The notes under the pieces were generated by a model. The model did not search any database. It had not been told where the DNA came from and saw only the letters and a program-made list of their open reading frames with translations. From contig NC_057719.1 of assembly GCF_004010195.1 (NCBI RefSeq), forward strand, positions 6,614,517 to 6,678,516: a stretch of DNA of 64,000 nt, written 5' to 3'. This stretch comes from Chiloscyllium plagiosum. Taxonomy: Eukaryota. The translations under genes were made by a program, and so were the position numbers. Of this stretch, positions 1 to 64,000 are shown piece after piece; the first letter of the stretch is position 1, and each line of letters starts with the position of its first letter.

Positions 1-1810
1 TTGAGACGTATAAGATTATGAAAGGATTGGACACTCTGGCAGTAGGAAACATATTTCCACTGATGGGTGAGTGCCGAACCAGAGGACACAGCTTAAAATA
101 CGGGGTAGACCATTTCGGACAGAGCTCAGGAGAAACTTCTTCACCCAGAGAGTGGTGGCTGTGTGGAATGCTCTGCCCCAGAGGGCAGTGGAGGCCCACT
201 CTCTGGATTCATTTAAGAAAGAGTTGGATAGAGCTCTCAAAGATAGTGGAATCAAGGGTTATGGAGATAAGGGAGGAACAGGATACTGATTAGGAATGAT
301 CAGCCATGATTATATTGAATGGCGATGCAGGCTCAAAGGGCTGAATGGCCTACTCCTGCACCTATTGTCTATTGACCAGGTGAATTGGCCATGCTAAATT
401 GCCCATCGTGTTAAGTGCATTAGTCAGAGGGTCTGGGTGGGTTACTCTTTGGAGGGTCGGTGTGGACTGATTGGGCCGAAGGGCCTATTTCCACACTGTA
501 GGGAATCTAATCTAATCTATAGCTTGATGTCTGTCTTGGGGAAGGTGTTAAATCAATCAATAAAGACATTAAACCCACACACATAAAAACTCAAGGTAAC
601 TGGGAAATGTCACCACTGTTTTGTCAAAAGGAAATTATGTTATACCAATGCATTATTGTTCATTGAAAAAGTAACACATGTTGTTGGCACACAGTACTTG
701 GATTTCTTGGAGGCATTTCATAAGGTGCCCCATAAAAGGTCACTGTGCAAAGTAAAAGCATTTAATGTAAGGGGTAGCATTCCAGTACAGAGAGAAGATT
801 GGTTGGCTGACAGAAAACAGACAGTATGTGCAAATGGGTCTTTTTCTGATTGGCAAGGTGCAAAGAGTAGACTCTGACAAGAGTGTGTGCTTGGGCCTCA
901 CCTGTTTACAATCAATATCAATGACCTTGATGAATAGAATGTAACAGTTTGCAGATAGCACAAAGCTATGTAGGTTGTAAGAAGGGCATAAGGTGTTTGC
1001 AGGTGGATATAGATACAGGTAGCTCATCTATAACGCAATGGTTGTGTTCTTGTGCAACCCCGCAACACACAAAAATCATGCTCTAGGAACAGCACTTAAA
1101 GTGTTGGCGATGTAATCGCATTACAGCTAACACATATTTTTAAAAGTTCATGCTTCAGAATCAATGTGCCCAATTCGTCAATGGCCTTACAGTGAATTTG
1201 TGTTAACACAACGTGTTATGGCAGAACAACCTGTAGATGGAGTAAGTAGGGAAAAGATCTGGTAGGAGTTTAATATAGGAAATTGTGAAATTTGTTACTA
1301 AGAGGAATAAAAAAGCAGAGTATTACATAAATGGAGCATGACTGAAGAATTTTGAGGTGCAGAGGGATCTACGTGTTCTATTGCATGAATCACAAATAGT
1401 ATGTAGTCATAGCATGATCAGGAAGGCTAACAGAATGTTATCCTTTATTATGGAAGGAATTAAACATAAACATAAAAAGGCTATAGTTTAGTTATACAAG
1501 GTATTGATAAGACCACATCTTGAATACTCTGTGCATTTTTGGTCTCCTTATTTAAAGGAAGATTTAGAAGAGTTGGAGGTGGTTCACAGTGAGTTTATTC
1601 GATTGATACCCGGAAGGAGAGGGTTGACCTTTGAGGAAAGATTAGTCAGATTGGGCTTGTTTCCACTGGGATTTAGAAGGGTGAGGGGTGACTTAGTTGA
1701 AGTGTGTAAGATCCTAAATGATCTTGCTAAAGTAAATATGGAATTGATGTTTCATCTTGTGAGAGTCCAGGTCTAAGGCTGTTGTTTTTAAGGGTCACCT
1801 TAAAAGATGG
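1..1810 (+). mobile_element. CR1 LINE 3' end (1-375), HE1-type SINE 3' fragment (377-518) and an older CR1 RT fragment (520-1810)
   Basis: RRNFFTQRVV.WN.LP motif, LDF..AF.KVPH, and IRPHLEYSVHFWSP. The SINE tail is AATCT repeats. Confidence 0.85.
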
Positions 1811-3116
1811 ATTAGTGATTCCAAGTGGGACACTTTGTAGGATTAACTTGATATAGTTATGAATTATATGTCAATTATACTTAGTTGAATGCAGTCGGTG
1901 AACATTAATTGACCATATACAAAGCAACACTTATTACGAAGGAGCAGTATTATTTAGGAGCAGTAATAGACTACTTGACCTCTCAAGCCTGCTCCACTAT
2001 TCGATTCAATCATGGCCGCTCTGTTTGTAATTTGAATTCTATCTTCCTATCTACCTCTTTGATTCCCTTGCCTAACAGCGATCCATCTACCACCTCCTTC
2101 AAAATATTCAATGACCCTGCCACCACTGCAGTCTAAGACAGAGTGTCCCTATGTCACATAATCCTCATCTTGGATGAGAAACATGAGGATTCAAAGCCAC
2201 TTGTTGAGCAGTTCGGTTGTCCAAAACAGAGTGGCCTTAGTAATGGCAGCTGCCCTTTGTCCACAGTTTCTGACTTCATTTTAATATGACATTTAGAGGT
2301 TTGCATGTGCTTTTGTTGTTGAAACAAGCTAATTACCATTTCGTTCATTCACTTCCCTGACTTTGCCCTTTGGTTCCCTCTGCCCTGAGGCTCTATCATT
2401 GCTGATGTCAATGTCACTGTGCTGCCCCTGGGTAACCTACATGGTCTACCAATGCCATTGGTGGTTCTCATGGAAAAAGTGAAAGCCCCAACTCAATGAA
2501 CCTGCTTCTTTTGTTCGTATCACTCTCTCATTTTGAGCAGCCCTCCCAGATGTTTGGGTAGCTCATTGAATAGTTCTCTATTCAATGTTTCATCCAACAG
2601 TTTACCTTTGTCCTGATTTTCAGGGAAAAACATTGTCCGGACAGATCTGAGGAACCAGAGTTAGCTGGGATCCCGAGGTGGGAGACAGTCATTCACGGGA
2701 TCCATGTTACATTGAGCTACATCGAGTCTACAGCACAAAAACAGGCCATTCAGCCCAAATCTTGGTGCTGGAAAGCACAGCAGATCAGGCAGCATCTGAG
2801 GAACAGGAATTGACATTTTGGGCATAAGCCTTTTATCAGGAATTGAGTCTGCAGCACAGAAACAGGAACTACATCAAGTCTACACCACAGAAACAGGCAA
2901 TTCAGCCCAAATAATCTGGACTGCCATTTCTACTCCAAATGAGCCTCCTTCCACCTTTATCTCACCCTTCGATTTCTTCCCCCTTCATTAGTTTATCCAC
3001 CTTCTGCTAATCACATCCCTCTCTTTTTGTGGGAGCAGGTCCCTCACCCTAAGCCCCTGACTGGATGCAGTTCAATCGGGTCCCAATACTCCTGAGGTGA
3101 TGCATACAGAACACAC

Positions 3117-3287
3117 CTGGTTTCTGATAAATCGTGCTGCTTTACGTGAGCGATCCACTCCCCGAGCCCAGAGGATCGGTAAGCCGCCAGGTAATCAATC
3201 AAGTCGCGTTTGAAGTTCGTCATGGATTCACCCGCTGTTTCAGGACTCCCCTCTGGCAACCGGGGGTATAGAGGGCTCAGCCACATC
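3117..3287 (-). CDS. TDP1: TDP1 coding exon 7 (171 nt); the gene continues beyond the left edge of the window
   Basis: tag|G...AG|gtgtgt. Encodes (G)MWLSPLYPRLPEGSPETAGESMTNFKRDLIDYLAAYRSSGLGEWIAHVKQHDLSET(R); human is IWLSPLYPR...GESPTHFKADLISYL...HDLSET. Confidence 0.95.
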
Positions 3288-4419
3288 CTAGCAACAAGCA
3301 GGAAGGAAAGGTTCATTCAACATTGAAACAGAAGACAACTGCAATTCTAAAGTACCTCACACAATTTCAAGACTTCCCACCATGCTTCACAGCCAATGAT
3401 GGACTGCTACCAGAGGGAAACAACCATTGTGTGCACAGCAAGTTCCCACAAACACTGATGCAATAGTAAACCTAATATATATTTTTAAGATGGTGTTTTC
3501 ATTGAGGGAACCCAGGTAACAACAGGAGACCCCTCCCGGCTCTTCTCAGAAACAGTCAGGATGACAACAGAGGAGACTTTGTTGGGTTACTGAAATTTGC
3601 AAAGCAGGAGGCTCCCTGGTTAGGGGTGACGTGGGACGAGAGAAATGGGCTCAGAGTGGCTTGGCAATAAGGGCCAGGGAATCAGCCCCTGGGGTGGGTG
3701 AGGGTGCTCCTGCTCATTGGGCATCTCCCTTAAGTCATGAGAACCTCAGACATGAGCAGCAACCGCATTCATCTTGCTGTGGTCACCTCGCACATCCACT
3801 GATGGACAAACGACAACCAAATCTCACTGTCTCGGCCCAATCGTGCTGTTTTATGCTGTTAACAGAACCCAGAGCTTTGAAGTAAAATTACATTGAGAAT
3901 ACAGTATAAAAACAGGCCACTTGTTGGTTTAGGCTCCACATAAGCCTCCGCCCACCCTCATGTATCCAGCCATACTCAGCATCACATTCTGTATCTTTCT
4001 CCCTCATGTGCTTAACCTAGCTTCGCTTATCTATACCTCAACTACTCTCCCTGGCCGAAATGAATAGTCTGGCAGATAGAAATACCTGGTGTTTACCCTC
4101 AGCACAGCAGATGATGAACAGAATTTGTCAGTGTGAAAAGCTAGAAAAGTGGACAAAGGAACAGGAGGACAGGTTGCCGGGAATATGATGAATGAGGACA
4201 GGAAAAGATTGTGCTCTGAATGCTGAGCAACCTCCCATTGTAACATGGTAACAATGAAATGACATGCTGTGGAAGCTTTTTATCTTGCATTCGTCAGGAC
4301 AGACATAAGAACACCATATTTCAAAGAGAACAACAATTTATAACAGCATGAGATAAGAATGCTGACTGGCTGACAAGTCAACTCTAATTGATTGAGGCAT
4401 TGTCATGGAGAATACTTCA

Positions 4420-5906
4420 GGGAACTAATGTTGTCGAGGAGAATACTGAGATACAGGCTACTAGACTGGGTGTGATTGAGGTTTACAAGGAGGAGGTATT
4501 AGAAATCCTGCAGAGTGTGAAAATAGATAAGTCCCCTGGGCCGGATGGGATTTATCCTAGGATCCTCTGGGAAGCCAGGCAGGAGATTGCCGAGCCTTTG
4601 ACATTGATCTTTAAATCGTCATTGTCTACAGAAATAGTGCCAGAAGACTGGAGGATAGCAAATGTGGTTCCCTTGTTCAAGAAGGGGAGTAGAGACAATC
4701 CTGGTAACTATAGACCAGTGAGCCTTACTTCAATTGTTGGTAAAGTGTTGGAAAAGGTTATAACAGAAAGGATTTATAATCATCTAGAAAAAGAATCATT
4801 TGATTAGGGATAGTCAGCATGGTTTTGTGTAAGGTAGGTTGTGCCTCACAAACCTTATTGAGTTCTTTGANNNNNNNNNNNNNNNNNNNNNNNNNNNNNN
4901 NNNNNNNNNNNNNNNNNNNNNNNNNNNNNNNNNNNNNNNNNNNNNNNNNNNNNNNNNNNNNNNNNNNNNNNNNNNNNNNNNNNNNNNNNNNNNNNNNNNN
5001 NNNNNNNNNNNNNNNNNNNNNNNNNNNNNNNNNNNNNNNNNNNNNNNNNNNNNNNNNNNNNNNNNNNNNNNNNNNNNNNNNNNNNNNNNNNNNNNNNNNN
5101 NNNNNNNNNNNNNNNNNNNNNNNNNNNNNNNNNNNNNNNNNNNNNNNNNNNNNNNNNNNNNNNNNNNNNNNNNNNNNNNNNNNNNNNNNNNNNNNNNNNN
5201 NNNNNNNNNNNNNNNNNNNNNNNNNNNNNNNNNNNNNNNNNNNNNNNNNNNNNNNNNNNNNNNNNNNNNNNNNNNNNNNNNNNNNNNNNNNNNNNNNNNN
5301 NNNNNNNNNNNNNNNNNNNNNNNNNNNNNNNNNNNNNNNNNNNNNNNNNNNNNNNNNNNNNNNNNNNNNNNNNNNNNNNNNNTTGGAGTATTGTGTACAG
5401 TTCTGGTCGCCATATTTCGGGAAGGATGTGGAAGCTTTGGAAAGGGTGCAGAGGAGATTTACTAGGGTGTTGCCTGGTATGGAGGGGAGGTCTTACGAGG
5501 AAAGGCTGAGGGACTTGGGGTGTTCTCGTTAGAGAGAAGGTTGAGAGGTGACTTAAAAGAGACATACAAGATAATCAGAGGGTTAGATAGGGTGGACAGA
5601 AAGAGCCTTTTCCCAAGTATGGGAACGGCGAGCACGAGGGGGCATAGCTTTAAATTGAAGGGTGATAGATATAGGACAGATGTCAGAGGTAGTTTCTTTA
5701 CTCAGAGAGTAGTAAGGGTATGGAATGCTTTGCCTGCAATGGTAGTAGATTCGCCAACTTTAAGTACATTTAAGTCGTCCTTGGACAAGCATATGGACGT
5801 ACATGGAATAGTGTAGGTTAGATGGGCTTCAGATTAGTATGACAGGTTGGCGCAACATCGAGGGCCGAACGGCCTGTACTGCGCTGTAATGTTCTATGTT
5901 CTATGT
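4420..5906 (+). mobile_element. CR1 LINE ORF2 3' half with an assembly gap
   Basis: DKSPGPDGIYPRIL, WRIANVVPLFKKG, NYRPVSLTS, LEYCVQFWSP and a GTTCTAT tail. Confidence 0.92.
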
Positions 5907-6139
5907 CTCCTACATTTTTGTTTAATTCAAGAATAAGGGGCAAAACGTGGACATGGTCCCTTTTCTGCAGAGGGGAGGTCTCTGCTCATGGATGTAAGCA
6001 GCTTCCTGGAAGTGAAAGGGAGCTCTGGTGTCTGGCTGATAGTTTTTAAGCTGATCATTAGTATAATCCTTGTCACACTTGGCACTATTTAGCAAATGCC
6101 ATGCAATTGCAGAATCACATCTAACATTTTTTTCCTTGT

Positions 6140-9100
6140 CCAGGAGCAGTGGGAGACAGAGCAGAGGTGACGTGGAGACCAGGAGGGTGCCGGGAGGGTA
6201 AGCACTGATTATATATTTGGGCAGCGGCTAAACCCGAGATACTACACGTGTAGTATCTCCCTCCCGCCCTCCCTCCTCTAACCAGAAGAAAAAGACTCTG
6301 TAAGATAAGGTTTTAATTTTTATTTTTTCTCTTTCTTTTCTTTTATGTATTTAAGTCCATTGTTTGGTTTTAGTTAGTTGATATAAAGCTAAGGCTTACA
6401 ATGGCAGGGGACCTCAGACCCGTGGCATGGGCCTCTTGCTTGATGTGGGAGCTCAGGGACATGGCTGATGCCCCTGGCTCTTACACTTGCAAGAAGTGTG
6501 TCCAGCTGCAGCTCTTGTTTGACTGCATGACATCTCTGGAGCTGCGGATGGACTCACTGTGGAGAATCTGTGATGCTGAGGAGGTTGTGGACACCACGTT
6601 TAGTGAATTGGTCACACTGCAGGTTAGAATTGTTGAGGGAGACAGTGAATGGGTGACCAAAAGGCAGAGAAAGAGTGGGAAGGCAGTGCAGGAGCTCCCT
6701 GTGGTCATCTCCCTTCAAAATAGGTATACAGTTCTGGATACTGTTGGGGGAGATGGCTCATCAGGGGAGGGCAACAGTTGTCAGGATCATGGCACCGTGG
6801 CAGGCACTGCTGTTCATAAGGCCAGGAAAAAGACTCATAAGGCCATACTCACAGGGGATTCTATTGTAAGGGGAGTAGATTGGCAGTTCTGTGGCTGAAA
6901 ACGAGATTCCCAGATGGTATGCTGCCTCCCAGGTGCTCGAGTCAGGGATGTCACTGATTAGCTGCACAGCATTTTGAAAGGGGAGGGTGAACAGCCAGCT
7001 GTCTTGGTGCATATAGGCACCAAGGATATAAGTAAAAAAAATGAGATGAGATCCTGAAAGCAGAATTCAGGGAGCTAGGAGAGAAGTTAAAGAGGAGGAT
7101 CTCAAAGGTAGTGATCTCGGGATTGCTACCAGTGCCACATGGTAGCCAGGATAGAAATGAAGGAATAGGCAGGAAGAACATGTGGCGTGAGGGATGGTGT
7201 AGGAGGGAATGATTCAGATTTTTTGGACATTGGGACCGGTTCTGGGGAAGGTGGGACTATTACAAATTGGACAGTCTACATCTGAACCAATGTCCTTGGG
7301 GGAGTTTTTGGGTTACTGCTATTGGGGAGGTTTTAAACTAATGTGGCAGGGGCTGGGAACCAGAAGAGAAGACAAGTAGGCAGTGAGGTGGAGACTGCAG
7401 ACTATAAGAATCATGAAGTTAGCATTAATAAAGGGAAGAATAGGCAGAGAGCAGAGGAACACAAAAGAACTGGTGACCTAAAATGTATATACTTTAATGC
7501 AAGGAGTATAGTGGGTAAAGCAGATGAACTTAAGGCTTGGATTGGTGCCTGGGAGTATGATGTTATTGCAATCACAGAGACTTGGTTGAAGGAAGGGCAC
7601 GATTGGCAACTAAATGTTCCAGGATATAGACGCTTCAGACAGGGCTATAAAAGAGGGTGAGGAGTTGCAGTGCTGACCAGGGATGATATCACGGCTGTGC
7701 TAAAGGAGGACACTATGGAGGGCTTGAGTAGTGAGGTATTATGGGTGGAGCTGACAAATAAGAAGGGTGCAGTTACATTAGATTAGGTTAGATTCTCTAC
7801 AGTGTGGAAGCAGGCCCTTCAGCCCAACAAGTCCACACTGCCCCTCCGAAGAGAAACCCACCCAAATCTATTCCCCTACCCTATATTTACCCCTGACTAA
7901 AACACCTAACACTGTGGGCAATTTAGCATGGCCAATTCACCTGACCTGCACATCTTTGGACTGTGGGAGGAAACCAGAGCAGCCGGAGGAAATCCAAGCA
8001 GACACGGGAGAAAATGCAAACTCCACACAGACAGGCGGGAATTGAACCCAGGACCCTAGTGCTGTGAGGCAGCAGTGCTAACCACTGACCACCGTGCCAC
8101 TGTTGGGGCTGTATTACAGGCCTCTCAACAGTGAGCGTGAGGTAAAAGAACAAACAGGTAAACAGATTATGGAAAGATCTGGAGGCAACAGGGTAGTGAT
8201 GATGGGTGATTTTAATTTTCCCAACAATGTCTGGAATACACTTAGTGTCAAGAGGTCTGGATGGGGCAGAATTTGTAAGAAACGTCCAGGAGAGTTTTCT
8301 AGAGCAGTATGTCAATAGTTTGACGAGGGAAGGGGCCATTTTGGACTTGGTGTTGGGGAATGAGCCAGGACAGGTGGTAGAAGTTGCGGTGGGGGATTTC
8401 TTTGGGAACAGTGACCACAATTCTGTAAGTTTTAGAATACTCATAGATAAAGATGAGTGTGATCCTAAGGGAAGAGTACTAAACTGGGTCAAGGCCAATT
8501 ATGTCAAAATTAGGCAGGAGCTGGGAAATGTGGATTTGACACAGCTATTTGAAGGGAAATCCTCATTTGATATGTGGGAGGCTTTCAGAGATAGGTTAAA
8601 GATGTCCCATTGAAAGCAAAGGATAGGAAAGGCAAGATTCGTGAACCGTGGATGACAGGAGAAATCGTACGACTAATCAAGAGGAAAAGGGAAGCATTCG
8701 TAAGGTCCAGGCAGCTAAGAACAGAACAGGCCCTGGAGGAATATCAGGAGAGTAGGACAAGTCTTAAATGAGGAATCAAGCAGGCTAAAAGAGGTCATGA
8801 ACTAACTTTAGTGAACAGAATTAAGGAGAATCCCAAAGCCTTTTATTCTTATATAAGAAGCAAGCAGGTAGCTAGAGAAAGGATTGATCCACTAAAGGAT
8901 AAGGAAGGAAGGCTGTGTGTCAAGCCTGAGAGAATGAGTGAGATTCTGAATGATTACTTTGCATCAGCGTTCACCGAGGAGAGGGACATGATGAATGTTG
9001 AGATTAGAGATAGAAGTTTAATTAGTCTGAATCACGTTGACATAAGTCGGGATAATGTGTTAGGTAGGCTAGAGGTTATTAAGGTGGACAAATCCCCAGG

Positions 9101-10413
9101 ACTGGATGGGATCTATCCCAGGTTGTTGAGGAAGGCAAGAGAGGGAATATCTGGGGCCCTGACAGATATCTTTGTAGCATCCTTAAATACAGGTGAGGTG
9201 ATGGAGGACTGAGGGTTGCTCATGTTGTCCCCCTGTACAAGAAGGGTTGAGGGTTGCTCATGTTGTCCCCCTGTACAAGAAGGGTAGTAGGGATATTCCT
9301 GGTAACTACAGAACAGTGAGTCTGACGTCAATGGTGGGAAAGTTGCTGGAGAAGGTACTGAGGAATAAAATTTATTTAAAGGGAGTTTCTCGAAATGGAG
9401 AAAGGTGACCAGTGGTGTTCCACAGGGGTCAGTGCTGGGGCCACTGTTGTTTGTGATATACATAAATGATCTAGAAGACGGCACTGTTGGTCTGATCAGC
9501 AAGTTTGCAAATGACATGAAGATTGGTGGAGTAGTAGAAAGTATAGGGGACTGTCAGAGAATACAGGAGGATATAGATAGACTGGAGAGTTGGGCGGAGA
9601 ATTGGCAGATGGAGTTCAATCCAGGCAAATGTATGGTGATGCATTTTGGGAAGTCTAACTCTAGAGCGAATTATACAATAAATGGAAGAGCCTTGGGTAA
9701 AGTTGATGAGCAGAGAGATCTGGGAGTGCAGGTCCATTGTACCCTGAAGGTGACTCCACAGGTGGATAGAGTGGTCAAGAAGGCATATGGTATGCTTCAC
9801 TTCATCGGACGGGGTATTGAGTATAAGAGCTGGCAAGTCATGTTAAAATCGTACAAGACATTGGTTCGGCCGCATTTAGAATACTGTGTACAGTTCTGGC
9901 CGCCACATTACCAAAAGGATGTGGACGCTTTGGAGAGGGTGCAGAGAAGGTTTACGGGGATGTTGCCTGGTATGGAAGGTGCTAGCTATGAAGACAGGTT
10001 GAGTAGGTTAGGATTGCTTTCATTAGAAAAAAGTAGATTGAGGGGGGGTCTGATTGAGGTCTACAAATTCATGAAGGGTATAGACAGGGTAGATAGAAAT
10101 AAGCTTTTTCCCAAGGTGAAGGATTCAATAATGAGAGGTCACACACTCAAGGTGAGAGGTGAAAAGTTTAAGGGGGATATACGCGGCAAGTACTTTTCAC
10201 AAAGGGTGCCTGGAATGCGTTGCCAGCAGAGGTGGTAGAGGCAGGCACGGTAGGTTCATTTAAGGTGCATCTGGACAGATGCATGAGTAGGTGGGGAGCA
10301 GAGAGACACAGATCCTTCGGAATTGGGCGATAGGTTTAGACAGTAGGTTTGGATCAGCTCAAGCTTGGAGGGCCGAAGAGCCTGTTCCTGGGCGGTTAAC
10401 TTTCTTTGTTCTT
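6140..10413 (+). mobile_element. Near full-length CR1 LINE, decayed (ORF1 zinc finger + SGNH esterase; ORF2 APE + RT)
   Basis: ORF1 from 6401 has CKKC and GDSIVRG. APE motifs YFNARSI, IAITETWL, MGDFNFP, SDHN. RT motif [14 protein letters not shown]...KFAND. C-terminal LVRPHLEYCVQFW and a TTCTTTG tail. Carries stops and frameshifts, an internal RT deletion near 9375, a 38-bp tandem duplication at about 9210-9285 and a SINE insertion. Confidence 0.92.
7779..8099 (-). mobile_element. HE1-type tRNA-derived SINE inserted in CR1 ORF2
   Basis: Reverse complement begins GGCACGGTGG..AGTGGTTAGCACTGCTGCCTCAC with B-box GGTTCAATTCC. Conserved central TCCTCCCACAGTCCAAAGATGTGCAGG and an AATCT tail. Confidence 0.88.
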
Positions 10414-12771
10414 TAACATTTCAAAACTAAACGAGGATAAGCAAAAGTATACTAGTGGCAATTCCTCTGCTCTTCTACAAAATAGTCATGCCATGGAGGC
10501 AATTCAGACTCAGCTTAATTGACGTCTTAGCCAAAATAGCCATCTCTGAGAGCACAACATTTCCTCAGTACTACATTGACTGTCAGGCATAGACCTCTGG
10601 GGCTGAATGGTCAGACGGAGAGGAGACCAGAGCTGAAAGACTGAAAGAAGAGGATGTGGGGTGTAGGGCCCAATCATTTCAAAGTGATAAGGTGCAGAGG
10701 GATTGAGAGATGAGCACACAGGTCGGGACTGAGGAATTGGAGTTGCTTCTGAGCAACTCTGTCCCAAAGGAGACTAGCTTGACAAAGGGATATAGATTAT
10801 TGAAGTAAGTGGGCAAAGGTCTGGCAAATAGAGAATCAAATGAGAAAACATGAAATTATTCATTTTGACAAAAAGAATAAAAATCAATTATGTTACCTAA
10901 ATGGTAAAAGGTTGCAGAACTCTTGAGATGCAGCAGGATCTGGCTGCTCTTGTGCATGAATTGCAAAACATTTGCATGAAGGTACAGCAAGTACCTGTTT
11001 CCTTCCAGAGGTGCATTAGTCAGGGGAAAGGCAGAGAAATAAGGTCTGGGTGGGTTACTCTTCAGTAGGTCGGGTGTGGACTTGTTGGGTCGAAGGGCCT
11101 GTTTGCGCACTGTAGGAATTCTAAAGTAATTAGGAAGACTAATGTTATTATTACAAGGGAACTTGAATACCCCAAACATTTTCATTGTTGAGACCACATC
11201 TGGAATACCATGCACATTGTTGATCTACTTATATAATCCAGTGTAAATGCACTGGAACCAGTTTAGACAAGGTTTAACAGACTGATACATGGAATTGGTA
11301 TACTGCATTGTGAGGAAAGGTTGGTCAGACCAATCCTGTATCTACTGAGTCAGAACTATCGCGTCAACACGTTATAAACGTCTGACCTTGTCCACCCCAG
11401 TTCACCACCAGCACCTCCACACCGTGGCTACCATCAACACCGTATCTACTAGAATATGGAAGTGCAAAAGGCAACTTGATCAAAAGATATAGGATCCTGA
11501 GAGTTCAGGATGGATGAGGAGAGGATGTTTTTCCTAGAACGAGGTCGCCACTTCAAAATGAGGGATTGACCATTTAAGATGAAGAAAAGGGCAACTTTTC
11601 TTGAAAAGTCAGTGCAAGTAGAACCTTTGAATATTTTTCTGACAGAAATTAATCCTTGAAAAGCGAGGGGGTGAAAGTTTACCTGGCCATTGGCAGGAAT
11701 GTTGAGTATCCAGCACAAGCCATGATCTTATTAAATGGTGAAGCGGGCTTGAAGGGCTGAGTAGCCACCTCCTGCTCCTAATTCATATGATCATGTGGTC
11801 CCTTTGAGAGGGAGGTGAGAGAAAGAAATTACATGAAAGACAGGTACTTATTTCATACTCGAGATAAAAGACAGACAAAAAGAGACCTGTCTTTACCAGA
11901 AGCAAAAGCGAGTTTTGCGTTTAATATGCAGACAATCAAATCATCACAGTCCTGTTTTCAGACAAGATTACTGAAGTGGGAGTTTGGGAGGAGGGATATT
12001 GCTGTTAAGAGCTACGTTAAGGAGAGGCAAGTCGGTACATTATGTCCCCAAGCTGTAAGGCTGTAAGGAGAACAATGATCTGTCACTCAATGATGCAAAA
12101 TAAAATCTCAGTGTTGTTTTCTCTCTCTCTCTCTCTCTCTTCCTTTCCCCAAAGTAATATCTCAGCTACTACTTTGCTCCCCCTTCCCAATCCTTAATAT
12201 GTACAGTCTTTGCTGGATTGGAGAGCAGCTATTTGGTAACAGGAGGCATCGCTGCCTGATCCAAACCAGGCATCCTCCTGTGTTGTATGGTTCTATGGCT
12301 CAAGATTTGTTTTAATTTGGTATTAACACATGTATCTAAGTACATGAAAAGTTCTATTTTGAGTGCAGTACAGGTAGATCGTAACATACAGAGACACAAA
12401 GATCGTAGGGTGAAGAGATCAGGAAACACAAAGTTACAGCTGCAAGGAAGGAGTACAAAAAAACAAGATCAACATTAGATTTGAAATTTGAGAGGTCCAT
12501 TCAGAAGTCTAATAACAATGGGGAAGGAGCTGCTCTTGAATCTCTCTGTATCTGCATTTAAGCTTTCACACTTTCTGCCTGGAGAGGTATCTTAGGTGCA
12601 CATGTTAGACACTGAGCCTCACCTGGACTGGAAATGCACAGCAAGGAGTTCTAACATGTTTCCCTCGTCAAATCAAGAGGCTGAAATTTTGACCCATTGG
12701 AGCCCTTCTCTATAATCTTGTTCTTTGTTGCACCAACCACAGTCCATCAAAGAATGGCGGAGCCAATCCTA

Positions 12772-12969
<198 letters not shown>

Positions 12970-13135
12970 TTACATTCACGTTGAAAACCAAGGGGTGAGC
13001 CAACCAGAGGATTGAAAATTGTAAAGGGATTTGTTGGACTTTTGGAAATGAAGAATACAAGATAAATTATTCTCTCGCAAAAGGATGTTAAGACTCACTG
13101 GGGTAAATCAAGCCCCACTAATCCCAGAATCTTTT

Positions 13136-13441
13136 TAGATTAGATTAGATTACGTTACAGTGTGGAAACAGGCCCTTCGGCCCAACAAGTCCACACCGAC
13201 CCGCCGAAGCCTAACCCACGCATACCCCTTACCTAACACTACGGGCAATTTAGCATGGCCAATTCACCTAACCTGCACATCTTTGGACTGTGGGAGGAAA
13301 CCAGAGCACCCGGAGGAATCCCACGCAGACACGGGGAGAACGTGCAAACTCCACACAATCAGTCGCCTGAGGCGGGAATTAAACCCGGGTCTCCGGTGCT
13401 GTGAGGCAGCAGTGCTAACCATAGTGCCACCGTGCCGCCCA
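13136..13441 (-). mobile_element. HE1-type SINE, full length
   Basis: Same A/B boxes, central domain and (AATCT)n tail as the other copies. Confidence 0.9.
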
Positions 13442-14303
13442 CCAATTTTATCCACATCTATCAGTTTCACCCGTCAAAGTAGCACACTGTAAACTGAGCC
13501 CCATTGGAAGTACAAGTATAGAGTGACTGATCCACGAGGAAAATGTCTCTGATGTCATCAATGCAAAAGTTACAGCTAACAGTCGTTGCTCGCTTTCTTC
13601 AGTTGAAACTGCTTTCTTTTTAACTGCAGAGAACAGGCAGCTTCTGCTGGGGAGTACAGCATCACACCTTTCTATGTCTTGCTGTCTCACTATGTCTACA
13701 TCTCTATCATCTGTATCCAGTTCCTAACTGCTCAGTTAGGTGAGAACCAATCAGCTTCACTTGTAAAGAACTCTCCAGCTCCTGATCTCTCTGCAGAATG
13801 CAGGAACCTCTAGCCACAAAAACAGAGTTCGCAATCGAATTGAACTCCTTGCCATGAAATTATGCAGCTATCCTAGTAAATCCTGACTTTTAAAACAGGT
13901 CATTCGCCTTGCAGTCTACACTTTTTAAAAGGCGTTAAAATAAAAGGACATGATTCTCACAAGGGTTATGAGTGTTTGGAAATTGTCTTTCCCAGACAGC
14001 AGTAGAGACTGGGTCATTGAATTTATTCAAGGCAGAGTCAGATTTTTTTGATCAATGAGGAAGTAAAGGGGACAGGCCGATAGGAAAGTGGGGTTGAGGC
14101 AACAAACTGGTGAGCCATCTTATTGACTGGCGGAGACCGTTCAAGGGACAGAATGGCCTACCCCTGCTCCCAAATCCTATGTTTTGGGAGATTTGGACGA
14201 ATAGTCATAAATGTGAGTTAGTCATCACTAAATCTAGTGGGAAATTCAGCAGGACTGCCTTGCAGTCAACATCAACTTACATTCACATAGCACTTTCATC
14301 ACA

Positions 14304-14803
14304 GGGGCGGCATGGTGGCTCAGTGGTTAACACTGCTGCCTCATAGCACCAGAGTTACATAGAACATAGAACATAGAAGAATACAGCGCAGTACAGGCCC
14401 TTGGGCAGTATCCGACCATTAGCCCAGTACCCCATCTTTTTTTTATTCTTCCCAAAGTGAATCACCTCGCACTTAGCTACATTGAATTCCATCTGCCACC
14501 TTTCTGCCCAGCTCTGCAGCTTCTCTATATCCTAAATTTGCAGGTTCAAATTTTAGCCTCGGGCGACTGTCTGTGTGGAGTTTGCACATTCTCCCCGTGT
14601 CTGCGTGGGTTTCCTCCAGGTGCTCCGGTTTCCTCCCACAGTCCAAAGATGTTCCGGTCAGGTGAATTGGCCATTCTAAATTGCCCATAGTGTTGGGTGC
14701 ATTAGTTAGAGGGAAATGAGTCTGGGTGGGTTACTCTTCAGAGGGTCAGTGTGGACTTGTTGGGCCGAAGGGCCTGTTTGCACACTGTAGGTAATCTAAT
14801 CTA
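14304..14803 (+). mobile_element. HE1-type SINE interrupted by a CR1 fragment (about 14355-14540)
   Basis: Head GGGGCGGCATGGTGGCTCAGTGG, then an inverted CR1 tail (ACATAGA repeats), then the SINE resumes at GGTTCAAA. Confidence 0.85.
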
Positions 14804-15575
14804 AAATGCTTTGCAAGTGCATTGTCAGACAGGGGTTGACATTGAGCCATATAAAGAGCTATTGGGATAGGTCAGGATGGTGTGCGGTTTGGAGGGGTAC
14901 ATGCAGGCGACAGCGTTGCCATAAGTCTGCTGCTCTTACCTTCATGAGCTTGAACAGTCACGGGTTTTGTAAGTGTTGTTGAAAGAGTTGCTGCACTGCA
15001 TTTTACACTGTGCATTGGTGGGAGAGTTGATAATGAAACTATTGTAAAGGGTTAGAGATGCTCAGGGAAAAGAAGACACAGGTTGCATGTGGTTGTTCTG
15101 CTGCCCCAGCATGATTATTTATCCATTCAATAAGTGCTGGTTCTGTTGAAACAGCAGACTGTGAAATTTCATGTGAGAACATCAAGTTCTTGGTAACTGA
15201 ATGCAATACTCATTCCAGATTTGCAGTGGTGCCTTCCTAACAAGATGAAGACACATTCAGAATATAGAGATTATTTTAGTTCATCTGAACAGTAAGAAAT
15301 GCAAAGAGCAATTACTGTCGTGCTGCAATCAGTTTTATTGACTGCTGAAAATATTGCTTCTGTTTGTGAATCATCATTAACATAGAATTCTATCGAGTTC
15401 ACATGGCCGTTGAGGCACAATGATAATGTCCCTATCTCTGAGCCAGAAGATCGGAGTTCAGGTCCTGCCTGCTTCAGAAGTGTGTAACAACATTTCTGAA
15501 CAGGTTGATGAGAAAATAGAAACTGGTCATTCAGCTCAGCTGCTCATTGTCAGTATAAAGTTAAAAATCACACAA

Positions 15576-15610
15576 CACCTGATGAAGGAGCGTCGCTCCG
15601 AAAGCTAGTG
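15576..15610 (+). ncRNA. Minimal type I hammerhead ribozyme motif (family B)
   Basis: cac-CTGATGA-a-GGAGC(gtc)GCTCC-GAAA-GC-TA-gtg. All core nucleotides are present, stem II is perfect, stem I is cac/gtg, and helix III is the palindrome AGCT. Confidence 0.8.
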
Positions 15611-15839
15611 TGCTTCCAATTAAACCTGTTGGACTATAACCTGGTGTTGTGTGATTTTTAACTTTGTACACCAGTCCAACACCAGCATTTCCAAATCATT
15701 GTCAGTATAAATGCGCTGCACCAGCCTCCATCAAACCTGCTTCATTGATCAACTCCTTTCTCCCGCACATCCTTATCTATCTTTCCCCTAAGTGCATGCT
15801 TACAGTTCATCTGATCTGTTCCTGTTGCTATGGTATTCC

Positions 15840-16105
15840 ATCTAGAAGAACAAGGGCTGTAGATATGTGGGAACACCACAAATCCTCCATGCCACTCACC
15901 ATCCTGACTTGGAAATATATATCACCATTCCTTCACTGTCACTGGGTGAAAATCATGGTATACTCTCCCTGATGGCATCGTGGGTCAACCTATAACACAG
16001 TGGTTTAAGAAGGCAGCTCACCCCCACCTTCTCAAGGGCAACTCAGGACAAGTAATAAATGCTGGCCCAGCCAGCGATGCCCATAGTCCATGAGTGAATG
16101 AAGGA
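15840..16105 (+). mobile_element. LINE 3' end fragment (L2/CR1-group, second family)
   Basis: CACTCACCATCCTGACTTGG...AAGAAGGCAGCTCAC...AATAAATGCTGGCC. Also present at about 20720-20975 (+), 28185-28470 (-), 40885-41020 (-) and 49165-49680 (-). Confidence 0.6.
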
Positions 16106-16953
16106 AAAATGGTGGGTTAAGTGGAGACCTGTCAGAGCATAAGGAAGTGATGGGAGGGGAGTGCTGGGAGCCTGTTAAAGTGGGACAACTGCTGTTTTTA
16201 TTTTGTATTCATTCACAGGATGAAGGCGTTGCTGGCTAGACCAGCATTTATTGCCCATCCCTAATTGAGATTGAGAGTAAACCACATTGCTGTGGGTCTG
16301 GAGTCATGTGTAGGCCAGACCAGGTAAGGATGGCAGTTTCCTTCCCTAAAGGTCATTAGTGAACCAGATGGGGTTTTCTGACAATGGATTCACGGTCATC
16401 ATTAGTTTCTTAATTCAAGATTGTTACTGAATTCAAATTCCACCATCTACCGTGGCAGGTTTTGAACCCAGATCCCTGGAACATTACATCTGTCTCTGGA
16501 TTAACAGTCCAACAATAAGACCAGTAGGCCAACCCCTCCCCAGCGTAACTAGTCAGAGCTGTGTGGCAGCCATTGTTCCCTCAGGGTTTGTGACCATATC
16601 CGAGGTCCCGACACCCACTTTGGGAAGCCCTGCCCTAGACAGCCTTTGGGATCCTGATCAGTGTATATTCAGAATGACGGTCATTACATTGCTGGACAGC
16701 AAAGGAGATCAAGGCAAAAAGTGGGAACCGGAGATAGAGGTGTGGTCAACCACAATGGTACTGAATGGCTCAGCAGGGTGGCTAACTCGAGCCTACTTCT
16801 GACATTGTTCACATTGGGATGGACCCATTCTATGATCAGAAACTCCTCATATGGAGTAGATACATGACCACTGACAAGCTGAAGCACATTGCCATGGTAG
16901 CCAATACTCCAGCACCACTCTGTATTACACATACACAAAGGTCATCTACTTAC

Positions 16954-16988
16954 GTGTGATGAGTCCCATAGGCGATCTCCAACTTAGC
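16954..16988 (-). CDS. TDP1: TDP1 coding exon 5 (35 nt), contains the catalytic His of HKN motif 1
   Basis: cag|GCT...AC|gtaagt. Encodes AKLEIAYGTHH(T); human is AKLDIAFGTHHT. Confidence 0.95.
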
Positions 16989-19247
16989 CTGCAAACATTA
17001 AAAATGGCTCAGTTGCACATTTATCAAAATATTGACAAACAAGGCACAATACAACCATCTGAGCACCATTATCTGAAAAGTGTGCAGTTTAATATGAAGA
17101 ATGACAAGTCCCCTAACTTTGCAGAGTTTTTGCCGTGCCAAGCTTGGGAATATTCACCCGACAGGCTCGCTTAGCAACTACCGCTCTACCAACATCACAG
17201 AAACAGGTTACATAAACGAGCACAAGTTTGGGCACTGGTTGGCCATTTGGCCCATTGATCCTGCTCCAACATTTGTCAATATCGGATGAAGGCACCCTCA
17301 ACCCACCTTCCTCCCTTACACCACCCATACTCCGATTCCCTTGTTAGTTAAGGCTCTGTCTTGGAAATATTCAATGTTTCAGGTAGAGATCAATAGATTT
17401 CTAATTATCCCTGGCTTCCAGGACTACGGTGTGAGATAAATAAAAGACATTAAAGTATTTGATCAGCCATACTCATATTGAATGGTAGGGCAGGCTCGAT
17501 GGGCTGAACGGCCCACTCCTGTTCCTCTGTTCCCATCAGTCACGTTTTATATACAGCAGCTTTAATAGAATTAAAATATCCCAAAGTAGCCAGCAGATGT
17601 TATAGAATGTCTTGAAGGCAGATGACGAGTCAAAGAGGTTCAGGGAGGGAATTCCAGAGTTTTGGGAAGAGCTGCTGAAGATCCAATGGGGTAACATTTA
17701 TGATTGGGAACATAAAAGTGGTCATAACTAAAGAAGCACAAATATCTTAGACAATAAGACCGTAAGGAGCCGACCATTTGGCCCTTCTAGCTTGCTCCAC
17801 CACTCAATGGGATCATGGCTGATCCAACATTCCTTAAGTACACTTTCCTGCCTTATCTCCGTAACCCTTGATTCCCCGACTGATCAAGAATCTATCTTAA
17901 GAAAGAACTGCAGATGCTTGAAATCAGAAACAAAAACAGTAATTGCTGGAAAAGCCCAGTAGGTCTGGCAGCATCGGTGGAGAGAAAGCCGAGTTAAGGT
18001 GTTTGGGTTCAGTGACCCTTCTTCAGAATGCTATTTCAGAATCGATCTATGCCAGCCTTAAATATACACAAGGACTCTGCTCCCACAGCTCTCTGTGGTA
18101 AGGAGTTTTAAAACACTCTGAGAGAAGAAGTTCCTCCTTTCTGGTGCCCCTTTATTCCGAGGTCATGCCCTCTGTCCTGGATTGCCCCACGTGGGGAAAC
18201 AACCTCTCAGCAGTTACCCTGTCAGGCCCCTTCAGAATCCTATGTTTTAATTAGATGGTGGTGCAGAGGGTGGTGCATGTATGGAACAAGCTGCCAGAGG
18301 AGATGGTGGAGGCTGGCACAATTACAAAATTTAAAAGGCATCGGAATGGGTACATGAATAGGAAGGGTTTAGAGGCATAGGGGCCAAATGCTGGCAAATG
18401 GGACTAGACTAATTAGGATAACTAGTTGGCATGGACGATTTGCACCAAAGGGTCTGTTTCCGTTCTGTATAACTCTGATTCTAAATCACCTCTAACTTCT
18501 CTAAACTAACTGGGAGGGTTATGGGACAGAGGAGATTACACCGATGAAGCTATACGGGGATTTACAAAGAGGGATGAGAGTTTTAAAATCACACTTGACC
18601 GGGTGCCAAATTTGAGTCAGTGAGCATGGGGCGGCAGATGGTGGAATGGAGCAAGTTAAGACACGGACAGGAGAGTTTTGGGTAATGGAAGAGACATCCT
18701 CAGAAGGGTAGGACGTGTGAGATCAGTCACTGGAATGCATTGGAACACTCAAGCATACATTCACCAGAGTGGACACTCTTGTAGCTTCTCCAACCTCCTC
18801 TCATGACCCAGATACAGGCAGTTACAGATTCATAACAAACAGTAAAAATAAAAAAATTCAGGGAAGAGGTGAGGTTCCCCCTGCAGCGAGTGTTGAACTG
18901 TGGAATGCCCTGTCTGAAAGGGAGATTGATAAACTCCACAGCACATCAGGAAAAGACAGTGGGAGGGTAGGGGGGTTAGGACTGGTTTTTCCTCGATGCA
19001 TGGGGACCTCCTCCTGTGCTGTGCTATTTTAATGATTCACTTTCTTAAAATTTTTCTTGAAATATCTGTACAGTCAACATTTAAAGTAGTTGAAGAATTA
19101 GGGTGTAGCAAATATCAAGAAACTAAAACCATTCAATTTGCCCCAAACAGCTAGCACAGGCCCAAAGGAATAAACGGTCTCTTCCAGTGCTGTATGATTT
19201 TAAGACCTTGAACCATCGGTTAGGTTGCCCTTATTCAAAGGCTCCCC

Positions 19248-20390
19248 ACCACACACACACACTCACACAGGCATCCTCTCAGAGACTTAGACCACTCTAC
19301 ACACACACACACCCTCTCAGAGACTCTACACTCACTCACTCACACACACACACTCACACAAGCATCCTTTCAGAGACTGAGTACACTCTACACTCACACA
19401 CACACACTCACTCACTCACACAGGCATCCTCTCAGAGACTGAGACCACTCTACACTCTCTCTCTCACACACACACACACTCACTCACTCACNNNNNNNNN
19501 NNNNNNNNNNNNNNNNNNNNNNNNNNNNNNNNNNNNNNNNNNNNNNNNNNNNNNNNNNNNNNNNNNNNNNNNNNNNNNNNNNNNNNNNNNNNNNNNNNNN
19601 NNNNNNNNNNNNNNNNNNNNNNNNNNNNNNNNNNNNNNNNNNNNNNNNNNNNNNNNNNNNNNNNNNNNNNNNNNNNNNNNNNNNNNNNNNNNNNNNNNNN
19701 NNNNNNNNNNNNNNNNNNNNNNNNNNNNNNNNNNNNNNNNNNNNNNNNNCAGACACTCACAACCCCCACCCCATACACACACACACTCACACATGCACCC
19801 CCTGACGGACTTAAGACACTTACACTCACATACACATACATATACACTCTCTCTCACATTCACAACCCCCCAACCCAGACAGACAGACACACACACACAA
19901 AGACCCACATGCACACATATACATATACGTTTGTGGGGTGAATTTGTACTTGCAGAGTTACATTGTACTTTGCTCAAAAACTGCATGAATTCATGTAAAA
20001 CTCTGTTATCTCACTTCTTAGATTAGAATCAATCTAAACATCATGGCATAGACAGAGAACACAGGGGGCTAACACCTTCAACATATTAAGTAAAAACAAT
20101 AACTGCAGATGCTGGAAACCAGATTCTGGATTAGTGGTGCTGGAAAAGCACAGCAGTTCAGGCAGCATCCGAGGAGCAGTAAAATCGACGTTTCGGGCAA
20201 AAGCCCTTCAGGAATACCTTCAACATATTGTCTAGCTAACACCAATTGTTACAGTTAACCTGAGAATGCAACTTTTAAAAAAACGTTTTGTGATTTACAC
20301 ATGAAAGAAGTAAAACTATCATGGTATTCGAATAGATGAAAGACTCAACAGGCAATCAATGTATTTTTCAATGTATAATTTCAGTTTAAC
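19248..20390 (+). repeat. CA/CT-rich compound microsatellite region, probably the 3' region of a PLE, with a gap and a nested mini-element
   Basis: (CA)n interspersed with repeated GCATCCTCTCAGAGACT. The 3' end resembles the sequence that precedes the degenerate family B hammerhead at 40500-40620. Confidence 0.55.
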
Positions 20391-22117
20391 TTTGTAGAAA
20401 TAAATGACATTGCTGCAAACTGACATTCACATACAGGTAACAGTGCCCTCCAGTGGAAATATATGGACATTCAGAAAGGAAGATGGAAATTGACACAGCT
20501 GATAGATAGAAGTACTGAGAGGCGTTTTACTGGAATGCAGTGGTATAGTGTACCTGGACTTCGAGAATGCCCTTGAGACGTTACTGCAAAGCAGACAACT
20601 GAAGAATTTACTGAATGCAGGCTATGTATAATTCTAGAAAACCCTCAGTAAGGATATCTGCTCAAAATTAACATAAATGACTTTGGATTTGGCACCAACT
20701 CTAACACTCCCTCCATCACTGACGCTCAGTCGCAGCAGTGTGTGTTATCTACAAGATGCACTTCAGAAATTCACCATTCTGACTTGGGACTATATTGCCT
20801 TCCCTTCACTGTCATTGGATCAAAATCCTGGAAGTCCCTCCCTAAGTGCTTTGTGGGTCTATCTACAGCACATGGACTGCAGCGGTTCAGGAAGGCAGCC
20901 TAGTACCACCTTCCCAAGGGTAATTCAGGATGGCAACCAACAGCATCATCCACTGTGCAAGAATGAATAAAAAAAGATCAACAATAAAGGAACATGCAAA
21001 CTCCATACAGACAGTGGCCCGAGGTGGGAATCGAACCCGGGTCCCTGGTGCAGTGAGGCAGCAGTGCTAACCACTGAGCCACCGTGCCACCCCAGGTGAT
21101 GAGACTTAAATCAGGACAGGGGTGAAAAAGTGGATTAAAAGATGGGTAGAAATGAGAAGAGAGGGTAATTGAAACAATTCCCATAGATTGAGGAGTCAAA
21201 GACATGGTCTAAAAATTAGGGCGAGACTTTGTTGGAGTGAAATTAGGAAACACTCCTTCACACAGACTGAGCAGAAATCTGGGATGGTCGTCAGTACAGA
21301 ATGTTTACGACCATGGCTTTAAATTTCGGGTCTATGCTGGTGGGAGGGTGTTTGTACCTGACAGTAAACCCAGGTGGTTTGATTGTTAGAAGGAAAGGTT
21401 GGATTTTTTTAACTGATAAGAAAGTATTTGTGCTCGGAGGCAACAAAAGCTGTCTCTCAGTTTAGACTCCGAGTCTCCCACAGTCCCAGGAAGGTGCTAA
21501 AGGCACCAGGTTCTGATCTTTACTGATCACAATATAAAATGTAGAAATGATCACAGAATGAGCAATCACTGTTGTATAAATCGTTGCAATTGTTTCAAAG
21601 TCAGTATTCTTGCTCCAGCCCTGAGTGCAAGACCAAATGCTTTTGCAACACACCTCGCTCATCAGCGATTTCCGAGTTCTGTGTTGCCAAGTGATAAACT
21701 GGTGATTTTTCAGGGCATGAGCTTCAGTGACGTGTTTCCAACTGTCACAAACTCTGTAACCAGAGGGCACAGGTTTAAAGGTAAAACAGGGTGGTGCTAT
21801 ACAAATACCTTTCATCAGATGAAAGGTCCTACCCGACTCTCCTGCTCCTCGAATGCTGCCTGACCTGCTGCGTTTTATCCAGCGCCTCACTTTATTGACC
21901 CTGACTCTCCAGCATCTGCAGTCCTCACTATCTGCTAGACAAATACCAACATATACAGACTATACTAAACTACAGAGTAAATATAGGATGAACCACAGGA
22001 GACAGAAAAATCCCTTAATCTTACCTGATAGTCCTTATGGTTTAGTATGTACTCTAAGACTCCCTAACCTCACCTCATATGAAACTCATATGAGGCTCCT
22101 TTCAGTTTCTTCCTTAC

Positions 22118-22214
22118 CTGGCAGAGACGGATGTTGGGATACGGATGTGCATCCTCATGCAGTTCTGCTTTAGACTGACGTTGCTCTCCATGGACAATCA
22201 GTAAAGGCTTTGTC
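22118..22214 (-). CDS. TDP1: TDP1 coding exon 4 (97 nt)
   Basis: cag|G...CAG|gtaagg. Encodes (R)TKPLLIVHGEQRQSKAELHEDAHPYPNIRLCQ. Confidence 0.95.
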
Positions 22215-22289
22215 CTGAAATTCAGCAATTGGAAAGTGAAGATCAATGAAAAGTAACTTTTCCTACTTCATGACGTTTTACTCTTCAGC

Positions 22290-22565
22290 GCCAGCTTTGG
22301 CTCAGCGGACAATGACTTCTCACCCCTGGCTCAGCAGATCAGGGGTTCAAATCCAAGTCCAGATTCTAGAGTCCAAAACAACTATGTTGAGCCTCCCAGG
22401 GTGGATCAGACGAGGTGCTGCATTGTGTGATGTCCAGTGTTTCTGATGAGATACTCAACTCTGCTGACTGTAAAAGATCTCACGATTCTATCCTAAAAGA
22501 AAGCAGGGAAATTCTCCCCTGGCCAATAAGTATCCCTTGGGTAGCATCACTGATTATCTAGTCGT
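22290..22565 (+). mobile_element. Old tRNA-headed SINE (DeuSINE-like)
   Basis: TGGCTCAG A-box and GGTTCAAATCC B-box, followed by a GATGAGAT...GTAAAAGATC...GCAGGG central segment. Related decayed copies at about 40170-40430, 3340-3560 and 23780-24060. The family assignment is tentative. Confidence 0.45.
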
Positions 22566-25239
22566 ATGAACATCGAACTTAGGAGTTGGCCAACAGGCCC
22601 TGGAGCCTGGTCCAACACTTGTTACACTTCATTGGAGCAGTATGCTCGAAATTGAGACCCCATACTCCCAGAGTCAACACAAAATTAAACTTTTTATAAG
22701 ATTGCACAAATTTACCTAGCTTTTAAACTCAGGTTGATAGAAAGCTTGAACTAAGTTTGGATATTTAACAAGAATTACAAATTATTACAATAAAATTAGA
22801 TGGCAGGTTTTGAGAAGATTTGTAGCTCAGGTTGAGGTTCTGGATGTAGGTTTGCTCGCTGAGCTGGAAGGCTCATTTTCAGATATTTTGTCACCATACT
22901 AGGTAACATCTTCAGTGAAACCAGATTGGCTTCATCCAGAGGCTCACTGAAGATATTACCAAGTAGGGTGATGAAACATCTGAAAATGAACCTTCCAGCT
23001 CAGCGAGCAAACCTACATCCAAAAAATTAGATTCTAGCTATGATGTACCATTATGAACCACTGATGTCCAACTGTACTGTCTAACCACCACCACCACACC
23101 ATCCCCCCCTCCCCCGGCCTTATAAAAGTCTCCCTGTCTCACACACAGACGACACATTAAAAACTGGGCATTACAGGTGGAGGGAAAGACTGGGTTGGCA
23201 TTCAATAGTGCCTATCCACAGGAAATTTATCCTTTTAGCTTACTACTCTTTGATTTTCCTCCTCCACTTGTTCGCAGGGGGTGCAGGGAAATTGTTTCAC
23301 AACTAAAACATCGATGACTTATTGTTTAAAGGACACAACTTACAGCAACTGAAAGGGAAAATAAACTGGCTTTCAGGGTGAAGTGTTCTTACTTCAGAGT
23401 TAAGGACTGCTCCTTCCTTAAGGACAGCTCCAACAGCTTCTGACTGAATTTTCATGTCCACAACCTTTTCAGCTACCTGAGAGCTATTCACACAGTTTTT
23501 CATAGTATCCGTCCAGTGCAGCAGCAGGCCATTCAGCCTATCGAGATCACACCAACTTTCTGAAGAGCATCTCACCATTCCCACCCCCACCCTACCCTTA
23601 TAACCCTGGCCAGTTCCCATGGCCAAACCTACACGTCTTTGGACTGTGGGAGGAAACCCACGCAGACACGGGGAGAATGTGCAAACTCCACACAGACAGT
23701 CGTATGAGAGTGGAATTAAATCTGGGTCGATGGCGCTGTGAGGCAGCAGTGCTAACCTCTGAGCCAACGGGCTGCACCATTGTTGGTAGGCAGAAAGCCT
23801 TTGCCGTTTATTGTAGAGATACGCATGATCTAGAACTCCAAGAATAACTCCAATGTTCTTTTATTCTTTTAATCCATCTGAGGGCAAACAAGGCCTCACT
23901 TTCACATCTCATTTCGAAGATCACATGTCTGACAGTGCAGCACTCTCTCAGTACCTCTCAGAACTGCAACAACTTGTGCACATGAAGCAGTCAAAATGCT
24001 TACACCTGGCTGAAAAAAGATCACATACCACACTGCAATAAATCTTGTGCCCTGGCAATGCTGAGGTCTGTAAAGCAAACAAGATCATCGGGGAGAAAGT
24101 GAGGACTGCAGATGCTGGAGATCAGAGCTGAAAATGTGTTGCTGGAAAATGGAAAAGCGCAGCAGGTCAGGCAGCATCCAAGGAGCAGGAGAATCGACGT
24201 TTCAGGCATGAGTTCTTCTTCAGAAAACCTTTTCCAGCAACACATTTTCAGCTCAAACAAGATCATCGGACATCTACAAGGACGGCAGGCAGGCTCCATG
24301 ACGCCTGGCTGAGTATTTGTGAACACTGTAGCAATAGGCAGAGTTACAGCCCCTCAGGAAAAGTGCAGACACTCTGTAATCGTCGTTGGTTTAGTTGCCT
24401 CAACAGAAAGGCAATGGGTAGAAAGTGAGGACTGCAGATGCTGGAGATCAGAGTTGAGAGAGTGGTGCTGGAAAAGCGCAGCAGGTCAGGCAGCATCCGA
24501 GGAACAGGAGAATCAATGTTTCGGGCGTAAGCTCTCCTCCTCCTCCGATGCTGCCTGACCTGCTGTGCTTTTCAACACCACTCTCCCGACTCTGATCTCC
24601 AGCATTTGCAGTCCTCACTTTCTACTAGTTGATTTTAACCTGACTGTGAAGCCTCTTCTAAGGATGCCTACCTTAAAGAAATTCTCCTCCTCTTTCTACA
24701 AGGAAGGATCTTAGTGAGTCCCTCAGTCACTGCACATCACCCCCTCCCCCCAGGTCACCTTCTCTTCCCTGCAGCTTTTCAGCCGTATTCCTGATGAAGG
24801 GCTTGTGCCCGAAACATTGATTCTCCTGCTCCTCAGAAGCTGCCTGATCTGACGTGCTTTTCCAGAAAAGCAACGGGGGGTTTGTTATAGAACATAGAAC
24901 ATTACAGCACAGCACAGGCCCTTCGGCCCTCGATGTTGCACGACCTGTGAAACCAATCTGAAGCCCATCTAATCTACACTATTCCATTTTCATCCATGTG
25001 TCTATCCAATGACTATTTAAAAGCCCCTAAAGTTGGTGAGTCTACTACTGATTCCAGACGATGTTATTATGGTAGGTCAGAGCCTGAACTAAAGTCTGGC
25101 TTGAAAGATCATATTTTCACACCTGGCTTTTGACAAGGTAAGTCTTTTACTAAAACAGAAACACACAATGCTGCAGATTCAGTTTTAACAATAGATCAGA
25201 AATCCATTACACACAAGAAGGTTTGTGGTTCCTTGATGG

Positions 25240-26550
25240 TGGATAGAATAGTGAAGAAGACATTTGGTGTGCTTTCCTTTATTGGTCAGAGCTTCAAGTA
25301 TAGGAGATGGGAGGTCATGTTGCAGCTATTGGTCAGGCACTTTTGGAACATTGTGCGCAATTTTGGTCTCCTTCCTATCGGAAGGATGTTGTGAAACTTC
25401 AAAGACATTTAGAAGGATGTTGCCAGGGTTGGAGCGTTTGAGCTATAGGGAGAGGCTGAATAGGCTAGGACTATTTTCCCCGGAGCGCCAGAGACTGAAG
25501 GGTTACCTCATAGAGGTTTATAAAATCACGAAGGGAATGGACAGGGTAAACAGACAAGGTATTTTCCGATTTTTTTGGGGGGGGAGCGGGAGTGAGCACT
25601 CCAGAACTAGATGGCATAGGGTTAGGGTGAGAGGGGAAAAATTTTAAAGGGACCTAAGAGGCAACCTTTTCACACAGAGGGTGGTACATGAGTGGAATCA
25701 GCTGCCAGAGGAAGTGGTGGAGGCTGGTACAATTACAACATTTAAAAGACATCTGGATGGGTATTTGAATAGGAAGGGTTTAGAGGGATATGGGCCAAGC
25801 GCTGGCAAATGGGACTAGATTAGTTTAGGATATTGGTCGGCATGGATGAGTTGGACCAAAGGGTCTGTTCCCAAGCTGTACATCTCTATGATTCTATAAA
25901 TGAAAATCAATTCATCAATTGAAAAACTGAAAATGAATACAAAATGATCACATATAACACAAGTTTAAAAATGTTGAATCACACAATGGACCACAATCCC
26001 ATGAATCCCAACAGCACTCCTTTACAGTACTCATACCATAGATCATTTACTTCTCTGACATAGGAGGGTTCTTAGGGAGAGTTCAGAAGTGACTGACAAG
26101 GAATAGAGGGTGTGAGTTATCGGGAGAGGCTGGTTAGGTTGGGACGTTTTTCACTGGAGTAAAGGAGGTTGAGGAGTAACCTTATAGAAGTTTATAAAAG
26201 GGTATAGATAAATTGACTAACAAAGATCTTTCCACCAGTTTAGGAGAGTTCAGAAGTAGAGGGCATATTGTTAAGGTAAGGGGAGAAAGGTTTAAAGTAG
26301 AGCCGAGGGGCAAATCTCCATGCAGAGGGTGGTTCACATGTGGAATGAACTGCCAGAGGAAATGGTGGATGCAGGCACAGTTACAACATTTAAAAGACAT
26401 TTGGATAGGTCCATGAATAGGAAATGTTTAGAGGCATACGGGCCAAACACAGGCAAGTGGTACTGGTTTAGTTTGGGAAACTTGGTCCGCATGGATGAGT
26501 TGGACTGATGGTTCTGTTTCTTTGTATGACTCTATGAGTTTATGACTTAA
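25240..26550 (+). mobile_element. Two CR1 3' fragments
   Basis: LSYRERLNRLGLFS and QRVVH.WNELPEE motifs, with ATGACTCT-type tails. Confidence 0.85.
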
Positions 26551-27111
26551 CTCTGGCTTCAGAGAATCTGATCACTTCACAAAACTGAGTGCAGACATTC
26601 TCAACTTCAAATAACCCCTTCAACGTTTAAACCAAACAGCATTGGTTTGGAAATTAAAACTAAACTCCTTAGACTGAACTCCTTGCTTTGATATAACTTA
26701 TATCTCAAGAGCTCGAAACTATCTCCCTTCTTTAGAAGCAATTGTTTGACACATTCAGCTTCAACCAAGACTTGTGAAAAACTGTAACTGAAACCCAAAA
26801 GTTATTTTCAAATACGGTGTCTCCTCTCATGAAAAGGAAAAAAAAAATCTATAACTTTTAAACTGAAAGCTTAATGCAAAACTGTTCACTTTGTTCACTC
26901 TTAAAAGCTCTCTCAAAGTAAACAAATTCCATAAGCCCATAAGAATTCTCTTTGCCTGATTTTTTTAAAAAGAAATCACCATGCCAACAAAATACTTAGA
27001 AGTTAATTACCAAATCCTTTCCAAAACAAGGAGACAAAAAGAACACATGTCACTAGCTCAAATCCAAGCTTGAATTAAGATAAATCACAGAGCTTGCACC
27101 ACAGGACTCAC

Positions 27112-27167
27112 CTGAATTCTTCAGGGTACTGCTTTACCAGCCAAGGAATGTCAATGCAGTAATTAAA
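27112..27167 (-). CDS. TDP1: TDP1 coding exon 3 (56 nt)
   Basis: cag|TTT...AG|gtgagt. Encodes FNYCIDIPWLVKQYPEEF(R); human is FNYCFDVDWLVKQYPPEFR. Confidence 0.95.
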
Positions 27168-27299
27168 CTGAAATGTAAAAAACATTCATTTTTGATATTA
27201 GTTCTCCAGTTAGAAAAAGAGTCCTTCTGTGTAGTAGCAGCCTGGTGTAACAGGCAAGTCTGGGACAGAGATACTCAGCAACAAGATCAAAAATTTACA

Positions 27300-30200
27300 T
27301 AGAACATAGAACATTACAGCGCAGTACAGGCCCTTCGGCCCTCGATGTTGCGCCAACCTGTCTTACTAATCTGAAGCCCATCCATCTACACTATTCCATT
27401 TACATCCATATGCTTGTCCAATGAAAGTATCTCTGTATCTTCCTCGCCGACATTGTCATTTTCTATGTTGAAAAATATTTATTTAGTGTTTCCCCTATCT
27501 CCTCTGCCTCCACACACAACTTCCCACTACTATCCTTGATTGGCCCTAATTTAACTCTCGGCATTCTTTTATTCCTGACATACCTATGGAAAGCCTTAGG
27601 GTTAACCCTGATCCTATCCGACAACAATTTCTCATGTCTCCTCCTGGCTTTTCTGAGCTCTCTTTTTAGGTCTTACCTGGCTTCCTTGTAACCCTCAAGC
27701 GCCCTCATTTTGCCCTAACAGAAGCCTTCTTCTTCTTCTTGACCATAGATTCCACTTCCTTAGTAAACCACGGCTCACGCGTTCTATAACGTCCGCCCTG
27801 TCCAACAGGTACATATTTATCTAGGACACACTGGAGCTTTTCCTTGAATAAGCTCCACATTTTTAATGTGCTCATCCCCTGCAGTTTCCTCCCTCAATCT
27901 ACGCTTCCTAAATCTTTCCTAATTGCATCATAGTTTCCCTTCCTCCAGCTGTAACTCCTGTTCGGTGGAGTACACCTATCCTTTTCCATCACTGTAGTAA
28001 ACTTGACAGAATTGTGATCGCTGTCTCCAAAGTGCTCGTCTACTTCCACATCTAACACCTGGCCAGGCTCGTTACCCAGTACTAAATGTAAAGTGGCTTC
28101 GCCCCTTGTAGGCCTGTCTACATTTGTCTGTAATCTGCGCTAACAAAGATTCATTGTTTATTTAGCGGATTTAAAGTAGCATTCATTAAGGGGATGTGGG
28201 CATTGTTAGCCAGGCCAGCATTTATAGCCCATCCCCAATTGCCCCTGAGATTGTGGTGGTTGCCTTCTTGAGTCATTTCAGTTCATGTGGTGTTGGGACA
28301 TCAACGCTGTTCGGGGAGGGAGCTCTAGGATTTTGATCCAGTAACATTTCAGCAACGATGTTATATTTCCAGGTCTGGATAGTTTGTGTGGCTTAGAGGA
28401 GGAACTGCAGGAGATGGTGTTCCCATCTGCCTGCTGCCCTCATACTGTTAAATTATTGAGGTTATGGATTTGGGGGGGGCTACCAACACAGTACTAGACA
28501 AAAAGGTCAGAGGCTGTTGTAAGGAGAAGAGCCATGGGGTGTAACCTGAAGCTCAAGTGGATCAGTCTCTCAGAAAGAATCTTCTGAACTTAGACAAGAT
28601 ACTTAATAGATTCTTAAGTATTTCTCAATGGACGTATTTGTTCTGTCCATTATCATTTTGAGCACCTCTATTAAATCTTCCATGAACTTGGATCTAAAAG
28701 AAAACAACCTTTTCTCTTAAACGTGTATAACCCCGCCCCCATGAGACCAATACCTGGCAGAGTTTTCTCACCTGAGCTGATGCCTTAATCGTCCCAAAGA
28801 GTGGAGATAAAATATCTGAAAGAGATTTTGTTTTTTAAAATAGATGAAAACTTTTGTTTTCTCTTAGTAACATTCTAATAATTAACAAGACCAAAGTAAA
28901 AATGACATCAAAGGAAGAATTTGGAACACTCCGCAAGAAATGGGCCAAATAGCCTCCTTCTCTGCCATAATAACTGTAAACAAACATATGTAAATCCACA
29001 TTTCTTGAAATATATTCATGCGCAAAAGTATAGATCTATTACAAGTGGAGTCAGGGAAGTGCGTAGTGGGGGATAAAGAAATAGAAGAGAAGCTAAACAA
29101 ACACACTGTGTCTGCCTTCACTGAAAATGTCCCAGAAATAAAGGAGAATCAAGGGACTGATATGAAGGATGAACTACAAGTTACTGTATTGGCATTAGTT
29201 AAAAAAACACTTGAGAAATTAATGGGACTCAAAGTGGATAATTCCTTTGGACCTAGCACTGAAAGCGGTGGCTGTAGAGATATTAGATAAATTTGGTAGC
29301 TATCTTTCTAAATTCTTTGCAATGGTTCCTACAGATTAAAAAGTGGCAAATGTAAGCCCACTAGTTAAGAAAGGAGGAACAGAGAATGGAATGAGACTTG
29401 TTAGTCTGACATTAGTCTTATGGAAAAATGCTAGAATCTATTAAAGATGTGATTACAGGACCCTTAGAAAATAATGGCAGGATTAGGCAGAGTCAACATG
29501 AATCTCTGAAAGGGAAATCACATTTAGCAAACCTGTAGCGAGTTCTTTAAAGATGTAACTAGTAGAACAGACAAAGGGGAAGCTGATGGTTGTGCTATAC
29601 TTAGACTTTCACAAAGTTTCAGATAAGTTCTCACACAAAAGGTCAGTAATCAAAATTATAGTACATGGGATTGGGGGAATATATTGGCATGGATTTAGAA
29701 ATGGTTAATAGCCATCAAACAAAAAATAAGAATGAACCGGTTATTTTCATGAAGTCAGACTGTGATTTGTGAGTTATCGTAAGGTTTGGCTCCCAGATAT
29801 TCACAATCAACATCAACGATTTGGACTTGAGGATTAAATGTAATATTTAAATGTTGGCCTTCATTGCGAGAGGTTTCGAGTACAGGAGCAGGGATGTGTT
29901 GTTGCAGTTATACAGGGTCTTGGTGAGATCAAACCGAGAACATTATCTTAGTAAAGATGTGGAAGCTTTGGAGAGGGTGCAGAGAAGATTTACCAGGATG
30001 TTGCCTGGAATGTAAGGGGCAACGTTTTCACACAGAGGGTGGTTAGGGCATGGAATGCGCTGCCCGTGGGAGTGGTAGAGTCGGAATCATTGGCGACCTT
30101 TAAGCGGCATTTGGATAGGTACATGGATGGGTACTTAATCTAGGTTAGAAGTTCGGCACAACATCGTGGGCCGAAGGGCCTGTTCTGTGCTGTATTGTTC

Positions 30201-32150
30201 TATGTTCTATGTGCAGTTTTGATCTCTTTTTTCTGAGGAAGGATGCTCTTGCTCTCGAGGGAGTGTAGCGAAGGTTTACCAGGCTGATTCCAGGGATGGT
30301 GGGACTGATGTATGAGGAGGGGTTGACTTGGTTAGGATTTCGCTGAAATTCAGACAATTGGGGGAAGGATCTCATAGAGACTTAAAAAATTTTAACAGGA
30401 TTAGACAGGGTAGATGCAGGGATGATGCTCCTGTTGGTGGGTGTGTCCAGAACCAGGGATCACAGCCTGAGGAATTTGGTTAGACCATTTAGGATGGATA
30501 TTTCTTCATCAAAGAGAGTGGTGAGCTGGTGGAATTTATTACCACAAGAAGCATTTGATGCCAAAGCATTGAATGTATTCAAGAGGCAGTTAGATATAGC
30601 ACTTCGGGTGAATGGGATCAAAGGTTATGGGGAAAACACAGAATTAGGCTACTGAGTTGAATGATCAGCCATGATTGTAATTAGCGGTGCAGCAGGCTCG
30701 ACAAATGGCCACCTCTTCCTCCTATATTTCTATGCTTTTCCAAGTTTGTAAATGACACATAACTCGATGGAAGTGTAAGCTGTTAGGAGAATGCAAAGAC
30801 ATGTCAAGGGGATTTCTGGAGAGGTTACATGAACAAAAAGGAATTTGGGAATGTGCAGTTGTCCACTTTGGTTGGGAAAAAACTCAGAAATACACAGTAT
30901 TTCCTAAATTGTGAAAAGCTGGGAAATGTTGAACCTCAAAGGGACTCGAGTGTCCATGCTCATCAATCACTCAAAGTTAACAAGCAAGTACAATAAGCAA
31001 TTGGATAAGGAAGTGGTGTGTTGGCCTTTATTACAGGAGGGTTTGAGCATTTTCTGAGACAGTATCTCAAAATAAAAGGCAGAGGCTTTAGATGTGGGAT
31101 TAGGAGGATTCCACTCACTCAGTGAATGGTGGATGTGCAGACTATTTGGGAGGTAGGGGCATTGATTATGTTCACGAAAGAGATTGATACACTTCTACAT
31201 GTTGAACACATCAGGAGATACAAGGAAACTGCAGGGGAATGGTGTTGAAGAAAGATCATCCATGGTCTCACTGAATGGGGAAGCAGGCTTGAAATCTGAA
31301 TGGCTGATGTTTGAGTTCTCCTACTCCTACTTCTGCGGTTTTTTTAAACCACCAGTGCCTTTGGTCTCTGACACCCAGCATGAACACCTCAATGGTAGAT
31401 AGTTCTGAGTCAAGAAGGGGAAACTCTTGTCAAACTAACCTGCTGAACATTTTTGAAAAGATAACAAACTGTATTGATAATATTGTGGATGTGAACTTAT
31501 AAAAGGGCATTAGGTAGAGTATCACATAATAGACTTCTGTGGAAAGGTACAGCTCATTGAATAAAATGGATAGTAACAACATGGTTACAAAGTGGCTGGA
31601 GGATAGGAGATAGAAAGTATTGATAAATGGTCTTTTGGGCTGTAGGAAGATTTGTCATGGAGTTCCCCAAGAGTCAGTTTTGGGACCTTGCTTTAACTGA
31701 TATAAATAAATGATCTAGAGCTTGATGTGCAGAAGTCAATTTCAAAGTTTGAGGACAATACATACCTTGGGAACATTGCTAACTAGGAGGACAGTGTAGA
31801 ACTCCAAACGATATTTACAAATTGATGGAATGGGCGGTTTGGTGACAGATGAAGTTCAATGCACAAAAGCATGAAATGATATTTTGCTAGAAAAATCATG
31901 GAGAGACAGTATAAAATATAGTTATAAATTTTATATACATACTTTAAAGGGTGTGCTGGAGCAGAGAGAGATCTGAGGGCATTTTTACAGAAGCGGGACT
32001 GTTAGTAGATTGTATTCTAAGCTTCACGGGTATGTGGCAGTGTACAAGGTTGTAGGGGGGAGCGGTGTTTAAACCTAAATGGGACTCTTGTTATATTTCG
32101 GATGGAGTATTGTGTGAAGTCCTGGACACCACACTTTAGGATGGGTATGG
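27300..32150. mobile_element. Cluster of nested decayed CR1 fragments around TDP1 exon 28772-28815
   Basis: Minus-strand CR1 at 27300-28120. Plus-strand RT and 3' fragments at 29030-32150, with an SCQTNLL motif and GTTCTAT tails. Confidence 0.75.
28772..28815 (-). CDS. TDP1: TDP1 coding exon 2 (44 nt)
   Basis: ttcag|AT...CAG|gtgaga. Encodes (D)ILSPLFGTIKASAQ; human is DILSPLFGTLVSSAQ. Phase is compatible with both neighbours. Confidence 0.95.
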
Positions 32151-32500
32151 ATGTGAGGATCTGAAACCTGAATACAGGCTAAGGTGACTAGCTGTAGTCA
32201 GGGACAACCACTTAACAGATGCTCTTAATAATCTAGGTGGCAACAAGATGGCTTCTCAATGCAAATAAAATGGCAAATGGTCAATTCTGCTAAAGCTGCA
32301 TAAAATGCCTTTTAAGTTGTTAACTGCTAATTCTGCTAGAGCTACATAAGTGACTAACCACAGTCTGCTTCAATAGAGATTAGCAGACAATGTGCCCTTT
32401 AAAGCATAAAAATAACTTGACTAGTTAAGACAGTATTAGCCATCCTGACTGGCCTTCAGGTGCAGTGGCTCGGTTCGTGAGGTAAGAGTGGCCTAAGCGT

Positions 32501-33710
32501 TGTAGGTTTGCTCGCTGAGCTGTAGGTTTGATATCCAGACGTTTCGTAACCTGGCTAGGTAACATCATCAGTGGCGACCTCCAAGTGAAGCGAAGCTGTT
32601 GTCTCCTGCTTTCTATTTATAGCTTTCTCCTGGATGGGGTTCCTGGGGTTTGTGGTGATGTCACTTCCTGTTCGTTTTCTGAGGGGTTGATAGATGGCAT
32701 CTCGATCTATGTGTTTGGAGTGCCAGGCCTCTAGGAATTCTCTGGCATGCCTTTGCTTAGCCTGTCCCAGGATAGATGTGTTGTCCCAGTCGAAATGGTG
32801 GCTTTTTGCATCCGTATGTAGGGCTACAAGGGAGAGAGGGTCGTGTCTTTTTGTGGCTAGCTGGTGTTCGTGTATCCTGGTGGCTAACTTTCTTCCTGTT
32901 TGTCCTATGTCATGTTTGTGGCAGTCCTTGCATGGAATTTTGTAGATGATGTTGGTTTTGTCCATGGGTTGTACTGGGTCTTTTAAGTTTGTTNNNNNNN
33001 NNNNNNNNNNNNNNNNNNNNNNNNNNNNNNNNNNNNNNNNNNNNNNNNNNNNNNNNNNNNNNNNNNNNNNNNNNNNNNNNNNNNNNNNNNNNNNNNNNNT
33101 GAGGAATCTGCGCACTGTATTTTTTGAGTATCCGTTCTTCTTGAATACGTTGTATAGGTGGTTCTCCTCTGCTTTGTGTAGTTTGTCTGTGCTGCAGTGT
33201 GTGGTGGCTCGTTGGGATAGTGTTCTGATACAGCTTTGTTTGTGTGTGTTGGGATGGTTGCTGGTGTAGTTAAGTATTTGGTCAGTGTTTGTTGNNNNNN
33301 NNNNNNNNNNNNNNNNNNNNNNNNNNNNNNNNNNNNNNNNNNNNNNNNNNNNNNNNNNNNNNTCCAGGAATGCGAGTTTGTTGTCAGTTTCTTCCTCCTT
33401 GCTGAACGTTATGCCTGTGAGTGTGTTGTTGATGATGTTAAATGTCTCTTCTATCTTGTAAACAAACACATAGATCTAGATGCCATCTATCAACCCCTCA
33501 GAAAATGAACAGGAAATGACATCACCACCCCATCCAGGAGAAAGATATAAATAGAAAGCAGGAGACAACAGCTTCGCTTCACTTGGAGGTCGCCACTGAT
33601 GATGTTACCTAGCCAGGTAATGAAACGTCTGGATATCAAATCTACAGCTCAGCGAGCAAACCTACACCCTAAACCTCAACCTGAGCTACAAACCTTCAAA
33701 AACCTTGCAA
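32501..33710 (-). mobile_element. Penelope-like element (RT thumb + GIY-YIG) with inverted pseudo-LTRs
   Basis: ORF motifs TDQILNYTSNHPNTHK and NIIYKIPCKDCHKHDIGQTGRKLATRIHEH (GIY-YIG). 32501-32730 and 33461-33670 are inverted copies of each other, each with a hammerhead core. Confidence 0.9.
33593..33632 (+). ncRNA. Minimal hammerhead ribozyme motif (family C) in a PLE terminus
   Basis: cca-CTGATGA-t-GTTACCT(agcc)AGGTAAT-GAAA-CG-TC-tgg. An inverted twin lies on the minus strand at 32535-32574. Confidence 0.78.
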
Positions 33711-33984
33711 AAGCAATATCATGTATTGATTGGTAACTGTTTGGATGTACAATGCGATCATAGCCTGTACCCTTCTTTAAGAACAGTATTAAAATGTCTT
33801 TGTTTTAAGCCATTTGTGCAGCTCCTCTGAGGAATACTCAACTTCTGTGTTCCTGGACGTTCTATACTCAGCCATATGAAGAAATAAAGAGTGAAGTCTT
33901 AAATAACCAGACTAATTGTGAGTCATGAATGTAAATGCTGCATCACTTCAAGGTCAGCTTCAGAGCCTCTCAAGACTTAGGAGG

Positions 33985-35380
33985 ACAAGCAGGCCATTCA
34001 GCCCCTCATGAGATCATGGTTGGTCTGACAATCCTCAACTCCACTTTCCTGCCTTTTTCCCACAACCTTGAGTTCCTTTACTGATTTAAAATCTGACTCC
34101 GCCTTGAATATTTTTGATGGCTGAGCCTCAACAGCCCTCTGTAGTTAAGAATTCCACAGATTCACTACCTTTAGAGAAGAAATTCCTCCTTATCTCTGTC
34201 TTAAATGTGTGACTCCTTATTCTAAGATTACGTCCTCTAATCCTAGACTCTCCCAGAGAGGAAACAATCTCTCCACATCTGCCCCGTCAAGTCTTGTTCA
34301 TTTCAACAGAGTCACTTCTCATTCTTCTAAACTCCAATGAGTATCAACCCAACTTACTGGAATTCTCTTCACAAAACAAGTTCTTCCATACCTGATATTA
34401 GCCAAGTGAAACTTCTCCAGACTGCCTCTAATGCAGGTACATCTTTTCTTAGAAACATTTTCTTAGAACTGTTTATAGTATTCCAGCTGTGATCTGACTA
34501 ATAGTCTTACCAAAACCACCCTACTTTTATATTCTACTCCCCTTAAAATAAAGACCTACATCCCCATTTGCTTTCCTTATTACCTGCTCAGATTGGATGT
34601 TAGTTTTCCTTCTCATTCGTGGAAGGGAACTCTCAAATCCCTCTGTTCTGTAGCTTTCTGCAGTTTTTCTCCATTTACATAATATTCAGCTTCTGTCTTC
34701 TTCCTGCCAAAGTGCATGACATCACATTTTCCCTCATTATATTCTGCCAGGTTTTTGCCCAATCACTTAACGTGTCTTACTATATCCCTCTGCAGATTCT
34801 TTGTGCCATCCTCACCACTTGCCTTCCCAACTACATTTTCAGTCAGCTGCAAACTTGACTGCAATGCATTTATTTTCATTATTCAGGTCATTAATACATC
34901 GTAAATGAATGTGGCCCCAGCACTAATCTCATTGCCACTCTATTAGTTACAGGATGCCATCCCAAAAATGCCCCCCTTTTGTCTGCTTTCTATTAGCTAG
35001 CCAATCCTCTATCCACGTAAATATACCCAACACCATAGAGACTTATTAACTAACCTCATGTGTGGTACCTTATTTTGAACATCCAGATACATCACATCCA
35101 TGTTTGGAGTCAGCTATTACGAGGGGGCATAGCTTTAAATTAAGGGGTGGTAGGTATAGGACAGATGTTAGGGGTAGATTCTTTACTCAGCGAGTCGTGA
35201 GTTCATGGAATGCCCTGCCAGTAGCAGTGGTGGACTCTCCCTCTTTATGGGCATTTAAACGGGCATTGGATAGGCATATGGAGGATAGTGGGCTAGTGTA
35301 GGTTAAGTGAGCTTGGATCGGCACAACATCGAGGGCCAAAGGGCTTGTACTGCGCTGTATTTTTCTATGTTCTATGTTCC
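33985..35380. mobile_element. Decayed minus-strand CR1 plus a young plus-strand CR1 3' end (35100-35380)
   Basis: TRGHSFKLRGGRYRTDVRGRFFTQRVV and a TTCTATG tail. Confidence 0.8.
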
Positions 35381-35674
35381 CCTTTATTAATCCTGCTTCT
35401 TACCTCATCTCATTGAATCTGGAGTATGTGGATTTTCTTCGGCTCTGAAAAAGAGTCATATTAGACTCAAAATGTTAACTCTATTTTTCTCTCTATAGAT
35501 GCTGCCAGACCCGTTCAGTATTTCTGCATTTGTTTTAAACTAAATAACTGCTTTGCTTTGCTCTCACCGTCACCAAAAGGCAGAATGGGAACTTGTCTCT
35601 ATGAGCTGGAGAGTGAATTTCCATGTCCAAGGAATTATCTTTGATTTAAAAATGGTTTAAAACATCCACCTTAC

Positions 35675-36323
35675 CTTTTATATGAAGGGCTCCACAATTG
35701 GCCTTGGCTGGGATGCCTGAGACTTTGGTCAGATAAAAGCTGAAATTCTTAGCTTTTTCCAGCATATCCCACTTGTCTAAGGGCTCAGAGCCACTCTCCA
35801 GTTTGGGTCGCCAAGTCGCTTTTGAACTGACCGAGGGAGAAGGATAGTCTGTTTCTTCCAGGCGTGGTTTTTTCTCTGTCTGACCAGGGTTTGCTTGGTC
35901 GACTGACTCCTGTTTGATCTGCCGATCACTTGCTTTGACGTCAGGCTCCTCATCACTGCTGGAGACCCCCCAACCCGATTCAGGTGAGGGTCTGGGCCGT
36001 TTGACAGCAGGAGAGGGGCGCCGGGCAGGGGTCACAGAGCTTTCCTGTCTTGCTTTGCCAGCAGTGGACGTCTGAAGCTTGGAATGAGTGAATCCTGAAT
36101 GTCCACAGCTGGAAGCAGCATTGCCCTGGCCAGAGTGAAATACCTCCAACTCTCCCTCATCCACTACCGTCTCGTCCGAGTCTGACACGTAGTCTTTCCT
36201 GACAGACTGTGGGAGTGGGAGGGGGCCTCCTGTTGGCCGGGCAGGCTTGGCATCTTCCTCATCACTGCTCGACACCGTCCACCTCCCATGCTGACTCTGT
36301 ACTTTGCTCACTCCACCAGACAT
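35675..36323 (-). CDS. TDP1: TDP1 first coding exon (N-terminal regulatory region)
   Basis: The acceptor ccccaacag|taaaaggcATG puts the exon start at 36331 and the ATG at 36323. Translation is MSGGVSKVQSQHGRWTVSSSDEED...GWGVSSSDEE...FSFYLTKVSGIPAKANCGALHIK, matching human TDP1 GRWTISSSD / GWCLSSSD / FYLT...GALHIK. Donor G|GTAAGG, phase 1. Confidence 0.95.
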
Positions 36324-37997
36324 GCCTTTTACTGTTGGGGGAGGATGGCAGTGAACAAGGAATGAGAGAGTTAAAACTAAAGAAAAGACTTGCACTTATT
36401 ACCCACCCTTCTGAACCCCAAGACATCCCAAAACGCTTTCCAATGAGCCAATGACATTCTTCTTAATATATACACAATTGGAATGCAGCAAGCCAACTGG
36501 CAAGTGCACAGAAACTTGGCAGATGGAATAAAATGTGGGAAAATGTGAGCTTCTGCAATTTGACAGGTAGAATGAGGAGCTGAACATCTCCACGACCCGA
36601 ACTGGAGAAAGACCGCAGAAAGCTGCAGCACAGGAGGATTTGGGAGTCCTCATGCGAAAATCACAAAGAGCTAGTATCCAAGTTTAGCAAGTAATAGGGA
36701 AAAGCAAGTGGAATGTTGGCCTTTATTTCAAAGGGAATGGAATATAAAAGTTGGGAGGTCATGTGAAAACTATGCAAGGCACTAGTCAGGCCACAGCTGG
36801 AATACCGGGTACCTTAGCTAAGGAAAGATACGCTGGCATTGGAGAAAGTCAAGGGAAGGTTCATTAGATTGACAGCTGGTATGGCTGGACTCTCTTATGA
36901 GGACAGGTTGAGTAGGTTGGGCCTGCGCTCTGTGGAGTTTAGAAGAACGAAGGAGGCCTTTTTGAAAATACAGGATTCTTTGGGGGTAAATGTAGAAAGG
37001 TTGTTTCCCCTGTGGAAGAGTCTTGGACCAGACTGCATAATCTCAAAATAAGGAGCTTCATACTTAAAACAGAGACTAGAGGATTTTTTTCTCTCACAGA
37101 GGGCTATTGAGGCTGATTGCCGCATTGTGTTGGAGTGACTGCAGATTAGAGGGCCAAAATACATACAATGTATGTGAGTATTTTACAGTCAATGAAGTAC
37201 TCTCTGAAGTGCAGCCCTTCATTGTTGTAATATAGGATACACAGTAGCCAATTTTATGCTCAGTAATCTCCAACAAACAGCAATGGGATAATGTCTGAAT
37301 GATCTGTTTTTGATGAAGGCTGACATAGATTTTTAATCAGTGATGGAATCAAGGATTATGGGGATAAAAGGCAGCAAAGTGGAGTTGTGGTTGGTCAGAT
37401 CGACCATGATGTAATTGAATGGTAAAACAATCAGATGGTCTGAATGTCCTGCTTCTGCTCTTATATCCTATCATAGGAAATATGGCAATCAATAATGCAC
37501 AGCAAGATGACAGTGGCCAAATCATGTGGTAAGGGAATATCAGCCCACAACTCACAGAACATAGAACATTACAGCGCAGTACAGGCCTTGTGAAACTAAA
37601 CTGAAGCCCATCTAATCCACACTATTCCATTCTTGTCCATATGCCTATCGAATGATCTTTTAAATGCCCTTAAAGTTGGCAAGTCTACAACAGTCGCAGG
37701 CAGTGTGTTCCATGCCCCTATTACTGTCTGAGTAAAGAAACTACCTCTGACATCTGTCCTATATCTATCACCCCTCAAGCTAGCCATCACCACCCAAGGA
37801 AAAAGGCTCTCACTGCCCAACCTATCTAACCCTCTGATTATCTTATGTCTCAATTAAGTCACCTCAATCTTCTTCTCCCTAACGAATACAGCCTCAAGTC
37901 CCTCAGCCTTACCTCATAAGACCTTCCCTCCATACCAGGCAACGTCCTATTAAATCTCCTCTGAACCCTTTCCAAAGCTTCCACACCCTTCCTATAA

Positions 37998-38307
37998 TGG
38001 GCGACACGGTGGCACAGTGGTTAGCACTGCTGCCTCACAGCGCCAGAGACCCAGGTTCAATTCCCGCCTCAGGCGACTGACTCCCTGTGTCTCCACATTC
38101 TCCCCGTGTCTGTGTGGGTTTCCTCCGGATGCTCCGGTTTCCTCCCACAAAGATGTGCAAGTCAGGTGAATTGGCCATGCTAAATTGCCTGTAGTGTTAG
38201 GTGAAGGGGTAAATGTAGAGGTATGGGTGGGTTGCACTTCAGCGGGTCGGTGTGGACTTGTTGGGCCGAAGGGCCTGCTTCTACACTGTAAGTAATCTAA
38301 TCTAATC
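37998..38307 (+). mobile_element. HE1-type SINE inserted into a minus-strand CR1
   Basis: Full head and AATCT tail, flanked by duplicated CTATAATG. Further partial copies at about 11010-11125, 20983-21093 and 23500-23780. Confidence 0.9.
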
Positions 38308-38941
38308 TATAATGCAGTGACCAGAACTGCACGCAATACTCCAAGTGCAGCATGACCTCATGATTCCGAAACTCGATTCCTCTACTAATAAAAGCTAATA
38401 CACCGTATGCCTTCTTAACAGACCTATCAACCTGGGTGGCAACTTAGAGGGATTCTATGTACATGGACATCAAGATCTCTCTGCTCATCTACACTACAAA
38501 GAATCTTACCGTTGGCCCAGTACTCTGCATTCCTGTTAGTCCTTCCAAAGTGAATCACCTCACACTTGTCCGCATTAAACTCCATTTGCCACATCTCAGC
38601 TCAGCTCTGCAGCTTATCTATGTCCCTCTGTAACCTACAACATCCTTTGGCACTATCCACAACTGTACCGACCTTAGTGTCATCCGCAAATTTACTAACC
38701 CATCCTTCTACACCCTCATACAGGTCGTTGATAAAAATGACAAACAGTAGTGGCCCCAAAACAGATCCTTGTGGTACACCACTAGTAACTGAACTCCAGG
38801 ATGAACATTTTCAATCAACCACCACCCTCTGTCTTCTTTCAGTTAGACAATTCCTGATCCAAACTGCTAAATCGCACTCAATCCCACACCTCTGTATTTT
38901 GTGCAGTACCTACCGTGGGGTACCTTAACAAACTTTCCTCA

Positions 38942-38975
38942 TTCCTGAAGAAGGGCTTATGCCCGAAACGTCGAT
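38942..38975 (+). ncRNA. Minimal hammerhead ribozyme motif (family A)
   Basis: ttc-CTGAAGA-a-GGGC(ttat)GCCC-GAAA-CG-TC-gat. Confidence 0.75.
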
Positions 38976-39529
38976 TCTCCTGTTCCCTGGATGCTGCCTG
39001 ACCTGCTGCGTTTTTCCAGCAACACATTTTCAGCTCTGATCTCCAGCATCTGCAGACCTCACTTTCTCCACTTTTACCTTAACAAATGCCTTACTGAAAT
39101 CCATATACACCACTTCAATGGCTTTACCCTCACCCACCTGTTTAGTCATCTTCTCAAAGAACTCAGTAAGGTTTGTGAGGCAATAATGACTGCGTTTAAC
39201 TGGTATTTCTTTCAGTTTGGTGAAACCCCTGCTCTGCTGCAATTGGGGCTGGGAGTGGGACTGAAGACTGTTGTGGTCCTGAGGCATCAGACTGCCGCTG
39301 GTCTAATTAAAACTAGGAATCTGGCTTTGCCCTGGAATGGGCGCAGCATTAGCTACCTGGAGTCAATCAGAAATAATGGGTACCCTTTCCAATTTGTGTA
39401 CTGTACATCAACACCGATCGTCCAAGAACTTCAACTAACAACCCCATTTCTGCGTCTCTCTCTCCAGAAGCCAATTATTAAACAGCGGACAGTCACTGCC
39501 TGGTGCAGTACATTTAGTGCCCTGAACTG

Positions 39530-40120
39530 AAAAATCGCCAACCGAGGATATGTCGTTTAGACAGCCTCGGGCCAATATTAGCAATATTTTTCCTAAAGTC
39601 CAGCCTGTTTGCTTTTGTCGAGTTGCAGGTACCTTCCGTCTTACACTAGACAAAGCACGCAGCCACAGCGTGGAATAGCACACACTGCGAAGCATAAAGA
39701 AGAAATGGCCCCCGGTAGTTGGGGTGCAATGGGTCGAAAAGCAGCGCACGCCTGAGTCAGGGAAGTAGAAAACCCCGTCGCGAGCACAGAATTGTCGTGG
39801 GATTGAGGTCTGAACCGGATTTATTTCGACTGGTGCAGCCCACCTTGAATGAAACTGTATCTAATCTTCAGACCCTCCGACACAATGTATCAATTTGCTG
39901 TATCCACACAATGTATCCAATCTGCTTCAGAACGTGGCCCGGGAGGACGACCCGTCTTTCGAACGCAGTCCAGGAACCTTTCCTGCCGTTCCCCCCGCCC
40001 CGGTCCTATCGCCCTCATTTCAACTTCCTGACTCATCTCTTGCAACCCGTTAACAATGAGAAACGCGGCTGCTCTCATCTGAAGTTGAACTCGCCGAGTT
40101 TGCTTCGAGAATAGGAGTGT
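39530..40120. promoter_or_regulatory. CpG-rich non-repetitive island, candidate TDP1 promoter or 5' UTR exon
   Basis: Locally high CpG density. GC box CCCCGCCCC at about 39993, YY1-like AAATGGCC at about 39703, TCGCGAG at about 39778. Minus-strand donor candidates agt|GTAAGA (exon end 39645) and aag|GTACCT (39633). Confidence 0.55.
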
Positions 40121-41099
40121 TTTAATCTCTCCCTTTCCCTCTGTGTGTGTCTTGTTCTGAAAAGTCAAGCACACTGGCTCGTATTCCCAGATTTAAGTCC
40201 CACTCCAGCCCCCGCTCTGAACACAAGTATCACAGCTGAATAAGCGCTGCAGTGGAGGAGATGCAAACTCGTGCGTGAGAAGTTAAACTAATGCATGTAC
40301 AAGATCCCCACGCACCCTTCTGAAGAGCAGAGAGATTATCCCTAGTCAATATTTAATCGTTTATCAAAAACAGATCATTTGGTTTTTATTCATTGCTACT
40401 TGTGGGAGATTACTGTGCATCCGATATTACAACATGATGTGGAGGAGCCAGTGTTGGACTGGGGTGGACAAAGTTTAAAAAAAATTGCAGTTGAGTTTTC
40501 TAGGTTTGTTCAATATATCATTTCAGTTGCATGACACTGTAATCTTTTGAGATAAATTTTGTGTCTTTTGGTCCTGCCCCACTAGCTACCTGATGAAGGA
40601 GCTGCACTCTCCAAAAGCTAGTGGTTCCAAATAAATATAGCCTGGTGTTGTGTAATACAGTTCAAAATCACAACAGTGAGGGGCTGCACTAAATGTACTT
40701 CATTGACTGTAAAGTGCTCAGGAAAAAATGTATTTATTTTGACCGTCAAATAAGGCAGCCCACATGAATTAAACTTCCTCTAATCTGCAGTCACTGTGAC
40801 CCTATACACCAAATGGCTTCAAAATACAGCCCAGGAGGACTTAGTTATGAAAATGGTAATTATGAAGAGCACTTTTTCTAAAGTCACTCATGGGTGTCAC
40901 TGGCTGGGCCAGCATTTGCTGGCCATCCTGAAGGTGAGTTGCCTTCTTGAACTGCTTCAGTTTATTTAGTCTCGGTACACCCACACTGTTGTGAAGGAGA
41001 GAGTTCCAGGATCTTGACCCAAATGGTAGAGTATTTTTCTTTCTATTTTTAAAATGCAACTCCTGGTTATATAAATGAATTTAAGTAGTGCCCCAATCT

Positions 41100-44000
41100 C
41101 TTCAATCACTGATAAAAAACTTAAAGGTTGATAGATAGTAAGAGCTTCTATGAAATTTAACGGAGACTTAATAAAGTGAGCATTGGCCGTTTGAGAAAGC
41201 TGATTAATAATGGAAATAAGGAAATGGCAGATGAATGTAGCAGATGTTTTGTATCAGTCTTCACTATGGTGGATACAAGTAATATTCCAGAAGCAACCAG
41301 TAAATCAGGAAATTGAAGGAGGGAAAACTCAGGAACCGCACATTCATCGGTGAGGTGGTACTGAGTAAATTATTGGATCAGTGGCAGATGAATGCCTTGG
41401 TTCCGATGGACTTCATCTGAGGGACTTAAAAAAAAATTAGCTATTGAAATAGTTGATGTGTTGGTTTTAATTTTCAAAAATCCCTTAATTAAGGGAAAGT
41501 CCACTAGATTGGAAGATAGCAAATTCCAATCCTTTATTTGAAAAGGGAGACAGAAAGCCAGAAACAACAGGCCAGTTTGCATAATATCTATCACAGGGAA
41601 AATGTTGGAAGTTGTTATTAAATAAGTTATAACAGGGCACTTGCATAAATTCAGGGTTATTGGACAAAGTCAACATGATTTTGTGAAAGCAAAATCATGT
41701 TTGACCTATCTTTTGGAGTTCTCTGAAAAGATCACATATGCTATTGATAAAAGGGAATTGGTGGATGCGTTGGACTTGGATTTCCAGAAGGCATACGATA
41801 AGGTGCCACATCATAGGTTATTGTGGAAAATAAACTCCGATGGTGTAGGTGGTAACATGTTGGCTTGGATAAAAGACAGGCTAGCTAATGTGAACCAGAA
41901 AGAAGTTTTTTTTTCAAGCTGATAGCATGTCATGATTGGTGTGTGACAGGGGTCAATGATGGGGCTTCAACTTTTACAGTTTATATGAATGATTTTGATG
42001 AAGGGGCCATCGATGTGGTTGTTGATAATAAGAAGATAGATAATAATGTAAGTTGTGAAGAGGACATGAGGGATTACAAAAAGTTATTGATAGGTTCAGT
42101 GAGAGGGCAAAGATGTGGTGAATGGAGTAATGTTCAAAAAATACAGAATTATCAATTTGGCAGGAAGTTATAGAGAAAGCATTTAATCTAAATAGTGAGA
42201 GATTACAGAGCTCAGAAATGCAGAGGGATATAGGTGTCCTTGTGTATAAAATACAGAAGATTAGTATGCAGATACAGCAAGTAATTCGGAAAGCTAATCT
42301 CAGATTAAGATAAATGCTCGGCACAACATCGTGGGCCAAAGGGCCTATACTGTGCTGTACTGTTCTATGTTCTGATAGAATGTTATCATTTGTTGAGAAG
42401 GGAACAAAAGTGGAGAGATTATGCTTTAGTTATTCAGTCATGATTTGGAGGTGCCAGTGTTGGACTGGTGTGAAGAAAGTCAGAAGTCACCCAACACCAG
42501 GTTATAATCCCAACAGGTTTATTTTAAATCATAAGCTTTCGGAACGCTGCTCCTTCATCAGGTGAAGTCACTCTACAAAGGAGCAGCACTCTGAAAGCTT
42601 GTGATTTCAAATAAACCTGCTGGATTTTAATCTGGTGTCTTGTGACTTCTGACCCACTTAAATAGGGCAATGCCAAGACTGCATCTGGAGTAATGTGTAT
42701 AATATTGGTCAGGAAGGATGTAAATATGTTAGGGGCAGTTCAGAGGTTTACCAAATAACTGGAGTGAAACGATTATCTTATGAGGAAAGGATGGAGAGAC
42801 TAGGCTTGAATCTACTCAGGTTTAGAAGAGCAGGAGGTGACTTGATTGAAACATATCAGTTCCTAAAGCGTTGCAGTAGATTGGATGTGGAGACGATGTT
42901 TCTTCTTAAGGGAGAATGTAGAACTAGGTGACACTGTTTAAAAATCAGGGGTCACATTTAAAACAGAGGTAAGGCAATTTTTTTCTCTGAGAGGATTATG
43001 AGTAATACTCGTCCTGAAAAGTTGGCGGAAGCTAAGTCATAGAGTTTTACAGCACAGAAATAAACCTTTCAGTCCAACTTGTCACATTGACCAGATATCC
43101 CAATCTGACCTAGTCCCATTTGCCATATCCCTCTCAACCCTTCCTATTCATATACCCATTCAGGTGCCTTTTAAATGTTATAATTGTACAGGCCTCCACC
43201 ATTTCATCTAGCAACTCATTCTATGCATGCAACACCCTCTACGTGAAAAAGTTGCCCCTTAGGTCTCTTTTAAATCTTTCCCCTTTCACCTCAATCCTAT
43301 GTCCTGTTGTTTTGGACTTTCCTACCCAGGCAAAAGACCTTGTCTATTTACCCTATCCATGTCCCTCAGATTTTTAAACTTCTATAAGGTCACCCCTCAG
43401 CTTCTGACGGTCCAAGGAAAATAGCCTCAGCCTATTCAGCCTCTCCATATTAGCTCAAACCTTCCACCCGACAATATTCTTGTAAATCTTTTCTACACCC
43501 TGTCAAGTTTAATAACATCTTTTTTATAGCAAGGGGACCAGAATTAAAACCAGTATTCCAAAAGTGGCCTAACCAATGTCCTGTACAACTGCAACATGAC
43601 AACTCAACTCCTGCATTCAATGCGCTGACCAGTAAAGGTAATTGTACCAAATTCATTCTTAACTACCCTGTCTAACTGAGACCCCACTTGCAAGGAACTA
43701 TGAACCTGTACCCAAAGGTTTCTTTGTTCAGCAGAAAAACCCCAGAAGACTACCATTAAGTGTATGTGTCTTGCCCTGATTTGCCTTACCAAAATACAAC
43801 ACCTCAGATGTATCTAAATTAAACTCTATCTTTTAAGATCCCATTATATTCTGAGGTTACCTTCTTCGTTGTCCAATACACCACCAGTTTTGGTGTCATA
43901 TGCAAACTTACTAACTATTCTTCCTATACTCATATCCAAATCGTTTATATCAATGACAAATATAGTCAGTATATTTCTCATTTCTTGGTAACACAAGTAG

Positions 44001-44620
44001 ACAAGATGGTAAAGAAAGCAAACAGCTTGCTTGCCTTCATTGGTCGGAGCATTGAATATAAAAGCTGGCAAGTGTTGTACTTAAAGACTTTGGTCAGACC
44101 AGCTTTGGAGTACTGTGCATAGTTCTGGTCACCGCACTATCGGAAGGAAGGATGTGGGGGCTTTGGAGAGGGTGCAGAAGAAATTTTCCAGGATGTTGTT
44201 TGGATTGACTTGGATTGTTTTCGTTAGTGCGTCAGAGGCTGTGGGATAATGTGATAGAAATATGTAAAATTATGAGAGGCATGGATAGGCTGGATAGTCT
44301 GAGTCCCAGGGTAGAAATATCAAATACTGGGGGCATATAGGTTTAAGGCGATAGGGAGAATATTTTAAAGAGATGAGTGAGGAAAGTTTTTACACAGAGG
44401 GTGGTCAGTGCCTGGAACACACTGCCAGGGGATAGAGTCAAACTAGATATGATTGCAATGTTTAAGTGGCATTTAGATAGAGACATGAACAGGCAGGAAA
44501 TAGAGGGATAGGGACCATGTACAGGCAGGTGGGATTAATTTAGAATAGCACCATGGTCGGCACAGACATGGTGGGCCGAAGGGCCTGTTCCTGTGCAGTA
44601 ATTAATGTTCTACATTCTAT
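41100..44620. mobile_element. Three adjacent CR1 fragments (+ 41100-43030, - 43035-43965, + 43990-44620) between the two promoter-like islands
   Basis: SQHDFVKAKSCLTYLLEF, LDFQKAYDKVPH and LSYEERMERLGL motifs, plus CR1 3' UTR tails. Confidence 0.85.
42530..42565 (-). ncRNA. Minimal hammerhead ribozyme motif (family B) in a palindromic mini-element (about 42437-42655)
   Basis: Reverse complement cac-CTGATGA-a-GGAGC(agc)GTTCC-GAAA-GC-TT-atg. Confidence 0.65.
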
Positions 44621-44659
44621 TTGATGTTTATGTTGGCAGTGGACAATCTCAATAAATGT

Positions 44660-44990
44660 TTTGGCCTTACCTTAAGCTTTTAACATTGCACGACCTTAGG
44701 CGGCTGAAAGTTAATATTTCTGCTTGTGCAATGTCTTAGACTGGCACGATGTCGTAAAAAAGACACAGGTTTGTGTGATTACAGTAAGGTTCACCTGTCA
44801 GTACAAACTCGCGTGGGAATTGTTCACCACCAGAGCCCTTCCAGACAACGACAATCCCTTTAAACCAATGGCCAATCACTGAAGGTGATAAATGGAAGTG
44901 CAATCTAACCATCATCCAATGAGGAAGGAGGATGCGGTCGCGCGGAAATTACAAAAGCAAGAGCTTCCCTGAGAACGGAAGGATCAGAGC
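44660..44990. promoter_or_regulatory. Second promoter-like island (EFCAB11, possibly bidirectional)
   Basis: Three CCAAT boxes (about 44864, 44872, 44916), an E2F-like GCGCGGAAA (about 44940), an ETS-like CGGAAG (about 44976) and TGGGAATTGT (about 44814; reverse complement ACAATTCCCA, a ZNF143-associated motif). Minus-strand donor aag|GTAAGG at 44671. Confidence 0.55.
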
Positions 44991-45002
44991 TGGGGATAAA
45001 CA

Positions 45003-45850
45003 TTAACAGTGAGAATCAGGGGAGTAATAATAACAGTGGGGGAGAGTAACAGCCAGGATCAGGGGGAGTAATACTCAGTGAGGGAGAGTAACAGTGAGGA
45101 TCAGGGGGAGTAATACTCAGTGAGGGAGAGTAACAGTGAGGATCGGGGGTGTAATAATAACCGTGAGGGAGAGTAACAGTGAGGATCAGGGGAGTAATAG
45201 CAACAGTGAGGGAGAGTAACAGTGAGGATCAGGGGAGTAATAGCAACAGTGAGGGAGAGTAACAGTGAGGATCAGGGGAGTAATAGCAACAGTGAGGGAG
45301 AGTAACAGTGAGGATCAGGGGAGTAATAGCAACAGTGAGGGAGAGTAACAGTGAGGATCAGGGGAGTAATAGCAACAGTGAGGGAGAGTAACAGTGAGGA
45401 TCAGGGGAGTAATAGCAACAGTGAGGGAGAGTAACAGTGAGGATCAGGGGAGTAATAGCAACAGTGAGGGAGAGTAACAGTGAGGATCAGGGGAGTAATA
45501 GCAACAGTGAGGGAGAGTAACAGTGAGGATCAGGGGAGTAATAGCAACAGTGAGGGAGAGTAACAGTGAGGATCAGGGGAGTAATAGCAACAGTGAGGGA
45601 GAGTAACAGTGAGGATCAGGGGAGTAATAGCAACAGTGAGGGAGAGTAACAGTGAGGATCAGGGGAGTAATAGCAACAGTGAGGGAGAGTAACAGTGAGG
45701 ATCAGGGGAGTAATAGCAACAGTGAGGGAGAGTAACAGTGAGGATCAGGGGAGGGTGAGTAACGGTGGGGGTCAGGGCAATAATAGTAACAGTGAGGGGG
45801 AGTAGCGGGGGGGGTCAGGGGAATAATAGTAACAGTGAGGGTGTGGGTAA
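45003..45850 (+). repeat. 43-bp purine-rich minisatellite
   Basis: Unit GAGGATCAGGGGAGTAATAGCAACAGTGAGGGAGAGTAACAGT, about 13 identical copies at 45181-45750, with degenerate copies on both flanks. Confidence 0.97.
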
Positions 45851-46111
45851 GGGCCAATTAGAATAACAGTGGAGAGGGTAACAACGAGGGTTGTGGAGAG
45901 TAACACTGAGGGTCGTGACTGGGTAACAGTCAAAGTCAGTAAGAGTGTGGGTGAAAGTAACAGTGAGTTTGTGAATGAATGAGTATCAATGGGAGTGAGG
46001 GGACAGATTTGAGAGGATAAGTATTATAACTGTGAAGAGGAGGGTCAAGTCTGTAACAGAGAGAGTGACGGTAACAAGTTTGTGTGATCTGACTTGTTGC
46101 TTTCTGGACAT

Positions 46112-46189
46112 ATGATGTATCGAGCACAGCTTTGTACTGCTGATGAAGAGAGGATAGTCACTGACTTGGAGAAATGTCACTTTGTTACG
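46112..46189 (+). CDS. EFCAB11: EFCAB11 probable first coding exon
   Basis: ATGATG...ACG|gtaggt encodes MMYRAQLCTADEERIVTDLEKCHFVT. That is 25-26 codons in phase 0, the size expected for EFCAB11 exon 1, and it joins in frame to the 60140 exon. Sequence similarity to human is weak, so the call rests on size, phase and synteny. Confidence 0.7.
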
Positions 46190-47307
46190 GTAGGTAGCAC
46201 TGAGCCCAGTTGTTAGAGAAACCATTTCATTATTACTGTCAGGGCTCTCCCACATCCTATCTCCAAAACAGCAGGGCTCCCTGGGGGAACTGGTGAATCT
46301 ATTTCTCGGTAAATATAGTTATTTCCTCACTATTAAGGTGTTTTAACCGTAAAACCTCAACTTTAAATCAAATGGAGTGATTTTGCCTTCATTGTCAATG
46401 ATTTTTCAGCTTGTATTTATTTGTTGCTTTTGATGCCCTGAGACATTCAGAAACATTTCACTGTCCATTTGAACATAGTTGTTGTGTTTGATTAAAACAC
46501 AACCCATTTGCAGGCAGTAAGATGTCAACAACAGCAATGAGATAAATGTGACCGTACAATTAGGAGCAGGAGTACTTGAGTCTGCTTCACCATTCGATAC
46601 AATTATGACTAGTCTGATCATTTTGCGATCCAGCCTATACCCAATGTCCTCTCATTCCCGTGCATATCAAGAATCTAACTCTGTCATACTGCGGTCACGT
46701 GAGTGAAGATGCTGAACTCTGTTTCTAGTGTCAGTGGAGGATGCATTTGAGACCCACTACTGGCAGAGTTTCTATCTACTTCTGCCTTAAAGTACTCAAA
46801 GCCTCAGCTTCCTTCACTTTTTAAAGGAGAGCGATCCAAAGACACTCAACCTATGAAAAAAATTATTTTCTGTCTTAATTGGGCAACCCTTTATTTATAA
46901 GCAGCAAATGTATAGAGGGAATAGCTTCTCTACATCCATCCTGTCTTCAGAATATTGTACCCGTTCCAGATATTAGTCTGGTCAACATTCTCTGAACTGC
47001 CTCCAAACATATTTACATCCTTCCTTGAATAAGGAGATCAATACTGTACACAGTCCTCTAGATACGGTCTCACCAGTACCTGTGTAACTAAAGCATATCT
47101 CCCTATTGTTGTACTCCGTTCCCCTCCCAATATACCTTACCATTCGATTCGCGGTCCTACTTGCTTGCTGTACCTACATATTAACTTGCTGTGTTTCATG
47201 CACTATGTTATGGGTAAACTTAGCATAAGTTACCTTTAATTTGGCTACTTATTAAGAAATCTCACAGACAATCAAATACTGAAATAATTATTTAGACTTT
47301 ATTGCAT

Positions 47308-47916
47308 TGTTACGGACCAGACCAAACCCCCTCAGAATATATTAAGATAATATCGACCCAAACGTATTTTAGAGGGTGTTGTGTTCCAGATGCAGTTTGA
47401 TTGGTCAAACTAACAGGCTTGAAGCAAAACACACTTCATTCTTACACTGTAGTTATAATACAGAAAAAGAGTGAAGAATTGGAATAGTTTAACTCTGTTA
47501 GAAAACTTTACAGAATAACAGATTATTTACCTACTAAACAGTAACTGTTTCGATATGGTAACCAGTAAAACACGCCCCTTGCAAATGCAAATTCTGTAAA
47601 ATAGATAGTCTCATGCAATTCTCACAGCAGACAGTACTCTGGCTTTTCTCTTTGAGAGAGAGGAATAATCACTTCCACATCTAGCTTCAAGACCCCCAAC
47701 AGCTGCTGAAAGTTAAACTAAAGTCCTGGTTCTGTGGGAGTTTGAACCCACCCCTTCATGCTGCTTCTATTGTTCCACCCTTAAAGAAAAACACCCAAGG
47801 CCTCTCAAGCAGTTAACCTAATTGGCTTGGAACAGACCGCTCATCGTCTGTTTCAACATTTTTTTTTTAGAATAAGCAAGACAAAATACACCTCTTAAAG
47901 CCATTGTATAATCACA
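47308..47916. mobile_element. Probable solo LTR (609 bp)
   Basis: Starts TGTTACG and ends ATCACA (TG...CA). Flanked by a 4-bp duplication GCAT at 47304-47307 and 47917-47920. Non-coding. Confidence 0.55.
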
Positions 47917-50011
47917 GCATGTAGCAACCAAAATAAGACCCAAAATACGCAAGTTAAGCCTCAACTTGGCCTCAATTAATGGTACAATTTAGCTAGATTC
48001 AGATCATTGCATATTGGAATTAGGGCATCATGTTGAGATTGTACAGGACATTGGTGAGGATACTTTTGGAGTACTGTATACAGTTCTGGCCCTACTGTGT
48101 GAAGGATATTATTAAATTGGAGAGGGTTCAGGAGTGATTTGCCAGGATTGGAGGGTTTAAATTATAAGGAGGTTCGATAGGCTGGAACATTTTTTCAATG
48201 AAGTGTATGAGATTGAGGGGTGACCTTATACAGGTTTATAAAATTGTGAGGGGCATAAATAAGGTGAATAGCAAGGATCTTTTCCCTGGTTGGTGGGGAG
48301 GGGGAGTTCAAAACTAGGTGGCATATTTTTAAGGTGAGAGGTGAAAGGGACCTGAGGGGCAGCTTTTTCACACAGAGGGTGGTTGTGTGTGGAATGAACT
48401 GTCAGAAGTGGTGGATGCAGGTACAGTTATAATGTTTAAAAGACACTTGACTAAGTGTGTGAAGAGTAAGGGTTTAGAGGGATATGGACCAAATGCAGAG
48501 GACTAGTTTACTTTGGGAAACTTGGTGAACATGGACGAGTTGGACAGACTGGTTTGTTTCTGTGGTGTATTACTCTAACTCTAAGTTGGTAAAATGATAA
48601 ATATTAACCAGGTCTGTCCCTTGAAATAGTGGTGTGGAGTTCTTTATTTTACAGATGGAGGCCTCGGTTTAGCATACATTCAAAATCCAGCATGTTTGAC
48701 AACACAGCAATGCCCGGGGATGGATTGGAGACTTTACAGGGGTTACATGTGTAATGTTTAAGAGTAGGACATAAACTCTCAGACTTGGTTCTGAGAGAAG
48801 CAAACTGGATAGACTGAAATGTTAGCACCTCCAACTATTAAAAATTGCCATATTGACGCAGGCTATTCAGCCCAACACCAGCTCTTTCGAAAAGGAATCC
48901 ACTCATTGCCACATCTCTGCATTTTCTGTTCTCTTGGGGCCATTTATCCAGTTCCCTTTTGAGCAGACCTCTTGAATCTGTATCCACCCTTGGCAGGTGC
49001 TCCACTCCAACTCCTAGCCACCCATTGTATATGGAAGGCTTTCCTCAGGCCACTGCTGTTTCTTTCACTAATCACGTTTTATGTTTACTTGCTTGATCTA
49101 AGGATTCCATGCTTTTGAGAAATGCAGCAAATCTTCTCTTTGTCTCCTGTTGTCCTTTTTTAATTCATTCATGAGATATAGGTGTCACTGGCTGGACCAG
49201 CATTTGTTGCTCATCCCTAGTTGCCCTTGAGAAGATGATGTTGTGCTGCTTCCTTGAAACCCTGCCGTTCACGTGCTGTGGATAAACCCACAATGCCTAT
49301 AGGGAGAGAATTCAATGATTTTGACCCAGCAACATTGAAGGAACGGTAATATATTTCTAAGTGAGGATGCTGAGTGATTTGGAGGGGAACTTGCAGGTTG
49401 TGATGTTCCTGTATATCTGCAGCCCTTGTCCTAATTTTACAGGCTTGTCATTTTGTAGATAGTACACACTGCTGCTACTGAATGTCAGTGATTGAGGGAG
49501 CGAATGTTTGTGAGTGTAGTGCCAATCAAACAGGCTGCTTTGTCTTGGACGGTGTAAAGCTTCTCGAATGTTGTTGGAGCTGCACTCATCCAGACAAGTT
49601 CCTGACTGATGCCTTGTAGATAATTGACAGGCTCTGGGTAGTCAGCTCAGTTACTGGCTGTAGAATTCCTAGCCTCTGTTTACAGGAGGCCAGCCCCAGC
49701 TCCTCCGGTCTTTCCACGTCACGGGAAGATCTCTGTTTGATTATGCGTCCAGGAGACATTGAGATTCACATTGCTGATCTTCTCCCGAGGCGAGCTGTCA
49801 GAACAAAGAGTTGTCAAACACTGACCAGGCATAAGGAAAGCCCCTGCAGCAAAGACAGTTGCTGTCAAGTTAAACCCCCACCCCAAGCCACAGTGTTGAT
49901 GTTACCTTGAAAATCTATGGAACATGGCTGCATCCTATTTTCCTGCTGGAAATAACATTGGTGTCATTGTAAAAACTAAATAACTGAAAAAGATCAAGTG
50001 GTTATAAAATG

Positions 50012-53000
50012 GTCAGAAGTCACAACACCAGGTTAGAGTCCAAGAGGTTTATTTGAAATCACAAGTTTTTGGAGTGCTGCTGCTTCGTCAGGTGAGGTGG
50101 AGGGAAACACATGGCACAGAATTTATAGACAGAGAGATCAACAGATAGTACAAATACTGTGAGTGGAGCGTTGACAGGCTGAATACAAGTCTTTGCAGGT
50201 GATCAAAAGTGTCAGACTGTGTGAGTAAAGTGTCAAAAGATGAATAGCGAGTGAAGAGATTATCCTGAATCTGATTAATTGAGGAAGAGAGATAATTACA
50301 AAAAGGTAAAAATAAGATGGTGCTGGAGACAAACCAAATGGTTGGAATTACATGATAGATGTAAGAGCCACATGCTGAGGGTCTAACCAAAGTAACAAGT
50401 AATCCAAAACCCGACAAACTAATGTAGGAACATTACCAGTTATCGAGGTGATTGTGACAAAACAGACAAGTAAGGAAGATACAGAACAGTATCATGGCGT
50501 GACTTGTATTGTAGCGTGACATCAACTCACAATCGCAGTTCAGGCCATCTTCATGGGTATGGAACTTGGCTTTCAGTTTCTGTTTGGCGATTCTGCATTG
50601 TTGTGTATCTCTAAGGCTGCCTTGGAGGATGCTTACCCAAAGATCGGAGGCTTGAATGTCTTTGACCGCTGAAGTGTTCCCCAACTGGGAGGGAACACTC
50701 CTTTCTGGCAATTGTTGCATTGTGTCCATTTATCCGTTACCATAACATCTACATGGTCTCACCAATTTACCATGCCTTGAGACATCCTTGCCTGCAGCAT
50801 ATGAGGTAGACAATGAGATTGGCTGAATCACATGAGTATCTGCCACGTACGTGGTGGGTGGTGTTCCCACATGTGATAGTAGTATCCAAGTCAATGATCT
50901 GGCATGTCTTAGAGGTTTCCATGGCACAGTTGTATGGTGTTGTGGTCGATGTTGCCCTGAAGGCTGGGTAGTTTGCTGCAAATGATCGTCTGCTTAAGGT
51001 AAGGCAGTTGTATGAAGGCGAGAAGTAGTGGTGTCAGGATGATTTTAACGAGATGGTCATATTGATGACATGTTGGAACATCTCGCTAAGGTCATCTATA
51101 CACCATCATTTCTGGCTCAAACAACTGCCTGACCTGAAACAGACCATCATTGGCAGCAAACTACACAGCCTTCGGGACAACATCGACCACAACACAACAC
51201 AACCCTGCCACGGCAATCTCTACAAGACATGCCAGATCATCAACACAGATGCTACTATTACATGTGGGAACACCACTCACCACATACCAGATCCTCTTGT
51301 GACTTGGCCAATGTTGTTTGCCTCATACGTTGCAGGCAAGGATGCCCTGAGGCACGGTACATTGGTGAGACCATGCAGATGCTACAGCAGCGGATGAATG
51401 GACACCATACAATTGCCAGACAGGAATGTTCCCTCCCAATCAGGGAACACCTTCAGTGGTCAAAGACATTCAGCTTCTGATCTTTGGGTAACCATCCTCC
51501 AAGATAGCCTTTGAGATACACAATAATGCAGAATCTCTGAACAGAAACAGATAGTAAAGTTCCATACCCATGAAGATGGCCTCAACCATTATCTTGGGGT
51601 TAATGTCATACTACATGTAACCCCACCATACTGTTCTGTATCTGTAAATATTTTCTTTCTTGTCTGTATTGGCACCATCATCTTGATAACTTATGATCTC
51701 TCTCTCTACCTTCGTTTGTAGGGTTTTGGGTTACTTGTCACTTTGGTTAGGTCCTTGGCACAGGACCCTTATACCTGTCATGTAATTCCAGACATTTAGT
51801 TTGTCTCCAGCACTATCTTTTAATTTTTTTTCTAATTATCTCTCTGTCTCAATTAATCACATTATAGGTCATCCCTTTACTTGCAGAGGCTTGTTATTAA
51901 GCCTGTTAACACTCCACTCACGACATTTGTATGATCTTTTGATCCCTCTGCTTATAAATACTGTGCCAGTGTGCTTCCCTCCACTTCACCTGACAAAGCT
52001 CCGAAAGCTTGTGATTTCAAATAAACCTGCTGTAGAGTCAGATGTACAGCACAGAAATAGACCCTTTGGTCCAAGCCGACCAGATATCCTAACCTAATCT
52101 AGTCCCATTTGTCAGTATTTGGCCCAGATCCCTCTAACCCCTTCCTATTCATATACTCATCCAGATGCCTTTTAAATGTTGCAATTATACCAGCCTCCAC
52201 CACTTCCTCTGGCAGCACATTCCATACAAACACCACCTTCTGTGTGAAAAGGTTTTCCCTTGGGTCCCTTGTAAATCTTTCACCTCTCACCTTAAACCTA
52301 CGCCCTCTAGTTCTGGACTCCCCCAACCCACAGAAAAGATCATGTTTACTTACCCTATCGATACCCCTCTCATGGTTTTATAAACACTCATTTCCGATGT
52401 CCATGGAAAATAGCTCCAGCCTGTTCAGCCTCCCCCTATAGATCAAACCTCTGACAATGTCCTTGTAAGTCTTTTCTGAACCCTTTCTAGTTTCACTACA
52501 TCATTCCAAAGCATTGAGACCAGAATTGCATGCAGTATTCCAAAAGTGGCCTAACCAATGTCCTGGGCAGCTACAACATTTCCTCCCAACGCCTGTACTC
52601 AATATACTGATCAATAAAAGAAAGCATACCAAACGCTACCTTCACTATTCTATCTACCGGTGACTCCACTTTCAAGAAACCATGAACTTACACTCCAAGG
52701 TCTCTTTGTTCAGCAACGCTCCCCAGGACCTTAACCATTAAGTGTATAAGTCCTGCTCTGATTTGCCTTTCTAAGATACAGCGCCTCACATTTATCCAAA
52801 TTAAACTCCATCTGCCACGCATTGGCCTATTGACCCATCTGAGCTGAAAATGTGTCGCTGGAAAAGCACAGCAGGTCAGGCAGCATCCAAGGAACAGGAG
52901 AATCGACGTTTTGGGCATGAGCCCTTCTTCAGGAAGAAGGGTTCCTGAAGAAGGGCTCATGCCCGAAACGTCGATTTCCTGCTCCTTGGATGCTGCCTGA

Positions 53001-53250
53001 CCTGCTGCGCTTTTCCAGCAACACATTTTCAGCTCTGATCTCCAGCATCTGCAAGCCCTCACTTTCTCCTATTGACCCATCTGATCAAGATCCTGTTGTA
53101 CTCCAAGGTAACTTTCTTCGCTGTCCACTACACCTCCAAGTCTTGGTGTCATCTGCAAATTTGCTAACCATACCTCTTATGTTAGACTATAACCTGGTGT
53201 CCTGTGACTTCTGACCTTGTCCACCACAGTCCAACATGGGCATGTTCTAA
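50012..53250. mobile_element. Inverted pair of Penelope-like GIY-YIG fragments (about 1 kb arms); right arm interrupted by a CR1 (about 52031-53180)
   Basis: NVVCLIRCRQGCPEARYIGETMQMLQQRMNGH on plus (51229-51480), with the homologous sequence on minus at 50430-51050. Terminal GTCAGAAGTCAC (50012) and GTGACTTCTGAC (about 53204). Confidence 0.8.
52942..52975 (+). ncRNA. Minimal hammerhead ribozyme motif (family A)
   Basis: ttc-CTGAAGA-a-GGGC(tcat)GCCC-GAAA-CG-TC-gat. Confidence 0.75.
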
Positions 53251-53428
53251 AATGGAAGGAAAAGACATTCAAGTTGAACTGTATAGCAACTTGCATTTAT
53301 TTAGGGAAATGTGTCCAGGTTTGAGAACTCTGCAGCTAAAGGAGCTCTTTAAAGTCCAAATTGAGAAAAGCTTTCACGAGTTTTCTTCTTGTTTATTCCC
53401 CGGGACTGTGCTGGCCTCTGGGGACGGT

Positions 53429-53845
53429 CTAGCGCATTTTCCCGTATCGATTGAAACGTTTGTAGAGGTAGCGGATTCTCTTGTTGAGGTTGTGAAGGTC
53501 TGCCTCGAACATTCGCTCGCCCACGAAGCGTCTCTTTCTCAGGCAGCGCTGCAGCTCGTTGCCCCTGAAGCCTCGGAGCCAGGCGGGGCCGCGGATCAGG
53601 GCGCGGGGGTGCACGGTGAAGCCGCCCAGGATCCCCACGTTATCGAACACGCCAAACATCGCCCTCTTCTCCGTCCATCGGTCCACCGCTCTCGGCTTGG
53701 GGATCGCGTGCATCCGGATTAAAGCCGGGACGCCGAGGGTAAACGGCCTCTGGGAGGTGAAGGACGGGCAGCCCCCACTCAGAGCCGTCCAACCCCAACG
53801 GAGAACCGAAGCCACCGCAGACCAATGTCTCCTGGACACCGCCAT
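53429..53845 (-). CDS. MRPL51: Mitochondrial ribosomal protein L51, intronless intact ORF (138 aa), probable retrocopy
   Basis: MAVSRRH...[90 protein letters not shown] closely matches human MRPL51 ([21 protein letters not shown]...GNELQRCIRK...[13 protein letters not shown]). Kozak-like ggcATGG. AATAAA at 53397-53392, just downstream of the stop. Confidence 0.93.
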
Positions 53846-54468
53846 GCCATTTATTTTACAGAGAATTTGAAAGTGAAACTGCAGCAGAGTGTGCATAGGC
53901 TCCACCCGGTGGCTTTTGTATGCATTTCCTTTCTGACGTTGCATTTATAGTTGGCTCTGAGCACTGGGGTGCAACTCTTGTCTCTGTGGGTAGTAAATAC
54001 AGTACTTTTAAAAACCTGTCCAGGCTCTCTCCTCTAGAGCAGGTGAGATTTGAACACGGCTCTCCTGATTCACAAGCAAGGGCACCGCTGCTCCACCACA
54101 ATCAATATCCCGACCTGACCAATTCCTCAAAGATACATCTGTATCTGAATATGATGAGGAGGTACTGGGGTGGACAGTTTCAGAAGTGGAAAAGCACAGG
54201 TCTTATGAGGAAAGGCTGAGAGACTTGGGTCTGTTCTCATTGGAGAGAAGAAGGCTAAGAGGGTATTTGATCGAGACATACAAGATGGTCAGAGAATTAG
54301 ATAGGAATGATGATATCAGCTTCTACGAGGGGGCATAGCTACAAACTGAGGGGTGATAAATTTAAGACAGATGTCAGAGGCAGGTTCTTTATTCAGAGAG
54401 CGATAAGGGCGTGGAATGCCTTACCTGCCAATGTAGTTAACTCAGCCACATTAGGGACATTTAAACAG

Positions 54469-55725
54469 AACCCCACTGGTCCTCACCTACCACCTCACTA
54501 ACCTCCATGTATCCGCCCTTGAACCCCGCCCCTCCAACCGCCACCAGGACAGAACCCCACTGGTCCTCACCTACCACCCCACTAACCTCCATGTATCTGC
54601 CCTTGAACCCCGCCCCTCCAACCGCCACCAGGACAGAACCCCACTGGTCCTCACCTACCACCCCACTAACCTCCATGTATCCGCCCTTGAACCCCGCCCC
54701 TCCAACCGCCACCAGGACAGAACCCCACTGGTCCTCACCTACCACCCCACTAACCTCCATGTACAGCGCATCATCCGCCGTCATTTCCGCCACCTCCAAA
54801 CGGACCCCACCACCAAGGATATATTTCCCTCCCCTCCCCTACCAGCATTCCGTAAAGACCACTCCCTCCGTGACTCCCCCGTCAGANNNNNNNNNNNNNN
54901 NNNNNNNNNNNNNNNNNNNNNNNNNNNNNNNNNNNNNNNNNNNNNNNNNNNNNNNNNNNNNNNNNNNNNNNNNNNNNNNNNNNNNNNNNNNNNNNNNNNN
55001 NNNNNNNNNNNNNNNNNNNNNNNNNNNNNNNNNNNNNNNNNNNNNNNNNNNNNNNNNNNNNNNNNNNNNNNNNNNNNNNNNNNNNNNNNNNNNNNNNNNN
55101 NNNNNNNNNNNNNNNNNNNNNNNNNNNNNNNNNNNNNNNNNNNNNNNNNNNNNNNNNNNNNNNNNNNNNNNNNNNNNNNNNNNNNNNNNNNNNNNNNNNN
55201 NNNNNNNNNNNNNNNNNNNNNNNNNNNNNNNNNNNNNNNNNNNNNNNNNNNNNNNNNNNNNNNNNNNNNNNNNNNNNNNNNNNNNNNNNNNNNNNNNNNN
55301 NNNNNNNNNNNNNNNNCCTTCATAATTTTATATGTTTATACAAGATCCGCCCCCCTCATTCTTCTGAATTCCAATGACTATAATCCCAGTCTACTCAGCC
55401 TCTCCTCATAAGCCAATCCCCTCAACTCCGGAATCAACCTAGTGAACCTCCTCTGCACCCCCTCCAGTGCCAGTACATCCTTTCTTAATTAAGGAAACTA
55501 AATCTGCACACAGTACTCCAGGTCTGTCCTATCACCCTCACCTTGACCTTTTTCCACCTATCACATTTCCGACGCCCCTCACCCAAGTCCCTCCTCCCTA
55601 TCTTTTATCTTAGCCTGCTGGACAAACTTTCCTCATTCCTGAAGAAGGGCTAATGCCCGAAACGTCGATTCTCCTGTTCCCTAGATGCTGCCTGACCTGC
55701 TGCGCTTCTCCAGCAACACATTTCC
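54469..55725 (+). mobile_element. 5'-truncated Penelope-like element inserted in a CR1, with an 84-bp tandem repeat at its 5' end
   Basis: TSD ACATTTAAACAG at 54457-54468 and 55726-55737. The repeats encode DRTPLVLTYHPTNL, a PLE RT/EN linker-like motif. Hammerhead-bearing terminus at 55630-55725. Confidence 0.82.
55636..55669 (+). ncRNA. Minimal hammerhead ribozyme motif (family A)
   Basis: ttc-CTGAAGA-a-GGGC(taat)GCCC-GAAA-CG-TC-gat. Confidence 0.75.
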
Positions 55726-55859
55726 ACATTTAAACAGTCTTTGGATAAGCACATGGATGATGATGGAATTGTGTAGGGTGGTGGGCTTAGGTCAGTGCAC
55801 AGGTCAGTGCAACATCGAGAGCCAAACAGCCTGTTCTGCGCTGTATTGTTCTATGCTTC

Positions 55860-58170
55860 TGATGCTCCAGGGAAAACAGCCCCAGCCTATTTAATCTCTC
55901 CCTGTAGCTCAAATCCTCCAACCCTGGCAACACCCTTGTAAATCTTTTCTGAACCCTATCACTTTTCACAACATGCTTCCAATAGGAAGGAGACCAGAAG
56001 TGCACACAATATTCTAACAGTGGCCTAACCAATGTCCTTTACAGCTGCAACATGACCTCCCAGCTCCTGTACTCAATGCTCTGACCAATAAAGGAAAGCA
56101 TAGCAAATGCCTTCTTCACTATCCTATCTACCTGCGACTCTACTTTCAAGGAACTACTTTCAACCTGCACTTCAAGGTCTCTTTGTTCAACAACACTCCC
56201 CAAGACCTTACCATTAAGTGTATAAGTCCTGTTAAGATTTGCTTTCCCAAAATGCAGCACCTCTCATTTATTTAAATTAAACTCCATCTGCTACTCCTCA
56301 GCCCATTGGCCATCTGGTCCAGATCCTGTTGTAATCTGAGGTAACCTCCTTTGCTGTCCAGTACACCTTCAATTTTGGTGTCATCTGCAAACTTACTAAC
56401 TATACCCTTACGCTCACATCCAAATCATTTATATAAATGAGGAAAAGTATTGGACGCAACACCGATCCTTGTGGGACTCCACTGGTCACAGGCCTCCAGC
56501 CCTCCACCACCACCCTGACTTGGTGTCAAAATAGAAGGGGGATGCTGAAAGCAGGCAAACTATCCAGTAACTAGTGATAAACTGTAAATGTTAACCTCAC
56601 TGTGCAGCAATATAGAGGCCCCGACTAACATTGCACGTATTGGTTCAATTCTGATTTGGTTAAAACGTGATTCACTCTGGAATTTTAGACTGGCTATGGT
56701 GCCATCAAACTACTATCAATTGTCTTTTTATTTTTTAAAAGTGAAAACATCTGGTTCCCATATGCCCTCCAGAGGGGAAAACAATGTTCCCTTGCCTGAC
56801 CTGGCCTACATGCCAAAAGCCGCCTTCACTGCCCCATCGACCTGTAACTTTACTTCCACAGGACCGTACACTTGAACTCCAAAATCCCTCTGTTCCACTA
56901 AATTCCTTAAGGCCCTACCATTCACCATGAAACTCCTACCCTGATTTGACTTTCTAAAATCCAAGACCTCACACTTATAACTCCATTGCCATTTCTCAGC
57001 CCAGTTCCCCAGCTGATCGAGGTCCTGCTGCAACTTCTGATGACCTTCCTCACTGTCCATGATACCCACCCATTTTAGTGTAATCTGCAAATTTACTAAT
57101 CATGCCTTGTGCATTCTCATCCAACTCATTGATACAAACACCAATAAGTTTGTTACTGGAGTTTTCAAACTCAACACACACAACTTTTTTAATGTTTACC
57201 AATATCAGGATTCTAACTTAGGAAATCTTGGATATTGTTCTCAAGATTTGTGAGGATATAAATAGGAGACTATAACTTTTATACTTGTGCAGTGGACTAG
57301 ATTGAGTGAAGTGTAGGTAGAGTGCTACTTCACCTGGAAGGTGTGTTTGGGCCCTTGGATACAAATTTAAAAATCTGTTTACCTTCCCCTTAAATGTGTT
57401 CAGTGCCCCGGGCCCATTGCACTCTGGGCGAGTGAATTCCGTGAAGAATTCACAAGAATACAAATTCAAGGGCAAAAGCTGCATGAGAGGACAGTGCTGA
57501 TTAGTTGGCTGATCTGACTCCCTGTTTGTATTGCTTTTCAAGACTTATGGTCTGTTCCTGTGGTAGTCTGAGTTTTCTTTGTCTGTTGTAGGTTGAGTGT
57601 TTGAGCTTTGACTGGTTTTGCAGTCAGGTGTGTTTTAATGAGGAAAGATTGAGCAGTTTAGGCCTATACTCACTAATAGGAGGTAAAAACAATGACTGCA
57701 GATGTGGGAAACCAGATTCTGGATTAGTGTTGCTGGAAGAGCACAGCAGTTCAGGGAGCATCCAAGGAGCTTCGAAATCGATGTTTCGGGCAAAAGCCCT
57801 TCATCAGGAGATGAAGGGCTTTTGCCCGAAACGTCGATTTTGAAGCTCCTTGGATGCTGCCTGAACTGCTGTGCTCTTCCAGCACCACTAATCCAGACTC
57901 TATACTCACTAATGTTGAGAAGGATGAGAGGAGATCTAATTGAGATCTTTCAAATGCTAAAGGGGATTAACAAAATGAATGGTTTCCCTGTGGGTTAATC
58001 CAGAAAGAGAGGTCATAATTTGAGGTTAAGAAGTGGCAGATTTTAAAAAAAAAATGAGGAGGAATTACTTCTCTTAAAGGGTTGTGAATTTGTAGAATTC
58101 ACTTGCTTAGAGTGCAATGGGTCCAGGGCACCGAACACATTTAAGGGGAAGGTAAACAGATTTTAAAATT
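55860..58170. mobile_element. CR1 fragments (- 55860-56515, - 56800-57130, + 57630-58170)
   Basis: VRPLLEYCVHFWSP, LHFGKAN...EQRDL and RRMRGDLIE motifs. Further CR1 3' fragments at 48020-48585, 61135-61355 and 63590-64000. Confidence 0.82.
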
Positions 58171-58174
58171 TGTA

Positions 58175-58855
58175 TCCAAGGGCCCAAACACACCTTCCAG
58201 GTGAAGTAGCACTTTACCTGCACTTCACTCAATCTAGTCCACTGCATTCACTGCTCATAATGTGCTCTCCTGTACATTGGGTTCACAGAACACCTATGGT
58301 CTGTCCTCATAAAAGACCCTGAGAGGCTGGTTACCTGCCACTTCAACGCACCACCTTGTTCCCTGATCAACATCCCCATCTCAGACTTGATGCAGTGCTC
58401 CAGTGAAGATCAGTGCAAGCTGGAAGAACGGCACTTAGGTTTCCGCTTGGGAGTTCTAAGGCCTTCTGAACTCAAAGCAAATTCAACAATTTTAGGCTTC
58501 AGTCACCTTCTCACAAGTCCTTACCCCAACTCCACACGGCAGGCCTTATCATATGGTCTGCTGTTACACACAGCCCATTGTTAGCCACTAATAATTCCCA
58601 TTAGCAGCTATTCGTTCTCCTGGGCTGACCATTATCCACTCGTTTTTCTGTACAATTGTTCTTCTGTCTTTAGGCGTTCTCGCCACTATCATTGACTTCC
58701 CACCCCACCTTATTTTCAGCCTTTTCTGAGCTACCATCAATTCTAAGGAAGTCACTGGACCCGAAATGTTAAATCTGATTTCTCTCCACAGTTGCTGCCA
58801 GACTTGCTGAGATTTCTGTTTTTTGTTTCTGATTTCCGCATTGGCAGTTTCTTTT
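58175..58855 (+). mobile_element. Decayed Penelope-like fragment inserted in a CR1
   Basis: GIY-YIG remnant (GPKHTFQV, LLYIG, KLEERHLGFRLG) and a degenerate hammerhead terminus at about 58740-58845. Confidence 0.7.
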
Positions 58856-60139
58856 TTAAATTAGTAATGGGGTGAAAGATTATGGGGAGCAGGTAGGAAA
58901 GTGGAGTTGAGGCCGAGATGAGATTAGCCATGATCATATTAAATGGTGGAGCAGGCTCAAGGGGCTGAATTGCCTGTTCCTGCTCTTTGTTTTTAAGTTT
59001 TTCCTGTCTGATTCTGTCGCAGGTGTTTGGCTACCATCCAGCTGTGAGGCTTTTAAGGTTCTGAGCATTTCTGTACAGTATTTTCGTTCAGATGCTTGGC
59101 ATGTAGTCAAATGCTGCTTGTAAAGCATTTTATTTCCATTAATTCCTATTAACTTAAACAACATCTTTAATTTCTTCATTACATTGGTCACTTCCTTTAC
59201 TGTGTATAAATCATGGAATTGTAGCAACCACGCGATGAGGCCACTTGGCCCATCAAGTAAGTACTATATATGCTGATCCATTCGCCCCATTGTAGAAGGT
59301 CTTCCCGGAAAAAAAATTATAAATGTTTCATATTGCAAGCTCCAGAAGTATTTTTAAATGAATCTCGTGTTCTTCCAACATCCCTCCCCTGTGAAAATCA
59401 AATTGTCTGATCTCCAATCCATTCTTAATTATTGATGGTTTGAATCATTCTCCCGTGTCTTGTTCTTCCAATGTGATCTTTTCATTAACCTTTTAGACAA
59501 TCCCTTAACTCTGTCTTGATGCCTCTGTGAGATAATTTGTTGTTGGGTCCCTCTCTTTCTTCCCAGTTTTCCTCATTGGCCAGACCTGTAATTCTCTGCG
59601 GCAGCCTCTTGCTGCCTTGCTTCCAATCCTTGAAGAACAACCTTGCTTCTGAAACTGGACAAAATTTAAAAGAGTTGCCTTTTCTGCTGTCGTAACCTCA
59701 CAGCCAGTGAAATGGTCACTATCTGCCACATTTCCTATGTGAAAACGATCTGCTGAAAAATCCCACAAAAGAACATTGGCAGAGCAATGAATCATAAAAT
59801 TTATACAGCACAAAAATCAGGCCCTTTGGCCCATCCTGTCTGGGCTGGTCGTCAAGCATGTATCTATTCTAATCACTAATGGCAATGGAGAGAGATTGGG
59901 GGGAAAGTCTTACTAATTGGATATCTTACTTGAAGAACCAGCCCAGAATGAGCTAAATAGCTACCTCCTCTTTTGTATGATCAAGATTCTTGATCAAAAT
60001 ACACCTTCAAAAGGTACCTGGAGCATGAAGCAATCTTTTGATATTTTGGGGGAGGGTTTGTACTGTTTGGATTTCATGTGAGCTGTTTTTACTTGGCTCT
60101 AGTTGAAGATGATTTTGTTTTTCCTTTTAAATAAATCAG

Positions 60140-60235
60140 GTTTTTCGGGAATGTGATTTGGGTCAAAAAGGCTACCTGAGCAGAGAGGACCTCAAGGTTG
60201 CGGTGGTAGCTGCGTTTGGATATAAACCTTCAAAG
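60140..60235 (+). CDS. EFCAB11: EFCAB11 coding exon 2 (96 nt, first EF-hand)
   Basis: Polypyrimidine tract, then cag|GTT...AAG|gtaac. Encodes VFRECDLGQKGYLSREDLKVAVVAAFGYKPSK; human is VFKACDEDHKGYLSREDFKTAVVMLFGYKPSK. Head-to-head synteny with TDP1. Confidence 0.95.
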
Positions 60236-61567
60236 GTAACAGTGCTGCATCCGAATGATTCAGTCAAGCTTGTTTAAACCTGGCTTTAAAATGTCCTACC
60301 AGCTGTGACTCAAAGGATAGCGTTCATGCATCTGCCCCTGGAGGTTGTGGGTTCAAACCCCCAGCCAGGGTCTTGACCATAAAATATCAGGCCAACTCAG
60401 TGCTGATGCCAAGAATGAATCTGTAGGAACTGCTAAACTATCAAATGTAATACCTGTGGAAGGTTGTCACAGGCTGAGTCTTCTCTATTCTCTGTAATTC
60501 AGGACTGATCATGTGCAGTCACTTTTTAAAATCCGTTTTTGCTCCATAATTCCTTGATTGTAGAATCCTTCAGTACAGAAGAGCCCTTTAGCCCATCCAG
60601 TCTGTACTTACATTAGTCCCATTTTTGCTACACTAGGTTCATACCCTCAAATGTTATGACACTTCACGAGTCCATCCAAGTACTCTTTAAGGATTGCGAG
60701 GTTTCCTGCCTCAGCTATATTTCCAGGCATTTCATTTCAGGCCCCCACCACCCTCTGAGTGAAAACATTTTTCCTCAACTCCCCTCTAAGCCTGCTGCCT
60801 TTCACTTTAAAATTATGTTCCTTAGTACTTACCCTTCTACTAATGGGTACAGCTACTTAATAGTCACCTGTCCATCCCCTCATAATGTTATACCCCTCAG
60901 TTAGGTCCCCCCTCAACCTTCTCTGCTCCAAAGTAAAAAAAACTCTAACTTATCCAACCTCTATTCAGCTTCATTGCTGAAATGCTGCAAACCAGGCACC
61001 AGCCTGATGCCCTCCAGTCCGATCACATCCTCCTGACAATGTTATGACCAGAACTGCACACAGTTGGGCCACACGGGTGTCAAGCAATGACCATCTCTAA
61101 CAGATAATCTAGCTATTGCCCCTTGACATTCAAGAGTCATAGAGATGTACAACATGGAAACAGACCCTACGGTCCAACCTTTCCATGCCAACCAGATATC
61201 CCAACCCAATCTAGTCCCACCTGTCAGCACCCGGCCCATATCCCTCCAAACCCTTCCTATTCATATACCCATCCAAATGCCTCTTAAATGTTGCAACTGT
61301 ACCAACCTCCACCACATCCTCTGGCAGGTCATTCCATACATGTACCACCCTCTGTGAATAAAGAAATTATACAGTCACCACGGATACTACATCAGGGAAA
61401 ATCCTTGGCTTGTGCATCAGTTTGATCCACTTCGCAGGAAGACATGCATTCTATTTCTAATAGCACCTATGAGGAAGTGGGGTGTGGATTCACAGGAAAT
61501 TTTGGAGCTTAGGGCTGAGCTGTCTGAAGGCAGACAGTGGTGGAGTGATTTCAAATCAGACTTGTTC

Positions 61568-62515
61568 GAAGTTTGTGAGAAGATTTGTAGCTCGGGTGCT
61601 CGTTGTTGTGGTTCTGTTCGCCAAGCTGGGAATTTGTGTTGCAAACGTTGTAGTGTACAAAAATCCCATGCAAGGACTGCACAAAACACTACATAGGACA
61701 AACAGGAAGACAGCTAATGATCCGCATCCATGAACACCAACTAGCCACAAAACAACACGACCAGCTATCCTTAGTAGCCACACACGCAGATGACAAGCAA
61801 CATGAATTCAACTGGGACGACACTACTATTATAGGACAAGAGCTGAAAATGTGTTGCTGGAAAAGCGCAGCAGGTCAGGCAGCATCCAACGAACAGGAGA
61901 ATCGACGTTTTGGGCATGAGCCCTTCTTCAGGAATGAGGAAAGTGTGCCCAGCAGGCTAAGATAAAAGGTAGGGAGGAGGGACTTGGGGGAGGGGCGTTG
62001 GAAATGCGATAGGTGGAGGGAGGTCAAGGTGAGGGTGATAGGCCGGAGTGGGGGTGGGGCAGAGAGGTCAGGAAGAAGATTGCAGGTTAGGAAGGCGGTG
62101 CTGAGTTCGAGGGATTTGACTGAGACAAGGTGGGGGGAGGGGAAATGAGGAAACTGGAGAAATCTGAGTTCATCCCTTGTGGTTGGAGGGTTCCTAGGCG
62201 GAACATGAGGTGTTCTTCCTCCAGCCGTCGTGTTGCTATGGTCTGGCGATGGAAAGCCTAACCGAGAACAGCCAGGGAATTCCTAGAGGTATGGCACTCA
62301 TCCACAGATTCAATCAATTAGCACATCGATCTGGACCCAATATACTGGCCACTGCAACGGACAGCTAGAACTGACAACCAGAAACGGCAGATACAAATCA
62401 CTACAAATGGTGGAGGAAAGATCACAGAAGCGCTTCACAGGAGGATGTCACCTAGACAGGGGACGAAACGTCTTCAACACAAATTCCCAGCTCGGCGAAC
62501 AGAACCACAACAACA
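61568..62515 (+). mobile_element. Penelope-like fragment with inverted ends and a nested minus-strand PLE fragment (about 61840-62250)
   Basis: VVYKNPC..C.KHYIGQTGR..IRIHEHQLA motif. GTTGTTGTGGTTCTGTTCGCC (about 61601) and GGCGAACAGAACCACAACAAC (about 62494) are inverted termini. Confidence 0.82.
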
Positions 62516-64000
62516 GACTTGTTCGAGTTGGAGAGTACAAAGGTATGGAATGAGATAGAGACTATAGAAGGATTTGGAAGCACGGACATGAATTTTAAAA
62601 CAGAGGCATTACTGGATCAGGAGTGTGTGCCAGTTAGTGAGCACAGAAACCCAGAGTTGTTACAGTGCTGAAGCAGGCCATTCAGCGCATCGTGACTGCA
62701 CCGTGGAGGTGAAGACTGATTCCAGTTTCGGCAGCAGAGCCTTGGATGAATTCTTGTTTGTGGAGTGTGTTGGAATTGAAACTCTGTTGCATTGAGATCA
62801 ATCCCTCACTCCCTTTTTCCATGAGGCTGGATCAGAGCTGAGTTCGCAAAAGATGGTTTGATGAATTTGTTTTGGACAGCAGATGGCAGCCTCTCACTTC
62901 TGTCAAAGTGGAAGTTAGGTTCTAATTGAGAAGCCTCTGAGCAAGATCTTGCATTTTATCAATAGGACAAGTGAAGATTATTCATGGGCTGCTTCCCTCC
63001 TGTTATTAATTTTTGAATAGACCCATCAAATTTCAAATCCAATGTTGATCTTGCTATTTGCAACCTCTGCAGCCAAACTTTGTATTTCTCGCTCTGTTGT
63101 ATCATCCTATGATCTTTGTATGTTACGATCTGTCTGTACTGCATGCAAAACAAAGCTTTTCACTGTACCTAGGTACATGTGACAATAATAAATCAAATCA
63201 AAACAAAAGAGTTGGGACTGCGCAGCAGCCTGAAGATCCTTCGCAACAACAACATTCCGATTGGCTGATTGTATGTTGTCCCAAAGTGTGTCACAGGAGT
63301 GTCATCAGACACATTTTGACACTGAGCAATGTGTGACAACAGTGCCAAGTGCCCAGAAACCTGGGGAAAGAGCAGGGTTTATGCATTTTCGGGGAACCCA
63401 TTGATAAAAGCACAGCCATCAGTGGTGAAGCAATTAAAATCTGGAATATACTAAACCTGGAGGGAAGCAGAGATTCTTGAGGGGTTTGCAAGCAATGAAG
63501 AGAATTTGTAAATTGAACCATTGGTGTACTGGGAGTCAGTGCACAGATTTCCTGTGTATTCGTTCAGGGAATGTGACAAGGCCAGTGTTTATTGGGTGAG
63601 GCCACTTATCGAATACTGCGTACAATTCTGGTCATCCTGCTCTGTGAAGGAGAATACAGAAAAGATTTACAAGGATCTTGCCGGCATTGGAGGGTATGAG
63701 CTATTGGAAGAGGTTGAATAGGCTGGGCTCCCCCCCCCCCCCCAGTCGAGTGTCAGAGGCTCAGGGGTGACCTCCTAGAAGTTTATAAAATCATGAGGGG
63801 TATGGATAGGTCTCTTTTCCAGGGTAGGGGACTCCAAAACTAGAGGACATAGGGGTAAGGCGAGAGGGGAAAGATTTAAAAAGGACCTGAGGGGTCTTCA
63901 CACAGAGGGTGGTGTGTGTATGGAATGAGCTGCCAGAGAAAGTGGTGTAGACTTGTACAATTACAACATTTAAAAGGCATCTGGATGAGTATATGAATAG

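Follow-up and report, generated by a model that had tools for sequence, protein, structure and literature searches.

Minimal PLE hammerhead motifs across a shark TDP1 locus: probable 3′ ends (pseudo-LTRs) of decayed insertions

Lunse et al. are said to have described dimer cleavage by hammerheads. The closest described relatives of the motifs considered here are the minimal hammerheads (min-HHRs) that, in the parts of PMC4209133 available to us, are reported from fish Xena, Poseidon and Neptune elements. According to the same parts of that source, minimal motifs of Penelope-like elements (PLEs) do not cleave as monomers and cleave little as dimers, and coelacanth and Xenopus carry 4,000-9,000 motifs per genome (PMC4209133). 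What the ribozyme contributes to PLE transposition is treated as an open question in the accessible portions of PMC8557442 and PMC11167929. Our literature search for hammerheads in sharks, with most subscription papers outside its range, returned no paper on them.

We analysed a window of 64,000 nucleotides from the shark Chiloscyllium plagiosum (contig NC_057719.1, forward strand, 6,614,517 to 6,678,516), in which a sequence-only reading had proposed a dense, intronic population of minimal hammerheads in at least three co-varying families. We conclude that these motifs are very probably the hammerhead-carrying 3′ ends (pseudo-LTRs) of decayed PLE insertions scattered across the TDP1 locus, with a parent RNA that was likely cut only with the help of a second copy or an element protein, and with most copies predicted to be inactive.

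Census and anatomy of the hammerhead motifs

A strict pattern (CTGAnGA, one spare base, a stem II of at least 3 pairs, then GAAA) matched the window nine times, at 15579+, 22947+, 24791+, 33596+, 38945+, 42561-, 52945+, 55639+ and 57807-, where each number is the position of core nucleotide C3. This corresponds to 9 strict matches per 62.6 kb; 50 first-order shuffles averaged 0.54 matches and never exceeded 2. Family profiles seeded on the nine matches (E<=0.05), which recover their seeds by construction, returned 28 copies in the window: 16 in family A, 7 in B and 5 in C. The proposed density of hammerhead motifs on both strands is confirmed by these two counts. The profiles also recovered all the decayed sites that the sequence-only reading had picked out (2839-, 20214-, 52932-, 61931-, 40590+ and 32571-), and its description of the loops, the length of stem II and the ACGT or AGCT helix III is accurate. 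Its suspicion that the families had gone unannotated holds as far as Rfam is concerned: in a scan of the window at E<=5, none of 15 matches belonged to a hammerhead family; the miRNA-like Rfam matches are the fold-backs described below.

The invariant core was scored as C3, U4, G5, A6, G8 and A9, then G12, A13, A14 and A15.1, then U16.1 and H17. Helices and core were checked in 24 of the 28 profile matches, leaving out four without most of the core, and core states of four irregular copies and of 58743 and 62438 were taken from a separate core tabulation. The core with a valid cleavage base is retained in 11 of 28 copies, with all three families represented, and six of the 28 (15579, 32571, 33596, 38945, 52945 and 55639) keep core, stem II, helix III palindrome and first stem I pair together. 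Every one of the 11 core-intact copies has the spare base between 9 and 10.1. Their 10.1-11.1 pair is G-C in eight, G-U in two and A-U in one, and the 15.2-16.2 palindrome (ACGT or AGCT) is present in eight, the remaining three having changed CG to CA. Stem I measures 3-5 bp in families B and C; in family A it has 2 bp and then a U-U mismatch, and stem II has 4 bp.

By eye, the profile alignments divide the three families into about nine subfamilies. The claim of co-variation holds between families and among the C subfamilies; within subfamilies no compensatory change was seen. Stem differences between families preserve pairing, in too few lineages for a covariation test, and we would attribute them to descent from different PLE lineages with a selected ribozyme, not to host selection on the inserted copies. 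In four of the five family C copies, A9-U-G10.1 reads ATG and the frame stays open through the arm (44 codons for 33596); the fifth has ATA. A search for full-length proteins beginning with the family C peptide had one candidate, and none at E<=10, which says little in either direction.

Coding remnants and insertion marks

The link to PLE termini that the sequence-only reading had drawn is borne out by target duplications, by tails and inverted arms, and by remnants of RT thumb and GIY-YIG next to the motifs. An RT followed by a C-terminal GIY-YIG lies upstream of the ribozyme in families C and B; for family A the evidence of this arrangement is weaker.

Two stretches, 33457-32492 and 61660-62515, are matched by Poseidon-type proteins, and both alignments reach into the family C motifs. 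The first alignment falls in an inverted Poseidon-type PLE (32491..33720, both strands), whose RT thumb and GIY-YIG remnant (33457-32558, minus) ends in hammerhead 32571 and whose opposite arm carries hammerhead 33596 (predicted cut 33629/33630). The second is a GIY-YIG remnant of subfamily C3 (61654..62519, plus) that ends in a decayed hammerhead at ~62439-62475 and is interrupted by a family A insertion. A Zn linker motif is absent in all three family C relatives, fitting the Penelope/Poseidon clade; together with the protein matches and an ORF start at stem II, this points to a probable Penelope/Poseidon type for family C.

Upstream of family B motifs, both arms of an inverted Neptune-type PLE (50011..52035, both strands) are matched over 50511-51598 by proteins that combine a Cx5CxxC linker with GIY-YIG. 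Its linker and GIY-YIG remnants lie at 51058-50511 (minus) and 51058-51598 (plus), and ~400 nt past each is a decayed B1 hammerhead (C3 50091 minus, 51990 plus). The Zn-finger-like CX2-5CxxC linker precedes GIY-YIG in two of four relatives examined (P0167 and P0161), is mutated in the window's family B copy and was not seen for family A. A further RT-thumb remnant, Neptune-like and containing a tandem repeat (54455..54886, plus), is cut by an assembly gap. For family A, endonuclease remnants precede the motifs at 58190-58500 (E 6e-6) and 62245-62162 (E 5e-4). The former belongs to a Neptune-like GIY-YIG remnant found by tblastn (58190..58826, plus), followed by a decayed A3 hammerhead (58731-58826). 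The latter is part of an A1 3′ end that lies within the Poseidon remnant (61840..62254, minus), which comprises an endonuclease C-terminus, a 3′ UTR and hammerhead 61931 (G12>A); here the A1-endonuclease link is a weak tblastn match to a Neptune-like protein. Families A and B are putatively Neptune-type by protein matches, and may instead be Nematis. Within this window, subfamilies A2, B2 and C2 have no coding remnant alongside, and we found no full-length element, which in EN+ PLEs would show direct pseudo-LTRs around a complete ORF and an intron in the pseudo-LTR.

Target duplications of 10-17 bp flank 7 of the 13 units tested; the other six have none. In family A they border an A1 insertion lying antisense in TDP1 intron 1 (38929..39069, plus; intact motif 38945, predicted cut 38972/38973; 12 bp, 38921-38932 / 39075-39086); an A1 fold-back (52837..53069, both strands; minus 52932 with G12>A, plus 52945 intact but sequestered; 17 bp, 52826-52842 / 53068-53084); an A2 fold-back with a 4-nt loop (57680..57901, both strands; minus 57807 with its palindrome lost, plus copy lacking C3-U4; 14 bp, 57664-57677 / 57900-57913); an A2 copy with three core bases deleted (20090..20216, minus; 14 bp, 20074-20087 / 20216-20229); and an insertion with intact core at 24223, a broken stem II and a 25-nt inverted arm (24092..24254, minus; 16 bp, 24076-24091 / 24254-24269). 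In family B they border a B2 insertion made of a 27-nt inverted arm, the intact minimal hammerhead 15579 (predicted cut 15607/15608) and a tail (15553..15699, plus; 16 bp, 15544-15559 / 15696-15711), and in family C a C2 fold-back (22805..23024, both strands; minus 22915 with G12>A, plus 22947 with its helix III palindrome lost; 10 bp, 22792-22801 / 23023-23032). The 5′ junction lies within ~27 nt of C3 in all seven, mostly within 7 nt. The density of the motifs and this clustering of 5′ junctions at the ribozyme edge are still worth noting.

The family A copies further include an A1 3′ end (55528..55726, plus; intact motif 55639, predicted cut 55666/55667), a fold-back in which neither arm has the C3-A9 core (24407..24636, both strands), a core-intact copy with its helix III palindrome lost by CG>CA (24787..24868, plus; C3 24791), and decayed copies at 2762..2851 (minus; G8>A, G12>A, palindrome lost), 17940..18038 (minus; A3, G12>A) and 21804..21888 (plus; internal deletion). 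Family B adds a B2 copy (40434..40656, both strands; 40590 with G12>A, inverted tail piece 40434-40480), a tail without a hammerhead core (53167..53251, plus) and a B1 fold-back (42433..42653, both strands), in which minus 42561 has an intact core and a broken first stem I pair and the plus copy is truncated in the core; at its junction, other family copies have the core intact in 125 reads. Capture of MRPL51 between A copies 52945 and 55639 was considered and rejected: 52945 has its own target duplication, and the DNA between is unrelated repeat.

Half of the copies stand in inverted pairs. Tails are ~33 nt in family A and ~40 nt in B, family A has two fixed arm ends ~33 nt apart, and its 3′ end at 39069 (A1) is sharp, with mixed flanks in 591 reads. 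Many copies are near-equal in size and consist only of ribozyme and tail. Such short copies could be non-autonomous, self-propagating mini-elements, retrozyme-like or fold-back, that use the ribozyme to make their own circular RNA, and the available part of 10.64898/2026.07.22.740005 proposes that animal retrozymes derive from PLE pseudo-LTRs. We consider such an origin very unlikely: no head-to-tail array occurs among the 28 profile matches and close neighbours are inverted; every fold-back has a junction of its own (spacers of 4, 6, 22 and 25 nt), fitting separate truncations rather than one master; and the copies cross the scissile bond, unlike a cut monomer.

For the pseudo-LTR ends of these decayed insertions, the following sequence of events may be proposed. 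The parent PLE would be transcribed through tandem pseudo-LTRs, and RT would start downstream of the ribozyme at either of two sites separated by ~33-40 nt, giving the long and short arm ends. Its template would be uncut RNA, read through the scissile bond, and it would often halt or turn back within a few bases of the ribozyme 5′ edge, leaving 130-230-bp stumps or fold-backs; 5′ junctions often coincide with a short hairpin that the core forms naturally. Inserted copies would then become methylated and decay. In none of seven arm pairs of the fold-backs did we find the one-sided A/G excess of an A-to-G editing scar. It is conceivable, if unlikely, that the hammerhead fold is the main stop or turn-back point of Penelope RT in these sharks, so that the ribozyme shapes insertions without cutting. 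If so, a genome may hold perhaps hundreds of thousands of near-intact ribozyme stumps, and sense copies would be dense enough for a measurable cleavage load on introns.

Decay, predicted folding and host transcription

Catalytic G12 has changed to A in 7 of 28 copies, the CG of 15.2-16.2 to CA, TG or TA in 7 of 28, and C11.1 to T in 4 of 28; CpG o/e across the window is 0.31. CpG sites fall on C11.1-G12 and on 15.2-16.2, which would explain the early loss of both catalysis and dimer palindrome. In subfamily A1 (six copies, little power), changes affect 3/90 core and 14/398 non-core positions (Fisher p=1); outside CpG the counts are 0/66 and 13/374, and with more copies this trend might prove to be genuine constraint. 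The sequence-only reading had foreseen a very large ribozyme repertoire inside introns and had named a lack of excess core conservation as grounds for refuting it. Such a lack is what we see within the window, at low power, and a working repertoire is not supported, given equal core and flank change in A1, mutation of G12 in a quarter of the copies and a core intact in only 11.

In a +/-150-nt context, stem II has probability 0 in all four short fold-back copies with intact core (22947, 42561, 52945 and 57807), and 32571 loses stem II as well. In minimal context the predicted probability of stem I is 0.5-0.9 for 15579, 32571 and 33596, and <0.2 for family A. In cofolding, with tertiary structure outside the model, the double hammerhead was not the lowest-energy state in any of four cases. 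If there is plus-strand transcription at copy 55639, whose stem II is predicted free, that copy is the strongest candidate for activity. The majority of copies are either broken or, by prediction, caught in hairpins, and the motifs are likely passengers in decay rather than ribozymes at work for the host.

The 5′ part of TDP1 occupies 3098..40078 on the minus strand, with coding exons near 40078-39957 (in a relative's model), 36341-35655, 28822-28772, 27176-27111, 22219-22112, 17021-16953, 12864-12772 and 3286-3098; a contig aligns to one of them at 35675-36331, with both its ends unaligned. On the plus strand, an exon with AG/GT borders at 60140..60235 matches Pfam EF-hand at E 0.002, below the cut-off, and is presumably EFCAB11, by human synteny with TDP1. 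The proposed intronic location stands for 1-40 kb, which are TDP1 introns, and for 40-64 kb we only infer it. Fourteen of the 28 profile matches fall in TDP1 introns, and of the 11 core-intact copies 7 are antisense to the host transcript, whether known or presumed.

These positions bear on whether a minority of intact sense copies cut host pre-mRNA, through trans dimers, PLE protein or chaperones, with mildly harmful or tolerated effects, so that selection thins the copies and does not conserve them. Three of the six fully kept copies are sense: 32571 in TDP1, and 52945 and 55639 in the presumed EF-hand gene, the latter two on the same strand, of the same subfamily and 2.7 kb apart. Antisense orientation of 7 of 9 strict matches (one-sided p=0.09, two-sided p=0.18, not significant) is as expected if sense copies cut and are purged, and poly(A) reads contain much family A sequence, with a bin depth of ~317, similar to SINE bins. 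We nevertheless regard such cutting as improbable. Copy 52945 appears locked in its fold-back and 32571 is predicted to lack stem II in context; the 2-bp stem I of family A has a predicted probability near 0 in 55639; matches in TDP1 introns are split 7 and 7 between strands; and published minimal PLE motifs are inactive as monomers and low as dimers (PMC4209133) or protein-dependent (PMC11167929), as far as the available parts of these sources report. No read-end pile-up was found at 33629, 38972 or 42533 in 6531 aligned poly(A) single-cell reads, which are a poor test of 5′-OH products. The only pile-up, of 6 molecules at 42468, lies away from the predicted cut sites.

The concentration of half of all matches in the introns of at least one gene, and the domesticated type I motifs that the available part of PMC6155905 describes from amniote introns, might also suggest that the host has adopted the motifs as an intronic regulatory repertoire. 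This is extremely improbable, as catalytic positions have changed as often as flanks, the insertion marks are fresh, the form is minimal rather than canonical, and most intact copies face away from the transcript.

Comparison with known systems

The domesticated amniote intronic hammerheads have canonical helices; the shark copies are minimal, with no excess core conservation among those in the window. Non-LTR retrozymes, in the available part of 10.64898/2026.07.22.740005, share the type I hammerhead, a PLE pseudo-LTR origin and a presence in one chondrichthyan genome, but are defined by head-to-tail tandem units, which are absent among our 28 matches. The Anolis Poseidon PAc (Frangieh et al. 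2024, PMC11167929, in part) has an ATG at the stem II start, as in family C; it is intact, was assayed and cleaves only with its own protein, whereas the shark copies are fragments known from sequence.

Adineta Penelopes (PMC3846280) and the general EN+ PLE scheme (PMC8557442), as far as the available parts of these sources describe them, share with the shark loci an inverted 5′-truncated pseudo-LTR, an optional 30-40-bp tail, target duplications, palindromes at inverted junctions read as self-priming, and a pseudo-LTR that covers the first ORF codons. The duplications are 10-17 bp here and 8-10 bp in Adineta and, unlike Adineta Penelopes, most shark insertions contain no coding sequence (PMC3846280). 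Hammerhead scans of shark genomes can be expected to return very many PLE stumps. Short, datable and target-duplicated, such insertions are good material for locating the RT stop relative to the ribozyme, and for asking whether cut RNA is ever a template and whether introns lose intact sense copies through purging.

The closest match is the type I min-HHR of pseudo-LTRs in metazoan PLEs (Cervera and De la Pena 2014, PMC4209133). Its core, spare base between 9 and 10.1, G10.1-C11.1 pair and palindromic 15.2-16.2 without loop 3 are the same here, as are several families per genome, mostly solo copies and opposite-strand motifs 100-700 bp apart, all according to the available parts of PMC4209133; its short stem I may have a counterpart in the 3-5 bp of families B and C and the 2 bp of A. 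Schistosoma families in that source have a stem II of 7-8 bp and a stem I of 4-5 bp, compared with 4 and 2 bp in shark family A. Sharks are not named among the hosts in the available parts of its text and one supplementary table, and the density seen here, if genome-wide, would lie far above the coelacanth and Xenopus counts (PMC4209133). Taken together, the motifs are the minimal PLE hammerhead as the available parts of PMC4209133 define it, and they add shark families to a known class.

Hammerhead census and host genes

The strict core plus stem II pattern occurs at 9 sites in the window, against a mean of 0.54 and a maximum of 2 in 50 shuffles. When one mismatch was permitted, the same pattern gave 22 sites against 8.1 in shuffles. 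Family profiles, built from the 9 strict sites that seed the resulting set, yielded 28 matches (16 in family A, 7 in B and 5 in C), and the coordinates, loops and palindromes listed in the sequence-only reading were all found. An Rfam search of the window at E<=5 did not return any hammerhead model among its matches.

Introns of TDP1 contain 14 of the 28 matches. The gene was recognized from a 750-bp ORF (35646-36395) with 93% identity to the Chiloscyllium punctatum protein, a match that places the host among the bamboo/epaulette-type sharks, and TDP1 exons extend on the minus strand from ~40078 to 3098. On the plus strand, an EF-hand exon with AG/GT borders (60140-60235) is one that we take to be EFCAB11, from human synteny with TDP1. 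The 40-60 kb region is presumably intronic to this EF-hand gene. A CpG island at the 5′ end of TDP1 (39500-40250) is likely a promoter common to both genes; short contigs align at 39417-39673 and 39951-40189. An intact, intronless ORF for MRPL51 (mitochondrial ribosomal protein mL51; 53429-53845, minus strand; Pfam E 3.5e-36) has its own CpG island (53251-54000), and its protein has an exact match in public sets and clusters with Hemiscyllium and Chiloscyllium mL51. The human MRPL51 gene has introns; the shark ORF is probably a functional retrogene and may lie antisense within the EF-hand gene. The window also holds many LINE remnants, presumably of CR1 type, and short SINE copies (4388-5816, 7337-10238, 37992-38309 and elsewhere), with an RT match at 9369-10238 and poly(A) tails in reads at a SINE end near 38291-38309.

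Penelope-like elements carrying the motifs

A link between the motifs and the ends of Penelope-like elements (PLEs), already drawn in the sequence-only reading, was borne out by RT and endonuclease remnants, inverted arms, tails and target duplications. Family C lies 3′ of Poseidon-type RT-thumb and GIY-YIG sequences (33457-32558, minus; 61660-62447, plus), family B lies 3′ of GIY-YIG remnants in both arms of an inverted element (50011-52035), and family A lies 3′ of endonuclease remnants whose matches are weaker than those of B and C (58190-58500 and 62245-62162). Relatives of the family B remnants have a cysteine linker, as described for Neptune elements in PMC8557442. Exact flanking repeats of 10-17 bp were present in 7 of 13 units tested, the remaining 6 having only 5-6 bp. 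Seven inverted pairs comprise 14 of the 28 matches, three further matches have a short inverted tail, and arms end at two fixed points, spaced ~33 nt in family A and ~40 nt in family B. The family A 3′ end is marked at 39069, where 591 reads of one raw-read run pass from a copy of this family into differing flanking sequences. These insertions match the plan published for PLEs, in which an inverted, truncated pseudo-LTR (the hammerhead-bearing end) is accompanied by a tail and a target duplication (PMC3846280, PMC8557442). The motifs in the window are of PLE origin and were inserted independently.

Several further features were seen in these elements. At 61654-62519, one PLE sits within another: the 3′ end of a family A (Neptune-like) element interrupts a Poseidon endonuclease remnant that runs the other way. 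Beside an assembly gap, at 54470-54770, a 99-nt in-frame segment of a Neptune-like RT thumb is repeated ~3 times head to tail, which may be an assembly artefact. Subfamily A1 has a pyrimidine run ending in AG ~25 nt upstream of core base C3 (55600-55613, plus; 61957-61970, minus) that resembles a 3′ splice site; introns of Drosophila PLE pseudo-LTRs are reported to end near helix I (PMC4209133).

Decay, stem pairing and predicted folding

Every invariant base is kept in 11 of the 28 copies; in 6 of these, the palindrome, stem II and the first pair of stem I are preserved as well. CpG-type damage took the form of G12>A (7/28), altered 15.2-16.2 (7/28) and C11.1>T (4/28); the CpG o/e of the window is 0.31. 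Six A1 copies showed changes at 3/90 core sites versus 14/398 elsewhere (p=1). With six copies this test is weak, and some constraint on the A1 core is possible, because all three core changes fall at CpG and non-CpG sites changed at 0/66 in the core versus 13/374 elsewhere.

The families had also been described as co-varying. Their stems do vary yet keep their pairing. Families A and B have G-C at 1.1-2.1, where C has U-A; at 10.3-11.3, subfamilies 1, 2 and 3 of C carry U-A, U-G and C-G, respectively; and 15.2-16.2 is either C-G or G-C. These paired differences fit ribozyme selection in the parent lineages, although three families are too few to carry a covariation statistic and the C stem is also coding. 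In 4 of the 5 family C copies, A9-U-G10.1 reads ATG and starts a frame that remains open across the arm, resembling the Anolis Poseidon ORF, which is described as beginning at stem II (PMC11167929). Because a protein search found none starting with the family C peptide, we infer an ORF start at its stem II only by analogy.

Folding was predicted for the core-intact copies with 150 nt on either side. In this context, stem II probability was 0.84-1.0 for the copies at 15579, 24791, 33596, 38945 and 55639 (named by C3) and 0 for the four that lie in short fold-backs of paired inverted copies (22947, 42561, 52945, 57807), and stem I probability was <0.3 in all 11 core-intact copies. Seven of these 11, and 7 of the 9 strict sites (one-sided p=0.09), are antisense to a known or presumed host transcript; 55639 is the only copy that is sense, complete and predicted to be free. 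Read-end pile-ups were absent at 33629, 38972 and 42533 in 6531 reads, a weak test that drew on ~2% of a poly(A) single-cell run. Ends piled up at one site alone, 42468, within the tail of family B (six molecules; minus-strand B1 copy, 42433-42510), which may represent the terminus of a family RNA or an RT start site. With 6/28 copies complete, core changes at 3/90 versus 14/398 in a weak test, and fold-back stem II probability at 0, a large, functional intronic ribozyme repertoire is unsupported.

Proposed insertion route and relation to known hammerheads

Motif copies continue across the scissile bond, with sequence retained on either side. According to PMC4209133, minimal PLE motifs are inactive as monomers and cut slowly as dimers; PMC11167929 describes an Anolis motif that cleaves only with its protein, in an element whose main insertion substrate is uncut RNA. 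We propose that parent elements would be transcribed through tandem ends, and that RT would start at one of two downstream sites, pass the uncut ribozyme and often halt or turn back at its 5′ edge. For 57807 and 42561, folding prediction gives a natural hairpin of 4-5 bp over the core start, from which synthesis of the inverted arm could be primed; PMC3846280 proposed self-priming at palindromes of this kind. The 5′ junctions of 7/7 target-duplicated insertions lie <= ~27 nt from C3, most <=7 nt, in a search biased toward short, ribozyme-bearing copies. An exception is the arm at 24533, which begins near the cut site.

Strict sites occur at 9 per 62.6 kb. If this density were typical, a genome that we take to be 3-4 Gb would hold about half a million, an extrapolation from one window that cannot establish such a number. 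Against it stand the 4,000-9,000 hammerheads reported for coelacanth and Xenopus with a different descriptor (PMC4209133). Our literature search found no paper on shark PLE hammerheads; a 2026 preprint describes retrozymes in one chondrichthyan genome (10.64898/2026.07.22.740005). In all three families an extra base follows A9, G10.1 pairs with C11.1 and a palindrome replaces helix III, and in these marks the families agree with the minimal PLE hammerheads as described in PMC4209133. The shark motifs are new members of this already known class.

Follow-up and report, generated by a model that had tools for sequence, protein, structure and literature searches.

Insertions of EN+ Penelope-like elements (PLEs) are described as carrying an inverted 5'-truncated pseudo-LTR (pLTR), an optional tail of 30-40 bp and a target-site duplication (TSD) (PMC3846280; PMC8557442), and the latter source calls the origin of the inverted pLTRs and tails undefined (PMC8557442). 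A purified anole PLE protein cuts and extends both strands in vitro, from two start sites on the RNA between which the tail lies; AT-rich DNA is its preferred target, and it works without cleavage by the ribozyme (PMC11167929). Minimal PLE hammerheads of type I, first detected with a custom descriptor, are marked by an extra nucleotide between 9 and 10.1, by G10.1-C11.1 and by a palindromic 15.2-16.2, the ACGU palindrome likely serving dimerisation (PMC4209133). The same source attributes to truncated PLEs the dual minimal hammerheads of Schistosoma, which lie on opposite strands 100-700 bp apart (PMC4209133). Retrozymes are head-to-tail tandem repeats with same-strand ribozymes, from which circular RNA is released (PMC7229834; bioRxiv 10.64898/2026.07.22.740005).

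The insert considered in this study lies in a stretch of 64,000 nt from the shark Chiloscyllium plagiosum (hereafter the window, whose positions are used throughout). Its parts are as follows.

57610..58140 (limits approximate), + strand: host, a decayed LINE 3' fragment carrying the focal insertion; frame restored on removal
57664..57677, + strand: left TSD, CTATACTCACTAAT; exact repeat, single copy in the empty alleles
57678..57713 (36 nt, or up to 40 nt), - strand: unpaired tail that prolongs the long arm at its 3' side; unmatched in the right arm; the same stretch ends the single-arm sibling 20088-20215
57714..57809, - strand: long arm, a putative PLE pLTR end with its sense on the - strand; 5' end 2 nt upstream of hammerhead C3
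57777..57807, - strand: minimal type I hammerhead remnant, layout as in PMC4209133; CUGAUGA-A-GGGC(UUUU)GCCC-GAAAC intact, cleavage triplet GUC turned into AUC by a G>A change in CpG context at 57782
57806..57809, no strand: AGGA, the unpaired 4-nt centre; the arms meet head to head between 57809 and 57810
57810..57899, + strand: short arm, the same putative pLTR end with its sense on the + strand; starts within the core without C3-U4, retains GAAACGUC, ends at the tail boundary
57900..57913, + strand: right TSD, CTATACTCACTAAT; exact repeat

Like the EN+ PLE insertions represented by Pen2a_Av of Adineta (PMC3846280) and by the scheme of PMC8557442, the focal insert combines head-to-head inverted pLTRs, a one-sided tail of 30-40 bp, a TSD, a junction palindrome and a minimal hammerhead within the pLTR. 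Unlike Pen2a_Av, its copies are truncated to 132 nt (long arm with tail) and 90 nt (short arm) and contain neither an ORF nor a direct-repeat pLTR, and its TSD measures 14 bp compared with 8-10 bp in Adineta (PMC3846280). By four tested features, namely the inverted pLTR, the tail, the TSD and a minimal hammerhead that is complete in relatives, the focal insert classes as an extreme PLE complex insertion. It also resembles Poseidon_Ac (PAc) of Anolis carolinensis, as described in vitro, in the tail, in the AT-rich target (71% AT here) and in copies that do not begin at the hammerhead cleavage site; the cutting and extension of both strands by PAc, with two reverse-transcription (RT) start sites bounding the tail, can be likened to the origin proposed below (PMC11167929). 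The PAc ORF starts at stem II, and the same frame in the focal arm stops after 17 codons; joined inverted products do not figure in the account of PAc used here (PMC11167929).

As with the dual hammerheads of Schistosoma (PMC4209133), two PLE minimal type I motifs occur in opposite orientation, but in the focal insert they abut directly and both are damaged. With animal non-LTR retrozymes the insert shares a non-coding nature, the 150-450-bp scale, a type I hammerhead, a long TSD and, putatively, PLE pLTR ancestry (PMC7229834; bioRxiv 10.64898/2026.07.22.740005). Unlike retrozymes it is arranged head to head, not in tandem, and has no intact ribozyme; a search of 56000-60000 returned no tandem array and thus no head-to-tail arrangement of the retrozyme kind. 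MITEs of cut-and-paste DNA transposons are short, non-coding, hairpin-forming and TSD-flanked, as is the focal insert. Unlike MITEs, the insert has termini without mutual inverted repeats (36-40 nt being unpaired), sibling TSDs ranging from 10 to 17 bp and arms apparently taken from a retroelement end, and no homogeneous family was seen within the window. No description of such palindromic stumps in sharks was found in the literature searched, for the most part the main texts of open-access papers.

An asymmetric palindrome with a target-site duplication and empty alleles

The arms of the inverted repeat (57714-57805 against 57810-57901) span 92 nt at 95% identity, with 84 of 88 positions identical in the arm core. 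The first-pass annotation had extended the inverted repeat over the whole of 57678-57899; the first 36-40 nt have no partner in the right arm, so the palindrome is smaller than the insert and is confined to 57714-57901. Its placing of an AGGA centre near 57807 was accurate, the centre being 57806-57809. Two of the four internal arm differences fall in CpG and two outside it, and if the insertion is as old as the split between organisms A and B (see below), the probability of at least two non-CpG differences is 0.43. The hairpin predicted for the insert has a free energy of -181.4 kcal/mol (z -24), and none of 200 shuffles was equally stable.

The repeats at 57664-57677 and 57900-57913 are identical and enclose exactly 222 bp, in agreement with the perfect 14-bp TSD and the insert length first proposed. 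Contigs from four public runs (X1, X5, X6 and X12) were aligned on window 57150-58450, and in three of the four (X5, X6 and X12) position 57663 is joined straight to 57900. The 14-mer is single in all three; a doubled 14-mer in such empty alleles, which had been named as the finding that would refute an insertion, is therefore not the case. The empty-allele contig of X5 (organism A) shows no difference from the window in 287 nt, and those of X6 and X12 (two samples of organism B) show six differences in 362 nt. The 222-bp piece is a true insertion, absent from the same site in other individuals, and the empty site also supports the earlier description of a single insertion event without coding capacity. 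To gauge chance, 19,175 random pairs of 60-nt windows were taken at a spacing of 236 nt; a 14-mer was common to 178 of them, a figure that the empty site renders moot.

The insertion is probably polymorphic within the source species, since organism A, whose site is empty in X5, is also the organism whose runs match the window best. The X1 contig reaches into the element's right end by 24 letters, compared with a bridging threshold of 31, and this overlap gives a hint only of a filled allele in X1. Over 57876-58043 the X1 contig differs from the window in four letters, including 57974 A>G as in organism B, unlike the X5 empty allele, which equals the window sequence. These X1 differences may represent an old polymorphism or a mosaic assembly.

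The host is a decayed LINE fragment that we take to be CR1-like. Removal of the insert and one repeat restores one frame, ...LSSLGLYSLMLRRMRGDLIEIFQMLKG..., which reads LGLYSLMLRRMRGDLIEIFQMLKG; this part of the earlier claim of a restored CR1 frame held, and the CR1 identity did not gain support, as the 26-aa host piece had no match when searched against Pfam. An inverted duplication (57288-57453 / 58081-58246; 152 nt, 94%) flanks the LINE fragment on both sides and copies the junction of LINE-side sequence with a decayed GIY-YIG-like PLE fragment. Both of its copies are covered by organism B contigs, so the duplication is older than the focal insertion. Two other inverted structures were observed elsewhere in the window: a large decayed palindrome at 50314-51819, some 1.5 kb in length (arms 81-88% complementary, centre about 51016-51116), and inverted arms of 150 nt (89%) lying 1168 nt apart at 13231-14698, with an inner 50-nt pair.

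Shared end points, variable junctions and damaged hammerheads

Eight inverted PLE-end insertions, the focal one included, were compared within the 64-kb window. Five of them combine a TSD with a one-sided tail of 32-40 nt, and these come from two repeat groups, every insertion having a centre of its own.

57678-57899: focal inverted insertion; TSD 14 bp; tail 36-40 nt, left only
52843-53067: inverted insertion; TSD 17 bp; tail 34 nt, right-hand
24092-24253: inverted insertion; TSD 16 bp; tail 32 nt
22802-23022: inverted insertion; TSD 10 bp; tail 39 nt
61570-62513 (61557-62526 with TSDs): inverted insertion of the second PLE group; TSD 13 bp; tail 33 nt

The other three (24.5k, 42.5k and 32.5k) showed no clear TSD. 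The short arm of 24092-24253 consists of only the 25 nt adjoining the tail boundary, and in 61570-62513 a tailed arm of 80 nt stands beside a much longer one. Several of these insertions have features of their own. The GAAGGG centre of 52843-53067 (52936-52941) looks as if a brief fold-back had been aborted and a second cDNA then added, so that a single junction would record both mechanisms; the 61557-62526 insertion has, nested within it at about 61839-62250, an opposite-strand copy of the first group. Inverted PLE-end insertions of other groups, in which stem II of the hammerhead has a different sequence, lie at 32501-33666, 22802-23022 and 42470-42670, and the 32501-33666 copy holds GIY-YIG-like coding remains, two assembly gaps and an 886-nt centre.

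Compared with the window by BLAST, the insert yielded 25 rows. Its nearest relative there, at 20088-20215 (90% over 121 nt), has one arm only, with a tail and a separate 14-bp TSD. This copy of the focal subfamily (20074-20229 with its 14-bp TSD) has a 3-nt deletion in the CUGAUGA core and stops 4 nt upstream of C3. A decayed single-arm copy at 21795-21947 has a 15-bp TSD with one mismatch, and GATGA is the start of its main arm, as it is of the focal short arm; at its 5' end, 21808-21826 forms a 9-bp mirror with a 1-nt centre.

The ends of the insert belong to a very high-copy repeat. Contig depth summed over the insert is 0.49-6.9 million compared with about 4-14 on unique flank bins, a difference of some five orders of magnitude that is to be read qualitatively only. 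Related contigs were aligned at 88% likeness and therefore include other subfamilies. At 57896-57897 they pass from the short arm into a mixture of flanks in X1 (180 contigs), X6 (108) and X12 (89 and 241), and at 57889 among the rows listed for X5; they leave the long arm at 57809 in all four runs (415, 250, 448 and 418 contigs), mostly continuing ATGA(G). When copy 38900-39068 was the query, six of 16 BLAST rows began upstream of hammerhead C3 by 3-4 nt, compared with 2 nt for the end of the focal long arm. The predicted cleavage site is 28 nt further along; one BLAST row starts there (21834), and the TSD of the copy behind it places the true start further upstream. End points of the repeat are thus common to its copies, and the junctions differ. 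The regular 5' stop near C3 may be due to RT stalling at the small hairpin or to a discrete short RNA.

Neither hammerhead of the insert is intact. The core pattern CTGANGA..GAAA occurs only on the - strand at 57807, where GAAAC-ATC replaces GAAAC-GTC and both the GUC triplet and the ACGU palindrome are gone; the + strand arm begins at GATGA, two bases into the core and without the CU of CUGAUGA. Of the double hammerhead proposed by the first-pass annotation, what remains is that both arms carry hammerhead sequence, one lacking C3-U4 and the other having an altered GUC. Complete minimal type I hammerheads occur in related copies at 24791 (with ACAT for ACGT), 38945, 52945 and 55639, and both cores are lost at 24420-24630. 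An Rfam search across the window at E<=1 gave 11 matches with no hammerhead among them. MicroRNA-precursor Rfam matches on the palindromes were far below gathering scores and were rejected. As the two motifs lie on opposite strands, only one is in sense per RNA, and opening a hammerhead core against the long hairpin would cost about 32 kcal/mol (-164.1 vs -131.9). A transcript through the insert is predicted to fold as one long hairpin hiding both damaged ribozymes; given such folding, and since nothing is encoded, the insert is likely to be a dead end.

The derivation of the focal arms from a PLE is indirect, being indicated by hammerhead type, architecture and a tblastn link to a GIY-YIG-like fragment. 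A copy of about 80% identity at 61839-62230 continues into a peptide like the end of the GIY-YIG-like fragment of the window at 58180-58509 (tblastn E 0.001). The possible ORF of the focal group, searched as two short pieces against proteins, gave nothing at E<=0.001, and an atlas search with focal-group pieces gave no usable match; these blanks say little for or against a PLE origin. Three pieces including that of the host matched no Pfam family (none of three), nor did the GIY-YIG-like piece; one of the two proteins in the set holding the latter matched Pfam RVT_1. The parent of an EN+ PLE insertion is expected to encode a telomerase-like reverse transcriptase with a GIY-YIG endonuclease at its C-terminus. 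Proteins bearing RT and GIY-YIG domains are indeed linked to a sister group of the same layout (22.9k, 32.5k and 61.6k), with 36 protein matches at E<=0.001, the closest named matches from carpet sharks and atlas GIY-YIG clusters at 0.93. The focal family may be Neptune-like.

Origin of the head-to-head arms

The insert appears to be one insertion of two non-coding, high-copy PLE ends joined head to head, and priming from both cut strands is moderately likely to have produced it. The GIY-YIG endonuclease of an autonomous PLE would nick both strands of an AT-rich site with a 14-nt stagger. From one 3'-OH, reverse transcription would begin at the distal of the two RNA start sites and yield the long arm with its tail; from the other it would begin at the proximal site and yield the short arm. 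Both cDNAs would halt where the hammerhead begins on its 5' side, which is the preferred stop of the repeat, and their ends would be joined, probably with the aid of the TCAT/ATGA micro-palindrome that adjoins the ribozyme core, and gaps filled. The product would have no ORF and encode nothing. The extreme product of two-ended PLE target priming envisaged in the first-pass annotation fits the one-sided tail, the end at a hot spot common to hundreds of related contigs and the siblings with other junctions. The in vitro evidence for such priming comes from the lizard Poseidon element, another family than the focal repeat (PMC11167929). The indirectness of the PLE link and the three siblings with no clear TSD also weigh against this reading.

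The same PLE origin and one-off insertion could instead have involved a fold-back, in which the first cDNA primed itself at the TCAT/ATGA micro-palindrome and was copied back, the endonuclease then cutting at the tail boundary; this is possible but doubtful. The 4-nt loop centre, with GATGA pairing with TCATC, agrees with it, and related copies mostly continue CAGGA-ATGAG, which can fold in this way to a product one G shorter than observed; that the focal junction is a single G off the product expected from one folded cDNA counts against two-ended priming. So do the short fold-back-like stretches in siblings at 21808-21826 and 52936-52941, which resemble aborted fold-backs. Self-priming has been proposed for palindromes at inverted PLE junctions in PMC3846280, and the tail has been attributed to endonuclease resolution in PMC8557442. 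Against fold-back, the in vitro account has both strands extended and the tail as the distance between two RT starts (PMC11167929). Fold-back also leaves unexplained siblings 24092-24253 and 61570-62513, whose short arms never reach the junction mirror and therefore favour two priming events over a mirror copy begun at the junction, and the second arm of 52843-53067 has TTCCT beyond the fold-back point. The four differences in 88 arm positions, two of them non-CpG, compared with a flank equal to the X5 empty allele over 287 nt, lean weakly towards two templates (p about 0.055).

It is very unlikely that the 222-nt palindrome is a self-propagating non-autonomous family, MITE-like or retrozyme-like, transcribed and re-inserted whole by PLE enzymes. 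Five siblings do have a similar total size of 201-225 bp (focal, 52.9k, 24.5k, 22.9k and 42.5k, with approximate limits for the two without a TSD), a likeness that fixed starts and a preferred stop would also give, and pLTRs are enough in cis for mobilisation in trans according to PMC3846280. However, the focal centre and junction were found in none of the seven other inverted insertions of the 64-kb window, and among the 15 joints listed, with 432 more beyond the list, all 11 that fall inside the element differ. The closest relative in the window, moreover, is the single-armed 20088-20215, and neither ribozyme is intact. The earlier reading of a MITE-like self-propagating ribozyme element is not supported, in view of the non-inverted termini and variable sibling TSDs noted above, the junction without a second copy in the window and the ribozyme damage. 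Long inverted repeats are prone to deletion, and a longer inverted PLE insertion might have lost its middle afterwards through a hairpin or cruciform, leaving two ends. The window does hold longer inverted insertions (32501-33666 and 61570-62513) and one copy, 24420-24630, without both cores; but single-arm copies bounded by a TSD have the same stop (20215 directly adjoins the TSD there), which argues that the stop was made at insertion, and there is no longer allele among the contig pieces listed. Later deletion is accordingly judged just as improbable as a self-propagating family.

In place of the full-length PLE transcript, the RNA copied in two-ended priming could have been a discrete one of some 130 nt, with its start 2-4 nt ahead of the hammerhead core and its end at the tail. 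This SINE-like, ribozyme-headed mini-template would have been copied twice by a dimeric PLE enzyme, once per cut strand, a suggestion that is speculative and on balance unlikely.

Meaning of the insert for PLE biology

The focal insert is best seen as a footprint of the usual kind left by a known element; that it is a new self-copying ribozyme is improbable. As a single locus it is of little weight, being an ORF-less stump of a known retrotransposon class within another dead repeat. The verified empty site is the new contribution, by which the cut positions and both end points of the focal copy are known exactly, and this makes the copy useful as a specimen. Presence/absence alleles of this kind are usable as population markers. 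If the mini-template of about 130 nt were true, the huge set of such stumps, some with empty alleles extant, would record in vivo how PLEs stagger their cuts, choose start sites and join ends. A census of these stumps across the genome could separate two-ended priming from fold-back and explain the stop at the hammerhead's 5' edge.
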